Positions 1 to 64,000 of a DNA stretch of 64,000 nucleotides are shown piece after piece (the stretch's first letter is position 1; the number at the start of each line of letters is the position of its first letter). The stretch comes from Candidatus Poribacteria bacterium. Lineage in GTDB: Bacteria; Poribacteria; WGA-4E; WGA-3G. The DNA lies in NCBI GenBank assembly GCA_965214095.1, contig OZ243938.1, positions 3,200,001 through 3,264,000 on the forward strand, written 5' to 3'. Made by a program: the position numbers and the translations under genes. The notes under the pieces are model-generated. The model searched no databases and was not told where the DNA came from. It was given only the letters and a program-made list of their open reading frames with translations.

Positions 1-705
1 TGCTGGCACATCCTCCAAGTTTATGCGGTCAAGTAATGCACTTGCACCACGGATTTCAGGGAGTTTTACCGATTCCATAAAGTATCCTTTAATCTTCGTC
101 GCGCCCCCGAACACAAGCCCGATCTGTTGTTCTTCATCTTTTAGGGGATGATTGCTAAATTCAACCTTATCAGAACAGATCCGCTCAGACGCTGCCGTCT
201 TTGCCAAGAACACGATGTGTTCATGTTTATTTCCGTCTGGGTTGGGTTCAATAGGCGTGTCATCACCCCAAAGCGCATTGAAAACTTCTTCAAGACCGTC
301 ATCTTTCCACGTTGCTGTGAGTGCGGACAGGCGGAGTTTATCTAAGGTTTCTTTGTCGCTTCGGTGTTCAGTGTCGTAAGCCAAGCAGTACGCAATTGCG
401 GATGCGGTGAGGGAGTGGTCTGTTACTGTGGCACCAGATAGTGAGCGACACGGCAACCAACGGAAAGGAATTGGATGGTCTTTTTCTTGCCACAGGTCTT
501 TAAGTGGTGGGAGGAGTAGATCCACCATCTGTGTGACACGTTCAGTTATCGTTTGATCTTTCCAATTTTGTATGTGTGTTACGGTTTGCTGGATGACATA
601 TTGCCAATCTTCTGGTTTGATGGTGTATTGGTCTTCAAGAATTGTGTCTTTCCAAGGATGGTCTGTATATTCGGTTGTATCGTTTGTTTTCCAATCTCGC
701 GTCAT
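1..705 (-). CDS. cas10: Type III CRISPR Cas10/Cmr2 subunit, N-terminal 235 aa (runs off the window start)
   Basis: Manual translation from ATG at 705 is open to base 1: MTRDWKTND...VTDHSLTASAIAYCLA...IGLVFGGATKIKGYFMESVKLPEIRGASALLDRINLEDVPA. 'GGATKIK..E..KLPEIRGASALLD' matches the palm-1 start of cyanobacterial-type Cmr2 (III-B/III-C). Not in the ORF track because no stop lies in the window. Confidence 0.75.
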   Translation of the reverse strand, partial: MTRDWKTNDTTEYTDHPWKDTILEDQYTIKPEDWQYVIQQTVTHIQNWKDQTITERVTQMVDLLLPPLKDLWQEKDHPIPFRWLPCRSLSGATVTDHSLTASAIAYCLAYDTEHRSDKETLDKLRLSALTATWKDDGLEEVFNALWGDDTPIEPNPDGNKHEHIVFLAKTAASERICSDKVEFSNHPLKDEEQQIGLVFGGATKIKGYFMESVKLPEIRGASALLDRINLEDVPA

Positions 706-821
706 AAGGTGATTCCATTTTGGCAAAAATTGATTTTGTAAGATATTTTAGCAAAATAATCATATTCAGTCAATATATTTTTTATTTTTATTAGTGTGTT
801 TTATGTTGTCTTTAGGTGTGT

Positions 822-1006
822 TTGAACCAGGATAGGTAGGATGGGTAGGATTTTCAAATCAACGGTATGAATGCGCGTATGACATTCACTGGGATAAGAG
901 TCTGAAACATCAAAGTGCCATCCAGAGAATAAACGTCAAACTAGGAATAGGAACTTTGGAGAGCCAAACTCATAATCCTGAAAATCTACTAATCCTGCTA
1001 AATCGG
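822..1006. repeat. Inverted pair of ~9-bp-period (C)AGGATT repeats; related copy at 38716-38759
   Basis: TGAACCAGGATAGGTAGGATGGGTAGGATT at 822 and AATCCTGAAAATCTACTAATCCTG at ~974. About 30 bp (968-997) is the exact reverse complement of CAGGATTAGTAGATTTTCAGGATTATGAGT near 38730. Confidence 0.55.
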
Positions 1007-1072
1007 ACTTAAATCGGATTCGTCCGTTGAAGCGTGATTTATAGTAAAAACCATAATTATTTACACACGACG

Positions 1073-1142
1073 GTAGGTTCGGTTTCCTAACCGAACCGGT
1101 GTTTGTTCAGTCTCATAGATGCGGTTAGGAAACCGCATCAAC
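1073..1142. repeat. REP doublet, family 1 (GTAG foot + GTTCGGTT-TCCT-AACCGAAC hairpin)
   Basis: GTAGGTTCGGTTTCCTAACCGAACC followed by inverted GATGCGGTTAGGAAACCGCATC; same unit recurs across the window. Confidence 0.8.
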
Positions 1143-1180
1143 CGGGGAGTGTGCACGTGTTTTTACATTTCACTATAACT

Positions 1181-3124
1181 CTAAGGCCAAAAGTTATACA
1201 TCGGTTGCTGTGTCACCACACTAATCAAACTCCAAATCCCACCCACAGTAAAATCCCCCAACATCAAACCCACAGCAAACATCACCAATTGCCGAGAGGC
1301 ACTGGGTCCACCGATTTTCAACACAGACCACTTCACAATCGAACTGACCAACATACAACTCCACAAATACCGCATACCCCAATCGCTTGAAACGACAAAG
1401 CCAATCGGATGAAAGGGCCACCAGAAAAACCGCGCACGCATGAACATCAACCCCGTCGAAAAAAGTAGACCGAAAACTATCCCACCCGTTGCATAGAAAT
1501 TCGGTTCAGTAGGATAGTATAACCATCGTTGGAGTCCACTGAAGATGCGTTCTCCGAATCCTATATTCCAACTACTACTCCCACTCATATTCAATGCACC
1601 ATTGGTATAATAGATATACAGAATTGTCCCAAAGACCATAATAGAAGCAAACGCGGAAACCCCAAGAAGTGCTAAGAACAACCGCTGCGGTGCAATTTTA
1701 GATCGTTCCGAGAGTTTAAATCCTTCTAACTGATGTGGCATCGGGTTACTCGTATAACTCCGATTGAACCAACGATATAATGACATAGCAACAAGGTTGT
1801 TTGTTCCCAACATGCGTGTGCCGAAGCTATCAATCAGGATATGGTGATTCGGCATGTTTTCCATCGCATGCACAGGAAACCCTTGTTCAGCACGCATCCG
1901 AGTTAACACCAAAACAATGATAAAATAGATAGCAAAAAACAAGGGTATCAACCACAACGACATGCCAATACGGTTAGAAAAGATAAAGAGTATTGCAAGT
2001 CCACCAACAATACCCCACAACGCAAATCTATATGAAATAGGTTCTGTAGAATCTTCACCTGTACGATGCCGTGCGATGTGGAATACACCTCGAAAATGAC
2101 GCAAGTTCAACACTAACACGGAGATGAATATCCCAATGGCAGCACCAAAACATTGCCTGTCAATATACGGAAATCCGGGCACACTGGAGAGTCCAACTGC
2201 ACTTGAGAACACCAATTGCGCTTTATAAAAAAAGAAGAAAAACCAACTTGAAAATGACAAATCAAGTGGCATTAACAGTCCCAATCCAATGACGAATGGA
2301 TAATAAGACATACTGATACCACCGATAGCATTCCAAGGTTTCTCAGTGAATAGATGTCCAAACCCACGCCATCCACCGACCCGCTTTATCGGCAAGTATG
2401 GAATTGTAGGATACAGAAAACTGAACCCGTTGAGGATTGCAATAGACGCTGCTAATCCGAAACCGATCCACATGATACGGTGTGAAAACAGAGATTTCGT
2501 GTTATGCGTAACCTGAAAAGCAATTTGTGTTATCGGATAAGCGAGTCGTTCTCGTTCCACCCATTGCTTTCGTAGGATAACGTTGATACACAACATCACC
2601 AGCACAAGTGCAGTGACGAAAAGAGTCCAAGAAAGTATTGGAACGAACCATACACCAATTATTTCAAATGTTGTGAGATTGGTTTCACCTTTATAGTATC
2701 CTGTAAGTGCCTTTGAATCGTCTACAAGCAGCCATCTCGGTAGGTAATCCCAAAAGAGTTGTTTCCATTCGTTTTCGGGAGTGGCGAACCAGAAGGCATG
2801 ACCGACGGTCGTGACGAGGATTGTCATCAAAGTTATGGAAGGAAAAGCACATGCAGTGCTGAGTAGAATGTAGATGGTGAGAAGTTCAGCATCGGAAAGT
2901 AGACGGATACGGGTGGTATGACGAACAATCAGGTTGAATAGTGTGAATAATAAAACGACAAAAACGACATTGTAAAACGGGACAGCGTAAGTATTCAGGG
3001 CATAACCGACGAGTCCTACTTCACCAGCGATAATCCAGTAGAAATTGAACGGAATCAACACAAGTGTTATGAGAATAGACTTCCATGTGACCCCGTACGA
3101 TTTCAACTGTCCATCTTCTTTCAT
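1181..3124 (-). CDS. Polytopic membrane protein, DUF6785/DUF6784-like putative transporter
   Basis: 647 aa, many TM segments; motifs 'RKQWVERERLAYP', 'RMRAEQG', 'WWPFHPIG', 'GLMLGD'. Confidence 0.7.
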   Translation of the reverse strand: MKEDGQLKSYGVTWKSILITLVLIPFNFYWIIAGEVGLVGYALNTYAVPFYNVVFVVLLFTLFNLIVRHTTRIRLLSDAELLTIYILLSTACAFPSITLMTILVTTVGHAFWFATPENEWKQLFWDYLPRWLLVDDSKALTGYYKGETNLTTFEIIGVWFVPILSWTLFVTALVLVMLCINVILRKQWVERERLAYPITQIAFQVTHNTKSLFSHRIMWIGFGLAASIAILNGFSFLYPTIPYLPIKRVGGWRGFGHLFTEKPWNAIGGISMSYYPFVIGLGLLMPLDLSFSSWFFFFFYKAQLVFSSAVGLSSVPGFPYIDRQCFGAAIGIFISVLVLNLRHFRGVFHIARHRTGEDSTEPISYRFALWGIVGGLAILFIFSNRIGMSLWLIPLFFAIYFIIVLVLTRMRAEQGFPVHAMENMPNHHILIDSFGTRMLGTNNLVAMSLYRWFNRSYTSNPMPHQLEGFKLSERSKIAPQRLFLALLGVSAFASIMVFGTILYIYYTNGALNMSGSSSWNIGFGERIFSGLQRWLYYPTEPNFYATGGIVFGLLFSTGLMFMRARFFWWPFHPIGFVVSSDWGMRYLWSCMLVSSIVKWSVLKIGGPSASRQLVMFAVGLMLGDFTVGGIWSLISVVTQQPMYNFWP

Positions 3125-3287
3125 GTCGCCTTATGTCTCTCACGCAAAAAAGTGGTGAATGCATCCAGTTCCTTAGATACATTGTCAAATAGTTTACTAA
3201 CTTGTTTTGCATGTTATTCTGAGTTAGCGTAAATTAATTTATATCCTGTGTTCAATGTTTATTCACTAAAATATGCATGTAATATTC

Positions 3288-4271
3288 TCACGGTTGTATA
3301 GACCCCGCATAAACATCTTCAAGAGCATCTTCTGGAAGTGGATCCGGACTGTTTTTGGCGAATTCCAATGCTTCCTCAAGCTCATCTGCGAGTTCTGTTG
3401 CAAGTGCATCCAGTTCTTCTTGTGTAACTTCTTCCTCATCAATAAGAACCTGAGCAAGTCTTCGGATAGGATCACGTTGTCGTTCCTGTTCTTGCACCTC
3501 TTCACGATCGCGATAAGATGTCCCCGGATCCCCGATGTGATGTCCACGAAAACGATAGGTGTCACAATTGAGTAACGTAGGTCCTCCACCCTCACGAGCA
3601 CGCGTGACAGCATCTCCTGCAGCAGCATATACCTTGAGAACATCGTTACCATCAACAGTAACCCCGGGAATATCATAAGCAGGCGCACGAACAGCGATAT
3701 CCTCTACTCGCTGATGCTCATGTTGCGGTGTTCCCATACCGAATCGGTTATTTTCACAGACAAAGACAACAGGCAATTCCCATACTGCCGCGAGGTTTAG
3801 AGTTTCATGGAATACACCTTGATTCGTTGCGCCATCCCCGAAGAAAGAAACAGCGATCTGTTGTGTGCCACGGTATTTTGAAGAGAGAGCAGCACCCGCT
3901 GCAAGCGGAATCCCCGCGCCAACAACACCATTTGCACCGAGAATACCTGTCTCTTTATCTGCGATGTGCATGGATCCACCTTTACCCTTGCAGTAACCGG
4001 TCGTTCGTGCAAATAGTTCTGCCATCATTCGGTCGCGCTTGCCACCCTTCGCGATGAGATGTCCATGTCCACGATGTGTACTGGTAATATAATCATCATC
4101 TTCCAAATGTGCACAAACACCCACCGCAGTCGCTTCTTCACCTATATATAGGTGCAAAAAACCGGGTAGTTGTCCACTTTGATAGAGTGTCCCCGCAGCT
4201 TCCTCAAATTGACGTATTTCTACCATCTTACGATACATAAAGAGCATCTGATCTTTGGTCGGTTTTGACAT
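3288..4271 (-). CDS. TPP-dependent dehydrogenase E1 alpha subunit (AcoA/PdhA-like)
   Basis: 'GFLHLYIGEEA', 'STHRGHGH', 'GKGGSMH', TPP motif 'GDGA...ENN', 'TYRFRGH'. Confidence 0.92.
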   Translation of the reverse strand: MSKPTKDQMLFMYRKMVEIRQFEEAAGTLYQSGQLPGFLHLYIGEEATAVGVCAHLEDDDYITSTHRGHGHLIAKGGKRDRMMAELFARTTGYCKGKGGSMHIADKETGILGANGVVGAGIPLAAGAALSSKYRGTQQIAVSFFGDGATNQGVFHETLNLAAVWELPVVFVCENNRFGMGTPQHEHQRVEDIAVRAPAYDIPGVTVDGNDVLKVYAAAGDAVTRAREGGGPTLLNCDTYRFRGHHIGDPGTSYRDREEVQEQERQRDPIRRLAQVLIDEEEVTQEELDALATELADELEEALEFAKNSPDPLPEDALEDVYAGSIQP

Positions 4272-4312
4272 AATCCCTTCCTACTATAGTTGTTATATGA
4301 ATATTAAACGAA

Positions 4313-5041
4313 TTAGAATAAACTTTGTTCAATTTTCTGGTTATCTGTGTCCATCTCCGAGACACGTTGGATACATTCTGGAGAATCATTTGCAGGACGA
4401 TTAACAAAACGTGACACAGGATACGCCTCTATTTCATCACCTGGATAAGGTTTCAACAGAGGTTGTAACGCCTCGGATGATTGTTCGCCTGTTGCAAGCC
4501 ATTCTGCATAAGCATCTTCAGGTAAAATCACAGGCATCCTGTGGTGATATTGCTCCAAGAACGAATTCGGTGAACAGGTAATGATAGTACAGGAACGGAG
4601 GGGTTTCTCCATATAATTTGCCTTCCATTCCTCCCATAATCCAGCAAAAGCAAATGGGTTTTGTGATTTGAGACGAACGTAAATCGGTTGTTTGGATTTC
4701 TCACCAGGTACTGTTTGCCATTCATAGTATCCGTCAGCCAAAATGAGGCACCGTCTGCGTTTGTATGCACTTCGAAATGAGGGTTTTTCCGTAAGCGTTT
4801 CTGAACGTGCATTTATCATCCGACTTCCAATTTTCGGGTCTTTTGCCCAAGACGGAATAAGTCCCCAATGATATAATTCAACCTGATGTCCTTCGCCAAC
4901 TTCGCTCGTGTTAGCAATAACTGCCACATCTTGTGTGGGTGTGATATTATATCGCGGTGAAAACTCCAACTTCAGTTGTAAGTCGTCAAAGTGTTCATTC
5001 CATTTCTCAAATTCGGTTGCGAGTGTAAATCTTCCACACAT
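4313..5041 (-). CDS. SRAP-domain protein (YedK/HMCES family, abasic-site protection)
   Basis: N-terminal MCGRF, 'RYNITPTQ', 'INARSET', 'GYYEW', 'HHRMPVIL'. Confidence 0.93.
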   Translation of the reverse strand: MCGRFTLATEFEKWNEHFDDLQLKLEFSPRYNITPTQDVAVIANTSEVGEGHQVELYHWGLIPSWAKDPKIGSRMINARSETLTEKPSFRSAYKRRRCLILADGYYEWQTVPGEKSKQPIYVRLKSQNPFAFAGLWEEWKANYMEKPLRSCTIITCSPNSFLEQYHHRMPVILPEDAYAEWLATGEQSSEALQPLLKPYPGDEIEAYPVSRFVNRPANDSPECIQRVSEMDTDNQKIEQSLF

Positions 5042-5177
5042 TATTCTGCTCCTTTTTATGTTTCATAGGTTCAGGTTCTTCGCCTATAATTCTATCAAGG
5101 AAACCAACTCGTACGGAGACCTATCTCTACAGTTTGTAAATATAGTATCTAAAACACATTAATGCAATTGTTGAAAC

Positions 5178-6008
5178 CTATTTCGACTGTGGCACAAGAA
5201 TATCATCTCTCCAACGAAGACGGAAAGAAGGACGCACAAGTGCCTCTGGTGACTGTAGTGTCAACCCGCCATCTGCAGTCAACACAATTCCGGTCACAAA
5301 ATCCGCTTCATCAGATGCTAAGAACAGTGCCACATTTGCAATATCTTCCGGTTTTCCGTATCTACCAATCGGGTAACAATCGCGGCACGCTTGATCTTCG
5401 AGAGCATCCGCAGCGAGAGATGCTTCACCCCGTTCCCCAACAATCTGACCGGGAGCAATAGCATTTGCGCGAATGCCTTCGCTACCGTAGTCAAGTGCGA
5501 TACTTCGTGTTAACGCGTTTAATCCACCTTTTCCCGCACCATAAAGTCCAAAACCAGGATTTGTGATCGTCGCATTGACTGTTGAGATAAAGACAAGGTG
5601 TCCCCCGCCGTTTTTAATCATTTCTGGGATACAATACTTCGCACCAAGCCACGGTCCACCGAGTGTAACCCCAAGACTTTCATTCCATTCTTCTGGGGTG
5701 AATTCAATCGCTTTTTTCGTATAAGAATGTGCAGCATTATGAACAAGTGTAGTTATTTTACCGTAGTTTGTTAATGCTGTTTCCACGAGTGTTTCCCATG
5801 TTTTTTCATCTGCAACATCACCCATCACAGCGACTGCTTCACCGCCTGCATCTTTAATACGATTTACGGTTTCGGTCAGTTTCTCTTCTCTGCGGCGTGT
5901 GTTAACAACTACTTTCGCGCCTTCACTTGCAAATTTGTATGCTGTTGCCGCACCGATACCACCCCATGCTGCACCCGCAACTATCGCAACTTTTCCTTCC
6001 AATCTCAT
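5178..6008 (-). CDS. SDR family oxidoreductase
   Basis: 'AGAAWGGIG' Rossmann motif, YxxxK (YGAGK), 'IRANAIAPG', 'DGG'. Confidence 0.9.
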   Translation of the reverse strand: MRLEGKVAIVAGAAWGGIGAATAYKFASEGAKVVVNTRRREEKLTETVNRIKDAGGEAVAVMGDVADEKTWETLVETALTNYGKITTLVHNAAHSYTKKAIEFTPEEWNESLGVTLGGPWLGAKYCIPEMIKNGGGHLVFISTVNATITNPGFGLYGAGKGGLNALTRSIALDYGSEGIRANAIAPGQIVGERGEASLAADALEDQACRDCYPIGRYGKPEDIANVALFLASDEADFVTGIVLTADGGLTLQSPEALVRPSFRLRWRDDILVPQSK

Positions 6009-6238
6009 AAAAAATCCTTTCTGTGAAAAATAATAAGTACAACAACTGACAACTTATACCATTTCTAATAGAAAACGCCGCATTTTTGTAGCATAAACTG
6101 CCAGTTTGTGCAGTCCTTCAAGACATTCTTAACAAATGGTAATGGGATAAACATTTATAGAAATGGTATTACTATGAATTCAGAAAAACTTGTTAGTGTT
6201 TGACTATCAACACTAATATATTTTTGATCCATGAAACG

Positions 6239-7537
6239 TTATAACTTAATCAGATTCAATGGATTATACATAGATTGCTCAATATCAATTTCTTCTTTTT
6301 CTATCAATTCAATCAATTGCATGGATTTTTCCAAATCTAACATCGCTTCCTTAATCCTGCCGAGATCAGCATTGGCAAGTGCTCTATGTGAGTAAGCCAT
6401 TATATGATTTGGTTCTAACTGTATAACTTTGTCATAGTCTGGAATCGACTCCTTAATCAATCCAAGCTGGTATTTTCCATGACCTCGGTTGAAATATGCA
6501 AAAGAATTATCAGGTTGTAATCGTATTGCTTCCTCAAAATCTTCCATTCCCTCTTCATGGAATTCCAGCTCCATCTTTGCTAACCCTCTCATATTGTAGG
6601 CATCAACATTATCTGGTTGCAGACTAATGGCTATATCAAGATAATCCACTGCATCCTGGTATTCTGACAATTGATACTTTACAAACCCAAGCGTTAGATA
6701 TGCCTCAATGTTATCAGGATCTTGCTTTAATGAGTTCTCGGCAACTTCTATAACATTTTCGTATTCCTCAATCTCTTCCTCGGACAATTCTTCAGATAAA
6801 TCTGGCAATATAGGTAAAACGAGTTCTGAATGCTCCGACGACATCTCATCTCTTATAGCATTAGGTAAAATAATTGTTCCTTCCAATTCAAACGGGTCTT
6901 CTTCTTCTTGATTTAACATCGCTATACATACTTGACGGAATTCACGTGCTTGCTTATTTGTAGGGTCTAACGACAATGCTTTATCGTAGTCGGCGATTGC
7001 CTCTTCATATTCCTCATATTCTTCTTTTAAGCCTCCTCTTAAATAGTATGCATCAGCACATTCAGGCTCTAAACTTATTGCCTTGTTATATTCTGCCAGT
7101 GCTCCGTCATAATCATCATAATCCTCGAAACACCAAGCACGGGTCAAATAGGCTTTAACACATTTTGGATTAAACTGCAATGCCGTGTTACAATCTATCA
7201 TACCATCTTCCACATCCCCAAGTAGGAGATTTGATTCAGCTCGTTTTATATATGCATCGATGTGTTCAGGATTTAATTCAATGACTTTATCAAAATCTTC
7301 TAAAGCATCTAATGCTTCACCTAAAGCCATCTTTGATATGCCGCGAGAATAATATGCCTCAAGATAATCGGGTTTCAGCTGAATGGCACTGGTGAAATCT
7401 TTGATTGCACCACGGTCATTATCACGTTTTGATTTGGCCATTCCTTGTTCGTAATAGTACTCGGGATTTTTGCTTTTAGTAGACGTTTTTTGGATGTTGC
7501 CACTTCTTTTCCGCCTATTCGCTGGTTTTTTCGCCAT
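6239..7537 (-). CDS. Tetratricopeptide-repeat protein
   Basis: Two blocks of TPR units (AYxxRG...AxxDYxKAIxLxP) separated by an acidic linker. Confidence 0.9.
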   Translation of the reverse strand: MAKKPANRRKRSGNIQKTSTKSKNPEYYYEQGMAKSKRDNDRGAIKDFTSAIQLKPDYLEAYYSRGISKMALGEALDALEDFDKVIELNPEHIDAYIKRAESNLLLGDVEDGMIDCNTALQFNPKCVKAYLTRAWCFEDYDDYDGALAEYNKAISLEPECADAYYLRGGLKEEYEEYEEAIADYDKALSLDPTNKQAREFRQVCIAMLNQEEEDPFELEGTIILPNAIRDEMSSEHSELVLPILPDLSEELSEEEIEEYENVIEVAENSLKQDPDNIEAYLTLGFVKYQLSEYQDAVDYLDIAISLQPDNVDAYNMRGLAKMELEFHEEGMEDFEEAIRLQPDNSFAYFNRGHGKYQLGLIKESIPDYDKVIQLEPNHIMAYSHRALANADLGRIKEAMLDLEKSMQLIELIEKEEIDIEQSMYNPLNLIKL

Positions 7538-7718
7538 AATGCATGTTTCCTTAATTTTGTTATATACATGAATGTATCAGGATGTTATTTCCTTAACTAT
7601 AATACCACATTTTTCGTTTTAATGCTATAATGTTGAAACTCAATTGAAGAGTTGAGTAACAGTATCTAAATATCTATATTTTTCTTGATATTTTTATGGA
7701 TTTATGGTATACTATTAT

Positions 7719-8306
7719 ATGGCTTATGTATCAGCACGTAAAGCAAGTGAACTGCTGGATTATACCCCCGACCATTTAAGGAAGTTGGCAAATGAAGGAA
7801 AGATTGAATATATCCGCACAGGAGGCGGACACAGACGCTATGATGTTGAAGGATACATCAAAAGCAAATCCCAATCAATTGCAACTGTTTGCTACTGCAG
7901 AGTATCCAGCACGAAGCAAAGAGATGATCTTGAACGACAAGTTGAATATATGCGAAGCATCTACCCCTCAGCAGAAGTTATCAGAGACATCGGGAGTGGT
8001 ATCAACTTCAAAAGGAAAGGGCTTAGAACCTTATTGGAACGGCTTATGCAAGGTGATAAGCTCCAAGTTGTTATTGCCCATCGGGATAGGCTCGCCCGAT
8101 TCGGTATCGACCTTATACAATACCTCATTGAACAAAACGGTGGCGAACTCGTGGTTCTCGATCAAACAGAACACAGTCCGCAAGAAGAACTCACGGCGGA
8201 TCTTCTCGCAATCCTGCACGTCTTCAGTAGCCGGATGCGCGGGCTCCGAAGTTACCGTGACAAAATCAAAGAAGATAAGAGTTTATCCGACAACAGAACA
8301 ACGTGA
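7719..8306 (+). CDS. tnpA: IS607 serine recombinase/transposase
   Basis: N-terminal MerR-like HTH 'RTGGGHRRY', catalytic 'YCRVSS', 'DIGSGINFKRKGL', 'HRDRLARFG'. ATG 7719 lies 5 nt after TTGATA-N17-TATACT. Confidence 0.92.
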   Translation: MAYVSARKASELLDYTPDHLRKLANEGKIEYIRTGGGHRRYDVEGYIKSKSQSIATVCYCRVSSTKQRDDLERQVEYMRSIYPSAEVIRDIGSGINFKRKGLRTLLERLMQGDKLQVVIAHRDRLARFGIDLIQYLIEQNGGELVVLDQTEHSPQEELTADLLAILHVFSSRMRGLRSYRDKIKEDKSLSDNRTT

Positions 8307-9375
8307 AACACTTCGGCAGTGGTTTGGCACAGCACGTTTCACTTATAATAAAACCGTTGCTTTGTTGGAGGAAACAGACACTAAAGCGAATTGGAAAGCG
8401 ATAAAAACAGGCATTCTTCACGATCTACCTGATTGGAGCAAAGAAACGCCGTATCAGATAAAGTCTATTGCTATCCGAGATGCTTGTATTGCTGTTAGAG
8501 CAGCAAAGCAAAAATGTCAAAAAACAGGTAAGTATCAATCTGTATCTTTCAAATCTAAACGGCATCCCTCAGATAGTATTTTCATGCCAAAATCTGCTAT
8601 AAAACCACGCGGTGTCTATCACACCTTACTTGGTGATCTAAAGATGTCAGAAATGTTGCCTGATAATATCTCTGACTCCCGACTTGTGAAAAAGAATGAC
8701 AAATACTATTTATGTGTATCTTATACTGTGACAACTCCGAAGCGAAAGCCAAACGGAAGTGTTGTTGCTTTAGACCCTGGCGTGAGAACATTCCTCACAT
8801 ATTTTCATGAGCGTGGTTTCGGATGGCTTGGACACCATGCTATTAATCGGATTCAAAGACTTTGTTCATATCTCGATGACCTATTATCTCGTGCAGCTAA
8901 AGCAAATAGACAATCACGCAAGAATATGAGACGTGCTGCAAATAGAATACGCACACGCATAAAAAATCTTGTAGATGAATTGCATCATAAAGTCGCGCGA
9001 TACCTTGTGGATACCTTTGATATTATCTTACTCCCTACATTTGAAACTTCAGATATGGTAATGCGTGGAAAACGCAAACTACGAAAGAGGTCTGCCCGAC
9101 AAATGTTGACGCTCTCTCACTACAGATTCAAACAGTTCCTAAAACATAAAGCGAAAGAAACTGGATCTATCATCGTTGATGTCTGTGAAGCATACACATC
9201 AAAAACAGTTTCTTGGAATGGCGAGATGAGAAAATCACTCGGTGGACGCAAGATAATCAAAGATAGCACAGGACGCAAGATGAACAGAGACTTGAATGGC
9301 GCACGTGGGATATTCCTGCGTGCTTTGGTAGATGAACCCTGGTTACTCTCTATGAGTAACTTGCAAACCGTATAA
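7792..9375 (+). CDS. tnpB: IS607 TnpB RNA-guided nuclease, pro-Fanzor-like (alternative start GTG 8257)
   Basis: 'KKIRVYPT...WFG..RFTYN', RuvC-I 'ALDPG', 'ILLPTFET', 'VCEAYTSKT', RuvC-III 'NRDLNGARGI'. Confidence 0.88.
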   Translation: MKERLNISAQEADTDAMMLKDTSKANPNQLQLFATAEYPARSKEMILNDKLNICEASTPQQKLSETSGVVSTSKGKGLEPYWNGLCKVISSKLLLPIGIGSPDSVSTLYNTSLNKTVANSWFSIKQNTVRKKNSRRIFSQSCTSSVAGCAGSEVTVTKSKKIRVYPTTEQRETLRQWFGTARFTYNKTVALLEETDTKANWKAIKTGILHDLPDWSKETPYQIKSIAIRDACIAVRAAKQKCQKTGKYQSVSFKSKRHPSDSIFMPKSAIKPRGVYHTLLGDLKMSEMLPDNISDSRLVKKNDKYYLCVSYTVTTPKRKPNGSVVALDPGVRTFLTYFHERGFGWLGHHAINRIQRLCSYLDDLLSRAAKANRQSRKNMRRAANRIRTRIKNLVDELHHKVARYLVDTFDIILLPTFETSDMVMRGKRKLRKRSARQMLTLSHYRFKQFLKHKAKETGSIIVDVCEAYTSKTVSWNGEMRKSLGGRKIIKDSTGRKMNRDLNGARGIFLRALVDEPWLLSMSNLQTV

Positions 9376-9445
9376 GATGTGAAATACATAGTATTGCACG
9401 GATATATACAGGTTAATATCATCGGAGACCTTTGTGTGAAATCAA
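9280..9445 (+). ncRNA. Putative TnpB omegaRNA/reRNA (tnpB 3' end + right end + flanking guide)
   Basis: Position inferred only from the known architecture of TnpB elements; boundaries not determined. Confidence 0.3.
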
Positions 9446-9795
9446 CTCTAAATGAATGGCTCAATAACTGCATCAATAAACTTAACACAGGTGAATTAAC
9501 TGAAGTCGACCTTAACGGTGTTATTGATGTCCTAAATACTGAGAAACAAATTATTCTCTACCTCTATTCCAAATCAACCAACTTGCGTTCACCGCTCGGT
9601 GCCTGGGCACTGTACGACCCAACAGCACCAGATGACCCAGTTTTACCTTCACAAGATCCACCCTATGGCTCCGTACTTGATGCAGTTCGCGATGGATGGA
9701 AAATAGTACAATTTCCACGACCAGAACTGTACAGTTTTTCAGATGTTGAAAACGCTTATCTCAATTTTGAATACATCTTAGAAAAAATAATCTGA
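9436..9795 (+). CDS. Hypothetical protein (~119 aa)
   Basis: GGAG at 9424 then GTG 9436 in frame with the track ORF; 'PYGSVLDAVRDGWKIVQFP'; 11 bp upstream of the PhyH gene. Confidence 0.65.
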   Translation: MKSTLNEWLNNCINKLNTGELTEVDLNGVIDVLNTEKQIILYLYSKSTNLRSPLGAWALYDPTAPDDPVLPSQDPPYGSVLDAVRDGWKIVQFPRPELYSFSDVENAYLNFEYILEKII

Positions 9796-9806
9796 GGAAT
9801 ACATAT

Positions 9807-10598
9807 ATGTTTAACGTAGAACCAACACTCAATGATGACCAAGTCATGCAGTTTATACATAACGGATATATCACATTGGAAAACATCATTGATGAAGATT
9901 TTAATAAGGAATGTGATGCTATTCAGGGCGGGGGACTCGGTGGATTTGTCCAAACAGATGAATTTCGCAGAAACGTCCTGCTCCATCCAGAAGTTGCAGG
10001 AGTTGTGCGTTCGCTGTTAGGTGAGAACTTTCTTGTGCCAACAAATGCACACCATCACCTCTTTGAAGCACCACACCGTGGACAGACATGGCATTCAGAC
10101 GGTCTCACTGAATATGGATACGGTATTACGCACCTTCAATGCTATTATTATCCGAAAGAGGTAAATATTGAAGATGGTCCCACGATGATCTTGCCGGGTT
10201 CACATTTTCGTCTTGTAGATAGAGAAGCGATTGCACACTATGGAGATATACTCGGACAACTCTCACTTACTGTTCCCGCAGGCACCGTCGCTATGACACG
10301 ATACGGAATTTGGCACAAGGCAGGTCCAAAACTCAACGCAGACAGACGCGGGATGATTAAGTTTTCCTATTTCCGATCAGCAATGCCTAAACGGGATTGG
10401 AAACGTGAGTCCGATGAAATTCCCCATTATCGACATAAAGGGAGGCATCCGTATGTAACTGAGGTGGAATCATATAGAGATGGACAACGAGGTCAATATA
10501 CGTGGAATTGGTTATGCGGGTTGACAGAAGTGGAGGAGGAACTCCCACCCAAGAAAATGTTCAATAGAGGCATCCCGTTATCAGAAATCAGTCTATAG
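9807..10598 (+). CDS. PhyH-family Fe(II)/2-oxoglutarate dioxygenase
   Basis: 'QTWHSDG' (HxD), 'GPTMILPGSH', distal 'IWH'; SD GAGG. Confidence 0.85.
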   Translation: MFNVEPTLNDDQVMQFIHNGYITLENIIDEDFNKECDAIQGGGLGGFVQTDEFRRNVLLHPEVAGVVRSLLGENFLVPTNAHHHLFEAPHRGQTWHSDGLTEYGYGITHLQCYYYPKEVNIEDGPTMILPGSHFRLVDREAIAHYGDILGQLSLTVPAGTVAMTRYGIWHKAGPKLNADRRGMIKFSYFRSAMPKRDWKRESDEIPHYRHKGRHPYVTEVESYRDGQRGQYTWNWLCGLTEVEEELPPKKMFNRGIPLSEISL

Positions 10599-10616
10599 AT
10601 ACCATAGTGATAATTC

Positions 10617-11222
10617 TCAAGGATTTGACTGATTTTCTTCTATGTCGGTATCTTCATTCTCCAATCTATATGGTGTCTCAAGTACACCAACGATTGACAG
10701 AATAAAACCAATGGCAGTCAAGAACGCACCGTATTTAATAAGAGGATTTAAAGTGTTTGCGATTTCCAGATCTAAATTCAAACTAAATACCACAATCAGA
10801 AAGCAGAAAAGACCTGTCCCAGCATTTATGAGCACTAACGTTCTTGCAAAGGAATGCCAATGACCGGGTCTGTTTAACAAAAGACTAACACCAATCATAA
10901 TTAACGACATGAAAAAAGCAATTGTTATGAAACTGCTGCCATGATCAACATCATTTACCAACTCAATGAACACACTCAACAGTAGAAAAAAGAAGAAAAG
11001 TCCAACAGTTATAATAATAATTCCTAATGCTCTGGAAATAGATCGTATACAGAATATTCCGAAACCAATCAATCCAATGAGTATAATTAAAAGAACTAAG
11101 ATAGAATGGAAACCCCTGATAACAAGGCCTACTCCTTTATAAACCCCAACCCACGGTAAAGCGAAACTGAAAAATGCTAACAACCCACCTGTAAGTGTGA
11201 TAAACCTTGAATACTGTTTCAT
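10617..11222 (-). CDS. Membrane protein (paralogue 3 of a tandem trio)
   Basis: Hydrophobic; N-terminal 'FALPW', C-terminal 'KYGAFLTAIGF'. Confidence 0.7.
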   Translation of the reverse strand: MKQYSRFITLTGGLLAFFSFALPWVGVYKGVGLVIRGFHSILVLLIILIGLIGFGIFCIRSISRALGIIIITVGLFFFFLLLSVFIELVNDVDHGSSFITIAFFMSLIMIGVSLLLNRPGHWHSFARTLVLINAGTGLFCFLIVVFSLNLDLEIANTLNPLIKYGAFLTAIGFILSIVGVLETPYRLENEDTDIEENQSNP

Positions 11223-11278
11223 GCTTCCTTCCTTTCACAAACTATTCTTGCGTATACTTCTTCGTTTGATTTAAGGCT

Positions 11279-11617
11279 TCACTCTGGTTTAGGGAAAAAC
11301 GTTACACCCGCTATCGTCAGAAAAAAACCGACTATTGTAAGTGTCAAACCGTATTGAATAAAAAGGAGATTACTAAACAACAATATCATAAGGAGAATAA
11401 TACCGATCAAACTACTGAAATAAATAATGATCTTTGATTGCCAAATAAGTAGGCATCCAATTATCATTAGAGTAACCATCAAAGCTAAAGGAATGATGAT
11501 AACACCCTCACCAACAATGAGTTGAAATCCGGATTCGTCATCAACCCACGGAAGACAGAAACAAAAAAATGTGAATAGACTACTACCAAGTAGAAAAAAC
11601 TTTTGAGACATTTTCAT
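11279..11617 (-). CDS. Membrane protein (paralogue 2)
   Basis: 'FCLPW'...'QYGLTLTIVGF'. Confidence 0.7.
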   Translation of the reverse strand: MKMSQKFFLLGSSLFTFFCFCLPWVDDESGFQLIVGEGVIIIPLALMVTLMIIGCLLIWQSKIIIYFSSLIGIILLMILLFSNLLFIQYGLTLTIVGFFLTIAGVTFFPKPE

Positions 11618-11665
11618 TTCCCAGGTCCCTATATAAATCTATTCAACATTAACGCATTTTATATT

Positions 11666-12166
11666 CTATTCGTTTACCACATTAGGAAGGCTGCCTGCAG
11701 GAATGTTCAATGCTCCGATAAATGCAAGTACATACCCGATAATTACACCAAACACGCCAAATTGAAGACTTAATATTTTTCCTATATCCACATCAGGTGC
11801 AAATTCAAGCAATGCCGATCCCATACGAAGATCTGCAATGGTGAACAAAATAAATCCTATAGAAATGTATAAAAATCCAAAACCACTACCAATTAACACC
11901 GTAATTTTGGATTTCCAAGGTGTTTCCTGTTTCAACATGTAAATGCAGACCCCAAGAATCGTCAGTGTTGCGAGGAAGGTTAGCACCTCAAAAGTTGCGC
12001 CATTCCTTACATACCGAAAACCTGAAAATGTAATACTATCTTGCCAATTAATCCCGGGGAAATCTGCACCCAGAGCGGACATATCCACTTTAAACCACGG
12101 AAGAAAGAAGCAAATCAAGGAGAGACTACCACCGACTATAGGTAACGTAAGTGGATTCTGTTTCAT
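11666..12166 (-). CDS. Membrane protein (paralogue 1)
   Basis: 'FFLPW'...'QFGVFGVIIGY'. Confidence 0.7.
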   Translation of the reverse strand: MKQNPLTLPIVGGSLSLICFFLPWFKVDMSALGADFPGINWQDSITFSGFRYVRNGATFEVLTFLATLTILGVCIYMLKQETPWKSKITVLIGSGFGFLYISIGFILFTIADLRMGSALLEFAPDVDIGKILSLQFGVFGVIIGYVLAFIGALNIPAGSLPNVVNE

Positions 12167-12204
12167 ATTGATTTCCTTATATTCTTCCCATTAGATGGTA
12201 TCAA

Positions 12205-12233
12205 GAGTAGGTAGGTTGTACACCCACCTACTC
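12205..12233 (-). terminator. Hairpin after the epimerase gene, possible terminator
   Basis: GAGTAGGTAGGT-TGTAC-ACCCACCTACTC; U-tract is weak. Confidence 0.4.
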
Positions 12234-12243
12234 GTTTTCAAAA

Positions 12244-13041
12244 TTAACGCGCACCACACGCCTGCAGACACGCTTGCATGTGTCCTCTCGACTCTGCAGC
12301 TATTGTGCAGCACTGCTCTAAACTATATTCTTTTGCACCAATGACTTCAAGGTTGAGCGGTCCCGTATATCCATTTTCATGTAGCACACGGATATATCCA
12401 ACAAGGTCTATGTCTCCACGTCCGTTCGCTTGCAATTCAGGAGTACCGGGTCCACGTTGTGTTCCCTTGCAGTCTCGGATATGGACGTGTTTAACTCTTG
12501 ACACAACAGCAGCAATCGCCTCCACAGGATTTTCATCTGCACGGTGTATATGTGATGGATCCATGTCAATACCAAAGGCTGGTGAATCAATCTCTTCCAT
12601 CGCACGCAGTGTTGTCGGTGTGTTGTAGATGCTTGCACCAACATGTGCTTTAACGCATAAAGTAACACCATAATGCTCTGCCCGATCAGATAGGCTTCCC
12701 AAAGAATCAATCACCTCTGGCCACGCATCTTCATTGTCAGATGATCCGCCAGGACCACAGTTAACAATCGGTATACCAATTTCAACAGCAGCTTGAAATG
12801 CCAACTCCATTCTCTCTGCGTCGCGGGACGGTTGCTCCATTGCTAACAACTCAAGCTCATATTCCTTTGACAGACGTTTGATGTCATCTGCAAGTTCTTG
12901 CCAGTTTGCCAGAACAAGATGTTGACTCATACCATCAATAGCTGAAAGTTCAATGCCATCATATCCAGCCATTGCAATGTGCTTAAAGGCGGTTTCCATA
13001 TCGTATCCGCCAAATAGCACGGAATTTGCACCTAATTTCAA
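12244..13041 (-). CDS. Sugar phosphate isomerase/epimerase (xylose-isomerase-like TIM barrel)
   Basis: 'GYDGIEL', 'DPSH', 'HVHIRD', 'GYTGPLNLE'; SD AAGGAG before TTG. Confidence 0.88.
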   Translation of the reverse strand: MKLGANSVLFGGYDMETAFKHIAMAGYDGIELSAIDGMSQHLVLANWQELADDIKRLSKEYELELLAMEQPSRDAERMELAFQAAVEIGIPIVNCGPGGSSDNEDAWPEVIDSLGSLSDRAEHYGVTLCVKAHVGASIYNTPTTLRAMEEIDSPAFGIDMDPSHIHRADENPVEAIAAVVSRVKHVHIRDCKGTQRGPGTPELQANGRGDIDLVGYIRVLHENGYTGPLNLEVIGAKEYSLEQCCTIAAESRGHMQACLQACGAR

Positions 13042-13098
13042 ATTTAGTATCTCCTTCTATAGAAATCCGTGATTGGATGTCTCTTTCAAAATATATCC

Positions 13099-14178
13099 TT
13101 ACAATCCACTCAATGTTGGTAGTGGATGAGGACGCACCAAAATCCCACCTTGTTCATAAGATTCCATCGCTGCCCATGTATATTCAAGAGCAGCAAGTGC
13201 ATCTCTACCAGAGGCGCGTATCTTCTCTTTCGGAACACCGTTTGTGATGTCTTCTAAGAAGGCATGTATCCGTAAGGGAAATGTCTGTCCGAAGTCAGTA
13301 ATACCCGAATCGGTTACCACTGCATCTCCACCTTCAGGAGCACCGGGTGATGGCCAGAATGTCACTTTCTCAATACAGTTTTCAATGCAGAATGTGCCGC
13401 GTGTACCGGCAAGTTCAACACTCCACCATCCACCGAGACCGAAGGTTGCATCCCCACGTTGACTAAGTAGATAACCGATACACCCATTCTCAAAACGTAG
13501 GTGAATGCTGTTGATAGATACCATCAGATCCCCTTCACGACGACGAAAATGCGGACGTTCCATAAAGGCTTGCACATGCGTCACATCGCCACAGAAATGA
13601 CGCATCACACTGAACGGATGTGAGAGAAATGCCTTTACATGAAAATAGGGAAATCCATCAGAACGCGGGGCTTTGGCGTAATTATAGTTGAATTCTCCAC
13701 CAGCAAACCCCATTTTGTGCATGATGTAGACCATCTCACCGATCTGTCCATTGTCAATATATTTTTGTGCTTGCTCAGCAGGAGGAGTGAAATAATGGTT
13801 GAGATTACATGCAAGGTAAAGGTCCTCTTCTGTCGCTTTTGCAACCATTTCACGTGCCTCTCCGATATCGTTAGAGATCGGTTTTTCAACAAGAACGTGC
13901 TTTCCTTTATCCAATGCTTCCATCGTCGGTTCATAGTGCCAACTACCGTTCTCATTTCCACCCGTAGTGACATCAACGATGTCCAAATCGGGTTCTCCAT
14001 CAATCATATCTGCTAACTGATAGTATGCTTTCACACCGAGCCGTTCTGCTGCACTGTCTGCACGCTCTTTCACTATATCGCACACTGCAACGAGGTCTGC
14101 TAAATCATCATTTGCGTGGCAATTCGCATGATTATTTCCAATGCCACTCATGCCAACTACGCCAACTTTTAAAGCCAT
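13099..14178 (-). CDS. Gfo/Idh/MocA family oxidoreductase
   Basis: 'KVGVVGMSGIG', 'GKHVLVEKP'; start moved to ATG 14178. Confidence 0.9.
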   Translation of the reverse strand: MALKVGVVGMSGIGNNHANCHANDDLADLVAVCDIVKERADSAAERLGVKAYYQLADMIDGEPDLDIVDVTTGGNENGSWHYEPTMEALDKGKHVLVEKPISNDIGEAREMVAKATEEDLYLACNLNHYFTPPAEQAQKYIDNGQIGEMVYIMHKMGFAGGEFNYNYAKAPRSDGFPYFHVKAFLSHPFSVMRHFCGDVTHVQAFMERPHFRRREGDLMVSINSIHLRFENGCIGYLLSQRGDATFGLGGWWSVELAGTRGTFCIENCIEKVTFWPSPGAPEGGDAVVTDSGITDFGQTFPLRIHAFLEDITNGVPKEKIRASGRDALAALEYTWAAMESYEQGGILVRPHPLPTLSGL

Positions 14179-14360
14179 TATTTTATTCCTTCCAATAGGT
14201 AAATATAGAGTTTTATTCTTCAATTCTATATGGTAAGTTGCCGTTTGTCAACTAATATCTTATTGTTGAGAGGCATTGTGTGATGTCTATTGTGAAAACC
14301 ACTCTAACAAGCTTCATTTAGCATTCATGCCAAAAACCTTACACACCTTTATTTTTAGTT

Positions 14361-14606
14361 CAGGGCTATTTAGTTTTAAGTATTTTCCAGAATAGAGATT
14401 TATTGAAAGTTAATCCTCAAGACGGTAGGTGCGGTTTCCCAACCAATGCAGAATACCACACGCGTATTCTGGCGGAACCTACAAGAATACTGACTATGAA
14501 AGGTTTTAGCACAAATTCGGTGCAGTTAGGAAACCGCACCTACCGTCATGGGAATTTAGCGTATGTGAAAGAAAATACAAGAAAAACCGAAAACTAAATA
14601 ACCCTG
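14361..14606. mobile_element. MITE with 17-bp TIRs and 9-bp target duplication, carrying a REP doublet
   Basis: TIRs CAGGGCTATTTAGTTTT / AAAACTAAATAACCCTG; TTTTTAGTT duplicated at 14352-14360 and 14607-14615; REPs at 14425 and ending 14543. Confidence 0.85.
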
Positions 14607-14732
14607 TTTTTAGTTTGACATTAAAGTAATTTCAAGTTATATTATAATGTTAAGACATATAATATAATATAATATAATAATATAATCTGTCTTAATATTA
14701 CTACTGTGTCCACTCTTATTTGGCAGGTAAAT

Positions 14733-14801
14733 ATCGCGATTCGAAGATCGCTCCTACTGAATATAGCTCTGTCATTGTAGGAGGTAACTCCGATTCCCGA
14801 T
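14733..14801. repeat. REP pair, family 2 (GTAGGAGCGATCTCCGAATCGCGAT-like)
   Basis: Reverse copy 14733-14757 and forward copy 14777-14801; related pair at 19874-19937. Confidence 0.65.
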
Positions 14802-14805
14802 TTAT

Positions 14806-15030
14806 TTGTCGATCCGCAATTTTAGTGTAGACAGAACACTAGTTGAATTAACGCAGCTAACAACATTAGACCTTTTCGGTAATGATATTACCGACATTAG
14901 TCCGATCAGTGCCTTGGTAAACCTTGGATACTTATTTCTTGGGGAGAATCCTATTACCAACAATGCACCAATTCAGAGTCTACTTGAAGAAAATTCGAAT
15001 GTGCAAATTGATATTGATGTCAGCAATTGA
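14806..15030 (+). pseudogene. C-terminal fragment of an internalin-like leucine-rich-repeat protein
   Basis: 'LTQLTTLDLFGNDITDISPISALVNLGYLFLGENPI' = two LRRs; no credible start; begins next to a REP. Confidence 0.7.
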
Positions 15031-15077
15031 CCGTGATACCAACAGAGGTAGCAAAGATAACAATAGGAAACACTTTA

Positions 15078-17795
15078 ATGATATTCTCTAAATGGAACGT
15101 GATTTTATTCATGTTAATGCTTGTCCTTTCTTTTTCTGTAGAATCGACATCTCAGCAGGAACCACCTGTTCAAGGGAAAAGGATCCATCGATCTATTCCT
15201 CCACAGGGTGCCGAGACCCATGTAGTTGTTCCGGCAGAAAGGTTCCGTGCTGGCTGGTTCAAACGCTGGTTCTACGGCAGTGACTACCGCGATCTATGGA
15301 CTACCCCAATTGAAGTTGCAGTCCTTGATCTTGACACTGTGGGAGGCGGTTTAACACCGCTTCGCACTGGTGGATTTGGTCAGTCCGTATCCCTTCATTT
15401 TACTGGAGAGGATGGTCGCAGGTATACGGTTCGTTCTCTGGACAAGGATCCCACTAAACGGAGGTGGGAAGAACTCAAGGATACAATTGCCGATGATGTC
15501 CTTCAAGACCTGATCAGTGCTTTTCTACCAACAGGAGGACTCGTTGTTGATCCACTGATGGAGGCTACGGGTATCCTCCATTCAAAGCATACGCTCGTTG
15601 TTATTCCAGATGATCCCAGACTGAAGGAGTATCGGGAAGATTTTGCGGGTCTTATAGGCATGCTGCAGGAACATCCTTCCGAAGGAGCAGACGGTACACC
15701 CGGTTTTGCTGGTTCCCAACAGATCAGTGGAACGGAGAAGTTGTGGGAACATTTGGAAGAAACACCCAGCAATCGCGTCGATTCACGCGCCTATCTAAAG
15801 GCGAGATTGATGGATTTTCTCGTCAACGACCGAGACCGTCATCACGGTCAGTGGAGATGGGCGCGGTTCCCTGATGGCGAAGGTTATACTTGGGTACCAA
15901 TACCTGAGGATCGAGACCTTGCTTTTATTGACCTTGATGGGTTCGCTATGGGAATAGCACGTAGAGGACTCCCCAAGTTTCTTATCAAATTCGGAGATAA
16001 GTATCCGAACTTGTCAGGTTTGACGGTTTCTGGTTGGGAACTTGATCGGGAGTTGCTTGTTGAACTCGATAAAACTACTTGGGACTCTGTGGTAACAGCA
16101 TTTTGCAAGGATCTACCGGACACGGTCATTGAGGATGCAGTGCGAAAACTGCCAGAGCCGTATTACAAAATGCTCGGAGCGACTCTTACGGATGCCCTGA
16201 AATCGAGACGAGATGCATTGCCTGAATTTGCCAGCAGATACTATAAGTTCATTACCCGCAAGCCAGAAATACAGGCTACCGATCAGAACGAGTACCTCCA
16301 CTGTGAGCATCTACCAAATGGTGATTTGGTCGTCCGCATCGGTCTGATAGCAGATCCTGATGGAGAAAGGATGAAACCCTATTTTCAACGGACATTTCAT
16401 CCCGATGAGTCCCGAGAAGTCCGAATATACCTCCGAGGTGGAGACGACAGTGCGGAAATATCAGGGACAAAAGGTGCTATGACCGTCCGTATAGATGGTG
16501 GTGGTGGGGACGACACGTTTACAAACGCATCCGAAGCCAATGCCTCAAAGACTCGGTTCTACGATTATCGTGGAAAAAATCGATTTGTCAAAGGCAATGG
16601 AGCGAAAATCGACGAAAGTCCATACAAACGTCGACCGCCACAGATTCTCCTCCCAGATCAAACAAGATATGCCATGGACTGGAGCAAGGAAACATTTACT
16701 TACCCGATGATTACGGTGAATCCTGACCTAGGTGTGTTCTTGAAGGGCAACAGTAGTTTACAATATTTCGGATTTCGAAAATATCCGTATTTTTCGCAGC
16801 ATTCTTTTGGCATCGGTCTTGCGTCTAATGGTCTTAATCCTTTTGTTTCTTATACTGGCAACTATCGACACGTCCTGCACGTTCTTGACGTGAGAGTTCA
16901 TCTCGAATACTCCGGAATCCAGATGATCCGGTTCAACGGATTTGGTAATGACACTCAGATTGAAGGTTCTTCATCCTTCTATAAAGTAGAACAGAATCAT
17001 TTCCTTTTCGCGCCATCTCTGAACTATCAACCGAATAAACCTGAAGATGATGAGCACAGTGATTCTAAGGTACCGAGTCGCTCAGAACTCACCGTCCGAT
17101 TGGGACCGATCATCAAGTATTCAAACACGTCCCCAGAGGCTAACAAAGATAGATTCATCGGTTTGTTGGATGAGCCGGTCTACGGCACAGGTTCCTTCGG
17201 TCAACTTGGTGCATTAGGTAAACTCGTGTACGACACGCGTAACAACCCGGCATTTACCACGCACGGATTTTTTGTTAATGCAACTGCAGCCATCTACCCA
17301 GGTGTCTGGGATGTAGAGTCTGTATTTGGCAGCTTAGATGGCGTAGTAAGCACTTATGTAATGGCTCCTATTCCGACGAAACCGACACTTGCTCTGAGGG
17401 GTGGTGGTAAGAAAGTGTGGGGCACCTTTCCCTTCCATGAGAGTGCATTTCTGGGCGGTCCTGGTTTTGTAGGTATCGGTTCATCCGATAGCCATTTACG
17501 CGGTTTCCGTAAAAACCGGTATGCTGGAGATACCTCACTATATGGGAACGTTGAGCTTCGGTTGAGTCTGGTACCAATCAAGATCATAGTGCCTGGAGAG
17601 TTAGGTCTGTTCATTGCAGCTGATGCTGGACGTGTGTTTTTTGCCGAAGATTCTAACGATGCTGACAAATGGCATAGCAGCATCGGAGGCGGTTTATGGA
17701 TCTCTTTCCTCCGTCACCAGCAAACATTGAGCGTAGCAATCGTAAATGGCGATGACTTGACCGGACTGTATCTGCGCGCTGGTTTCATGTTTTAA
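15078..17795 (+). CDS. Outer-membrane protein: N-terminal kinase-like domain + C-terminal Omp85/BamA-like barrel
   Basis: Signal peptide; 'GGFGQSVSL', 'NDRDRHHGQWRW', 'PEDRD'; barrel motif 'LRGFRKNRYAG'; terminal Phe. Confidence 0.75.
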   Translation: MIFSKWNVILFMLMLVLSFSVESTSQQEPPVQGKRIHRSIPPQGAETHVVVPAERFRAGWFKRWFYGSDYRDLWTTPIEVAVLDLDTVGGGLTPLRTGGFGQSVSLHFTGEDGRRYTVRSLDKDPTKRRWEELKDTIADDVLQDLISAFLPTGGLVVDPLMEATGILHSKHTLVVIPDDPRLKEYREDFAGLIGMLQEHPSEGADGTPGFAGSQQISGTEKLWEHLEETPSNRVDSRAYLKARLMDFLVNDRDRHHGQWRWARFPDGEGYTWVPIPEDRDLAFIDLDGFAMGIARRGLPKFLIKFGDKYPNLSGLTVSGWELDRELLVELDKTTWDSVVTAFCKDLPDTVIEDAVRKLPEPYYKMLGATLTDALKSRRDALPEFASRYYKFITRKPEIQATDQNEYLHCEHLPNGDLVVRIGLIADPDGERMKPYFQRTFHPDESREVRIYLRGGDDSAEISGTKGAMTVRIDGGGGDDTFTNASEANASKTRFYDYRGKNRFVKGNGAKIDESPYKRRPPQILLPDQTRYAMDWSKETFTYPMITVNPDLGVFLKGNSSLQYFGFRKYPYFSQHSFGIGLASNGLNPFVSYTGNYRHVLHVLDVRVHLEYSGIQMIRFNGFGNDTQIEGSSSFYKVEQNHFLFAPSLNYQPNKPEDDEHSDSKVPSRSELTVRLGPIIKYSNTSPEANKDRFIGLLDEPVYGTGSFGQLGALGKLVYDTRNNPAFTTHGFFVNATAAIYPGVWDVESVFGSLDGVVSTYVMAPIPTKPTLALRGGGKKVWGTFPFHESAFLGGPGFVGIGSSDSHLRGFRKNRYAGDTSLYGNVELRLSLVPIKIIVPGELGLFIAADAGRVFFAEDSNDADKWHSSIGGGLWISFLRHQQTLSVAIVNGDDLTGLYLRAGFMF

Positions 17796-17815
17796 CCAAA
17801 CAAGAGGTATTTCGT

Positions 17816-18751
17816 ATGCTCAACAACATAATTGTTCGTCTCATTGCTTACTATGCTGCATGGCTTTTGGCACTTAGTGGGATTTTTCGTCTCTTTCCCC
17901 AAATTCTTCATTACGTTGCTAAAGAACGTGAACGTATTTTCGTAGGACAAGGATTAGAGGATGGAGCAAACGCAGCCGTTCCAATGGGTGACATCCAAGA
18001 AGGAGTGGCGAGACTTGTCGATCCAGCACACACCGTTCCAGTATTGGTTGCTATGATACTGGCATTTGGGGTTACGCTACCGATTACTTGGTTATATCGG
18101 TGGACACAACCGCGGAAGAAATACAGTCAATCCTTTGTACACACTTTGCTGGTAATACCTATCACCATAGCCCTGATTGTATTTTTAGTCAAGGGAAGCC
18201 TCGCCCTTGCGTTCAGTTTGGCAGGAATCGTAGCCGCTATCCGTTTCCGCACCTCGCTTGAAGAACCTATTGATTGTGTATACATGCTTATGGCAATCGG
18301 AATAGGACTTGCAGCTGGCACGCAACTTACCACAGTAGCCTACCTTGCATCGTTGGTTTTTACCATCCTAATTCTTGGAGTTTGGAAAAGCAATTATGCA
18401 GCACTGCCGACAGAAATAACTGGCTGGAAAATTGATAGTTTTGAAAAATTGGGCAAAGCCCCTGATGGTGAGGACATTCCTACTAAAGAAGCATATAATG
18501 CCCAAATTGAAGTGCACACGACGAAGGTCAATGCAGCAAAAAAAGCAACGGCTCTAATTCTTGTCCCTAATACCAAGCGGTGGCAGATAGCTGATGTCGT
18601 TAAGAATACGGATGGAACAGCAATCGTCGTGTTTGATATCTGGTTAAAGAACAGCGTTACCTTGACTACTTTCATCCAGGATATTGAAGAAAGCGGTAAA
18701 GGGTATATCAACAACGTAAAACTGACGAAACAAGAAGCTGGTAAGGTGTAA
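17816..18751 (+). CDS. DUF4956-family membrane protein
   Basis: 'SLALAFSLAGIVAAIRFRT', 'IGIGLAAG'. Confidence 0.8.
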   Translation: MLNNIIVRLIAYYAAWLLALSGIFRLFPQILHYVAKERERIFVGQGLEDGANAAVPMGDIQEGVARLVDPAHTVPVLVAMILAFGVTLPITWLYRWTQPRKKYSQSFVHTLLVIPITIALIVFLVKGSLALAFSLAGIVAAIRFRTSLEEPIDCVYMLMAIGIGLAAGTQLTTVAYLASLVFTILILGVWKSNYAALPTEITGWKIDSFEKLGKAPDGEDIPTKEAYNAQIEVHTTKVNAAKKATALILVPNTKRWQIADVVKNTDGTAIVVFDIWLKNSVTLTTFIQDIEESGKGYINNVKLTKQEAGKV

Positions 18752-18756
18752 GCACA

Positions 18757-19770
18757 ATGAAGAATCGTGGAAATAAACTCTTAATTGGATTTCTTGGTTT
18801 CAGTCTTTTCGTTTTCTTGTTGGCAATGGTCTTAAGCCAAAAGTATTCAGCAGACTTGAGTAATGAGGAGATACAGAGTGAGAATTATTCAGCAGACTTG
18901 AGTGAAAATGTGTTAATAACGGATACAGATACTATTATTGACGGCTTGCCAATCGAGAATCAGATCGCATCACAAAGAAACATATCTCTCGTAAACTACG
19001 ACCTGAAAAAAGAGGACACGACTCAATGGAAACTTCCTGGACGGCTTGAGGAGATTTCTGGTTTAACGATGACTGCGGACGACCGTCTCTTGGCTCATAA
19101 CGATGAAAAAGGAGTTATTTATGAGATCGATTATCGAAATGGTGAGATCGTCAAAGCATTCCAAATAGCAGATATGAAGGATCCGGTTACCGATGATTTC
19201 GAAGGCATTGCGACAGTTAAAGACAAGATATATCTGGTTACAAGTTCGGGCAGATTATACGAGTTCAGTGAGGGTGTTGATGGTGAGTCAGTTTTATATA
19301 ATATCTATACGACTGGTGTTGGCAGAGATTATGAAATAGAAGGACTCGCGTATAACGAGAAAAAGCGTGCACTGTTACTCATGTGCAAAGAATCTCGTAG
19401 AGAAGAACTGAAAGAACAGTTGGTCATTTATTATTGGTCAACAAATGAGAAACAACTTATTGAAGGTGCACATATAGTAATACCTGTCATTGAATTCTCT
19501 CGTCATATTGAAGAAAAGAATTTTCAGCCTTCTGGTATTGAACGGCACCCAGTTTCAGGAAACTACTTCGTCGTTGCTGCGCGCCAGAAGGCTATTGCTG
19601 AGATTACGCCAGAGGGTCAGGTTGTTGCAGCTAAGCAGTTTTCTGCTTATGAACATCGTCAGACTGAGGGTATTACGTTCACCTCGGAAGGAATACTTAT
19701 AATTGCTGATGAGGGTGCGGGCAAGAAAGCACGACTAACCCTTTATCCAGTTGCCGAAAGGCAGCAATAG
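18757..19770 (+). CDS. SdiA-regulated/YjiK-like beta-propeller, membrane anchored
   Basis: 'EISGL', 'HNDE', 'DFEGI', 'IEGL', 'PSGI', 'QTEGITF', 'ADEG' blade motifs. Confidence 0.75.
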   Translation: MKNRGNKLLIGFLGFSLFVFLLAMVLSQKYSADLSNEEIQSENYSADLSENVLITDTDTIIDGLPIENQIASQRNISLVNYDLKKEDTTQWKLPGRLEEISGLTMTADDRLLAHNDEKGVIYEIDYRNGEIVKAFQIADMKDPVTDDFEGIATVKDKIYLVTSSGRLYEFSEGVDGESVLYNIYTTGVGRDYEIEGLAYNEKKRALLLMCKESRREELKEQLVIYYWSTNEKQLIEGAHIVIPVIEFSRHIEEKNFQPSGIERHPVSGNYFVVAARQKAIAEITPEGQVVAAKQFSAYEHRQTEGITFTSEGILIIADEGAGKKARLTLYPVAERQQ

Positions 19771-19873
19771 CAGTTAATATGCTATTCAGGACTGGTACAG
19801 GAAGTTCCTGCAGACTTGAGAGCGGTCAGTTTCCTTATATAGTAAATTATTGAAATAATCAGACATTTCATCT

Positions 19874-19937
19874 ATAGAAGCGATCTCCGAATCGCGATGG
19901 ACCTTAGGTACAATCGTGAATCGGAGTTCACTCCTAC
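19874..19937. repeat. REP pair, family 2, between convergent genes
   Basis: ATAGAAGCGATCTCCGAATCGCGAT ... ATCGTGAATCGGAGTTCACTCCTAC. Confidence 0.65.
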
Positions 19938-20000
19938 ATATCAAATCTGTCCAAGTAATTCTAAAATCTACTATACTGGTCCTTTCTCTTGTTGACTTTA

Positions 20001-21635
20001 TCATGAAATATCAGCATCTCTGGCAAAATCGCTTAGCACAGAAGGTGTCGCCGTATCAAAACCAATAAAATCTAACATACCAGCATCATTCGGGTCAGCA
20101 ATAGAGAATTTATTTGCTACCATCGCAACAACAGCACATTTCGCGGGTCTTCCCATTTCTTGCCGATACATATCCAACGCGGTTTTCGGATGAATGTCAC
20201 CAAACCACGTTTGGTTGTCTGTATAGATAATGAATGTATCCACCTCAAGTTTATTTTCTAATGCATATAGCATTGGTAATGCGCAATCCGTTGCCCCCAT
20301 CGGTATGCCTGAAACTGCCTCAACAGCACTTGTCAACTTATCTGATGCTGATATTGGCAGCGGAACAAAATCATCAGAAAAACCAAAGATGTGGTAATGC
20401 GGTTCTGTCCGAGCAGTCACCAATGCCATCGCAGCAGAAGCATTACGCGGGGTTAGTCCCTTACATCCAGCAACTGTTCCAAACCCCATTGAACCAGAAA
20501 CATCAAGTGCCAAAAGTGTATTCTTCTCACTCGGTTCAACGTTATCAAATGCCATGTAAAAAGCAGCGTCCAAGGCATCAACAATCTGCGGAACAGGTTC
20601 CCACGTCAAACTCCCTCTGACTCCCGCACCAGACCTGTATGTAATTAATGCCATTAGAATCTGGATAGGATGTACGAGCGAACGTTTGATTGCATCCGAT
20701 GTAAGTCTTTCCAACACTGTTTCTACCGATGGTGCAAAAGGTTTAAGCAATCCCACTTGTGTCATCTTACCGAGATTTCGCACAGTTGCCATCACAGGCA
20801 TGTTGGCTAACAAAGCAGCCCAGACATCAATCTCATCCTTCCATTCATTCGGGACCATCTCGTGTGTTAATTGATGCTTTTCAATCAGTCTGATTATATC
20901 TACGCGTTTCTGCGTCCGTTTCAGTTCCTCATACCCAGTAAGCAATTCTGGCAAAGCATCCGTTGCATCGTAAGTTGTAGATATCTGCGTGCCATCATCT
21001 CTTGTCCGATGCACAGTCCGATCATCAGTATCAAGTCCTTTAATCCAACGATAGATACCTCGGTTTTCACCGTAGTGGCATTTTGCGAGAACATCGGCAT
21101 GCCGCCAACTGTTCCGAAACTGATACTTTAATACCTGATATGCCAATGCATCATCATTTTTCGTCCGATACCATTCACCAACTAACCGTCGTAATGCCCG
21201 ACCCCATCCACGCATGCCGTCTACAAAAGCAACGAAATTGAATAGGTGTGTTCCGATACGCGCAACATCACAGAATACCTCTTGCACCTTGCGCTTTGTG
21301 TCAGCGTTTCCGTGGGTAAAAGCAAGTGCCAATGCATATAATGCAGGATCGTTTTTCGGGGCGCGACCGGTAACAGAAATCTCCCGAATCCGTTCTACAA
21401 CCTGGACACCGTCTTCTGCAATACATTTCTTAACAGAATCGACATTTTCCTTAGTCAAATCCTGTTCCTTCGCGTAATAAGATCCACCTTCAGTTCCCAA
21501 AATGAGAAATCTATCAAGATTTGTCCAAATAGAAACAGGATAAACGTACCCACCAGCAGAATTCTCAACCTGCTTTTCGTCTAAAGGTTGTCGTTGATGT
21601 GGATGTAGAGGTGAATATTTATTTAGATAACTCAT
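20001..21635 (-). CDS. rsr: Ro60/Rsr TROVE + vWA domain RNA-binding protein (544 aa)
   Basis: 'NSAGGYV', 'RFLILGTEGGSYY', 'GWGRALRR', 'KYQFRNSWRHAD', MIDAS 'DVSGSM', 'TDCALPM', 'GFD'. Start is ATG 21635; the track extension runs through a Y RNA. Confidence 0.95.
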   Translation of the reverse strand: MSYLNKYSPLHPHQRQPLDEKQVENSAGGYVYPVSIWTNLDRFLILGTEGGSYYAKEQDLTKENVDSVKKCIAEDGVQVVERIREISVTGRAPKNDPALYALALAFTHGNADTKRKVQEVFCDVARIGTHLFNFVAFVDGMRGWGRALRRLVGEWYRTKNDDALAYQVLKYQFRNSWRHADVLAKCHYGENRGIYRWIKGLDTDDRTVHRTRDDGTQISTTYDATDALPELLTGYEELKRTQKRVDIIRLIEKHQLTHEMVPNEWKDEIDVWAALLANMPVMATVRNLGKMTQVGLLKPFAPSVETVLERLTSDAIKRSLVHPIQILMALITYRSGAGVRGSLTWEPVPQIVDALDAAFYMAFDNVEPSEKNTLLALDVSGSMGFGTVAGCKGLTPRNASAAMALVTARTEPHYHIFGFSDDFVPLPISASDKLTSAVEAVSGIPMGATDCALPMLYALENKLEVDTFIIYTDNQTWFGDIHPKTALDMYRQEMGRPAKCAVVAMVANKFSIADPNDAGMLDFIGFDTATPSVLSDFARDADIS

Positions 21636-21650
21636 GATTTTTATGATATG

Positions 21651-21705
21651 GCGGGCAAGGAGTGTATTGCGGTAGTTTTCAAGATAACGCAATACTTCGG
21701 CCCGC
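21651..21705 (-). ncRNA. Minimal Y RNA (55 nt)
   Basis: 5'-GCGGGCCGAAGUAUUGCGUUAUC...CGCAAUACACUCCUUGCCCGC-3': paired ends, bulged Ro-binding helix (GGCCGA/CUUGCC), second helix GUAUUGCG/CGCAAUAC; adjacent to rsr. Confidence 0.8.
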
Positions 21706-21714
21706 ACAAAGAAT

Positions 21715-21852
21715 GCTCCGGATAAGGATCAGAGTCCGTTTGATATGCTCTACCATCTGAGCTATAGTTAGCCTATGCGTAACACAAACTTACTAACAGG
21801 ACTCGAACCTGTGACCACATCATTACAATAACAAACTCACTCGACCCGGAGC
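21715..21852 (-). ncRNA. yrlA: YrlA-type Y RNA with permuted tRNA-like domain
   Basis: Ends GCUCCGGGUCGAG...CUUAUCCGGAGC pair. T-arm ACAGG-UUCGAGU-CCUGU comes first, then a closed acceptor-like stem, then D-arm UAGCUCAGAUGGUAGAGC. Confidence 0.88.
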
Positions 21853-21882
21853 CGCGTAAGATTATATCTATTTTCACAAAGC

Positions 21883-21961
21883 AGCGGACAAGGTGTGTAT
21901 TACTATAGGCGCATTTTACTGCGACGCTAACGTATAGGGTAAAGTAATACTTCAGTCCGCT
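21883..21961 (-). ncRNA. Short Y RNA (79 nt)
   Basis: 5'-AGCGGACUGAAGUAUUACU...AGUAAUACACACCUUGUCCGCU-3'; same scaffold as 21651-21705 with compensatory changes. Confidence 0.8.
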
Positions 21962-21968
21962 AAAGACA

Positions 21969-22092
21969 ACTCTGGATAAAAATCAGAATACTATGCTCTA
22001 CCGCTGAGCTACAGTAAGTTTCACATTACATTCCACCTACCGGCAGGAGTCGAACCTGCGACATAGGATAACGCATCCACTCGACCCAGAGC
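21969..22092 (-). ncRNA. yrlA: Second YrlA-type Y RNA
   Basis: Ends GCUCUGGGUCGAG...UUUAUCCAGAGU; T-arm GCAGG-UUCGACU-CCUGC; stem CGGUAGGU/ACUUACUG; D-arm UAGCUCAGCGGUAGAGC. Confidence 0.88.
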
Positions 22093-22161
22093 AAGATGTT
22101 TACGACTACAGATATCTGCTGAAACGACTCAAGCAAGATATCTATTTCGTGTGTGGAAGAT

Positions 22162-22191
22162 ATTATATCATCTTCCTTGCATATATTGCAA
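22162..22191 (-). promoter_or_regulatory. Sigma70-type promoter for the Y RNA-rsr operon
   Basis: Minus strand TTGCAA-N18-TATAAT with extended TG; palindrome GGAAGAT-N8-ATCTTCC (22155-22176) overlaps the -10. Confidence 0.6.
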
Positions 22192-22222
22192 ATTGAAATT
22201 AATGTGCAACCAAAACCCATAC

Positions 22223-22251
22223 TTGCCAAAATCTTCTTTTTCAACTACAAT
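22223..22251 (+). promoter_or_regulatory. Sigma70-type promoter, probably leaderless transcript
   Basis: TTGCCA-N17-TACAAT, 6 nt before GTG 22258. Confidence 0.6.
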
Positions 22252-22257
22252 ATAACC

Positions 22258-23280
22258 GTGTATACATTAGTACCCCTCACACCTCAAAATCTCGACGATT
22301 GGGATTCCATCACCCAGCAATGTGCAAACGCCACCGTCTTCCATAGCATTGAATGGTGTGACGCACTTGCAGACTCCTTCAAGCAGTTGGATCCCGTCTA
22401 TCTGCTAATCAAACAAGATGAGAAGGTAATTGGTGGATTACCTGCTTTCGTCTTTCAACCGATACCGGGAATTTGCATGTGGAACTCAATGCCGTGGAAT
22501 CTGTTTGGAGGACCGCAAATCATAGATTCAGAACAAGTCAATCCAAAAGATATAATCTCAACTATTGAGACCTACCTTGAAACGGCATCAAAAGAGCAAG
22601 GGTGGTGCGAACTTAACTGGACACTTTCACCCACAGATAGCATAAAGTCCGGTGATTGTCTAACAGAATACAAGTATGAACGAACTGAAAGGTTCACGCA
22701 TATCTTGAAAACCAACGCAGATATTGATACTCTTTGGAATGCATACAATAAAAGGGTGCGAGGTGCAGTCCGTAAGGCACAAAAATCGGGTGTAGAAGTG
22801 ATAAATTCAGATACGGACGAAGATTTATCCACATTCTATGACATGTATCTCATGACTGTCAAACGTTTAGGTGGAACTCCGAAACCACGTAGACTTATGA
22901 AGATTCTTCTGCAACAAGATATTGCCAAACTTGCTATTGCCAAGTATAACAACACTACCATCGCTGGATTGCTTTATCTATATTACAACCGCACCGTTAC
23001 TTTATGGTGTGAGGCATCATTACCAGAATACTTACAATACCGTCCGAATAATGCTATTTTTCACCACATCATAACTTGGGCCTGTGAACATGGATATGAA
23101 TGGGTAGACTTCGGCGCATCTCCTCCAGAAAACGAGGGTTTGATTGCACACAAGGAACAGTATCGTGCCAAACGCACTGATTTCTGTAGTTATACAAAAA
23201 CAGTCTCACGATTCAAAAAATCGTTGTGGACACGTAGTGAGAATACGCTTCGGAAAATCTATACATACCTACAAAAATGA
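22258..23280 (+). CDS. FemAB-like GNAT family protein
   Basis: 'ATVFHS..W', 'RGAVRKAQKSGV', 'RPNNAIF', 'WVDFGAS', 'GLIAHKEQY'. Confidence 0.8.
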   Translation: MYTLVPLTPQNLDDWDSITQQCANATVFHSIEWCDALADSFKQLDPVYLLIKQDEKVIGGLPAFVFQPIPGICMWNSMPWNLFGGPQIIDSEQVNPKDIISTIETYLETASKEQGWCELNWTLSPTDSIKSGDCLTEYKYERTERFTHILKTNADIDTLWNAYNKRVRGAVRKAQKSGVEVINSDTDEDLSTFYDMYLMTVKRLGGTPKPRRLMKILLQQDIAKLAIAKYNNTTIAGLLYLYYNRTVTLWCEASLPEYLQYRPNNAIFHHIITWACEHGYEWVDFGASPPENEGLIAHKEQYRAKRTDFCSYTKTVSRFKKSLWTRSENTLRKIYTYLQK

Positions 23281-23295
23281 AAAACAGGAGAAACA

Positions 23296-24648
23296 ATGGA
23301 ACGAAAACCAAATCTAATATTCATTTTCGGTGACCAACACCGTCAATGTGATGTCGGATGTGCAGGTAACCCGCAAGTAAAAACGCCATACATGGATAAA
23401 CTTGCCGAAGAAGGTATGTTCTTTCCAAACACCTTCACCAACGTCCCGATATGTGTTCCCGCGCGCGGATGCCTGCTGACAGGCAAGCACCCGTTAAGCC
23501 ACAAAGCCGTATCCAACGATTTACCACTTCCGTTGACCGAAACAGGCATCGCGCAAGTCTTCAAAGACGATGGATATGAAACAGGATATATCGGCAAGTG
23601 GCACCTCGGTGGCCAGCCGAGAGATAAGTTCATTACACCGGAAATGCGGTTCGGATTCGATCACTGGATCGGGTGGAATTGTCATCATAACTATTTCAAT
23701 GCACCCTATCACGACTCCAATGGTAACAAATTCCAGATTGATGGATACGAACCAGATTTTCAAACTGATCAGTCAATTCAATACTGCCGCGACCATGCAG
23801 ATGAACCTTTCTGTCTCTATGTTAGTTGGGGACCTCCACACAACCCTTATGAACACGTGCCAGATAAGTATAAAGAGATGTATCCACCAGATGAGATACA
23901 ACTCCGTCCAAATGCTGTGGACACACCCGCTTACCGTAAGGACATCTCTGGATACTACGCACACATCACTGCATTAGATGAAAACCTTGGACGTTTAATG
24001 GACGCACTTGACGAAATCGGAATTGCCGAAGACACCATTCTTGTCTACACATCCGACCATGGTGATATGCTCGGAAGCCACGGACACAACAGAAAAGAAC
24101 GTCCTTGGGATGAATCCAGTCGCATCCCTTTCATGATCCGGTATCCTCGCAAAATTCCTGCAGGAGTTACCCGTGATACCTTATTAAGCCTTGTTGATTT
24201 CATGCCATCCATGTTATCTCTGTGCGATTTGCCAATTCCAGATGGAGTTGAAGGCATTGATTTGTCTGACGCGATGCTCGGTAAGACTATTGACGAACCG
24301 CAATCTGTGCTACTTGAACTCCCATTGCACGGCGGTGAAGGATTCAATTTCGGTCTCACAGAATGGCGTGGTGTTCGAACACATCGTCATACTTATGCTC
24401 GTCACTACGATGGAACAGGTTGGCTCCTCTACGACAACGATAACGACCCGTACCAAATGAATAATCTGATTGACGATCCCAATTCACAAGAACTGCGGGA
24501 AGAATTAGAAACAGAACTTCAACAGTGGTTAACCCGAATTAACGACCCATGCATCGCTGGCTTAGACCACATCCGACAACTCGGTTTAACAGAATTGTGG
24601 AACATCAGTGAACAACGATTTGGTGGAAGAAATCCGCGTTGGGCATAA
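23296..24648 (+). CDS. Formylglycine-dependent sulfatase
   Basis: 'CVPARGCLLTG' (CxPxR), 'GKWHLG', 'SDHG'; SD AGGAG. Confidence 0.93.
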   Translation: MERKPNLIFIFGDQHRQCDVGCAGNPQVKTPYMDKLAEEGMFFPNTFTNVPICVPARGCLLTGKHPLSHKAVSNDLPLPLTETGIAQVFKDDGYETGYIGKWHLGGQPRDKFITPEMRFGFDHWIGWNCHHNYFNAPYHDSNGNKFQIDGYEPDFQTDQSIQYCRDHADEPFCLYVSWGPPHNPYEHVPDKYKEMYPPDEIQLRPNAVDTPAYRKDISGYYAHITALDENLGRLMDALDEIGIAEDTILVYTSDHGDMLGSHGHNRKERPWDESSRIPFMIRYPRKIPAGVTRDTLLSLVDFMPSMLSLCDLPIPDGVEGIDLSDAMLGKTIDEPQSVLLELPLHGGEGFNFGLTEWRGVRTHRHTYARHYDGTGWLLYDNDNDPYQMNNLIDDPNSQELREELETELQQWLTRINDPCIAGLDHIRQLGLTELWNISEQRFGGRNPRWA

Positions 24649-24658
24649 AGGACAAAAT

Positions 24659-26056
24659 ATGGCAAAACGGGTTATGATAATCGGATGGGATTGTGCCGCT
24701 CCCGAATTGGTCTTTGATGCATTCAAAGACGACATGCCCAACACGCACGGCTTGATGCAAGCCGGCATCTATGGACAATTGGAAAGCACAATACCGCCTA
24801 TCACTGTCCCCGCGTGGATGTGCATGATGACAAGCCGTGATCCGGGTGAACTCGGTATCTACGGCTTTCGCAACCGTTCAGATTATACTTATGATGCACT
24901 CTCCATTGCCAACGCACACACTATCAAAGTACCAACACTCTGGGAACTGCTTGGTCAAGCACAGAAACGTTCTGTCGTCTTAGGCGTGCCACTCACCTAT
25001 CCCGCTAAGCCGTTTTCAGGTTGGATGGTCACCAGTTTTCTCACACCAGTTAATCCCAATTCTCCTTTGACAGACAGAAACCTGCAGTGGACATTTCCAC
25101 CAAGATTAACTCGTGAAATTGAACAAGTATCACCTGACTACATGATTGATATTCCAGATTTTCGTACAGACAAACGTGCTGAATTGGAGAAGCAACTCCT
25201 TAAAATGACACGCGCCCGTTTCAAATTCGCTCGTTATCTTCTTGAGAAAAAACAGTGGGATTTCTTTATGATGGTTGAGATGGGTTCTGACAGGCTGCAT
25301 CACGCTTTCTGGAGATATTGGGATCAAACACATCGCAAGTATGAACCGAATTCACCTTTTGCGGACACAATACGAAACTACTATCGCACGCTTGATGACG
25401 AACTCGGAGAGTTGTTGTCACTTGTTGATGATAACACGACCATCATGATCGTATCCGACCACGGTGCTAAGAGGATGGACGGTGGTATCTGCATCAATGA
25501 ATGGTTGCAGAAACACGGTTATCTCACGCTTAAAACCGAACCACAAGGTATTACCCGTTTTACATCAGACATGGTAGATTGGCAACGAACAAAAGCATGG
25601 GGTGAAGGCGGGTACTATGGCCGCATCTTTATCAACGTCGTCGGTAGAGAACCGCACGGTATTGTTGAGCAACAGGATTACGAAAACGTCCGTGATGAAT
25701 TAAAGACGCAGCTTGAAGCAATCGTTGACGAATCTGGACAGAATATCAATACCCGCGTATTCAAACCAGAAGAGGTATATCACAAGTGCAATAACATCCC
25801 ACCTGACCTTATCGCCTACTTCGGGGATCTCTATTGGCGTTCAGTTGGTAGTGTTGGATACAACAGCATCTATACCTACGAAAACGACACCGGTCCTGAC
25901 GATTGCAACCATGCAGAGATGGGAATGTTTATCCTCAAGAACGGTATACATACCGATGGACATGTGTCAACAAAAAGCATATACGACATTGCCCCCACTG
26001 TGCTCAAAGAATTCGATCTTGACATCCCAGATGCAATGCAGGGTAAACCGATTTAG
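24659..26056 (+). CDS. Alkaline phosphatase superfamily nucleotide pyrophosphatase/phosphodiesterase
   Basis: 'IIGWDCA', 'STIPPITVPAW', 'DRLHH', 'SDHG', 'DDCNH'; SD AAGGA before ATG 24659. Confidence 0.85.
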   Translation: MAKRVMIIGWDCAAPELVFDAFKDDMPNTHGLMQAGIYGQLESTIPPITVPAWMCMMTSRDPGELGIYGFRNRSDYTYDALSIANAHTIKVPTLWELLGQAQKRSVVLGVPLTYPAKPFSGWMVTSFLTPVNPNSPLTDRNLQWTFPPRLTREIEQVSPDYMIDIPDFRTDKRAELEKQLLKMTRARFKFARYLLEKKQWDFFMMVEMGSDRLHHAFWRYWDQTHRKYEPNSPFADTIRNYYRTLDDELGELLSLVDDNTTIMIVSDHGAKRMDGGICINEWLQKHGYLTLKTEPQGITRFTSDMVDWQRTKAWGEGGYYGRIFINVVGREPHGIVEQQDYENVRDELKTQLEAIVDESGQNINTRVFKPEEVYHKCNNIPPDLIAYFGDLYWRSVGSVGYNSIYTYENDTGPDDCNHAEMGMFILKNGIHTDGHVSTKSIYDIAPTVLKEFDLDIPDAMQGKPI

Positions 26057-26200
26057 AGGAAGAACCATGTGATTGTAGCGTGAAGGAATTGTTGGAGGGT
26101 TTCCAACCCCGATTTCCGCGAATTTCTATTGTTGGAAAAGATTGATTTTATCAAAATCAAGTGATAAAATATGTAACAAGAAGTATAGGTAGGTAGTCGT

Positions 26201-27799
26201 ATGAAAACCTTTGAAACTCAAGGTCCTGTATCACCTGATCGAAACTATGTCGTTAGTCGTGGCAGCGAACTTTCTGAATTCGTCAACCGTGTCAAACAGG
26301 GAAGGTATATCGTTATCTTTGCCCCGCGACAAACTGGTAAAACTACTTTTTTTCGATGGGCACTTGATGCACTCAGAGACGAAGAAGATGTATATTTTCC
26401 AATTCAACTGGATTTTGAGGAATATAAAAACGTCGGTCTCTCTGACTTTTACAGTTACATTTACCAAGATATTCGTAAGGAAATTAAGAATGTCCTGCAA
26501 AAACGTGATATAGTCTCTTCTGATCCTCTATTTCAATTTCTGGAGAACACAAATGTTACTAATCACGTTTCATTGAGACATTTTTTTGAAAAATTCGCAG
26601 ACTTATTAGACGATCAACGCATTATTATCATCATTGATGAGTTTGATGGAATCCCACAAGAGGCAGTGTCTGATTTTCTTCACTCATTACGTCGTATCTA
26701 CCTATCTGATCCTGAAAAACGGTCTCCTTATAGTCTTGGAATTGTTGGAGTGAAAAGTATTACACAACTCAACTATGATCGCTCCATCTCGCCTTTCAAC
26801 ATACAAGACGAATTTGCCTTGCCAAACTTCACACTTGAACAAGTACGTGAACTCTTCAAACAATACACAGATGAAGTCGGACAAGCTATCATGCCTGAAG
26901 TTATTGAGACACTTCACAAACAAACTGCAGGTCAACCGTTTCTTGTCAACAGATTGGCACAAATCCTGACTGATGAACTAAATATCTCAAAATCCGAAAT
27001 ACTTAGAATGGAGCACTTCACACAAGCACACACACGACTGCTGCGGGAACGGAATACTAACATAGACCATCTTATTACCAATATCCGAAGGAACCCACGT
27101 TTTAAAGACATCCTGATGAGAATTGCTTCTTATGAGAAAGGGGTTGGCTTCAACCTGGACAATGTACTAATAGATGAACTCACTACTTTTGGAATTATCG
27201 CAGAAGGTTCAGATGGAATATGTGAGATTGTAAACCCCATATACCATCACCGAATTATGCAAGCGTTTCAACCCCCAATAAATGGATTAGAAAATGAATA
27301 TTTTTCCGATGATACCTCCGCTAATTTTCTAGATTACCTGACACCTGATGGGAACATTCAGATGCAACCGCTTCTGGAGAATTTTCAGAATTTTATTTCT
27401 CGCGCTGGATATCGCATCCTGCAAGTGCCGCAGACTCCACAAGAATTCGTTGGTCAACATCTTCTCTTTGCATATCTCGATCAGTTTGTCCGATTGGTAC
27501 GCGGCACTATGTATCTTGAAGTCCAAACAGGACGCGGACGAATAGACCTACTCATTCTTCTCAATCAGCGAAAATATATTGTTGAAACTAAAATTTGGGA
27601 AGGAGATAGCCTCTATCAATCGGGGAAAAAGCAACTCGCAAAGTATCTAAAATCGGAGGAGGTAGCAGAAGGTTATTATATCGTGTTTGACCACCGTAAA
27701 GAACCAGTTAGGCTGGTAGAGACAGAAACTCATGAAGGTTATACAATTCACAGTTATGTCATTCCTGTTATACAAGAAATACCTTCTCAGACACAATAA
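26201..27799 (+). CDS. AAA-like ATPase with C-terminal PD-(D/E)XK nuclease-like domain
   Basis: Walker A 'APRQTGKT', Walker B 'IIIIDEFD', 'SPFNI', 'TAGQPFL', C-terminal 'EVQTGRGRIDL...VETK'. Confidence 0.8.
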   Translation: MKTFETQGPVSPDRNYVVSRGSELSEFVNRVKQGRYIVIFAPRQTGKTTFFRWALDALRDEEDVYFPIQLDFEEYKNVGLSDFYSYIYQDIRKEIKNVLQKRDIVSSDPLFQFLENTNVTNHVSLRHFFEKFADLLDDQRIIIIIDEFDGIPQEAVSDFLHSLRRIYLSDPEKRSPYSLGIVGVKSITQLNYDRSISPFNIQDEFALPNFTLEQVRELFKQYTDEVGQAIMPEVIETLHKQTAGQPFLVNRLAQILTDELNISKSEILRMEHFTQAHTRLLRERNTNIDHLITNIRRNPRFKDILMRIASYEKGVGFNLDNVLIDELTTFGIIAEGSDGICEIVNPIYHHRIMQAFQPPINGLENEYFSDDTSANFLDYLTPDGNIQMQPLLENFQNFISRAGYRILQVPQTPQEFVGQHLLFAYLDQFVRLVRGTMYLEVQTGRGRIDLLILLNQRKYIVETKIWEGDSLYQSGKKQLAKYLKSEEVAEGYYIVFDHRKEPVRLVETETHEGYTIHSYVIPVIQEIPSQTQ

Positions 27800-27812
27800 A
27801 TCTTCTTGTAAT

Positions 27813-28742
27813 TCAAACATCCGACTCAGAAAAGACAGTTACAGCTTTAACAATAGACTCGGCAACTACATCCGCAGCAAGAATACCGATACTATTCACA
27901 CTACTGTCTGCATGTGCACCCGTAGCAAGCGTAAACAACGTATCTCCATCAAACATCGTATGTGATGGACGTATTGCACGTGCCATGCCATCGTGTGCCG
28001 TCTCCGAAACCCGTGTCGCTTCCGCAACAGAAAGCACAGCATTTGTAGCGACAACACCAATAGTTGTGTTTGTACCGGGAACGATATTCGCATCCAAAAG
28101 ACGTTCCGCGATATCAACGAAACTACCGTCTGTTTTTCCACCAGCAACAATTTCACCTGTAGCAGGATCAACAACGTTACCAAGCGCATTCACAACCGTA
28201 ATAGCTGCAACAATCAACCCGTTTTCCAGATGTCTACACGCAGAACCGACACCTCCAGCAGAAGGCGTAACACTTGGTGCTTTGCCGACAGTCGCACCTG
28301 TTCCCGCACCGATAGTACCCATCGCAACAGGAGCATCGGAGGAATCAACACATGCATCATATCCCATTTGTCTGTCGGGACGCACCTGAGCGTCACCAAC
28401 ATGCAAGTCAAAAATGACTGCAGCAGGAACAATCGGCACACGAACTGAACCAGCGGGGAAACCAACGCCCTTCTCTTCAAGGTATTGCACAACACCCCCT
28501 GCAGCGTCTAACCCGAAAGCACTACCACCTGTTAGGAGAATAGCGTGTGCTTTTTGAATTAAGCGTCCGGGACGTATTGATTCTGTCTCGCGTGTCCCAG
28601 GGGCAGCACCACGCACATCAACGCCAGCTGTTGCACCTTCTGGACAGATGACAACGGTACAACCTGTCCGAGCATCTGTATCAGTGGCATGTCCGACCTG
28701 TATTCCATCAATCGCTGTAAGTGTCTGATTTGTCATTGTCAT
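27813..28742 (-). CDS. P1/DmpA-family peptidase
   Basis: 'GVDVRGAAPGTRET', 'GGSAFGL', 'VPIVPAAVIFD', 'NTTIGVVATNA', 'HTMFDGD'. Confidence 0.88.
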   Translation of the reverse strand: MTMTNQTLTAIDGIQVGHATDTDARTGCTVVICPEGATAGVDVRGAAPGTRETESIRPGRLIQKAHAILLTGGSAFGLDAAGGVVQYLEEKGVGFPAGSVRVPIVPAAVIFDLHVGDAQVRPDRQMGYDACVDSSDAPVAMGTIGAGTGATVGKAPSVTPSAGGVGSACRHLENGLIVAAITVVNALGNVVDPATGEIVAGGKTDGSFVDIAERLLDANIVPGTNTTIGVVATNAVLSVAEATRVSETAHDGMARAIRPSHTMFDGDTLFTLATGAHADSSVNSIGILAADVVAESIVKAVTVFSESDV

Positions 28743-28794
28743 ACATCAACTATAACGGATTCATAGATTATCTGCAAGTGATATTGTATTCAGC

Positions 28795-28917
28795 CAGGAT
28801 CATTTATGGTGAAGCATAAAATTATATCTACACTTTACATCAACGGTAGGCGAGGTTTCCTAACCTCGCATCAGCAATGTGTAGAATTAATTTAATAATT
28901 TACTATAAATAATCCTG
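28795..28917. mobile_element. Degenerate MITE (CAGG...-type TIRs) containing one family-1 REP
   Basis: CAGGATCATTTATGGTGAA ... TTTACTATAAATAATCCTG; internal GTAG-GCGAGGTT-TCCT-AACCTCGC with compensatory changes; no TSD seen. Confidence 0.55.
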
Positions 28918-28966
28918 TGCAAATTGGATTTTATTTGCACCGAATTGGAAATTTATTGTAAAATCA

Positions 28967-28994
28967 TGCACCCGTTTTGCCGTTCCACGCGTCA
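28967..28994 (+). promoter_or_regulatory. ECF-type promoter of array gene 1 (TGCACCC-N16-CGTCA)
   Basis: Motif recurs before all nine intact sigma genes. Confidence 0.7.
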
Positions 28995-29045
28995 CTAATG
29001 GTTGAGAAGAAAAATCCGATAGATTCTTTTTTATGGAGGAATCCA

Positions 29046-32000
29046 ATGAAAAACGAAGATGCAGAACTGATTCAACGCACGGTTGCTGGTGATGATACTG
29101 CCTTCTCAGAATTGGTGAAGAAATATCAGAGACAAGTTCATGCACTTGCATGGCGGAAAACAGGGGATTTTCACACAGCTGAAGATATTACACAAGACAC
29201 ATTCCTCAAGGCATATCAGAGACTCCACACACTCAAGCAACCCCACAGATTCGCAGGATGGCTTTATGTCATTGCAAATCGTCAATGTCTTGCATGGTTT
29301 CGGCAAAAACGTCTGAACAAGCAAACATTAGAGAACATAGACACACCCGATGCTAATAGTGATGCATACTCAAGACATATCGTAGAGGAACAAGCAAAAA
29401 CTGCTGAACAGGAACAGCAGGAAGTCGTCAAGAAGTTGCTTGAGACGTTGAAAGAGAGTGATCGTACCGTCATCACCTTACACTATTTTGCTGAAATGAC
29501 GTGTGAACAGATGAGCGAGTTTTTGGGTGTATCCGCAAACACAATAAAGAGCAGACTACGCCGCGCACGGAATAGATTAAAACAGGAGGAACCGATGATC
29601 CGAGAAGCAATTACAAACTTCAAAATATCTCCAACACTTACTGAAAATATAATGCAAGATGTTTCACGGATCAGTCCTACTACCCCATCAGCAAGCAAAC
29701 CTTTGATCCCGTGGATGATAGGTGCTACGGGTGCAGTATTGATTGTGCTGATGTTTGGGATTGGTGGTCAGTTCTTAGCACAATTCCAAAAACCGTATAG
29801 TTTAGATGCTCAAGCTGAAAGGACGGTTGAACTTATTGACGCGCCAATTGTTCAAAACCTTCAGATAGAATCAGATAACCGAAACCAAACAGGGAATAGA
29901 ATTGCTTTAGAAGGTAGTAATGATGGCAATGAAGAGAATGCAAATCAGACTATAGGTGATGGTGACTACACTAAATTGAATCTACCAGAAGGAGCAAAAC
30001 GAAGGTTAGGCAAGGGAGTGCTGTCCGATATGAAGATCTCCCCTAATGGCACACACATTGCAATTGCAAGTTCCTCTGGTATTTGGCTATACAATGTCAA
30101 TGCAAAACAGGAAATGAAACAGTCAAAGATTGCGTTACTTACTGGACATGAAGGTGTCGTTAGGCAGTTGACTTTTTCACCTGATAGCAAAATGTTTGCC
30201 AGTATTGGTTTAGACAAGACACTCCGACTTTGGGAATCCACTACCGGAAAACTCCTATTCACGTTGACCACCCCTAAACCTACAGGTGAATTTCGTGCCG
30301 TGAAGTTCATAAGAGATGGTAAAATCCTCGCTGGACGTTGTTCGGATGACTATAAAGTCTATCTATGGGATGTTACAACAGGAAAATATTTGGAATCATT
30401 TCGTCCGAAACTTCCTATGATTAGATTAGGACAGAACAGAAATTGGCAGTTTGCTACAGACGCTTTTTTCGATCCTATCGGTAACATCATGTTTGCGGTT
30501 GGAAATAAAGACGGTACGATTAGTATTCAAGAGGGGCGTACCGGTCTTGAGAAAAATAGACTTGTTGGGTATACAGATGAATCTCAATTTTTCAAGGTGG
30601 ATAATGAACATGATCGTCTTAACCCAAGAAAACCTACAGTGAGAAGATCTTTAGTCCATCCGGGTGATAAACTCTCTGTTCCAAAACAACTAAAAGCTGA
30701 CGGAACTCCTTTTCCTATCCAATACCTGTTGTCTGATCAAAATCATTCCAGTCATAATTATGAAAAAATACCTACAAAATGGATAAATACCTTAGATTTT
30801 TCACCCGATGGTAATACTCTTGTCAGTAGAAGTAAATACATGGTCGGACAAGAATCAGGTGCTTTATTTGGCGGAGGTCCAACTGAAATCTGGGATGTTG
30901 AAACAGGTGAACAACTTTCGTCGCTCACTTTGTGTGTTACGGATGTAGAAATTTCAGGTGATGGAAAAACACTTGCTATCACCGGTGATGGTGGTGTTTC
31001 TGTATGGGATATTCCTACACGGCAGGAGATTGCGGTGTTTAACGATGCAGTAAAGGTTTTATTTTCTGGTAATGGAAAAACACTCATCATTATAGAACAT
31101 GAACGTTATATATTATGGGACATCACTACCAGACGCGATATTAGTTCTGTCAATCTTGTCGGCGAGTCGTTTACTCCTTTTTTAGATCATTTTGGTATAT
31201 CACATGATGACACGATGTTTGCTACCACAGATACAACTGGCAAAGTAAATGTGTGGGAAACAAGAACTAGCACGCAACTTCGAACGTTCACAACAGGTTA
31301 TACAGATTCTATCACGGGTTTAATGTTTACAGATGATGGAAAAACTCTCATTAGTGGGACTTCTGCTGGAAATATCGAATTCTGGGATACAAACACCGCC
31401 AATATAAGGTCAAGGATTAAAACAGATAAAAGAAGTATAGATGGGTTGATGCTTTCCACAGAGGATAACACTACATTAACTGTGATGAGTAATAGTGATC
31501 TAATGCGATGGGATGTATCCACAGGCCAATTGATTGATGCCTACACCATATTGAATGCAGGCAACTGGTTCGGCAGTGAATTGTTGGAGGATGGAACACA
31601 AATACGTATGAAAGCATTCAGTTTCACGCCAAACGGTGAAAGATTGACTACACCAAATTCTAAAACCAAAATGATTGATGTTTGGGATATTACTGAAGGT
31701 AAGAATCCGCGCCTTCTCACAACAATTGAGTATGAAAGGGGTCCCATATTGCTTTCTCCTGATGGAGCGATACTCGCGAGCACGAGTAAATCAAACAACG
31801 CTGCTGATTTATGGATTACTTACACTAGTGAAAAGTTTTCTAAAATCAGTTTTCCTGAAAATATGCTTGATAGACACAACCACATTTATTCCTTGGCATT
31901 TTCTCACGATGGAAAAACATTTGTTGGTGGCACGAAGAAAAGAGAAATACATTTGTGGAATTTTGCCAGGTCCGAACACATTGGAATACTCAAGGCACAT

Positions 32001-32252
32001 AAGCACGTAGTATGTGCATTAAAGTTTTCACCTGACAATACCATCCTTGCAAGCGGAGATACAGGTGGCGGAATTTGCTTGTGGAAAATCCCCGATAGAA
32101 CTCTTCTCTCTCAATATAAATCGTCTGGTGGATATGTAAGTGAGTTAGCATTCTCGCCTGATGGAAAAACCCTCGCAAGCACAAATGGCGCAAGCACAAT
32201 AGCTAAAAACCCTGGTGGAACGATATACTTATGGGATGTGCCAACAAAATAA
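29046..32252 (+). CDS. Array gene 1: ECF sigma + TM + WD40 propeller (1068 aa)
   Basis: sigma2 'AEDITQDTFLKAY...FAGWLY', sigma4 'LGVSANTIKSRLRRAR', TM 'PWMIGATGAVLIVLMFGIGG', WD40 'FSPDG...LWD'; SD GGAGG. Confidence 0.9.
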   Translation: MKNEDAELIQRTVAGDDTAFSELVKKYQRQVHALAWRKTGDFHTAEDITQDTFLKAYQRLHTLKQPHRFAGWLYVIANRQCLAWFRQKRLNKQTLENIDTPDANSDAYSRHIVEEQAKTAEQEQQEVVKKLLETLKESDRTVITLHYFAEMTCEQMSEFLGVSANTIKSRLRRARNRLKQEEPMIREAITNFKISPTLTENIMQDVSRISPTTPSASKPLIPWMIGATGAVLIVLMFGIGGQFLAQFQKPYSLDAQAERTVELIDAPIVQNLQIESDNRNQTGNRIALEGSNDGNEENANQTIGDGDYTKLNLPEGAKRRLGKGVLSDMKISPNGTHIAIASSSGIWLYNVNAKQEMKQSKIALLTGHEGVVRQLTFSPDSKMFASIGLDKTLRLWESTTGKLLFTLTTPKPTGEFRAVKFIRDGKILAGRCSDDYKVYLWDVTTGKYLESFRPKLPMIRLGQNRNWQFATDAFFDPIGNIMFAVGNKDGTISIQEGRTGLEKNRLVGYTDESQFFKVDNEHDRLNPRKPTVRRSLVHPGDKLSVPKQLKADGTPFPIQYLLSDQNHSSHNYEKIPTKWINTLDFSPDGNTLVSRSKYMVGQESGALFGGGPTEIWDVETGEQLSSLTLCVTDVEISGDGKTLAITGDGGVSVWDIPTRQEIAVFNDAVKVLFSGNGKTLIIIEHERYILWDITTRRDISSVNLVGESFTPFLDHFGISHDDTMFATTDTTGKVNVWETRTSTQLRTFTTGYTDSITGLMFTDDGKTLISGTSAGNIEFWDTNTANIRSRIKTDKRSIDGLMLSTEDNTTLTVMSNSDLMRWDVSTGQLIDAYTILNAGNWFGSELLEDGTQIRMKAFSFTPNGERLTTPNSKTKMIDVWDITEGKNPRLLTTIEYERGPILLSPDGAILASTSKSNNAADLWITYTSEKFSKISFPENMLDRHNHIYSLAFSHDGKTFVGGTKKREIHLWNFARSEHIGILKAHKHVVCALKFSPDNTILASGDTGGGICLWKIPDRTLLSQYKSSGGYVSELAFSPDGKTLASTNGASTIAKNPGGTIYLWDVPTK

Positions 32253-32376
32253 CCAAAATAATCCTATAGTCATAGAATTGGCATAAGTTATTTGAGGGGT
32301 GTGCATAAATATATTATGTGCCAACATTGGTAGCGTCTCTCATCTTAAGGAGAATTACGCGTTATTCCGCGTGACG

Positions 32377-32591
32377 GTAGGTTCGGTTTCCTAACCGAAC
32401 CGGATCTTCCGCGAAAACCGTCTATCAAAGATTTTGGCGCAAACCCGGTTCGGTTAGGAAACCGAACCTACCGGTCCTGGCAGGACACTAAATTGACGGC
32501 CATGGTGCGGATCGGAAACCGTACCAACCGTCTTGGGGCATTTAGCATTTGTGAAAAAGACACAAGAAAAACCGAAAAATAAATAAACCTG
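32377..32591. repeat. REP cluster (3 family-1 units) with MITE ends
   Basis: GTAG REP at 32377, inverted copy ending 32471, degenerate third copy; ends CTAAATTGACGGCCATGG and AAATAAATAAACCTG. Confidence 0.75.
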
Positions 32592-32609
32592 GTAGGTAAT
32601 CCTAACATA

Positions 32610-32637
32610 TTGACAAACTGCTTCAATCTGCTAAAAT
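32610..32637 (+). promoter_or_regulatory. Sigma70-type promoter of the sigma-less array gene 2
   Basis: TTGACA-N16-TAAAAT with extended TG; similar to 35064-35091. Confidence 0.6.
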
Positions 32638-32686
32638 ATGTCCAGAGCATATCTCATCCGGCAACTTCCAATTTTCACCGAACCTT

Positions 32687-35017
32687 ATGGAGATTATTAT
32701 GCAAGAAGTATCACGACTCACACCTACTGTCCTTCCAGGAAGCAAACCTATAATCCCTTGGGTGATATGTGCTGCAAGTGCGTTGTTGATTACATTGATG
32801 TTTAGTATTAGCAGTAGCAGTTTTGGCAATGAAGAGAATGCCGATCAGGTATTAGGTGACCAAGGTGATTATACCCGATGGAATTTACCGATAGGAGCAA
32901 AACGAAGACTCGGTAAAGGAATGTTTACCGATATGCAGCTTACACAGGATGGAAACAGATTGGCAATTGCAAGTTCTGCAGGAATCTGGCTTTATGATGT
33001 GAACACGGGACAAGAAACCGCGCTGCTTACAGAAAATGCTGATTTAATTGGGTTAGTTGCATTTTCTCCCGATGGTAAAACCCTCGCAAGTACTGGCGGG
33101 AACAACACTTGTCGAATCTGGGACGTTGAAAAACAGGAACTTCTATTAACATTTAAACTGCCAAATTATTGGATGCGTTCCATAAGATTTTTGGATGATG
33201 GGAAAACGCTTGTTGGTGAAGGATTTATTGACGACAAGTCACACACACTAACTGGAAAAAAACTAAGATGGGACATTCCGAAAGTCTGGATGTGGGACAG
33301 TAGTTCTGGCAGATTGTTAAATACTTTCACGACTAAATTGCCGAAATTTGATTTGCTAACAGATGCAAGAAGCAGTGTACCATTTGAAGGATTTTCTAAC
33401 GGTTCCCGTTCCCTATTCGCTTATGATAATAATGAGTATGAGACTATCGTAAAGGATGGAATCACAGATCAAGAGATATTCACAATCCCCCGCACTGGAC
33501 AAGAGATAAGAGAATTTGTTTTCTCCCAAGATGGCAAACAACTTGCAATTGCTTATGACAGGAGTGTACATCTCTGGGATATTGGTTTTGATTCAGGTAA
33601 TCAGAAAGCGATATTTCCAATTCACATTGCTAATTTCTCTAGAGATGCCTCTATACTCTCTTTTTCAAGGGATGGAAAGATACTTGCTGCTGCTATCGGC
33701 AAAGGTATTACTGTATGGAATGTTGAAACAAGCTCACACATTACTACATTTATGAATGCTAAAGGTGGCTTATGGGAATTTGTGTTATCTGCTGATGGGT
33801 CAACTGTTGTTACAATGGATTATCAAGGGACAGTAGATTTTTGGTCGGTTACAAATGACAGACATGAACGCACCTTGACGACTGGTTATTCAGGTGGATT
33901 CACCAGTTTGACGTTTGCTCATGATGGAAAAACTGTTGCGACCACTGCTCTTGGAAAAATCCATTTATGGAATGCTGACACTGGCACTGAAAAGTTGCAT
34001 CTACAAATACCAATGTATAGGGAAATTAAGAACAAATATTCCGAATGGCATACCCGTGGTGCCGTTGTACCTGCAGATATTAGAGGAGATATTATCAGCC
34101 TTGCTTTCTCGAAAAATAACAGCACGGTTTACACTCTCAATATATCAGGGAAAATTGGGGTTTTGGATGTTAACACTGGTAACTATCGTATTTCTAACAT
34201 TCTTGCAGACGTTGCTACCGTCAAATTTCTACCATATCATTCAAGTCCATTAACCAAAGGAGGAGCCAGAGTCCCTACACCTAGGACACCAAATATATAC
34301 CACCTCGTTGCAACATCCTACGACAGTATTTCAGTGTTTATCCGCGCAGCCGCTTTCTCGTCTAATGGAGAGTTATTAGCAACCAAAAATCAAGAAGGGT
34401 CAGTTGAGGTTTGGGATCTTACTATCCCAAGACGTATATACACACTTGCAGCGCAAAATCCAAATGTGAAAGATAATCCTGCGATTATAACTGAATTTAC
34501 AGAAGATGGAAAATTGCTTGCGATCCGTGATGGCATGGATATTCACTTGTCAGATGTCCATTCTGGTGAAACCTTAGTAAAATATAAGATACCTGAAAAG
34601 AAACCAAATATTATAGACAAATTTATGTCAATATTTGGTCCAAAAGAAGTCATTCAGAAAATTGACGCAGTAGCTTTGGCACAGGGAGGAAAAAACATCT
34701 TAGCTGCAAACGACAATAAGACAATCTATCTGTGGGATATTGTAACACATGAACGTATCTTAACAATTAGGGATCATAAACACGCAGTATGCAAGTTAGC
34801 ATTTACAAACGATGCAACAATACTTGCGAGTGGAGATGTAAGTGGGGTAATCCATCTATGGGTTATTCCAACGGGAGAGAAACTTGCTACATATAAACCG
34901 TATGCAAGTCCAATTACCCAATTAGTTTTTTCACCTGATGGAAAGACCCTTGCAACTGAGAATTTGTATTCTCACCTTTCAGGAACTATACTGCTATGGG
35001 ATGTCCCCTCCAAATAG
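32687..35017 (+). CDS. Array gene 2: sigma-less paralogue (anti-sigma-like helix + TM + WD40)
   Basis: Starts within the 'NFQFSPNL-MEIIMQEVSR' motif; keeps TM 'PWVICAASALLITLMF'; sigma2/sigma4 and most of the linker absent; frame open for 776 aa. Confidence 0.7.
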   Translation: MEIIMQEVSRLTPTVLPGSKPIIPWVICAASALLITLMFSISSSSFGNEENADQVLGDQGDYTRWNLPIGAKRRLGKGMFTDMQLTQDGNRLAIASSAGIWLYDVNTGQETALLTENADLIGLVAFSPDGKTLASTGGNNTCRIWDVEKQELLLTFKLPNYWMRSIRFLDDGKTLVGEGFIDDKSHTLTGKKLRWDIPKVWMWDSSSGRLLNTFTTKLPKFDLLTDARSSVPFEGFSNGSRSLFAYDNNEYETIVKDGITDQEIFTIPRTGQEIREFVFSQDGKQLAIAYDRSVHLWDIGFDSGNQKAIFPIHIANFSRDASILSFSRDGKILAAAIGKGITVWNVETSSHITTFMNAKGGLWEFVLSADGSTVVTMDYQGTVDFWSVTNDRHERTLTTGYSGGFTSLTFAHDGKTVATTALGKIHLWNADTGTEKLHLQIPMYREIKNKYSEWHTRGAVVPADIRGDIISLAFSKNNSTVYTLNISGKIGVLDVNTGNYRISNILADVATVKFLPYHSSPLTKGGARVPTPRTPNIYHLVATSYDSISVFIRAAAFSSNGELLATKNQEGSVEVWDLTIPRRIYTLAAQNPNVKDNPAIITEFTEDGKLLAIRDGMDIHLSDVHSGETLVKYKIPEKKPNIIDKFMSIFGPKEVIQKIDAVALAQGGKNILAANDNKTIYLWDIVTHERILTIRDHKHAVCKLAFTNDATILASGDVSGVIHLWVIPTGEKLATYKPYASPITQLVFSPDGKTLATENLYSHLSGTILLWDVPSK

Positions 35018-35063
35018 GTATAGTTCTATTTCTTCTTGTAATTTCTCAAGTAATCCTTCCACA

Positions 35064-35091
35064 TTGACATTCCGTTCCAATCTGATAAAAT
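35064..35091 (+). promoter_or_regulatory. Sigma70-type promoter of gene 3
   Basis: TTGACA-N16-TAAAAT with extended TG. Confidence 0.6.
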
Positions 35092-35137
35092 AGTAACCCA
35101 TTCTATCGGATCATCCTGTTAGCTTTTTTCGGCAGTA

Positions 35138-35166
35138 TGCACCCGATTTGTACCTAACCCGCGTCA
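35138..35166 (+). promoter_or_regulatory. ECF-type promoter of gene 3 (TGCACCC-N17-CGTCA)
   Basis: Recurrent motif. Confidence 0.7.
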
Positions 35167-35226
35167 TTATAAGTACAGACATAAGATTTGGATACATACT
35201 TTTTCGCACACTTTGAAAGGTGACTT

Positions 35227-38200
35227 ATGAAAGACAATGACGTTGAATTAATCCACCGCATCCTTGAAGGTGATGATTCTGCTTTCTCCACCTTAGTTGA
35301 GAAATATCAGAAGCAGGTTCACGCACTTGCATGGCGTAAAATCGGTGATTTCCATATTGCCGAAGATATAACACAGGACACCTTCCTGAAAGCATATCAG
35401 AAACTCACGACACTTAAGAACCCGCAACGATTCGCAGGATGGCTCTATGTGATTGCAACACGTTGCTGCCAAGCATGGCTACGCAAAAAACAGATACAGA
35501 CCGAATCGTTAGAAGAAATTGATAGTGATGCGTTAGAACCTGAGGCATATTCACGATATGTTTCTGAGGAGGAGACGAAAGTAACCGTTGCAGCACAACG
35601 TCAAGTCGTCAAGAAACTCCTTGCAACATTGCCTGAGAGTGAACGCACGGTGATAACATTACACTACTTTGGTGAGATGACGTGTGAAAAGATGAGCGAG
35701 TTTTTAGGTGTATCCGCGAACACAATAAAGAGCAGATTACGCCGCGCACGGAACCGTTTGAAACAAGAGGAACCGATGATCCGAGAAGCAATTACGAACT
35801 TCAAAATATCTCCAACACTTACTGAAAATATAATGCAAGAAGTATCACAGATCAAACCTACTCCCCCTTCAGCAAGCAAACCTTTAATTCCGTGGATGAT
35901 GGGTGCCGCAGGGGCAGTATTGATTGCACTGATGTTTGGTATAGGTGGCCAGTTCTTAGCACGTTTCCAAAAACCGTATAGTTTAGATGCTCAATCTGAA
36001 AGGACGGTTGAACTTGTAGATGCACAGGTTGTTCAAAACCTTCAGATAGAATCTGACAACAGAAATCAAACAGGGATGCGATCCGATTTAGGTGGTAGAA
36101 GTAATGGCGATGGAGAGAATGCGGAACAGGCTTTAGGGGACCAAATCGATTACACACGATGGAATTTGCCGATGGGGGCAAAACGGAGATTCGGAAAAGG
36201 AATATTGAACGACATGGAGCTTTCACCTGATGGCAGAACAATTGCAAGCAAAGGGTATCGTAGAACAATTTGGCTATGGGATGCGGAAACGGGTGAACAC
36301 TTGCGTACAATCAAGGTGCCAAATGCTCCAGCCACAGGTTATCAATTTTTTAAAAATGGCACTATGGAAACAACAGTTATTCCTCTTAGTCAATACAATC
36401 CTGACGATGACAGAGCTTCAATTATAGGTTTTAGCGGTTTTAATAATAAAAAAACCAAAGCTGCATACATTGTTTCCTCCGGTCCACTCAGATCAATTGA
36501 ATTCTTAGCAGACAGTAAAACTCTTATGACTCAGAATTTGGATGGTACTGTCTGGTTATGGGATATCACTTCAGGAGAACAGAAAGCATTATTTCGTCCA
36601 GAACTACCTGGATTGAAACTTGATAGTTACATAAGTTGGGTTAATCTTTATCCTGATCAATGGCGGCTGGCGGCTGATGTCTATTTTGCTCCTTCAGGTG
36701 AAGTTATTTATGCTCTCGCTGCGGGAGATAGAATTGGTACAATTTACATACAAGATGGACACACTGGTAAACTATTACGCACACTGGAGGGACAAAGTAA
36801 AATTATAAGCAAAAAAAATACCATAGGTCGAATAGGTTATGGACAAAAAACACCTATTCAAAGTCGCTTGCAAATTCCGGGAATAAAAGATGTCTTTTCA
36901 GGTAAGGAACCTCGGCGAGGCGTGGAATGGATAACAGAATTATATTTTGCGCCAGATGGCAAAACACTTGTGAGTAAAAGCCGATTCAGAAACAGTAATA
37001 GGAGTAGTTATAGTGGTGCCGTTGAACTTTGGGATGTTAAAACAGGTGAACTGCTAACAAGACATGGATTGGGCACAGATTTAAAGTTCTCAGGAGATGG
37101 AAAAGCACTCGCATTTATGAATGGGGTGGGAAGAGGGTACAAGGGATGTGTGATATGGGATCTTGCAGATCGTCGTAAAATTGCTGAATTTGCGGGTAAG
37201 GTTGACCTAAAGTTTTCAAGAGATGGGAAAACATTCACTATTATACGGAATGACAGTTTAGAGATGTGGGATATCGCGACGCGTCGCAAAATCACATCAA
37301 TGAGTACACCTCCAGAACTGTTGACAGTTCTTCCAGACCGGCATGCATTTTCAGGAGATGGTACAATCTTTGCTGCTGTAAATAGATACGGCACAGTCAA
37401 TTTATGGGAAACACAAACTGACACACAACTACGCACCCTCACTACAAACTATTCAACACCAATTACTACGATGGCATTCACACACGATGGCAAATCGCTT
37501 GTAAGTGGGAACGCTTCCGGCAACATTCAACTCTGGAATTTAAACACTGGTAAAGTAAGCAGCACACTAACATCACCTGAAAACAAGTCTATTTATGGAT
37601 TAGTTTTTGCAGAGGACAATGCCACACTCGTCAGTGGAGGCATAAGAAACTTTGATAAATGGAATATTACCACTGGAAAAAGAGTTAACACTTACACTCT
37701 ACAATGGGCAGTGGCACAAGTTTTTAGCAGTACCTCTCATTATGGTATTGGGAGTTCAGGCGATACCGTCTTTACATGGCCCACTACGATTATAGCATTG
37801 ACCCCAAAAGGCGGAAAAATCGCCAAAACTATTTGGTCTTCACATGAAAGAAAAACTGAGGAAGATGGAAGTGAGATTAAGGTATGGGATATTCCGACTA
37901 GCGAACACCTATGTACCGTAACAAATGAATCTTTTGGTCAAACGTTAGCATTCACATCCGATGGAAATATGTTCGCTACTTTGGATGAGGATATATCATA
38001 CACTGTAGATGAACATACTGGTAAGAAAGTTGGAGATTTTAATAAATGTATAGTGTACTTATGGGACACATATACTGGCAAAAAATTAGCAGCATTTGAC
38101 GTGCCGAAGGATCCAGAAAATAACTTCAATCGACCTGATATTTATGCTGGAGTTTTTACACGCGACAGCAAAACGTTTGCTGCTGCTGGGAGTTTTGGAG

Positions 38201-38526
38201 ACAATTCAATCTTTTTATGGGATATTAAAACAAAGACGCATTTCGCAACGCTCAGAGGACATGGACACGTTGTTTGCAGATTGACAGTTTCACCGGATGA
38301 TACTATTCTTGCCAGTGGGGATTCAAATGGTGAAATTCGTTTGTGGAAAATACCTTCAGGTGAACATCTCGTTACATTCCAATCGCCTGGTGGACACATT
38401 AGCAATATTACATTTGCACCTGATAGTAAGAGTTTCGCAAGCACAAATGGTCGTTCAGATGGCGTATCTTCTAATTCCAGAGAAGGTGGAACCATATTCC
38501 TATGGGATGTGCCAAATGTAAAGTAA
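35227..38526 (+). CDS. Array gene 3: ECF sigma + TM + WD40 propeller
   Basis: Same architecture as gene 1; sigma4 'LGVSANTIKSRLRRAR'. Confidence 0.9.
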   Translation: MKDNDVELIHRILEGDDSAFSTLVEKYQKQVHALAWRKIGDFHIAEDITQDTFLKAYQKLTTLKNPQRFAGWLYVIATRCCQAWLRKKQIQTESLEEIDSDALEPEAYSRYVSEEETKVTVAAQRQVVKKLLATLPESERTVITLHYFGEMTCEKMSEFLGVSANTIKSRLRRARNRLKQEEPMIREAITNFKISPTLTENIMQEVSQIKPTPPSASKPLIPWMMGAAGAVLIALMFGIGGQFLARFQKPYSLDAQSERTVELVDAQVVQNLQIESDNRNQTGMRSDLGGRSNGDGENAEQALGDQIDYTRWNLPMGAKRRFGKGILNDMELSPDGRTIASKGYRRTIWLWDAETGEHLRTIKVPNAPATGYQFFKNGTMETTVIPLSQYNPDDDRASIIGFSGFNNKKTKAAYIVSSGPLRSIEFLADSKTLMTQNLDGTVWLWDITSGEQKALFRPELPGLKLDSYISWVNLYPDQWRLAADVYFAPSGEVIYALAAGDRIGTIYIQDGHTGKLLRTLEGQSKIISKKNTIGRIGYGQKTPIQSRLQIPGIKDVFSGKEPRRGVEWITELYFAPDGKTLVSKSRFRNSNRSSYSGAVELWDVKTGELLTRHGLGTDLKFSGDGKALAFMNGVGRGYKGCVIWDLADRRKIAEFAGKVDLKFSRDGKTFTIIRNDSLEMWDIATRRKITSMSTPPELLTVLPDRHAFSGDGTIFAAVNRYGTVNLWETQTDTQLRTLTTNYSTPITTMAFTHDGKSLVSGNASGNIQLWNLNTGKVSSTLTSPENKSIYGLVFAEDNATLVSGGIRNFDKWNITTGKRVNTYTLQWAVAQVFSSTSHYGIGSSGDTVFTWPTTIIALTPKGGKIAKTIWSSHERKTEEDGSEIKVWDIPTSEHLCTVTNESFGQTLAFTSDGNMFATLDEDISYTVDEHTGKKVGDFNKCIVYLWDTYTGKKLAAFDVPKDPENNFNRPDIYAGVFTRDSKTFAAAGSFGDNSIFLWDIKTKTHFATLRGHGHVVCRLTVSPDDTILASGDSNGEIRLWKIPSGEHLVTFQSPGGHISNITFAPDSKSFASTNGRSDGVSSNSREGGTIFLWDVPNVK

Positions 38527-38789
38527 AACAATCCACAAATGATTTGCATCACAATTCTTTTCTTGATGCACACTTCCAACCAATATTTCATTGAACACAA
38601 TCGCAGGAAATCAGGGTTATTTAGGTTTAAGGTTTCGCAATTATTGAGGTTAACGGACTGTTAATTCCCTTCAACGGTCTTATCACTGAATTTATTGGAT
38701 ATATTGATTCTTATCTGAACCAGGATTTTCAGGATTAGTAGATTTTCAGGATTATGAGTGTGGCACTGTATAAAAAACTTGCAGAATTA

Positions 38790-38818
38790 TGCAACCGTTT
38801 TCCTCCTTAGTCGCGTCA
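38790..38818 (+). promoter_or_regulatory. ECF-type promoter of gene 4 (TGCAACC-N17-CGTCA)
   Basis: Recurrent motif. Confidence 0.7.
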
Positions 38819-38981
38819 CAAGGTTTCAAATAATACCATTTCTAAAAAAGAACATACCATTAAAGAGATAGATCGTTCGTAGTCGCGCAATTCATTGTGC
38901 CTCGGACATTCCAACTAAATGGGAATATCATTTATAGATTTGGTATAATAAAGTTGAACCTACACTTTCTGGAGGCACCCG

Positions 38982-41912
38982 ATGAAAAATGATGATGTTG
39001 AACTAATTCAAAGTGTTCTTTCTGGCGATGAAGATGCTTTCGCTGAACTTGTGAATAAGCATAAAAAGGCTGTTCACGCACTTGCATGGCGGGTAATTGG
39101 AGACTTCCACATCGCTGAAGACATCACACAGGACACCTTCCTGATAGTGTATCAGAGACTTCACACCTTGAAAGATCCAACCCAGTTTCTTGGATGGCTC
39201 TATGTGATTGCAAGACGCCGATGCTACGCCTGGCTCCGTAAGAAACGGATACGCACACAACCGTTGGAGGACGCAGAAACAACTATGATACAAGAAGATG
39301 TATATTCACGGCATGTAATAGAAGAACGTGCTAACACTGCTGTTGATGCACAACGCGAAGTTGTCAAGAGACTTCTCGCGAAGCTAAAAGAGAGCGAACG
39401 CACGGTGATGACGCTCTACTACCTCGGTGAAATGACAGTCGAAGAGATTAGCAAGTTCTTAGGTGTTTCTGTCGGAACGATAAAAAGTCGGTTACAGCGG
39501 GCACGGAACCGTCTACAGAAGGAGGAAACACTGATTAGAGAAGCACTCGAACATTTCCAACTCTCACCGAACTTAACTGAAAACATCATGCAAGAAGTTT
39601 CACGTCTCAAACCTACGCCTACCGCCAGCAAACCCATAGTGCCGTGGGCAATTGCTGCAACAAGTGCGGTCTTAATTGTGTTGTTACTTGGTATAGGCAG
39701 TCAACACTTAGTCCGTTTTCAGCAACCTTATTCATTAGATGCACAAGCAGAGATGACGGTTGAACTCGTTGATGCTCCTATTATGTTAAATGTTGATAAG
39801 AAACCAGATGTACGACGTGAAATTGGGAATTCAAACGCACTTAATAAAAACGATAGCAACGGTCAGAAACCTGATAACGTTTTGTTAGCCGCCGCGCAGG
39901 TGGAAGGAGAAGACATGTCTAATCAAAAACAACAGTGGATTCATACAAAACCAGTTAGTGGAACTGGAGCCCTGAACCTATGCCCTACCCCTGATGGGGA
40001 TATCTATGTAATAATGAATTATCCTGCTGTCTACAAATTAGCAACAGGTAGAAACACTTGGCAACGTATCCGCATTAACATTAATACCTGGACTGGTAGA
40101 GCCTATATGTCCAAGTGGAACAATACGTTGTACTTTTTGAATAATAATGAACTCTTCACTTCAAAAGATGACGGTGAAAATTGGGATTTACTCTATTCTT
40201 GGAAAGGAGAGAAGTACAAGTTATTAAGTGAAAAATTAGTACTAACGCAACAAGCGTTTTACGTCGCTTTTGAGAATGGTGTTCTCCAGTCTCAGGACAA
40301 AGGCAAAACATGGAAAAACATAAGCGATGGGTGGATGGGAAGAATGAGAACATTAGTTGAGATCCAGAATACGATTTTCGCGGGAACTGACAATGGTTGT
40401 TCTCGTTACAGTGGTGGCGAATGGAAACGCTTGAAATTCCCAGTCACGATTGGCAGGATTATTTCAACTGCAGCAACCAACAGGAAACTCTATATTGCTG
40501 CATGGTTGGATAAGAAAGTTTCTCAAGAATTGAAACGTACTTGGGGAATATTTCGATCAACGGATCTCGGAGATTCATGGCAAGATATTACGCCTACAAA
40601 TGCTTGGAATTTAAACGCAATTCCGCCTGGTATCAGACTCATTGCTTTAGGAGAAACAGTCATAGCAATGGAACGTGGTTTGATCCGTTCAATTGACGGT
40701 GGAGATACCTGGCTGAGTCCACAAGCACATAACACATCACCTACAATGGAAAGTGGTTTGGCAGTTGCGATAGTGAAAAACGATACTATTTATATCAGTA
40801 GTGAAAACGGACTCCATTATTCCACTGATCTTGGTGAATCATGGCACAAGATGAATATCAAGCAAAAGGGAGGAAATATATATGATCTAATCGCTTTTAA
40901 AAAGGTTGATAAAAATCATAGCACACCTGCTGTTCTCTATGCAAGAATAGAATTAGCACTAGGACACGGAGATGAGATTCAAAAAACCGATGACGGCGGC
41001 AATTCTTGGAAACCCGTTCAAATAGCAATACCAATGACAGAACCTAACAGAGAAACCCCACCGCATATCACCCAAATTATTAAAGACGGTGATGTTCTTT
41101 ATGCAAAGGGTAAGGAAAATATATTTCCCAGTTATTATACACGTATTTACCGCGTATCCAGTGATGGTAGGACGCTTGTGCAGATTCAGGGTATGCCAGT
41201 TCTTAATTCGTATGAGTTAGATGAACAAGTATCCGAAGGAAGTGCTCTTGGTGCAACTCAGTTTCTTAAACTGTTTACACAACCAAAAAGTAAACTTAGA
41301 AGTGACCTTACAGAAAGAGGGTTACACGGAGCGTTTGCTGTTACGGAAGACACGTTCTACGTTGAATATAACTATAAGCTCTTCCGGTGGAAGTTTGGTG
41401 ATACAGAATTCTATGACACTGAACAGGAAGAAACCATAGAATTGACTGAGGACATAATAAAGAAAGATCTTAAACTGGCTGTTTCAGGGAATACTGTCTA
41501 TGTTGGAAAACGGGATGGCAATCTCGTTGTATCGCTTAATAGAGGTAACAATTGGGTTGATCTCACCCCTACTCTACCTTTCACAGTTAGAGCTTTCAAT
41601 GACATCGTGGTTGTCGGTAACACAGTATATGTAGCAACAGATGCAGGCGTCGCTGCATCAGATCAAGGTAATAATTGGGGTGTTGTTACTGATTTAGAGA
41701 CTACTAATCTCGTCATGGAACATTTGACTGTTGATGGCACAAAACTCTATGGCGTTACCAAAGATACTGGCATCTATCGATTGGAAAATGACACATGGAA
41801 TCAGATTGTGTCAGAGATACCAGAGAGAATAACATCTCTCGCTGTTGATGGAAATACCTTATATGTGGGAACAGATGGTCAAGGTATGCTTCACCTAAAT
41901 CTAAATAAATAA
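38982..41912 (+). CDS. Array gene 4: ECF sigma + TM + Asp-box/BNR propeller
   Basis: sigma4 'LGVSVGTIKSRLQRAR'; TM 'PWAIAATSAVLIVLLLGIG'; repeated SxDxGxxW. Confidence 0.9.
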   Translation: MKNDDVELIQSVLSGDEDAFAELVNKHKKAVHALAWRVIGDFHIAEDITQDTFLIVYQRLHTLKDPTQFLGWLYVIARRRCYAWLRKKRIRTQPLEDAETTMIQEDVYSRHVIEERANTAVDAQREVVKRLLAKLKESERTVMTLYYLGEMTVEEISKFLGVSVGTIKSRLQRARNRLQKEETLIREALEHFQLSPNLTENIMQEVSRLKPTPTASKPIVPWAIAATSAVLIVLLLGIGSQHLVRFQQPYSLDAQAEMTVELVDAPIMLNVDKKPDVRREIGNSNALNKNDSNGQKPDNVLLAAAQVEGEDMSNQKQQWIHTKPVSGTGALNLCPTPDGDIYVIMNYPAVYKLATGRNTWQRIRININTWTGRAYMSKWNNTLYFLNNNELFTSKDDGENWDLLYSWKGEKYKLLSEKLVLTQQAFYVAFENGVLQSQDKGKTWKNISDGWMGRMRTLVEIQNTIFAGTDNGCSRYSGGEWKRLKFPVTIGRIISTAATNRKLYIAAWLDKKVSQELKRTWGIFRSTDLGDSWQDITPTNAWNLNAIPPGIRLIALGETVIAMERGLIRSIDGGDTWLSPQAHNTSPTMESGLAVAIVKNDTIYISSENGLHYSTDLGESWHKMNIKQKGGNIYDLIAFKKVDKNHSTPAVLYARIELALGHGDEIQKTDDGGNSWKPVQIAIPMTEPNRETPPHITQIIKDGDVLYAKGKENIFPSYYTRIYRVSSDGRTLVQIQGMPVLNSYELDEQVSEGSALGATQFLKLFTQPKSKLRSDLTERGLHGAFAVTEDTFYVEYNYKLFRWKFGDTEFYDTEQEETIELTEDIIKKDLKLAVSGNTVYVGKRDGNLVVSLNRGNNWVDLTPTLPFTVRAFNDIVVVGNTVYVATDAGVAASDQGNNWGVVTDLETTNLVMEHLTVDGTKLYGVTKDTGIYRLENDTWNQIVSEIPERITSLAVDGNTLYVGTDGQGMLHLNLNK

Positions 41913-41999
41913 GTAGATTTGCAATAAACGAATACATGCTCTTGTCGAAGTGCTTTGTAAGTGCACCATAAGCGTCAATTTAGCGTCCTTTCAGGAACG

Positions 42000-42094
42000 G
42001 TAGGTTCGGTTTCCTAACCGAACCGGATCCTATGCGAAAACTTTATATCAACGGGATCGGCACAAATCTGGTGCGGTTAGGAAACCGCACCTAC
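42000..42094. repeat. REP doublet, family 1
   Basis: GTAGGTTCGGTTTCCTAACCGAACC ... GGTGCGGTTAGGAAACCGCACCTAC. Confidence 0.85.
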
Positions 42095-42175
42095 CGTCTT
42101 GGGAAATTCAGCATTTGCAAAAGAAAGGACAAGAAAAACCGAAAACTAAATAGTCCTGCTACGACTAACTCATCC

Positions 42176-42203
42176 TTGACAAACCCACCTGATTTGGTAG
42201 AAT
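42176..42203 (+). promoter_or_regulatory. Sigma70-type promoter (identical copies at 45578, 48954, 52539)
   Basis: TTGACA-N16-TAGAAT with extended TG. Confidence 0.65.
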
Positions 42204-42250
42204 AGTATCTCACTGTTTCCGACCAACCCATCTGCAAACCTGCAGAATTT

Positions 42251-42279
42251 GGCAACCTTTTTACATATATCCTGCGTCA
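42251..42279 (+). promoter_or_regulatory. ECF-type promoter of gene 5 (GGCAACC-N17-CGTCA)
   Basis: Recurrent motif. Confidence 0.7.
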
Positions 42280-42327
42280 CTATAGTATGATGTGTGATGA
42301 ATCAACTTTCACTAATGGAGTCACCAG

Positions 42328-45315
42328 ATGATAAACGAAGATGTTGCCATTATTCAACGCATTCTCGCTGATGATGAAACTGCTTTCGCAGAGCTTGTAA
42401 AAAAATATCAGAAGGCAGTGCATACGCTTGCTTGGCGAAAGATTGGGGATTTTCACATTGCAGAGGACATCACCCAAGATGCCTTCCTGAAAGTGTATCA
42501 GAAGCTCCACACCCTGCAAGACCCAAACCAGTTTGCTGGGTGGTTATATGTAATCACAACAAATCTATGCTCCACATGGCTTCGCAAGAAACGGATACAA
42601 ACCAAACGTTTGGAGGACGCAGAGACAATGATGGCACAGAGAGATGCATATTCTGAACATGTTACAGGAGATAGCACCAAAACTGCTGTTGAAACACAAC
42701 GGGAAGTGGTCAAGAAATTGCTTGCGAAGTTGAAAGAGAGTGAGCGGACGGTGATGTCACTTCATTATCTTGGTGAGATGAAGATTGAAGAGATAAGCAG
42801 ATTTCTGGGGGTATCCACAAGCACAATCAAAAGCCGTCTTAGGCGTGCACGGAACCGTTTACAAAAGGAGGAAACAATGATAAAAGAAGCACTCGAACAT
42901 TTCCAACTCTCACCAAACTTAACTGAAAACATCATGCAAGAAGTTTCACGTCTCAAACCTACGCCTACTGCTAGCAAACCACTTGTACCGTGGGCAATTG
43001 CTGCAACAAGTGCAGTCTTAATTGTGTTGTTACTTGGCATAGGGAGTCAACAATTATTCCGTTTTCAGCAACCTTTTTCATTAGATGCACAAGCAGAGAT
43101 GACGGTTGAACTCGTTGACACACCTATTGTGCTAAATTTAGATGCGAAACCGGATGTCCGAAATCAACTGGGCAGTATAAATCCTGCTGGTGATAGTGAG
43201 AATGAAGGTCAGAAACCAGATGAAGTCTTGTTGGCTGCCGCAGAAACAGATGAAGATGACAAGGTGTCTAATCCTAAACAGCAGTGGATTCAGGCAAAAC
43301 CTACTACGGGAACTATGGTAGAAGGTTTGCTTGCAACCTCTGAGGATGTTCTTTACACGCTCGCTCAAGGACACATATACAAATTACAAGACGATAGCAC
43401 GGGGTGGCAACATGTTAGTGATGTTAGCTCAATAACTGATGTGCCGCTTATTGAAATTCCTATGGCAGAACGGAACAATACCTTCTATATGGTTCCCTCC
43501 AATAAACTCTATGCTTCAATAGATGACTGCAGGACATGGGATTTAGTTCATCAATTTCCTGATGAATATTATTCTCCAACTCAATTACTTCTCACTGAAA
43601 AAACTATTTACATCATTTTTGAACATCCAAACGGTGCATTCCGTTCTGAGGATAAAGGAAAAACATGGAAGGATATGAGTGGTGAATTTCCCAATGAACC
43701 CGATGCTATTGTAACGGTCCAAGACACGGTATTTGCTTTAGCAGGTAATATCTATCGCTGGAACTCTGGTGGTTGGCAACGTTTAGCAGAATTCCCAGTA
43801 CCTCAAGCAAAGTCATGTTATTCCATTACAGTAACTAAAGATAAGTTGTATGCCTTCACAATCAATGCCCATTTTGATCCTGATAATGCAGCAAAGGGGC
43901 AACGAGGCTGGTGGATATTTCGCTCAACTGACTTAGGGAATTCGTGGGAAAACATAACTCCAACACAGGTGTGGAAATCAAGAGAAGGATGGAGAATCAA
44001 TATAAGACTTGTTGCTGCTGGTGAAACACTTCTTGCACTGGAACAAGGATTGCTACGTTCTACTGATGGTGGAGATACATGGATGCCTCTAGAAAAAATT
44101 GGTAAATCTCTTGAAATGTTTTCTAATTCTCCAATTGCGGTGTTGAATGAAAGCATTTTCTATTTTGGCAGCCCGTATTCCGGACTCCAACGTTCTATTG
44201 ATGAAGGTAAATCATGGGAAGTGGTCAATGTTACTTCAAATACAAGGGGTATTGGCAACCTAATTGTAGATAGAGTAAATGAAAAAGGACAAAATACACT
44301 TCCAATTATTTATGGGAACGTTGGAGATATGGTAAAAACTATTGACAAGGGTAAGTCTTGGAAAACTATTCCAATCGATCTGTCAATGGATCCACCGAAT
44401 GATGAAGATTTCTTGGACATTACACAGATAATTGAATCGAAAGGTATTATCTATGCTAAAGGTACAAATTTTCTTATTGGTGCTTATGACCAAGGAGTAA
44501 CACATATATTTCACATGTCTACAGAAAGCAATATGTTAGTACCGATTCAAGATCTACCAATCATTGACCCGTGGTTAGGGAGCCAGCTATCTCAAAGAAA
44601 ACATGACTTGTCAGATAAGGCGTTTGTTGAACAGTTGCAAGAAAGATTTGCGGGAGCAACACAGTTCTTTATACAATTGGTTCAAATGGCACCTATACAA
44701 CAAGAAAACCTTCGACGAATTGGTTTGCGTGGCGCGTTTGCGGTCAGTGATGACACAGTTTATATGGAATACAACTTTAAACTATTCCGTTGGAAACAAG
44801 GTGAAAAAGAATGGTATGACACTGGACTGGAAGAGACCGTGGAATTAAAGATAGATGTAGCAAGAATACCTCTGAAACTCGCTACTTCAGGTGATACTGT
44901 TTATGTAGGAAAACGCGATGGACACCTCGCCGTTTCGTTTGATAGTGGAAATAATTGGATTGATCTTACTCCAGCGTTACCTTTTGTAGTTAAAGTATTC
45001 AAAGATATTGTGGTTGCTGGGTCTACCGTTTATGTAGCAACAAACGCAGGTATCATTACATCAGATGATGGAAGGAATTGGCGTACTATCACCGATGCAG
45101 AAGGAACGAATCTCAGTATGGACATACTCACTGCTGATGGCACGATGCTTTATGGTGTTATCAAGGATACTGGCATCTATCGCTTAGAAAATGGCACATG
45201 GAATCAGATTGTCTCAGAAATGCCAGAAAACATAATATCTCTTGCTGTTGACGGAAATACTTTATATGTGGGAACACAAGATCAAGGTATGCTTCACTTT
45301 AATCTTAGTAAATAA
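42328..45315 (+). CDS. Array gene 5: ECF sigma + TM + Asp-box propeller
   Basis: sigma4 'LGVSTSTIKSRLRRAR'; Asp-boxes; SD GGAG. Confidence 0.9.
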   Translation: MINEDVAIIQRILADDETAFAELVKKYQKAVHTLAWRKIGDFHIAEDITQDAFLKVYQKLHTLQDPNQFAGWLYVITTNLCSTWLRKKRIQTKRLEDAETMMAQRDAYSEHVTGDSTKTAVETQREVVKKLLAKLKESERTVMSLHYLGEMKIEEISRFLGVSTSTIKSRLRRARNRLQKEETMIKEALEHFQLSPNLTENIMQEVSRLKPTPTASKPLVPWAIAATSAVLIVLLLGIGSQQLFRFQQPFSLDAQAEMTVELVDTPIVLNLDAKPDVRNQLGSINPAGDSENEGQKPDEVLLAAAETDEDDKVSNPKQQWIQAKPTTGTMVEGLLATSEDVLYTLAQGHIYKLQDDSTGWQHVSDVSSITDVPLIEIPMAERNNTFYMVPSNKLYASIDDCRTWDLVHQFPDEYYSPTQLLLTEKTIYIIFEHPNGAFRSEDKGKTWKDMSGEFPNEPDAIVTVQDTVFALAGNIYRWNSGGWQRLAEFPVPQAKSCYSITVTKDKLYAFTINAHFDPDNAAKGQRGWWIFRSTDLGNSWENITPTQVWKSREGWRINIRLVAAGETLLALEQGLLRSTDGGDTWMPLEKIGKSLEMFSNSPIAVLNESIFYFGSPYSGLQRSIDEGKSWEVVNVTSNTRGIGNLIVDRVNEKGQNTLPIIYGNVGDMVKTIDKGKSWKTIPIDLSMDPPNDEDFLDITQIIESKGIIYAKGTNFLIGAYDQGVTHIFHMSTESNMLVPIQDLPIIDPWLGSQLSQRKHDLSDKAFVEQLQERFAGATQFFIQLVQMAPIQQENLRRIGLRGAFAVSDDTVYMEYNFKLFRWKQGEKEWYDTGLEETVELKIDVARIPLKLATSGDTVYVGKRDGHLAVSFDSGNNWIDLTPALPFVVKVFKDIVVAGSTVYVATNAGIITSDDGRNWRTITDAEGTNLSMDILTADGTMLYGVIKDTGIYRLENGTWNQIVSEMPENIISLAVDGNTLYVGTQDQGMLHFNLSK

Positions 45316-45403
45316 GTAGATTTGACAATAAACTAATACATGGTCTTGTCGGAGTGCTTTGTAAGTGCACCATAAGCGTCAATTTAGCGTCCTTTCAGGA
45401 ACG

Positions 45404-45498
45404 GTAGGTGCGGTTTCCTAACCGCACCGAATTTGTGCTAAAACCTTTCACAGTCAGTATTCTTGTAGGTTCCAGTGCGGTTAGGAAACCGCACCTAC
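45404..45498. repeat. REP doublet, family 1; spacer and right flank are an inverted homologue of the 14361 MITE
   Basis: CCGAATTTGTGCTAAAACCTTTCA.AGTCAGTATTCTTGTAGGTTCC and CTCTATTCTGGAAAATACTTAAAACTAAATA match the 14361-14520 region in reverse. Confidence 0.8.
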
Positions 45499-45652
45499 CG
45501 TCTTGGGGTTAACTTTCAGTAATCTCTATTCTGGAAAATACTTAAAACTAAATAACCCTACTACGACTAACTCATCCTTGACAAACCCACCTGATTTGGT
45601 AGAATAGTATCTCACTGTTTCCGACCAACCAATCTGTAAACCTGAAAAATTA

Positions 45653-45681
45653 TGCAACCGTTCTCCTCCTAACTTGCGTCA
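45653..45681 (+). promoter_or_regulatory. ECF-type promoter of gene 6 (TGCAACC-N17-CGTCA)
   Basis: Recurrent motif. Confidence 0.7.
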
Positions 45682-45730
45682 TTTAGTTTGATACGTGATT
45701 AATCAGACTATTGATTTCTGGAGACACCTT

Positions 45731-48694
45731 ATGAACAACGACGATGTTGCACTCATCAGACAAATTCTTGATGGTGACGAAATCGCTTTCGCTGAACTTG
45801 TGAAAAAGTATCAAAAACAGGTTCACGTGTTAGCATGGCGAAAGATTGGTGACTTTCATATCGCTGAGGACATTACCCAAGACACCTTCCTGAAAGTGTA
45901 TCAGAGACTACATACCTTGAAAGATCCAAACCTATTTTCTGGGTGGCTCTATGTAATTACGACACGCTTATGTGCTACATGGCTACGGAGAAATAGAATT
46001 CAAACGCAACCTTTGGAGGATGTAGAGGAAACCATGATACAGAGAGATGCATATTCACAACATGTCGCTGATGAACGCGCTAAAACAACCTCTCAGACAC
46101 AACGGGAAGTAGTCAAGAGACTTCTCGCGAAATTGAAAGAGAGTGAACGCACGGTAATGACGCTCTACTACCTCGGTGAAATGACAGTTGAAGAGATTAG
46201 CAAGTTCTTAGGTGTTTCTGCAGGAACGATAAAAAGCCGACTACAACGTGCACGGAATCGTCTACAAAAGGAGGAAACAATGATAAAAGAAGCACTCGAA
46301 CATTTCCAACTCTCACCAAACTTAACTGAAAACATCATGCAAGAAGTTTCACGTCTTAAACCTACGCCTACTGGTAGCAAACCACTTGTACCGTGGGCAA
46401 TTGCTGCTACAAGTGCAGTCTTAATTGTGTTGTTACTTGGCATAGGCAGTCAACAGTTACTCCGTTTTCAGCAACCTTATTCATTAGATGCACAAGCAGA
46501 GATGACGGTTGAACTTGTTGACACACCAATTGTGCTAAATCTTGATACAGAACCAGATGTTAGAAATCGATTGGGCAATTCAAATGCTTTGGGTATCAGT
46601 GAGAACGAAGGTCAGAAACCAGATGAAGTATTATTCACCGCTGCAGAAACCGAAGATGAGGACAAGGTATCCGTTCCTAAACAGCAGTGGATTCAATCTG
46701 AACCTGTCAAAGGAAGTCGGACATATACTTTGCATGTTACCTCTCAAGGAGAACTATATGCTCTTGGTGGAAAAAACCCAAGTATTTTCAAACTATCAGA
46801 CGATGAAACGGGTTGGAAACACATCTTTGACATTATTTTACTTAAGTCCGCTTGGAGTGGAGATTCTCCTATCACAAAGTGGAATGATACCCTCTATTTT
46901 ATACCATCCCATGAACTATTTGCATCAAAGGATGACGGCAAAACTTGGGCTTTAGTCTACTCATGGGAAAGGGAATATGATGCAATCCAATTTATATTTA
47001 CAGATAAAGTATTTTATCTTGCTTTTGACAAAGGTATTTTTCGCTCGTATGATCTTGGCACTACTTGGGAGGAAATAAACGAAGGCTTAATGGGAGATAT
47101 TAGTTCTGTTGTCAAAGTCCAAAACACATTGTTTGCAGGAACCGATAATGGATTCTATCGTCTGGAGGGAGACACTTGGAAACGATTGAAATTCCCTGTT
47201 GAAGTTGGTAGGATACGTTCTCTTACATCTACGGAAGGAAAACTCTATGTTGCAGCAGAATTGAGAGATGATTTATTAGATCCTCACAGAGTATCTCGTG
47301 GACTGCAACGTTCATGGTGGATATTCCGTTCAACCGACTTGGGTAATTCCTGGGATGATATAACCCCAACACATGCCTGGAACATAAAAGGATGGCCTCC
47401 CTTTGTAAAGCTGATTGCCTCTGGTAATACACTGTTAGCCATGGAAAAAGGGATGGTGTGTTCTAATGATAGTGGGGATACATGGCAACCCACGCAATTA
47501 TCAGAGTCAACCCCAACAATAAACGCTGATCTAGACAGGTCAGTAGTGGTAAACGGGAATGTATTTTATGTTACCAGTGCTGAGGATGGACTCCATCGAT
47601 CTCTTGATAAGGGTAAATCATGGGATAAGGTCAATTTTGAAAGGGAAAGTAGAGTTGATGACTTAGTCTTGTTTAAGGGAAAAATTAACGGACAGATAAC
47701 TCCCTCAGTGCTCTACGCGAAATCCGGAGACAGAATCATAAATACCATTGATCAAGGTGAATCTTGGAACGTCGCTCAACTGAAAATACCGATGGCAGTT
47801 CCTGATAAAGAAGAAACTCCAAGTATTACGCATATACTTAAATACGGTGGTGTCATTTATGCCAAAGGTGGAGACCATCTTGGAAGAGGCGAAACCCGTA
47901 TATATCGTATTTCGACTGTAGACGGTATTTCAATAACACCGATTCAAGGTTTGCCAATCTTTGACTCAATGGAACTAAGTAACTTGTTGGATCAAGGTTT
48001 TTCAGCCAAACAGTTGCGAGAGAGTGCATCTGGTGCAACCGAATTCTTTGAACAGTTGGCTAAATGGGATCCTCAACAACTAAATATCTATATGCAATTA
48101 GGGTTCCGGACTGGTGCGTTCGCTATTAGTGCCGATACGTTCTATATGGAATACAACTACAAACTCTTTAGATCGAAAATGGGTGATACAGAATGGCATG
48201 ATACCGGATTGGAAGAATACGAATTACCATTAAAAAGAGCAATGAGAAACCTAAAACTTGCAGTTTCAAATGATACTGTATATGTTGGAAAACGGGATGG
48301 TAATCTCGTTGTATCGCTTGATAGAGGCAATAATTGGGTTGATCTTACCCCCGCACTACCATTTCAAGTAAAAGCATTCAATGAAATCGTGATTGTCGGA
48401 AACACAGTATATGTAGCAACAGATGCAGGTGTCGTTGCATCAGGTCGTGGAAATAATTGGGGTGCTATCACTGATGCAGAAGGAACGAATCTCAGTATGG
48501 ACATACTCACTGCTGATAGCAAGACACTTTATGGTGTTACCAAAGATACTGGCATCTATCGCTTAGAAAATGGCACATGGAATCAGATTGTTTCAGAGAT
48601 GCCAGAAAACATAACATCTCTTGCTGTTGACGGAAATACTTTATATGTGGGAACACAAGATCAAGGTATGCTTCACTTTAATCTCAATAAATAA
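45731..48694 (+). CDS. Array gene 6: ECF sigma + TM + Asp-box propeller (987 aa)
   Basis: sigma4 'LGVSAGTIKSRLQRAR'; SD GGAG before ATG 45731. Confidence 0.9.
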   Translation: MNNDDVALIRQILDGDEIAFAELVKKYQKQVHVLAWRKIGDFHIAEDITQDTFLKVYQRLHTLKDPNLFSGWLYVITTRLCATWLRRNRIQTQPLEDVEETMIQRDAYSQHVADERAKTTSQTQREVVKRLLAKLKESERTVMTLYYLGEMTVEEISKFLGVSAGTIKSRLQRARNRLQKEETMIKEALEHFQLSPNLTENIMQEVSRLKPTPTGSKPLVPWAIAATSAVLIVLLLGIGSQQLLRFQQPYSLDAQAEMTVELVDTPIVLNLDTEPDVRNRLGNSNALGISENEGQKPDEVLFTAAETEDEDKVSVPKQQWIQSEPVKGSRTYTLHVTSQGELYALGGKNPSIFKLSDDETGWKHIFDIILLKSAWSGDSPITKWNDTLYFIPSHELFASKDDGKTWALVYSWEREYDAIQFIFTDKVFYLAFDKGIFRSYDLGTTWEEINEGLMGDISSVVKVQNTLFAGTDNGFYRLEGDTWKRLKFPVEVGRIRSLTSTEGKLYVAAELRDDLLDPHRVSRGLQRSWWIFRSTDLGNSWDDITPTHAWNIKGWPPFVKLIASGNTLLAMEKGMVCSNDSGDTWQPTQLSESTPTINADLDRSVVVNGNVFYVTSAEDGLHRSLDKGKSWDKVNFERESRVDDLVLFKGKINGQITPSVLYAKSGDRIINTIDQGESWNVAQLKIPMAVPDKEETPSITHILKYGGVIYAKGGDHLGRGETRIYRISTVDGISITPIQGLPIFDSMELSNLLDQGFSAKQLRESASGATEFFEQLAKWDPQQLNIYMQLGFRTGAFAISADTFYMEYNYKLFRSKMGDTEWHDTGLEEYELPLKRAMRNLKLAVSNDTVYVGKRDGNLVVSLDRGNNWVDLTPALPFQVKAFNEIVIVGNTVYVATDAGVVASGRGNNWGAITDAEGTNLSMDILTADSKTLYGVTKDTGIYRLENGTWNQIVSEMPENITSLAVDGNTLYVGTQDQGMLHFNLNK

Positions 48695-48777
48695 GTATGC
48701 AATAAACTGATACATGCTCTTGTCGAAGTGCTTTGTAAGTGCACCATAAGCGTCAATTTAGCGTCCTTTCAGGAACG

Positions 48778-48872
48778 GTAGGTTCGGTTTCCTAACCGAA
48801 CCGGATCCTATGCGAAAACTTTATATCAACGGGATCGGCACAAATCTGGTGCGGTTAGGAAACCGCACCTAC
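48778..48872. repeat. REP doublet, family 1
   Basis: Same as 42000-42094. Confidence 0.85.
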
Positions 48873-49028
48873 CGTCTTGGGAAATTCAGCATTTGCAAAA
48901 GAAAGGACAAGAAAAACCGAAAACTAAATAGTCCTGCTACGACTAACTCATCCTTGACAAACCCACCTGATTTGGTAGAATAGTATCTCACTGTTTCCGA
49001 CCAACCCATTTGCAAACCTGCAGAATTT

Positions 49029-49057
49029 GGTAACCTTTTTGCATATATCTTGCGTCA
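49029..49057 (+). promoter_or_regulatory. ECF-type promoter of gene 7 (GGTAACC-N17-CGTCA)
   Basis: Recurrent motif. Confidence 0.7.
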
Positions 49058-49105
49058 CTATAGTATGATGTGTGATGAATCAACTTTCACTAATGGAGTC
49101 ACCAG

Positions 49106-52100
49106 ATGAAAAACGAAGATGTTGCTATTATTCAACGCATTCTCGCTGATGATGAAACTGCTTTTGCTGAACTTGTGAAAAAGTATCAGAAGGCAGTGCA
49201 TACGCTTGCTTGGCGAAAGATTGGGGATTTTCACATTGCAGAGGACATCACCCAAGATGCCTTCCTGAAAGTATATCAGAAGCTCCACACCCTGCAAGAC
49301 CCAAACCAGTTTGCTGGGTGGTTATATGTAATCACAACAAATCTATGCTCCACATGGCTTCGCAAGAAACGGATACAAACCAAACGTTTGGAGGACGCAG
49401 AGACAATGATGGCACAGAGAGATGCGTATTCTGAACATGTTACAGGAGATACCACAAAAACTGCTGTTGAAACACAACGGGAAGTGGTTAAGAAATTGCT
49501 TACGAAGTTGAAAGAGAGTGAACGTACGGTGATGTCACTTCATTATCTTGGTGAGATGAAGATTGAAGAGATAAGCAGATTTCTGGGGGTATCCACAAGC
49601 ACAATCAAAAGCCGTCTTAGGCGTGCACGGAACCGTTTACAAAAGGAGGAAACACTGATTAGAGAAGCACTCGAACATTTCCAACTCTCACCAAACTTAA
49701 CTGAAAACATCATGCAAGAAGTTTCACGTCTCAAACCTACGCCTACTGGTAGCAAACCACTTGTACCGTGGGCAATTGCTGCAACAAGTGCCGTCTTAAT
49801 TGTGTTGTTACTTGGCATAGGCAGTCAGAATTTAGTTCGTTTTCAGAAACCTTTTTCATTAGATGCACAAGCAGAGATGACGGTTGAACTTGTTGATACA
49901 CCTATTGTGTTAAATTTAGATGCGAAACCGGATGTTAGAAATCAACTGGGCAGTATAAATCCTGCTGGTGATAGTGAGAATGAAGGCCAGAAACCAGATG
50001 AAGTCCTGTTGGCTGCCGCAGAAACCGAGGAGGAGGACAAGGTATCTAATCCTAAACAGCAGTGGATTCAGGAAAACGGACCTATAGGACATGGGTATCT
50101 GCTGACGTACTTCCCTACACCTGAGGGACAGATCTACATTGTATACAATGAAGGCAGAGACTATAAGCTATATAAACTGCCAGAACGTGAAACTGAATTT
50201 CAACACATTAGTGATATTACGTCAAATTCAGTTACTTATTTTGACAGTATCTTTATGGTGAAGTTGAACAATACCCTCTATTTTGTTGGATCTAACGAAC
50301 TAAACGAACTTTTCGCATCAACCGATGGTGGTGTGACTTGGCATTCTGTGGGTAAGTGTCCAGACGGATGGATTTATGGATTTGAAGTAATTGATGATAG
50401 GTTTTACCTTGTCATTGAACATAAAATCTTCGTTTCTGAGGACACCGGAAAGACATGGTCTATTCTTGACAAGGGATTGCCGTGGGAAGTAAACACTCTG
50501 GAAGTAATTCAAAACACACTATATGCTGCAACAAACAAAGGTCTTTATCACCTTCACGGTGGTAGTTGGCAACCTTTACAATTTCCCATAACTGAAGCCA
50601 AAGCAATTGTATCGTTTGCTGGAACTGAAAAATACCTATATGTCCTGACAGTATGGGATTGGAAAAATGTTGGACCGCAAGGACGGACATGGTGGCTCTT
50701 CCGATCTACCGATAAAGGACAGTCATGGACAGATATAACACCAACAAACGCACTGCCCATTATGGGATCTGAACCCTTTGAAGAATTACCTGAGGCTACA
50801 CTTGTCGCAGTCAAAAACACAGTATTATTAATCGGGTTGAGTGGTGCTGCAGTGTTTCGTTCAATTGACAACGGTGATACATGGACTCTTAAAAATACTA
50901 ACGATATTTCGGTGATGTCAAACAGTGTTCGCAATGCAGTAGCGGTAGATGAAAACACGTTCTATTTACAGGGATATTCTGGTTTTTATCGCTCAATTGA
51001 TGGAGGACTATCGTGGAAAAGGTTTAATCCTGGGATGAAAGGAGCAATCGTTGACTTGATTAATGTCAAAAAAAATAGAGTGCAGAATTCATCCAACTCC
51101 CTATATGCGATGTTTACTGGTGGACTTCAAAATCAGTGGGTATTTGAATCCAGTGATAAGGGAAAATCTTGGCATGTGGTGAATCCAGAAATTCAAACTC
51201 AAGAACAAATACCTTCTTTTACTTGGATAGCAGAGTCTGGCGGGGCACTTTATGCTAAAGGTCAAGGACCTACCAGTTGGGCAATCATTGGTCTGTATAG
51301 GATTTCTGAGGATCGCAATATGTTAGTCCCGATTAAAGGAATACCCGTCATCAGTTCATCAACTTTATTACACCTATTGAATACAACAAAAAGAGGACCC
51401 AATTTTGATCTATCTTATGATGCGTTTGTTGAACAGTTACAGGAAAGTTCTGTTGGGGCAGCACAGTTCTTTAAACAGTTGGCTCAAACGAATCCCAGAA
51501 ATGCAGATGGTTCCTTTAGAAGGTCAGGTTTACGCGGAACATTTGCTGTCAGTGGCGATACGTTCTACATGGAACACAACTATAAACTCTTCCGATGGGA
51601 ACCTAGTGATACTGAATGGTACGACACCGGACAAGAAGAAACCGTTAGATTGACTTGGGATGTAATAAGAAGAGATCTTAAACTTGCTGTTTCAGATGAC
51701 ACTGTTTACGTAGGAAAAAGGGACGGTCATCTTGTCGTTTCGCTGGATAAGGGGAATAATTGGATTGATCTCACCTCAGCACTACCATTTTCCGTAAAAA
51801 CTTTCAATGATATCGTGTTTGTCGGCAATACAGTGTATGTAGCAACAGATGCGGGTATCGCAGCATCAGGTCGTGGAAATAATTGGGGTGCTATCACTGA
51901 TGCAGAAGGAACAAATCTCATAATGGAGATACTCACTGTTGATGGCACAATACTATACGGTGTTACCAAAGATACTGGCATCTATCGCTTAGAAAATGGC
52001 ACATGGAATCAGATTGTCTCAGAGATTCCAGAAAACATAACATCACTCGCTGTTGACGGAAATACTTTATATGTGGGAACACAAGATCAAGGTATGCTTC

Positions 52101-52126
52101 ACTATAATCTTGATAATAATAAGTAG
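49106..52126 (+). CDS. Array gene 7: ECF sigma + TM + Asp-box propeller
   Basis: Sigma domain nearly identical to gene 5; different propeller. Confidence 0.9.
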   Translation: MKNEDVAIIQRILADDETAFAELVKKYQKAVHTLAWRKIGDFHIAEDITQDAFLKVYQKLHTLQDPNQFAGWLYVITTNLCSTWLRKKRIQTKRLEDAETMMAQRDAYSEHVTGDTTKTAVETQREVVKKLLTKLKESERTVMSLHYLGEMKIEEISRFLGVSTSTIKSRLRRARNRLQKEETLIREALEHFQLSPNLTENIMQEVSRLKPTPTGSKPLVPWAIAATSAVLIVLLLGIGSQNLVRFQKPFSLDAQAEMTVELVDTPIVLNLDAKPDVRNQLGSINPAGDSENEGQKPDEVLLAAAETEEEDKVSNPKQQWIQENGPIGHGYLLTYFPTPEGQIYIVYNEGRDYKLYKLPERETEFQHISDITSNSVTYFDSIFMVKLNNTLYFVGSNELNELFASTDGGVTWHSVGKCPDGWIYGFEVIDDRFYLVIEHKIFVSEDTGKTWSILDKGLPWEVNTLEVIQNTLYAATNKGLYHLHGGSWQPLQFPITEAKAIVSFAGTEKYLYVLTVWDWKNVGPQGRTWWLFRSTDKGQSWTDITPTNALPIMGSEPFEELPEATLVAVKNTVLLIGLSGAAVFRSIDNGDTWTLKNTNDISVMSNSVRNAVAVDENTFYLQGYSGFYRSIDGGLSWKRFNPGMKGAIVDLINVKKNRVQNSSNSLYAMFTGGLQNQWVFESSDKGKSWHVVNPEIQTQEQIPSFTWIAESGGALYAKGQGPTSWAIIGLYRISEDRNMLVPIKGIPVISSSTLLHLLNTTKRGPNFDLSYDAFVEQLQESSVGAAQFFKQLAQTNPRNADGSFRRSGLRGTFAVSGDTFYMEHNYKLFRWEPSDTEWYDTGQEETVRLTWDVIRRDLKLAVSDDTVYVGKRDGHLVVSLDKGNNWIDLTSALPFSVKTFNDIVFVGNTVYVATDAGIAASGRGNNWGAITDAEGTNLIMEILTVDGTILYGVTKDTGIYRLENGTWNQIVSEIPENITSLAVDGNTLYVGTQDQGMLHYNLDNNK

Positions 52127-52176
52127 ATTTTGCAATAAACTAATACATGATCTTGCCGGAGTGCTTTGTAAGTGCA

Positions 52177-52348
52177 CCATAAGCGTCAATTTAGCGTCCT
52201 TTCAGGAACGGTAGGTTCGGTTTCCTAACCGAACCGGTTTTGTGCCAAATACCTTCATAGAGGTTCTCGCACAGGTTCCGTGCGGTTAGGAAACCGCACC
52301 TACCGGCCTGGGGAAAACGCCTAATTTACACTAAATTGACGCCTATGG
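52177..52348. mobile_element. Second MITE type (TIR CCATAAGCGTCAATTTAG) carrying a REP doublet
   Basis: Left CCATAAGCGTCAATTTAGCGT and right ACACTAAATTGACGCCTATGG match at 19/21; a second REP doublet follows to 52438. Confidence 0.65.
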
Positions 52349-52613
52349 TTCGGTTTCCTAACCGAACCGGTTCCTACGCGAAAACTTTATATCAACGGGA
52401 TCGGCACAAATCTGGTGCGGTTAGGAAACCGAACCTACCGTCTTGGGAAATTCAGCATTTGCAAAAGAATTCAGCATTTGCAAAAGAAAGGACAAGAAAA
52501 ACCGAAAACTAAATAGTCCTGCTACGACTAACTCATCCTTGACAAACCCACCTGATTTGGTAGAATAGTATTTCACTGTTTCCGACCAACCAATCTGTCC
52601 ATCTGCAGAATTA

Positions 52614-52642
52614 TGCACCAGTTTTATCCGTAAGTCGCGTCA
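52614..52642 (+). promoter_or_regulatory. ECF-type promoter of gene 8 (TGCACCA-N17-CGTCA)
   Basis: Recurrent motif. Confidence 0.7.
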
Positions 52643-52666
52643 CTATATGCTGAACGGAGGTAATGC

Positions 52667-55600
52667 ATGCAAAAAAACGACGTAGAACTCATTCATCAAA
52701 TACTTGATGGTGATGATACTGCTTTCACCGAACTTGTGACAAAATATCAGAAGTCTGTTCATGCACTGGTATGGAAAAAAATTGGTGATTTCCACATCGC
52801 TGAAGAGATAACACAAGATACATTTCTGAAAGCGTATCAGAAATTAAGCTCACTCAAGAGTCCGCAACGTTTCGCCAGTTGGCTCTATGTGATTGCCTCA
52901 CGACGTTGTCTTGCATGGCAACGAAGAAAACGTATATTGACAAAGTCTTTGGAAGAAACAAACAGCGCACAGATTGAAAAAGCAACATATTCACAATATG
53001 TTGTTAATGAAAATATGCGCATAACTGCAGAAACACAACGCGATGTCGTTAAGAAGTTGCTTGCCAAATTACCTGAAAGTGAACGCACGATAATCACATT
53101 ACATTACTTCAGTGAGATGTCCAGTTCAGAAATTGGGGCATTTTTAGGTGTATCGGCAAACACGATTCGGAGTCGTCTACGTCGGGCACAGCAACGTCTA
53201 CAGAAGGAGGAAACAATGATTAGAGAAGCACTCGACCATTTCAAACTCTCACCGAACTTCACCGAAAATATCATGCAAGAAATATCACGTCTCAAACCTA
53301 CACCTTCCGCCAGCAAACCCTTAGTGCCGTGGACAGTTGCTGCTGCAAGTGCGGTCTTAATAGTGTTGATGCTTGGTATAGGCAGTCAGAACTTAGTCCG
53401 TTTTCAGCAACCTTACACATTAGATGCGCAAGCTGAAACGACAGTGGAACTTGTTGACACCCCTATTGTGCTAAATCTTGATACGAAACCAGATGTCCGA
53501 AATCAATTGGGGAACTCAAATGCGTTGGGTATAAGTGAGAACGACGGTCAGAAACCAAATGAAGTTTTGTTAGCTGCCGCAGAAACTGAAGATGAGGACA
53601 AGGTATCTACTTCTAAACAGCAGTGGATTCAATCTGAACCTATCATTGGAAGTGCTGTGGAAAATTTATTTGCTAGTGATAAAGGAGAACTCTACACTGT
53701 TCTTGATGCACACATATACAAATGGCAAGACAATAATACAGGATGGCAACAGTTGAGTGGTGACATCAGAGATTATCATGATAGACTGAATGAAACTACA
53801 ATTATAACGGATGTCCCTATAGCAAAGTGGGACAATATCCTTTACATTGCTTTAGAAAATTTACTATTGGCGTCAAGAGATGATGGCAAGACATGGAAAA
53901 CAGTTCATGAATGGCAACCTGATTATAGACACCCACGTGAATTGGTCCTGACTGAACAAGCGTTTTGGGTGAGTCATAACAGGGGTGTTTTCCGTTCTGA
54001 GGACAAAGGAAATACATGGCAAGAGGTAGACGTTGAGTTAATTCAGGGTCCCATTTTCTTAATAGCTATACAAAACACAGTATTTGCTGGATCATACACT
54101 GGGTTGTATCGTTGGAACACCAGCAGCTGGGAACGGGTAGAATTACCGGTAGCTGAGGCATTATTAGTCTACAAAGCCGCTGCCGCTAAAGAGCGTTTGT
54201 ATGTATTAGCATTTTTAGGTTATGATTTCTATGACGATAAAGCAATCCGAGAGGGACGACAACGGACATGGTGGATATTCCGATCAGATGATTTAGGAAA
54301 CTCGTGGAAAGATATTACACCGACAAATGCTTGGCCCCTAAAAGCCGAGGCTCCAGAGATCCAACTTGTTGCTGCTGGCGAAACAATTATGTTGATGGGA
54401 AAGGGTATTGTGCGTTCTATTGATGGAGGAGATACGTGGTTACCCTTTCAAAGACCTAACACTCTCCCTACAAATATAAAGTATTACTGGCCTTCTGTGG
54501 CATTAAATGAACATGTATTTTACGCTATAGGGAGAGGTCTGCACCGTACCACTGATGGTGGCAAAACATGGAGTAAGGTAAATATCACTCCGAATAGGAG
54601 ATGGCATGGAATACAGAACTTACTCGTGCATAAGCCGAAAGAAAGAATAGAAAACAGCCAGCCGACTCTTTATGGGACAGCAGGAATTGGCATAGTAAAA
54701 ACTACTGACGAAGGTAAGTCTTGGAAGCAGATTCAGGTAGAAATACCTTTGGACACTTCTGTAAGAGAAGACCAACCATCCATTATTCAGATGGTCAAAT
54801 CCGATGGTGTTCTCTATGCAAAAGGTAGCAGTGATTACCCAATCGGGGAATTGCGTTTCTATCGCGTCTCTGAAGATGATAACACATTAGTTTCTATTCA
54901 AGGCATACCGACATTCGACTCAAGAGAATTAAAGGAGTATTTACGCCAGTCTCAAAATCCCTCTTTAGAAGAGCTTCAAAAAAGGTTTTCGGGAGCAACC
55001 CAATTCTTTAAATGGTTGCTCCAAAGTACTCCGCATCAACAGGATATGCTCATCCGAGATGGATTTCGAGGGCAGTTTACAGTCAGTTCTAACACGTACT
55101 ATTCGGAATACAATTATAAACTTTTCCGATGGGAACCTGGAGATACAGAATGGAAGGACATCGGACAAGAAGAGACTTCTTCCAAGACATGGGGACATCT
55201 CAAATTGGCTGTTTCAGGAGACACAGTCTATGTCGGAAAACGGGATGGTCATCTTCATGTATCGTATGATAAGGGAGACAATTGGATTGACCTCACCCCA
55301 GCACTCCCATTTCCTGTTAGATTCTTCAAAAAGATTATGACTGCTGGATCTACTGTTTATGTAGCAACGGACGCAGGTATCCTTACATCAGATGATGGGA
55401 GAAATTGGCGAGTCGTAGCGGATACAGAAGGAAGAAACCTCATCATGGAAGAATTAGCAGTTGACGGCACAACTCTCTATGGAATTACTCAAGATACAGG
55501 AATCTATCGTTTAAAGAGTGATAGTGATACTTGGAAACAGATTATAGCAGAGATACCGGAAAGTGCAAAAGTCAATTTAACGTCAAATGGAACTTCTCTT

Positions 55601-55672
55601 GCTGTTGATGGAAGGACTTTATATCTTGGTACACAATTTGAAGGTATGCTTCGTTTTACGCTTGAAGAATAA
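52667..55672 (+). CDS. Array gene 8: ECF sigma + TM + Asp-box propeller
   Basis: sigma4 'LGVSANTIRSRLRRAQ'; SD GGAGGT. Confidence 0.9.
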   Translation: MQKNDVELIHQILDGDDTAFTELVTKYQKSVHALVWKKIGDFHIAEEITQDTFLKAYQKLSSLKSPQRFASWLYVIASRRCLAWQRRKRILTKSLEETNSAQIEKATYSQYVVNENMRITAETQRDVVKKLLAKLPESERTIITLHYFSEMSSSEIGAFLGVSANTIRSRLRRAQQRLQKEETMIREALDHFKLSPNFTENIMQEISRLKPTPSASKPLVPWTVAAASAVLIVLMLGIGSQNLVRFQQPYTLDAQAETTVELVDTPIVLNLDTKPDVRNQLGNSNALGISENDGQKPNEVLLAAAETEDEDKVSTSKQQWIQSEPIIGSAVENLFASDKGELYTVLDAHIYKWQDNNTGWQQLSGDIRDYHDRLNETTIITDVPIAKWDNILYIALENLLLASRDDGKTWKTVHEWQPDYRHPRELVLTEQAFWVSHNRGVFRSEDKGNTWQEVDVELIQGPIFLIAIQNTVFAGSYTGLYRWNTSSWERVELPVAEALLVYKAAAAKERLYVLAFLGYDFYDDKAIREGRQRTWWIFRSDDLGNSWKDITPTNAWPLKAEAPEIQLVAAGETIMLMGKGIVRSIDGGDTWLPFQRPNTLPTNIKYYWPSVALNEHVFYAIGRGLHRTTDGGKTWSKVNITPNRRWHGIQNLLVHKPKERIENSQPTLYGTAGIGIVKTTDEGKSWKQIQVEIPLDTSVREDQPSIIQMVKSDGVLYAKGSSDYPIGELRFYRVSEDDNTLVSIQGIPTFDSRELKEYLRQSQNPSLEELQKRFSGATQFFKWLLQSTPHQQDMLIRDGFRGQFTVSSNTYYSEYNYKLFRWEPGDTEWKDIGQEETSSKTWGHLKLAVSGDTVYVGKRDGHLHVSYDKGDNWIDLTPALPFPVRFFKKIMTAGSTVYVATDAGILTSDDGRNWRVVADTEGRNLIMEELAVDGTTLYGITQDTGIYRLKSDSDTWKQIIAEIPESAKVNLTSNGTSLAVDGRTLYLGTQFEGMLRFTLEE

Positions 55673-55736
55673 TCCAACTACCGTAGTGGCACCGAATGGA
55701 TCTCATCGTTCCTCTTTCCTCTTTTTTGAAAAAACT

Positions 55737-55764
55737 TGAGACTATTTCACCTCATACCGAGTCA
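55737..55764 (+). promoter_or_regulatory. Variant ECF-type promoter of gene 9 (TGAGACT-N16-AGTCA)
   Basis: Same position and spacing as the other motifs; repeated before gene 10. Confidence 0.6.
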
Positions 55765-55812
55765 TTAATATAGTGATGTCAATTGATGAATTTCCCTTAC
55801 CAGAGGTCTTCG

Positions 55813-58800
55813 ATGAAAAATGCTGATGTCGAACTCATCCAACGTGTCCTTGATGGCGATGATACTGCGTTCTCAGAACTAGTTAACAAATATCGCAAGT
55901 CTGTACACGCGCTTGCATGGCGGAAGGTTCAAGACTTCCATATCGCTGAAGATATCACACAGGAAACATTCCTAAAGGCATACAAAGGAATACCAACGTT
56001 GAAGGAACCGCAATCTTTTGCAGGTTGGCTATATGTTATTGCAACAAATCACTGTAATACTTACCTTGGTAAGAAACGTTTGCCGACTCAGTCTTTGGAA
56101 GATACCGATAATGAAGAGTTGGAAAAAGCAACCTATTCCAGCTATGTCAGTGCGGAAAACGAGCGGGTATCAGTAGAAACGCAGCGTGAAGTCGTCAAGA
56201 AGTTGCTTGCTAAGTTGCAGGAGAGTGACCGAACGGTCATCACACTCTATTACCTCGGGGGAATGACGTATGAAGAGATAAGCAAGTTTTTAGGTGTATC
56301 GGTAAGTGCAATCAAGAATCGACTCTACCGAGCGCGCCAGTTTCTAAAGAAGGAGGAACCTATGATAAGAGAAGCTTTAGAGAATTACCAAATCACTCCA
56401 AATCTCACTGAAAACATCATGCAAGAAATATCTCGTCTCAGACCTACACCTTCCACCAGCAAACCCTTAGTGCCGTGGGCAGTTGCTGCTGCAAGTGCAA
56501 TCTTAATAGTGTTGATGCTTGGCATAGGTAGTCAGAACTTAGTTCGTTTTCAGCAACCTTATTCATTAGATGCACAAGCAGAGATGACGGTGGAACTCGT
56601 TGACACACCTATTGTGCTAAATATAGATACGAAACCAGATGTCCGAAATCAATTGGGCAATACAAATGCATTGGGTATAAGTGAGAGTGAAGGTCAGAAA
56701 CCAGATGAAGTCCTGTTGGCTGCCGCAGAAACCGATGAAGAAGACAAGGTATCCGTCCCTAAACAGCAGTGGATTCAGTCTGAACCTATCAAAGGAAGTG
56801 CTGTGAAAAATTTATTTTCTACCGATGCAGGAGAACTCTACACTGTTCTTGATGCACACATATACAAATGGCAAGACAATAAAACGGGATGGCAACAGTT
56901 GAGTGGTGACATCAGAGATTATCATGAAAAGTTGGATGAAACTATACTCATAACGAATGTTCCTATAGCAAAATGGGACAATACCCTTTATATTGCTTTG
57001 AGTAATTTATTTTTGGCTTCAAAAGATGATGGTAAAACATGGGATATAGTTCATTCATGGTCACCTGACAATTTTGGACCGCGTAACTTGGTGTTGACTG
57101 AACAAGCGTTTTGGGTGAGTCTTAACAGCGGTGTTTTCCGTTCTGAAGATAAAGGGAATACATGGCAGGAGGTAGATGTAGAATTATTTAGGGGTTCCAT
57201 CTTCTTTAAAGCCATACAAAACACAGTATTTGCTGGATCATACACAGGGTTGTATCGTTGGAACACCGGCAGCTGGGAACGTGTAAAATTACCGGTAGCT
57301 GAGGCATTAATAGTCCACGAAGTCGCAACCACTAAAGATCGATTGTATGTAATGGCATCATTAGGTCATGAATTTTATGATGATAAAGCAGTCCGGGAGG
57401 GACGACAACGGACTTGGTGGATATTCCGCTCAGATGATTTGGGAGATTCGTGGAAAGATATTACACCGACAAATGCTTGGCCCCTAAAAGCCAAGTCACC
57501 TGATATCCTACTTGCTGCTGCGGGTGCAACCATTATGTTGATGGGAAGGGGTATTGTGCGTTCTATCGATGGAGGAGATACTTGGTTGCCCTTACAAACA
57601 CCACCCACGCTATCTACAGTCAGGTTTTCTAAGCCTTCTGTGGCATTAAATGAACGCGTGTTCTATGCCATAGGAAGGGGACTACACCGTACTACTGATG
57701 GAGGCAAATCATGGAGCAAGATAAATATCACGCCGAATAGGAGACGGAGTGGCATACGCAACTTACTCGTGGATAAGCAGAATGAAAAAACGCAAAACAG
57801 CCAGCCGACTCTTTATGGGACAGCAGGAATTGGCATAGTAAAAACTACTGATGAGGGTAAATCTTGGAAGCATATTCAGGTAGAAATACCTATTGATATT
57901 CCTGTAAGAGAGGACCAACCCTGGATAACGCAGATAGCCAGTTCTGACGGTGTTATCTATGCCAAAAGTAGTAGTCATTACCCATTCGGAGAATTGCGAT
58001 ATTATCGCGTATCTGAGGATGGGAACAAGTTAGTTCCTATTCAAGACATGCCTACATTCGACTCAAGAGAATTAAAAGAGTATTTACGCAAATCTCAAAA
58101 TCCCTCTTTAGAAGAGCTACAAAAGAGGTTTCTGGGAGCAACACTATTCTTTAAATCGTTGATCCAAACAGATCCAGTCCAGTTACCTCAACGAACAAAG
58201 GATGCACTGATCCAAGGAGGGAATAATGGAACGTTTGCTGTTAGTGGTAATACGTTCTATATGGAATACAACCTAAAACTATTCCGATGGGAACCTGGTG
58301 ATACAGAATGGCAAGACATCGGACAAGAAGATACTTATCCAAGGACAGCGGAATATCTCCAACTGGCAGTGTCTGGGGACACCGTCTATGTAGGAAGAAG
58401 GAATGGACATCTTGTCGTGTCGTTCAATAAAGGAAATAACTGGATTGATCTTACACCGGGACTGCCGTTTCAGGTAAAATCTTATAAAGATATAGTTGTT
58501 GACGGAACCACGGCATGTGTAGCAACTAACGCAGGCACCCTTATATCGGACGATGGGAAAAATTGGCGAGTCGTCACAGATGCAGATGGAACTCATCTCA
58601 TTATGGAAGAATTGGCTGTTGATGACACAACGTTTTATGGAATCACTAAAGACACAGGTATCTATCGTTTAAAGAGTGATAGTGACACTTGGGAACAGAT
58701 TATCACAGAAATACCTGAAAGTGCAAAAGTGAATATAGCCGATAACGGAGCTTCTCTGGCTGTTAAGGGCAGCACCTTATACTTAGGTACACGAAGAAAC

Positions 58801-58830
58801 GGCATGTTTCATTTTACTCTTGAAGAATAA
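55813..58830 (+). CDS. Array gene 9: ECF sigma + TM + Asp-box propeller (1005 aa)
   Basis: sigma4 'LGVSVSAIKNRLYRAR'; propeller very similar to gene 8; SD GAGGT. Confidence 0.9.
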   Translation: MKNADVELIQRVLDGDDTAFSELVNKYRKSVHALAWRKVQDFHIAEDITQETFLKAYKGIPTLKEPQSFAGWLYVIATNHCNTYLGKKRLPTQSLEDTDNEELEKATYSSYVSAENERVSVETQREVVKKLLAKLQESDRTVITLYYLGGMTYEEISKFLGVSVSAIKNRLYRARQFLKKEEPMIREALENYQITPNLTENIMQEISRLRPTPSTSKPLVPWAVAAASAILIVLMLGIGSQNLVRFQQPYSLDAQAEMTVELVDTPIVLNIDTKPDVRNQLGNTNALGISESEGQKPDEVLLAAAETDEEDKVSVPKQQWIQSEPIKGSAVKNLFSTDAGELYTVLDAHIYKWQDNKTGWQQLSGDIRDYHEKLDETILITNVPIAKWDNTLYIALSNLFLASKDDGKTWDIVHSWSPDNFGPRNLVLTEQAFWVSLNSGVFRSEDKGNTWQEVDVELFRGSIFFKAIQNTVFAGSYTGLYRWNTGSWERVKLPVAEALIVHEVATTKDRLYVMASLGHEFYDDKAVREGRQRTWWIFRSDDLGDSWKDITPTNAWPLKAKSPDILLAAAGATIMLMGRGIVRSIDGGDTWLPLQTPPTLSTVRFSKPSVALNERVFYAIGRGLHRTTDGGKSWSKINITPNRRRSGIRNLLVDKQNEKTQNSQPTLYGTAGIGIVKTTDEGKSWKHIQVEIPIDIPVREDQPWITQIASSDGVIYAKSSSHYPFGELRYYRVSEDGNKLVPIQDMPTFDSRELKEYLRKSQNPSLEELQKRFLGATLFFKSLIQTDPVQLPQRTKDALIQGGNNGTFAVSGNTFYMEYNLKLFRWEPGDTEWQDIGQEDTYPRTAEYLQLAVSGDTVYVGRRNGHLVVSFNKGNNWIDLTPGLPFQVKSYKDIVVDGTTACVATNAGTLISDDGKNWRVVTDADGTHLIMEELAVDDTTFYGITKDTGIYRLKSDSDTWEQIITEIPESAKVNIADNGASLAVKGSTLYLGTRRNGMFHFTLEE

Positions 58831-59115
58831 TTTGACTTATATGGTAGCACCGAATGCAACCAATCTCTTCCTATATTCTTCAACACTCCAACCTAATGTT
58901 GTAATCTTTAACAACATAGTATTTGTATAAATTTGAAAAAAGAGAGGATAATGGTATAATAACCTAAGTTGCTACTTAATCCGATAATCGCTTTATACCA
59001 TTTGGGACGATAAATAATCGTTCCAAATGGTATAACTACTACAATGTTTAAGTCCATAAGGATTTATAAGTAACTTCATGCATCCCAACCTGAGTGATTT
59101 TCTAGGAGGCACAAA

Positions 59116-60105
59116 ATGAAACGCACCTATATGTTGTTGGAAATGACACTCCTGTTCAGTTTGTTTCTGCTTACCGTAAATGCTTGGGGAGCTCAGTATA
59201 TTTCTTTCAGTTCTAACCGTACAGGGCAAAGCGATATCTACATCATTGATACAAACGGCAAGAATCTACGCAACCTAACAAACCATCCCGCAGAGGACAC
59301 TGGTGCTACGTGGGCACCGGATGGGCGTTCTTTTGCTTTTGCGTCGAACCGTGATGGAAATTATGAAATCTATATTAAGAAATTCAATGAAGCTCAGGCG
59401 CGTCGGTTGACACACCGTCCGGAAAACGATTTTGATCCTGTCTGGTCAGCTTTTTCTCCTGCCTGGTCACCTGATGGAGATTGGATTGCTTTTGTAGCCA
59501 AGAGAACAGGGGCATCTCATATCTACAAAATAGATATCAACGGTGAGAATCTACAGAGACTGACTAACCAAGGAGGTAGCCCAAACTGGTCTCCAGATGG
59601 AAAATCAATTGCTTTCGATGTTTTTGGGAGCGGTATCTATGTGATGGACGCAGATGGAAAAAATCCTAGACAGATTAAAATCCAGGTAAATATAATCGCT
59701 TTTATTTTCGATCCTGCTTGGTCGCCTGATGGAAAACAGATTGCTTGTGTTCTCGTTAATGAGGGGCAGGATATCTACATCATGGATACAGATGGACAAA
59801 ACGCCCGACGCATTTCACCTCTTGGGACTTGGAGCGTCAGGCCTGCGTGGTCTCCTGATGGTAAGTGGATTGCCTACCAGGCCGACGATGCAGAAAATGC
59901 GAATCCTCAGGGAAACCCGAATGCGGAGCGACACATTTTTATCGTTTCTGTTGAGGGGGATGAGCCACGGCAAATCACACAAGATCCTGTGCGAAATTCT
60001 TCTCCCGCCTGGATCCCCGGAAGTTTTTTCTCCGTTTCTCCGACTGTGAACACCCAGACAACCCTCTGGGGTCGGTTGAAACAAGCTGAACGTATGACGC
60101 AATAA
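59116..60105 (+). CDS. Secreted TolB-like (PD40) beta-propeller
   Basis: Signal peptide, repeated 'PAWSPDG', C-terminal 'SVSP...TTLWGRLKQ'; SD AGGAGG. Confidence 0.85.
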   Translation: MKRTYMLLEMTLLFSLFLLTVNAWGAQYISFSSNRTGQSDIYIIDTNGKNLRNLTNHPAEDTGATWAPDGRSFAFASNRDGNYEIYIKKFNEAQARRLTHRPENDFDPVWSAFSPAWSPDGDWIAFVAKRTGASHIYKIDINGENLQRLTNQGGSPNWSPDGKSIAFDVFGSGIYVMDADGKNPRQIKIQVNIIAFIFDPAWSPDGKQIACVLVNEGQDIYIMDTDGQNARRISPLGTWSVRPAWSPDGKWIAYQADDAENANPQGNPNAERHIFIVSVEGDEPRQITQDPVRNSSPAWIPGSFFSVSPTVNTQTTLWGRLKQAERMTQ

Positions 60106-60227
60106 AGATAATCACGGTTCACCATGAGGAGTATACCTAACAATGAGCAAAACCGGTTCATTCAGAAAATGGAACATCACTGTTCTTAGTATAAGTCTTC
60201 TGCTCTTTCCTCTTTTTTGAAAAAACT

Positions 60228-60255
60228 TGAGACTATTTCGCCTCATACCGAGTCA
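60228..60255 (+). promoter_or_regulatory. Variant ECF-type promoter of gene 10 (TGAGACT-N16-AGTCA)
   Basis: Near-identical to the gene 9 motif. Confidence 0.6.
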
Positions 60256-60301
60256 CTATATGCTGATGTGAAATGATGAACTCCCTTTCCAGAGGTTTTC
60301 A

Positions 60302-63300
60302 ATGAAAAATGCTGATGTTGAACTCATCCAACGTGTCCTTGATGGTGATGATACTGCGTTTACCGAACTGGTTAAGAAATACCAGAAATCTGTTCACGCG
60401 CTTGCATGGCGGAAGGTTCAAGACTTCCACATTGCAGAGGATATCACACAAGAAACATTCCTAAAGGTATATCGGAATCTGTCAACACTGAAGGAACCGC
60501 AATCTTTTGCAAGTTGGTTGTATGTCATAGCAACAAACCACTGCAAGACGTGGCTTAGTAAGAAGCAAGTGTGGACACAATCGTTGGATAACTTCAATAG
60601 CGCAGAATTGGAAAAAGCAACCTATTCCAACTATGTCAGTGCGGAAAACGAACGGGTATCAGTAGAAGCACAGCGAGAAGTCGTCAAGAAGTTGCTTGCA
60701 AAACTACAGGAGAGTGATCGCACGGTCATCACACTCTACTACCTCGGGGGAATGACGTATGAAGAAATCAGCAGATTCTTAGGTGTATCGGTCAGTGCGA
60801 TCAAGAATCGACTCTACCGAGCGCGCCAGTTTCTAAAGAAGGAGGAACCTATGATAAGAGAAGCTTTAGAGAATTACCAAATCACTCCAAATCTCACTGA
60901 AAACATCATGCAAGAAATATCTCGTCTCAGACCTACGCCTACTGCCAGCAAACCGCTTGTACCGTGGGCAGTTGCTGCTGCAAGTGCTATTTTAATAGTG
61001 TTGATGCTTGGATTAAGCAGCCAACAATTACTCCGTTTTCAGAAACCTTTTTCATTAGACGCACAAGCAGAGATGACCGTTGAACTTGTTGACACACCAA
61101 TTGTGCTAAATATAGACACGGTCCCAGATGTGAGAAATTTACTGGGTAATACAAATGCGTTGGGTATAAGTGAAAATGAAGGTCAGAAACCAGATGAAGT
61201 CCTGTTGGCTGCTGCAGAAACCGAAGATGAGGACAAGGTATCCACTCTCAAACAGCAGTGGATTCAGTCTGAACCCATTAAAGGTAGTCCTGTTGATAGT
61301 CTAAGAGTTACCACTGAAGGAGATCTGTATGTTCTCCTACGTAGTCTAGGAAACCCTAAGATCCTGAAGTTAACTTCGGATGGAAACACTTGGCAATCTT
61401 TTGAAGGTAATCCACCAGAAACTGCCTGGAGCTTTAACGGACCTATACTAAAGTGGAATGACACGTTTTACACTATACTGTATAATGAACTCCTTGCAAC
61501 AAAAGATGAAGGTAAAACATGGGATTTACTATATTCGTGGCAAGATGCAAATGGTGCGACCGAATTTGTACAGATAGAACAAGCACTTTACATCGCATTT
61601 AGAAATGGAATCTTTAAATCAGAAGATTCTGGCAAGACATGGAAATCAATACACGATGAGAAAATAAAGCATATTGAATCATTGTTCAAAATCCAAGACA
61701 CACTATTTGTCCGAACTTACAGAGAACTCTATCGTTTGGAAGATGATAAATGGAAACGCATTGAATTTCCTGCCCCAGTCAGGCGGATCATTTCAATTGC
61801 CGGTTCTGAAGATAAACTTTATGTTGTGATATTTTTCAATTGGGAAGAAGCAAATGTAGACAGAGAAAAAATGGAACAGGGACTGGTGCGTGGATGGTGG
61901 ATATACCGTTCAACTGACCTTGGCAATTCATGGACAGATATAACACCGACAAACGCTTGGAACATAAATGGATGGCCCCCCAATCCAAAGATGATTGCAA
62001 CTGGTGATACACTTCTCGTAATGGAACGAGGTATGGTACGTTCCACCGATGGTGGGGATACATGGATGCCGCCACAACAACCAGACACATCACCGTTAAT
62101 GAGCAGTGAAAACCATGCTGTTGCGTTAGATGAAAACACCTTTTATATCAGTAACAGAGACGGACTCCATCGTTCCATTGATGGCGGTAAATCTTGGGAA
62201 ATGGTAAAAATTCCTCAGGATAAGACGAGGAGAGTAGTTTGGAACCTAATCAAAGATATTGGGACTAGAAAAAGGCAGAACGAGCAGCATACTCTATACG
62301 GAATAGTTTCAGTTGGCAAAATAGCAAAAACTACGGATAATGGTAAGTCTTGGAATGACGTTCAAGTTGATTTTCCAATGTCAAAACAACTGACTGAACC
62401 CTTACCAACATTTATACAGATTAATCAATCTGAAAATGGAGTCTATGCAAAGGGTGGTTCAATTGGTGGAGGAAAAATAAGACACTACAAAGTATCAAAA
62501 AATGGATACACATTAGAACCTATACAAGACTTGCCTACCTTCGATTCGTTTGAATTAAGAATGCATTTGTATCAAACACAAGATCTTTCTATTGAAGTGT
62601 TAAAAGAAGATTTTACTGGGGCGACTCAATTCTTCAAACAGATGCTCCAGTTAACCCCACAAGAAAGGGGTAAACTTGAAGGACTTGGATTACTTGGACC
62701 GTTTGCTGTCAGTGGTGACACATTCTATTCGGAATATAACTTTAAACTCTTGAGATGGGAACCCGGCTATACTGAATGGTACGACACTGGACAAGAGGAA
62801 ACCGCAGAAGTATCTCTGAAGACGGGCATTTATAGAGCCAACGCTATCATTCCTGAACTTGCTGCTTTAGGTGACACTGTCTATTACGGAAAACGGGATG
62901 GACATCTCGTTGTATCGTTTGATAGAGGTAATAATTGGGTAGATATCACTCCGGGTTTGCCGTTTAAAGTTAGAACTTTCTATGATATAGTATTTGCTGG
63001 ATCTACAGTGTATGTGGCAACAGACGCAGGTATCATTACATCAGATGATGGGAGGACTTGGCAGGTCGTCAATGATTCGGATGGAACAAATCTTATCATG
63101 GAGCACTTGGCTACCGATGGAACAACACTCTACGGAATTACCAAAATGACACGTGTATTTCAAAAAAATGCTGTATTTCGTTTGGAAAACGGCACTTGGA
63201 ATCAAATTGTTACCAGTATACCTGCTACATTTGAAATGACTGATATCATAACATCTCTCGCTGTTGATGGTAATACACTATATATAAGTACTGGAAAAAA

Positions 63301-63331
63301 CGGAATGCTTTACTATAGCCTTGAAGAGTAA
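60302..63331 (+). CDS. Array gene 10: ECF sigma + TM + Asp-box propeller
   Basis: Sigma class of gene 9; propeller unlike gene 9. Confidence 0.9.
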   Translation: MKNADVELIQRVLDGDDTAFTELVKKYQKSVHALAWRKVQDFHIAEDITQETFLKVYRNLSTLKEPQSFASWLYVIATNHCKTWLSKKQVWTQSLDNFNSAELEKATYSNYVSAENERVSVEAQREVVKKLLAKLQESDRTVITLYYLGGMTYEEISRFLGVSVSAIKNRLYRARQFLKKEEPMIREALENYQITPNLTENIMQEISRLRPTPTASKPLVPWAVAAASAILIVLMLGLSSQQLLRFQKPFSLDAQAEMTVELVDTPIVLNIDTVPDVRNLLGNTNALGISENEGQKPDEVLLAAAETEDEDKVSTLKQQWIQSEPIKGSPVDSLRVTTEGDLYVLLRSLGNPKILKLTSDGNTWQSFEGNPPETAWSFNGPILKWNDTFYTILYNELLATKDEGKTWDLLYSWQDANGATEFVQIEQALYIAFRNGIFKSEDSGKTWKSIHDEKIKHIESLFKIQDTLFVRTYRELYRLEDDKWKRIEFPAPVRRIISIAGSEDKLYVVIFFNWEEANVDREKMEQGLVRGWWIYRSTDLGNSWTDITPTNAWNINGWPPNPKMIATGDTLLVMERGMVRSTDGGDTWMPPQQPDTSPLMSSENHAVALDENTFYISNRDGLHRSIDGGKSWEMVKIPQDKTRRVVWNLIKDIGTRKRQNEQHTLYGIVSVGKIAKTTDNGKSWNDVQVDFPMSKQLTEPLPTFIQINQSENGVYAKGGSIGGGKIRHYKVSKNGYTLEPIQDLPTFDSFELRMHLYQTQDLSIEVLKEDFTGATQFFKQMLQLTPQERGKLEGLGLLGPFAVSGDTFYSEYNFKLLRWEPGYTEWYDTGQEETAEVSLKTGIYRANAIIPELAALGDTVYYGKRDGHLVVSFDRGNNWVDITPGLPFKVRTFYDIVFAGSTVYVATDAGIITSDDGRTWQVVNDSDGTNLIMEHLATDGTTLYGITKMTRVFQKNAVFRLENGTWNQIVTSIPATFEMTDIITSLAVDGNTLYISTGKNGMLYYSLEE

Positions 63332-63553
63332 GGTCAATTAACAGAATCTGACCAACTGCCAGTAATTCCAAGGTTTTACATATATGTGAAGGCTGATTTG
63401 CAAATATCAAACGGCTTAGAGAATACAACGCAGATAGAACCATTGATGAAGTCATAAACATGTATCATAAACTCTAATGTTTACTATAAATAACCCTAGA
63501 CAAATTCAGAAACCCAAACACAAAAATCATCAATGATGAACCGAGGACAACCC

Positions 63554-64000
63554 ATGAAAACAACCATATCCGCCATACTAACATTATTAATACTCATGTT
63601 CCTACCTTATGCAAACGCAGAAACACGCACACAAATCAACCTACCCGAAGGAGCCAAAGCACGCCTTGGTAAAGGCATAACAAAATCCATCACCTTTTCA
63701 CCCGACAACACCCAACTCGCCGTACATACCACAATAGGAATCTGGTTATACGATACAGACACAGCCGAACTACTCAACCTCTTCAGAGTGGATACGCATT
63801 TTTTTCCAGAATCCATAACGTTCAGTCCAGACGGTGACATAATCGCATCAAGCAACCGATTTAATCAAGTCCGACTATGGCACGTCGCCACAGGAGAAAT
63901 CCTACACACCTTTAGAATGCAAGGCGGAGGTTGGGTAACTGATGTTCAGTTCACAACAGACGGCAAAAAAGTCGCAAGCTTCACTAATAGGGAACCTTCT
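63554..64000 (+). CDS. Secreted WD40 protein, 5' part (runs off the window end)
   Basis: Manual translation: MKTTISAILTLLILMFLPYANA-ETRTQINLPEGAKARLGKGITKSITFSPDNTQLAV...; SD GAGG. Confidence 0.85.
   Translation, partial: MKTTISAILTLLILMFLPYANAETRTQINLPEGAKARLGKGITKSITFSPDNTQLAVHTTIGIWLYDTDTAELLNLFRVDTHFFPESITFSPDGDIIASSNRFNQVRLWHVATGEILHTFRMQGGGWVTDVQFTTDGKKVASFTNREPS

Follow-up and report, generated by a model that had tools for sequence, protein, structure and literature searches.

The question raised by this locus is whether the regulatory and sensory parts of a signalling protein descend together when its gene is one of several tandem paralogues. Ten such genes (G1 to G10) lie on one strand (+) at 29046-63331 of the 64-kb stretch of DNA analysed here (the window), and in nine of them an ECF sigma factor (sigma2 plus sigma4) is followed by one transmembrane (TM) helix, a linker of ~100 aa and a propeller sensor of ~650 aa. 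The evidence supports different histories for the sigma modules, with their promoters, and for the sensor modules, and exchanges between the two resolve in the conserved TM-linker.

Pfam places Sigma70_r2, Sigma70_r4_2 and Sigma70_ECF at the N-terminus of nine of the ten genes and finds no sigma domain in G2. The array sigmas score 97-102 bits with TIGR02937 (NCBIfam; cut-off 42.9) and, with sigma2 and sigma4 only and with matches to ECF models, they are ECF (group 4) sigma-70 factors by domain content. A single hydrophobic segment (called as a hydrophobic 19-mer region, KD ≥ 1.6) is present between sigma4 and the sensor in every window gene. The sensors of G1-G3 are WD40, and those of G4-G10 are BNR/Asp-box, Sortilin-Vps10-like (Pfam). 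G1 probably starts at the ATG at 29046 (the mechanical ORF opens at TTG 28977). In G2, which has a deletion of the proximal linker, homology to the other paralogues starts at FQFSPNL, immediately 5′ of its ATG. Neither sigma nor hinge is present in the part of G11 inside the window; its WD40 module opens with the NLPEGAK.RLGKG motif, as in G1-G3. Elsewhere in the window, the sole gene resembling a transposase, a TnpB, lies at 7792-9375, 20 kb from the array, and the sole protease gene is that of a peptidase S58 at 27813-28742.

Table 1. Features of the array and its surroundings (positions within the window)
Feature	Position	Strand	Remarks
G1	29046-32252	+	ECF sigma, TM, linker, WD40 propellers
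G2	32687-35017	+	Paralogue without sigma; TM and WD40
G3	35227-38526	+	ECF sigma with SANT sigma4, TM, linker, WD40 propellers
G4	38982-41912	+	ECF sigma, TM, linker, Asp-box twin propeller
G5	42328-45315	+	ECF sigma, TM, linker, Asp-box twin propeller
G5 hinge	aa 189-322, nt 42892-43293	+	FQLSPNL...KQQWIQ
G6	45731-48694	+	Architecture as G5; conserved start ATG 45731; ORF open from GTG 45695
G7	49106-52126	+	Head ~97% identical to G5 head, propeller different
G8	52667-55672	+	SANT-type sigma, -35 element GCACCA, propeller like that of G9 (~79% aa identity)
G9	55813-58830	+	Mosaic, G10-like promoter and sigma with G8-like propeller; alternative start 55783
Gene X	59116-60105	+	Secreted PD40/TolB-like propeller protein between G9 and G10
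G10	60302-63331	+	G9-like promoter and sigma, propeller its own
G11	63533-64000	+	Signal peptide and WD40 module; extends past window end
Shared tract, copy 1	41920-43300	+	G5 spacer, both promoters, sigma, TM, linker
Shared tract, copy 2	48698-50080	+	Equivalent parts of G7
G9 head tract	55725-56820	+	~87% identical to G10 head 60216-61310
G9 TM-linker and propeller tract	56417-58114	+	~85% identical to G8 53271-54970
Spacer element	41997-42097		~100 nt, terminal inverted repeats
Spacer element, further copies	32375-32473, 45401-45501, 48775-48875, 52208-52441		Terminal inverted repeats
ECF-type promoter of G1	28968-28994	+	GCACCC..GCGTCA
ECF-type promoter of G3	35139-35166	+
ECF-type promoter of G4	38791-38818	+
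ECF-type promoter of G5	42252-42279	+
ECF-type promoter of G6	45654-45681	+
ECF-type promoter of G7	49030-49057	+
ECF-type promoter of G8	52615-52642	+
ECF-type promoter of G9	55738-55764	+
ECF-type promoter of G10	60229-60255	+
Sigma70-type promoter-like site before G5	42176-42203	+	TTGACA-16-TAGAAT with TG
Same sigma70-type site, further copies	45578-45605, 48954-48981, 52539-52566		TTGACA-16-TAGAAT

An initial annotation had pointed to G5 and G7 as near-identical from promoter to linker, with unlike propellers and with identity ending at KQQWIQ, and so it proves. The shared block of 1.38 kb (~97% nt) begins directly after the stop codon of the preceding gene, and the spacer within it is 100% identical across ~250 nt. 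Identity is 97% for sigma (aa and nt), 95-96% for TM and proximal linker and 93-94% for the distal linker; at KQQWIQ nt identity falls to ~50%, and the propellers have 32-36% aa identity. The max-chi2 breakpoint at 43294/50084 was matched by none of 2000 permutations, and dS is 0.11 for sigma, 0.17 for the TM-linker and 1.48 for the propeller. A sister grouping of G5 and G7 is not rejected by the propeller alignment (AU p = 0.29), so this case rests on dS and the sharp drop in identity, not on topology.

For G9 the topology is itself in conflict. Two further pairings of the initial annotation hold here, namely that G8 and G9 are alike in propeller and unlike in sigma and promoter, while G9 and G10 have the latter two in common and not the propeller. 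G8 and G9 are 78-79% identical in propeller aa (83-85% nt) and 62% in sigma aa, with high identity beginning near 53271/56417, and their promoters are GCACCA..GCGTCA and GAGACT..GAGTCA. G9 and G10, with nearly identical promoters, have 87% aa identity in sigma and 37-48% in propeller. The dS between G8 and G9 is 1.82 for sigma, 0.45 for the TM-linker and 0.40 for the propeller. In the triplet test G9 is G10-like at 151 of 181 informative sites to the left of 56441 and G8-like at 599 of 760 sites to the right of it, a breakpoint equalled in none of 2000 permutations. Separate trees of the two modules are not congruent. The sigma tree gives (G5,G7) and (G9,G10) 100% support each, and the propeller tree gives (G8,G9) 100%; the sigma alignment rejects a (G8,G9) clade (AU p = 0.0007) and the propeller alignment a (G9,G10) clade (AU p = 1e-34).

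Discordance of this kind is family-wide. The set used, 61 loci chosen by similarity to G5 plus the window, holds 160 full-length unique genes. A phylum is given for 61 related loci and is in every case Candidatus Poribacteria; at least 586 genomic stretches with members of the family were found in that phylum, and the hinge is common to at least 983 clusters (at 90% identity). Between pairs of genes, identity in sigma does not correlate with identity in sensor (Spearman rho 0.04 over 12720 pairs, which, like the triplets below, are not independent of one another). Sigma is at least 90% identical in 134 pairs, 35 of which have no detectable sensor similarity. On the sigma tree at least 29 changes of sensor class are needed, where the minimum possible is 3 and shuffled labels give 50.5 +/- 2.9, and the sensor class differs in 12 of 53 cherries. 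The array of a close relative, L003, has other sigma-sensor pairings: a G9-type sigma (95.7% nt) is attached to another propeller (42% aa), and a propeller orthologous to that of G10 (92% aa) has a sigma 86% identical in nt to that of G10 and 96% to that of its own neighbour.

The breakpoints cluster. Triplet tests in the window place them at aa columns 210-222 and 335-346, the two borders of the TM-linker, where the initial annotation had put a recombination hinge; among family triplets the hinge zone holds 31 of 39 strong parent-switch breakpoints (chi2 ≥ 40, a threshold chosen by the authors), with 5.6 expected. The hinge is also subject to concerted evolution. Among G4-G10 the TM and proximal linker have 79-95% nt identity and dS of 0.32-0.77, with the propeller body at 1.3-2.8. 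The suggestion that the last blades are homogenised as well applies to G5, G6 and G7 (95-98% nt identical, dS 0.12-0.19) but not to G8-G10 (dS 0.66-1.5). Hinge identity is 74.9% within genomes and 65.4% between them (~9 points), whereas for sigma the values are 70.6% and 69.0%. The lowered dS and the within-genome excess of similarity indicate that the hinge itself has been repeatedly converted. Of the 21 pairs of Asp-box genes in the window, 17 have their longest exact nt match within the hinge, where such matches reach 94-137 nt; those between WD40 and Asp-box genes of this window are today only 14-22 nt.

The probable explanation is that homologous recombination or gene conversion of the ordinary kind, acting on an evolutionary timescale and resolved in the hinge, re-pairs sigma plus promoter with sensors that signal in the manner proposed below. 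Paralogues would recombine by gene conversion or unequal crossing-over, with repeated resolution in the ~140-codon TM-linker, the stretch in which nt identity runs longest without interruption. The two units, spacer with promoters and sigma on one side and sensor on the other, would thereby be re-paired over evolutionary time, and conversion, in keeping the hinge alike within a genome, would keep it recombinogenic.

Each swap may carry a regulatory consequence. The ECF-type motif, G[CT]A(A)CC or GAGACT, N15-17, G[CA]GTCA, is present once before each of the nine sigma genes and was found nowhere else in the 64-kb window; over 1.2 Mb of family loci 133 matches are upstream of sigma genes and 9 elsewhere. 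Such an AAC/CGT-type promoter before the gene itself is as in other ECF sigma-70 factors and predicts that the sigmas autoregulate. The -35 and sigma4 classes co-vary, agreeing in 103 of 119 genes by a rule refined on the same data (a value reached by none of 2000 shuffles). As each sigma has its own ECF-type promoter with a -35 matching the sigma4 recognition helix, a swap would link a new sensor to an existing sigma/promoter class. The 'SANT' sigma class, said in the initial annotation to sit on both WD40 and Asp-box sensors, does so: GVSANTI is in sigma4 of G1, G3 and G8, with GCACC as the common -35 element. From the window alone the argument is weak, a G1+G3+G8 sigma clade being neither supported nor rejected (AU p = 0.20), but the family data rescue it, with the xNT sigma4 class on 29 Asp-box sensors, 23 WD40 and 1 other. 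Since sigma4 and -35 co-vary and each class is on several classes of sensor, it is plausible that a swap puts a regulon under a different stimulus. Motif scans found no target promoters besides the genes' own, so 'regulon' is here a term of inference.

Could the clustering of breakpoints be due to selection alone? Crossovers would then occur everywhere, purifying selection would remove those within domains, and the hinge would be no special substrate. Filtering at domain boundaries is expected in any multidomain protein, and swaps between WD40 and Asp-box sensors have occurred family-wide despite the short exact matches between such genes in the window. As the whole account this is improbable in view of the lowered dS of the hinge, its within-genome excess of similarity and its hold on the longest exact matches. 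Filtering and a hinge substrate are compatible, and probably both contribute.

The initial annotation likened the hinge to cassette-shuffling systems, and this part of its reading fares poorly. Programmed or high-frequency shuffling, with junctions re-dealt in the living population as in pilin genes or a shufflon, would fit the within-genome homogenisation with its long exact matches, the existence of copies without sigma or with a variant promoter (G2, G11) and the differences between arrays of close relatives. However, the shared tracts are 3-15% diverged (dS 0.11-0.58), and even the youngest is ~97% identical (dS 0.11), so that the exchanges are old and none is recent. All copies are directly oriented with their own promoters and start codons, which leaves no silent cassettes; the outcome of recombination between direct repeats is loss or duplication of genes, not reversible switching. 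A Pfam search of the other 21 ORFs found no invertase, integrase, recombinase or reverse transcriptase beside the array. Shuffling of this type is accordingly very unlikely.

Vertical divergence after duplication, with fast, positively selected sensors and conserved heads, is scarcely credible. Heads are generally more conserved than sensors, which is why most change points in a pairwise one-breakpoint scan fall, trivially, at the linker/propeller border, and the unrejected propeller sisterhood of G5 and G7 is in keeping with it. Unequal rates do not account for dS values that differ more than 10-fold between modules of one gene pair and in opposite directions in different pairs, nor for the true topological conflict among G8, G9 and G10. 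The triplet tests, immune to rate differences because two parents are compared at the same sites, contradict it. Chimeric joining of paralogues at repeated hinges in a metagenome-derived assembly is no more credible. The hinges are near-identical repeats, of a size at which short-read assemblers can make false joins, the junctions are known from assembled sequence, and those of G7 and G9 were looked for and not found in L003. Yet a mis-join cannot yield heads that are 97% and not 100% identical or propellers that are 85% identical, every shared module is present, diverged, in both copies, the independent L003 assembly repeats the junctions of G5, G8 and G10, the exact G5 protein is on a 5.2-Mb contig, and the discordance recurs in dozens of assemblies, some chromosome-scale.

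Hinge-resolved recombination would act on proteins that combine, in one polypeptide, a cytoplasmic ECF sigma, one TM helix, a juxtamembrane linker and a large extracytoplasmic sensor, either a WD40 propeller set or a GH74-like twin Asp-box propeller. The AF2 model reaches pLDDT 85-95 over the propellers; residues 182-316 are without confident structure and the TM helix is not modelled. The best PDB folds for the Asp-box sensor (Foldseek; E about 1e-19 to 1e-15) are GH74 xyloglucanases and the periplasmic twin propellers of Bacteroides HTCS proteins, the top matches having prob 1.00, target-normalised TM 0.28-0.45 and sequence identity of 9-14%; model and matches agree on two tandem propellers in one domain. 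This twin beta-propeller fold is that of the HTCS sensors BT4663, BT4673 and BT3049, in which it senses glycans in one polypeptide with the transcriptional output, there a kinase, receiver and AraC module and here a sigma factor. By analogy the Asp-box sensors are probably glycan-binding, and the sensors in general would bind glycans or other extracytoplasmic ligands.

Paralogous signalling families such as histidine kinases and chemoreceptors undergo domain shuffling and gene conversion, with exchanges at linker or TM boundaries, and in them too sensor and output modules differ in history. Unlike in these, the exchanged output unit here includes its own cis-acting promoter, and the exchanges take place between tandem genes whose hinge is measurably homogenised.

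Signalling would work by release of the tethered sigma, most likely through regulated proteolysis within the TM and the conserved linker, on the analogy of IutY-type fused sigma/anti-sigma proteins and actinobacterial ECF52 (SCO4117), in which, in the account of them in PMC8999054, regulated proteolysis frees a sigma domain that is likewise joined covalently, across a TM segment, to a sensing part outside the cytoplasm. They carry anti-sigma domains, FecR-like or zinc-finger (PMC8999054), whereas in the array genes Pfam finds none between sigma4 and the TM helix, a gap of only ~35 residues. No site-2 protease or other signalling partner was found by Pfam among the other 21 ORFs of the window.

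The array is read as a new variant of already known ECF sigmas with C-terminal extensions. Closest in outline is ECF57 (original ECF01-Gob), planctomycetal ECF sigmas whose C-terminal extensions are TM and WD40-like (Casas-Pastor et al. 2021, PMC7826278), for which release from the membrane is the proposed activation and members are described as experimentally uncharacterised (PMC7826278, PMC8999054). Both have an ECF core with a membrane-spanning C-terminal extension that may bear WD40-like propellers (PMC7826278), and both occur in multiple copies per genome without a separate anti-sigma factor (PMC7826278, PMC8999054). The entry for ECF57 in PMC7826278 differs in giving a host range of 100% Planctomycetes (here Poribacteria), ~2 TM helices (here one segment), WD40 as the sensor (here mainly the Asp-box twin propeller), no conserved promoter motif (here strongly conserved) and a completely conserved Cys pair in sigma2 and sigma4; in the present family the sigma2 Cys is in 156 of 160 genes and the sigma4 Cys in 33 of 160, G1 and G3 among them. 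The passages on ECF57 in PMC7826278 and PMC8999054 make no mention of tandem arrays or of module reassortment.

It is a speculation, and one rather unlikely to be right, that gene conversion preserves the nt identity of the hinge because this serves as an inbuilt site of recombination. The arrays would then be plug-and-play systems in which Poribacteria populations continually re-pair a few orthogonal sigma/promoter classes (GCACC, GCAAC, GAGAC) with glycan or protein sensors from a large repertoire of fast turnover. Were it right, alternative junctions would segregate in the symbiont populations of today, and exchanges of sensor would follow the glycans of host or diet. In families such as this one, knowing the ECF class of the sigma core is not enough to predict the sensor. 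The family is a natural experiment in which sigma plus promoter and sensor are separable and exchangeable with a defined junction, and its sigma4-to-(-35) specificity code, of at least three classes, is directly testable and useful for the design of orthogonal sigma tools. WD40 and Asp-box proteins of sponge symbionts have hitherto been treated mainly as 'eukaryote-like' repeat proteins, as in the discussion of them in PMC3909097; the present family is a candidate glycan-sensing regulatory layer in these dominant symbionts.

The ten sigma-sensor paralogues of the array, G1 to G10, are modular in architecture and mosaic in history, their breakpoints are centred on a homogenised hinge (the conserved TM-linker between sigma4 and propeller, which ends at the motif KQQWIQ), and sigma4 co-varies with the promoter. 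They lie head to tail, all on the + strand, from 29.0 kb to the window end. Nine of the ten open with an ECF sigma (Pfam Sigma70_r2 and Sigma70_r4_2; the array sigmas score over the cut-off of the NCBIfam model TIGR02937), followed by about 35 residues, a single hydrophobic segment, a linker of about 100 residues and a beta-propeller region of about 650–775 residues. Pfam finds WD40 repeats in the propellers of G1–G3, and BNR/Asp-box and Sortilin-Vps10-like repeats in those of G4–G10. G2 is without sigma, and its homology with the other paralogues runs from FQFSPNL on, just 5′ of its ATG; other Poribacteria genomes also have such sigma-less hinge and propeller genes, some of the WD40 and some of the Asp-box class. 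The last gene, G11, carries the motif that opens the WD40 module, so the sensor module also occurs without sigma and hinge. An AlphaFold2 model of G5 (input, 99 family members) has pLDDT 85–95 over the sensor, which in the PDB best matches GH74 xyloglucanases and the twin propellers on the periplasmic side of hybrid two-component glycan sensors from Bacteroides. Residues 182–316 of full-length G5 (sigma4, TM and linker) have pLDDT below 30, and the model is thus silent on sigma masking by the short cytoplasmic segment.

The initial annotation had read these genes as reassorted sensor and output modules, and separate trees of sigma and propeller do conflict. The sigma tree pairs G5 with G7 and G9 with G10, and the propeller tree pairs G8 with G9, each with 100% support. 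A (G8,G9) clade is rejected by the sigma alignment (AU p = 0.0007) and a (G9,G10) clade by the propeller alignment (AU p = 1e-34). Sisterhood of G5 and G7 is not rejected by the propeller alignment (AU p = 0.29), which leaves no topological argument for that pair, and its case therefore rests on synonymous divergence and an abrupt drop in identity. The block that G5 and G7 have in common is 1.38 kb (41920–43300 and 48698–50080); it starts directly behind the stop codon of the gene before and takes in the entire spacer (about 250 nt at 100% identity), and past KQQWIQ identity falls to about 50% nt and 32–36% aa. G8 and G9 have propellers 78–79% identical in aa and sigmas 62% identical, with the high-identity tract starting near 53271/56417, the sigma4/hinge border. 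G9 and G10 share promoter and sigma (87% aa) and are alike up to KQQWIQ, after which they are 37–48% identical in aa. What had been claimed for these three pairs, including the end of G5/G7 identity at KQQWIQ, is thereby borne out.

For G5–G7, dS is 0.11 in sigma, 0.17 in the TM-linker, 1.48 in the propeller and 0.19 in the last blade; for G8–G9 it is 1.82 in sigma, 0.45 in the TM-linker and 0.40 in the propeller. Such reverse patterns cannot be attained by differing selective constraint on the protein. In triplet tests, which compare two putative parents at identical sites, G9 sides with G10 at 151 of the 181 informative sites before 56441 and with G8 at 599 of the 760 after it, and the G5/G7 break falls at 43294/50084; none of 2000 permutations matched the observed breakpoint value in either case. 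Recombination is thus backed by three independent lines, the trees, synonymous divergence and the triplet tests. Exchange by programmed shuffling is unlikely: the shared tracts are old (dS 0.11 or more), all copies are in direct orientation, each with its own promoters, and no recombinase lies near the array. Misassembly cannot explain the mosaic pattern, as both diverged copies of each shared module are present in the window and the junctions of G5, G8 and G10 are found again in an independent assembly. The donors of G7's and other propellers in these recombination events may lie elsewhere in the genome.

The longest exact nucleotide match (19–137 nt) falls in the hinge for 17 of the 21 Asp-box gene pairs of the window. 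Homogenisation of both TM-linker DNA and last blades, as annotated initially, needs qualifying: TM and proximal linker are 79–95% identical in nt among all Asp-box genes, and the last blade is so (95–98%) only in G5, G6 and G7. With this, and with the reservation on sigma descent discussed below for the 'SANT' class, the five descriptive claims of that annotation hold.

A close relative, L003, was compared over 19 kb of its array. It is 86–94% identical in nt to the window in orthologous parts and has orthologues of G6, G5, G8 and G10. There, a G9-type promoter and sigma (95.7% nt) is fused to another, G7-like propeller (42% aa to G9's), a propeller orthologous to G10's (92% aa) sits on a sigma with 86% nt identity to G10's and 96% to that of the neighbouring gene, and the propeller at the G8 position is nearer G9's (81–82%) than G8's (77–78%). 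The differing pairings imply re-pairing since the split of the two genomes. A G7 orthologue and gene X, a secreted propeller gene, are absent from the corresponding places. [Gene order in L003 is also unlike that of the window, a G5-type gene following G6 where the window has G7, and a 3.6-kb stretch between its G6 and G5 orthologues (L003 2235–5869) has no window counterpart and contains an ORF of 236 aa, which runs on the other strand.]

The hinge is common to at least 983 protein clusters, named, where a name is given, only 'sigma-70 family RNA polymerase sigma factor' or 'hypothetical protein'. At least 586 genomic stretches matched and 61 loci were kept; those with the phylum in the record title are all Candidatus Poribacteria, and a few are titled just 'uncultured bacterium'. 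Together with the window they gave 190 ORFs with sigma and hinge (184 unique, 160 full-length). The full-length genes comprise 99 with Asp-box sensors, 56 with WD40, four of a third class without Pfam match and one of CarboxypepD_reg type, the last two kinds riding on the same sigma-hinge chassis. Further members, P0003, P0006 and P0044, are encoded in the window's genome outside the window.

Over 12720 pairs (non-independent, as are the triplets, and from loci picked by similarity to G5), sensor identity shows no correlation with sigma identity (Spearman 0.04), and sensor similarity is undetectable in 35 of 134 pairs with sigmas at least 90% identical. The sigma tree requires 29 or more changes of sensor class (the minimum possible is 3, and shuffled labels give 50.5 ± 2.9), and 12 of its 53 cherries are discordant in class. 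Hinge identity is 74.9% within genomes versus 65.4% between them, and about 9–10 points higher at matched sigma identity, sigma identity itself being 70.6% within and 69.0% between; this excess within-genome likeness is a signature of concerted evolution. A triplet scan of genomes having three or more paralogues of one class, at a chi2 threshold of our own choosing, found a strong parent switch in 39 of 93 genes, and in 31 of the 39 the breakpoint comes after sigma4 has ended and before the propeller begins, versus 5.6 expected. When 174 same-class pairs from within genomes were scanned pairwise for one breakpoint, 84 of 118 strong change points came out at the linker/propeller border; these were not counted, because heads are more conserved than sensors, and the triplet design was used instead.

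Each of the nine sigma-bearing genes is preceded by a single ECF-type motif (a −35 element, a 15–17 nt spacer and G[CA]GTCA), and neither strand of the 64 kb has the motif at any other place. The promoter of G2 is of sigma70-like type alone, and G5–G8 have a strong sigma70-like site as well, TTGACA-16-TAGAAT, about 75 nt further upstream. No targets of the motif beyond the sigma genes themselves were seen. In the 1.2 Mb of loci, 133 matches are upstream of sigma genes and nine elsewhere. The window sequences suggested three classes of sigma4 motif and −35 element, SANT with GCACC, S-x-[GS]-T with G[CT]AACC and SVSA with GAGACT, and among the 119 family genes in which a promoter candidate was located and sigma4 could be classed the rule fits 103 (shuffled mean 37, maximum 57; none of 2000 shuffles reached 103). 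The 'SANT' motif, which was said to sit on both sensor types, is present in G1, G3 and G8; a clade of these three sigmas is neither backed nor rejected by the window sequences (p-AU 0.20). The family-wide counts uphold the claim: the xNT class, which includes 'SANT', is on 29 Asp-box sensors, 23 WD40 and one other; the x[GS]T class is on 38 Asp-box and nine WD40, and the xxA class on 25 Asp-box, 13 WD40 and three of the third class.

Coordinates of spacer elements, accessory genes and family members lacking a sigma or having unusual sensors
Feature	Location	Strand	Remarks
Spacer elements, ~100 nt	window 32375-32473, 41997-42097, 45401-45501, 48775-48875, 52208-52441		half copy near 28843
TnpB / IS605 OrfB-like gene	window 7792-9375	+	Cas12f1-like TNB, OrfB_IS605, HTH; ~20 kb from array
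Bacterial Ro60 homologue	window 20001-21707	-	TROVE + vWA_Ro60
Two adjacent sulfatase / phosphodiesterase-type genes	window 23296-26056	+	
Gene X, secreted PD40/TolB-like propeller	window 59116-60105		between G9 and G10
G11, signal-peptide WD40 protein	window 63533-64000		runs off window end; mature start INLPEGAKARLGKG, the motif opening the WD40 module of G1-G3
G2-like sigma-less hinge+propeller paralogues	window 32606-35017; L018 978-3425; L025 1311-3809, 3938-6322; L045 10751-13141		also protein P0002
Third sensor class, no Pfam match (4 genes)	L010 3938-6886; L018 10195-13116; L019 6247-9270; L034 11338-14265		
CarboxypepD_reg-like sensor (1 gene)	L058 3988-6597		

The spacer elements follow G1 and G4–G7, with two copies after G7. 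They have terminal inverted repeats of 27–42 nt, each arm itself a hairpin of the GGTTCGGTTTCCTAACCGAACC type, and have a REP- or MITE-like look, or could be terminators. An Rfam scan of the whole window gave no matches, so the hairpins are not a curated RNA family; no Y-RNA-like match accompanies the Ro60 homologue anywhere in the window. The sulfatase / phosphodiesterase-type pair is consistent with sulfated-glycan degradation, and the ECF-type motif is absent upstream of it.

That signalling paralogues shuffle domains is a familiar notion; the novelty lies in the combination of promoter and sigma exchanged as one output unit, a measurably homogenised hinge, tandem arrays and a sigma4/−35 code readable from sequence. 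Neither the Poribacteria family nor sigma/sensor reassortment was found described in the literature listings and abstracts searched. The closest group with a description is ECF57 (originally ECF01-Gob) of Planctomycetes, with an ECF core and a TM-containing C-terminal extension, sometimes WD40, in several copies per genome and, according to that source, without experimental study (PMC7826278). As far as these descriptions go, the Poribacteria genes differ from ECF57 in phylum, in not having its approximately two TM helices and in lacking its fully conserved Cys pair, only 33 of the 160 genes having a sigma4 Cys; their promoters are conserved, whereas those of ECF57 are described as unconserved. 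Sigma release by regulated proteolysis is reviewed for IutY, and is proposed for ECF52 (PMC8999054) and ECF57 (PMC7826278).

RecA-type recombination between tandem paralogues would start or resolve in the hinge, where the long identical runs occur, and selection would then retain those recombinants in which the joined domains are whole. Each sigma would autoregulate from its own promoter and the extracytoplasmic propellers bind ligands, probably glycans for the class resembling GH74 and the hybrid two-component sensors, which would fit a symbiont as the window also encodes sulfatases. By analogy, a signal may release the tethered sigma, most simply if the conserved linker and TM undergo regulated proteolysis, and such common release machinery would explain a hinge common to all sensors. 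Since each sigma4/promoter class is found on several sensor classes, that the swaps rewire stimulus to output is a reasonable inference.
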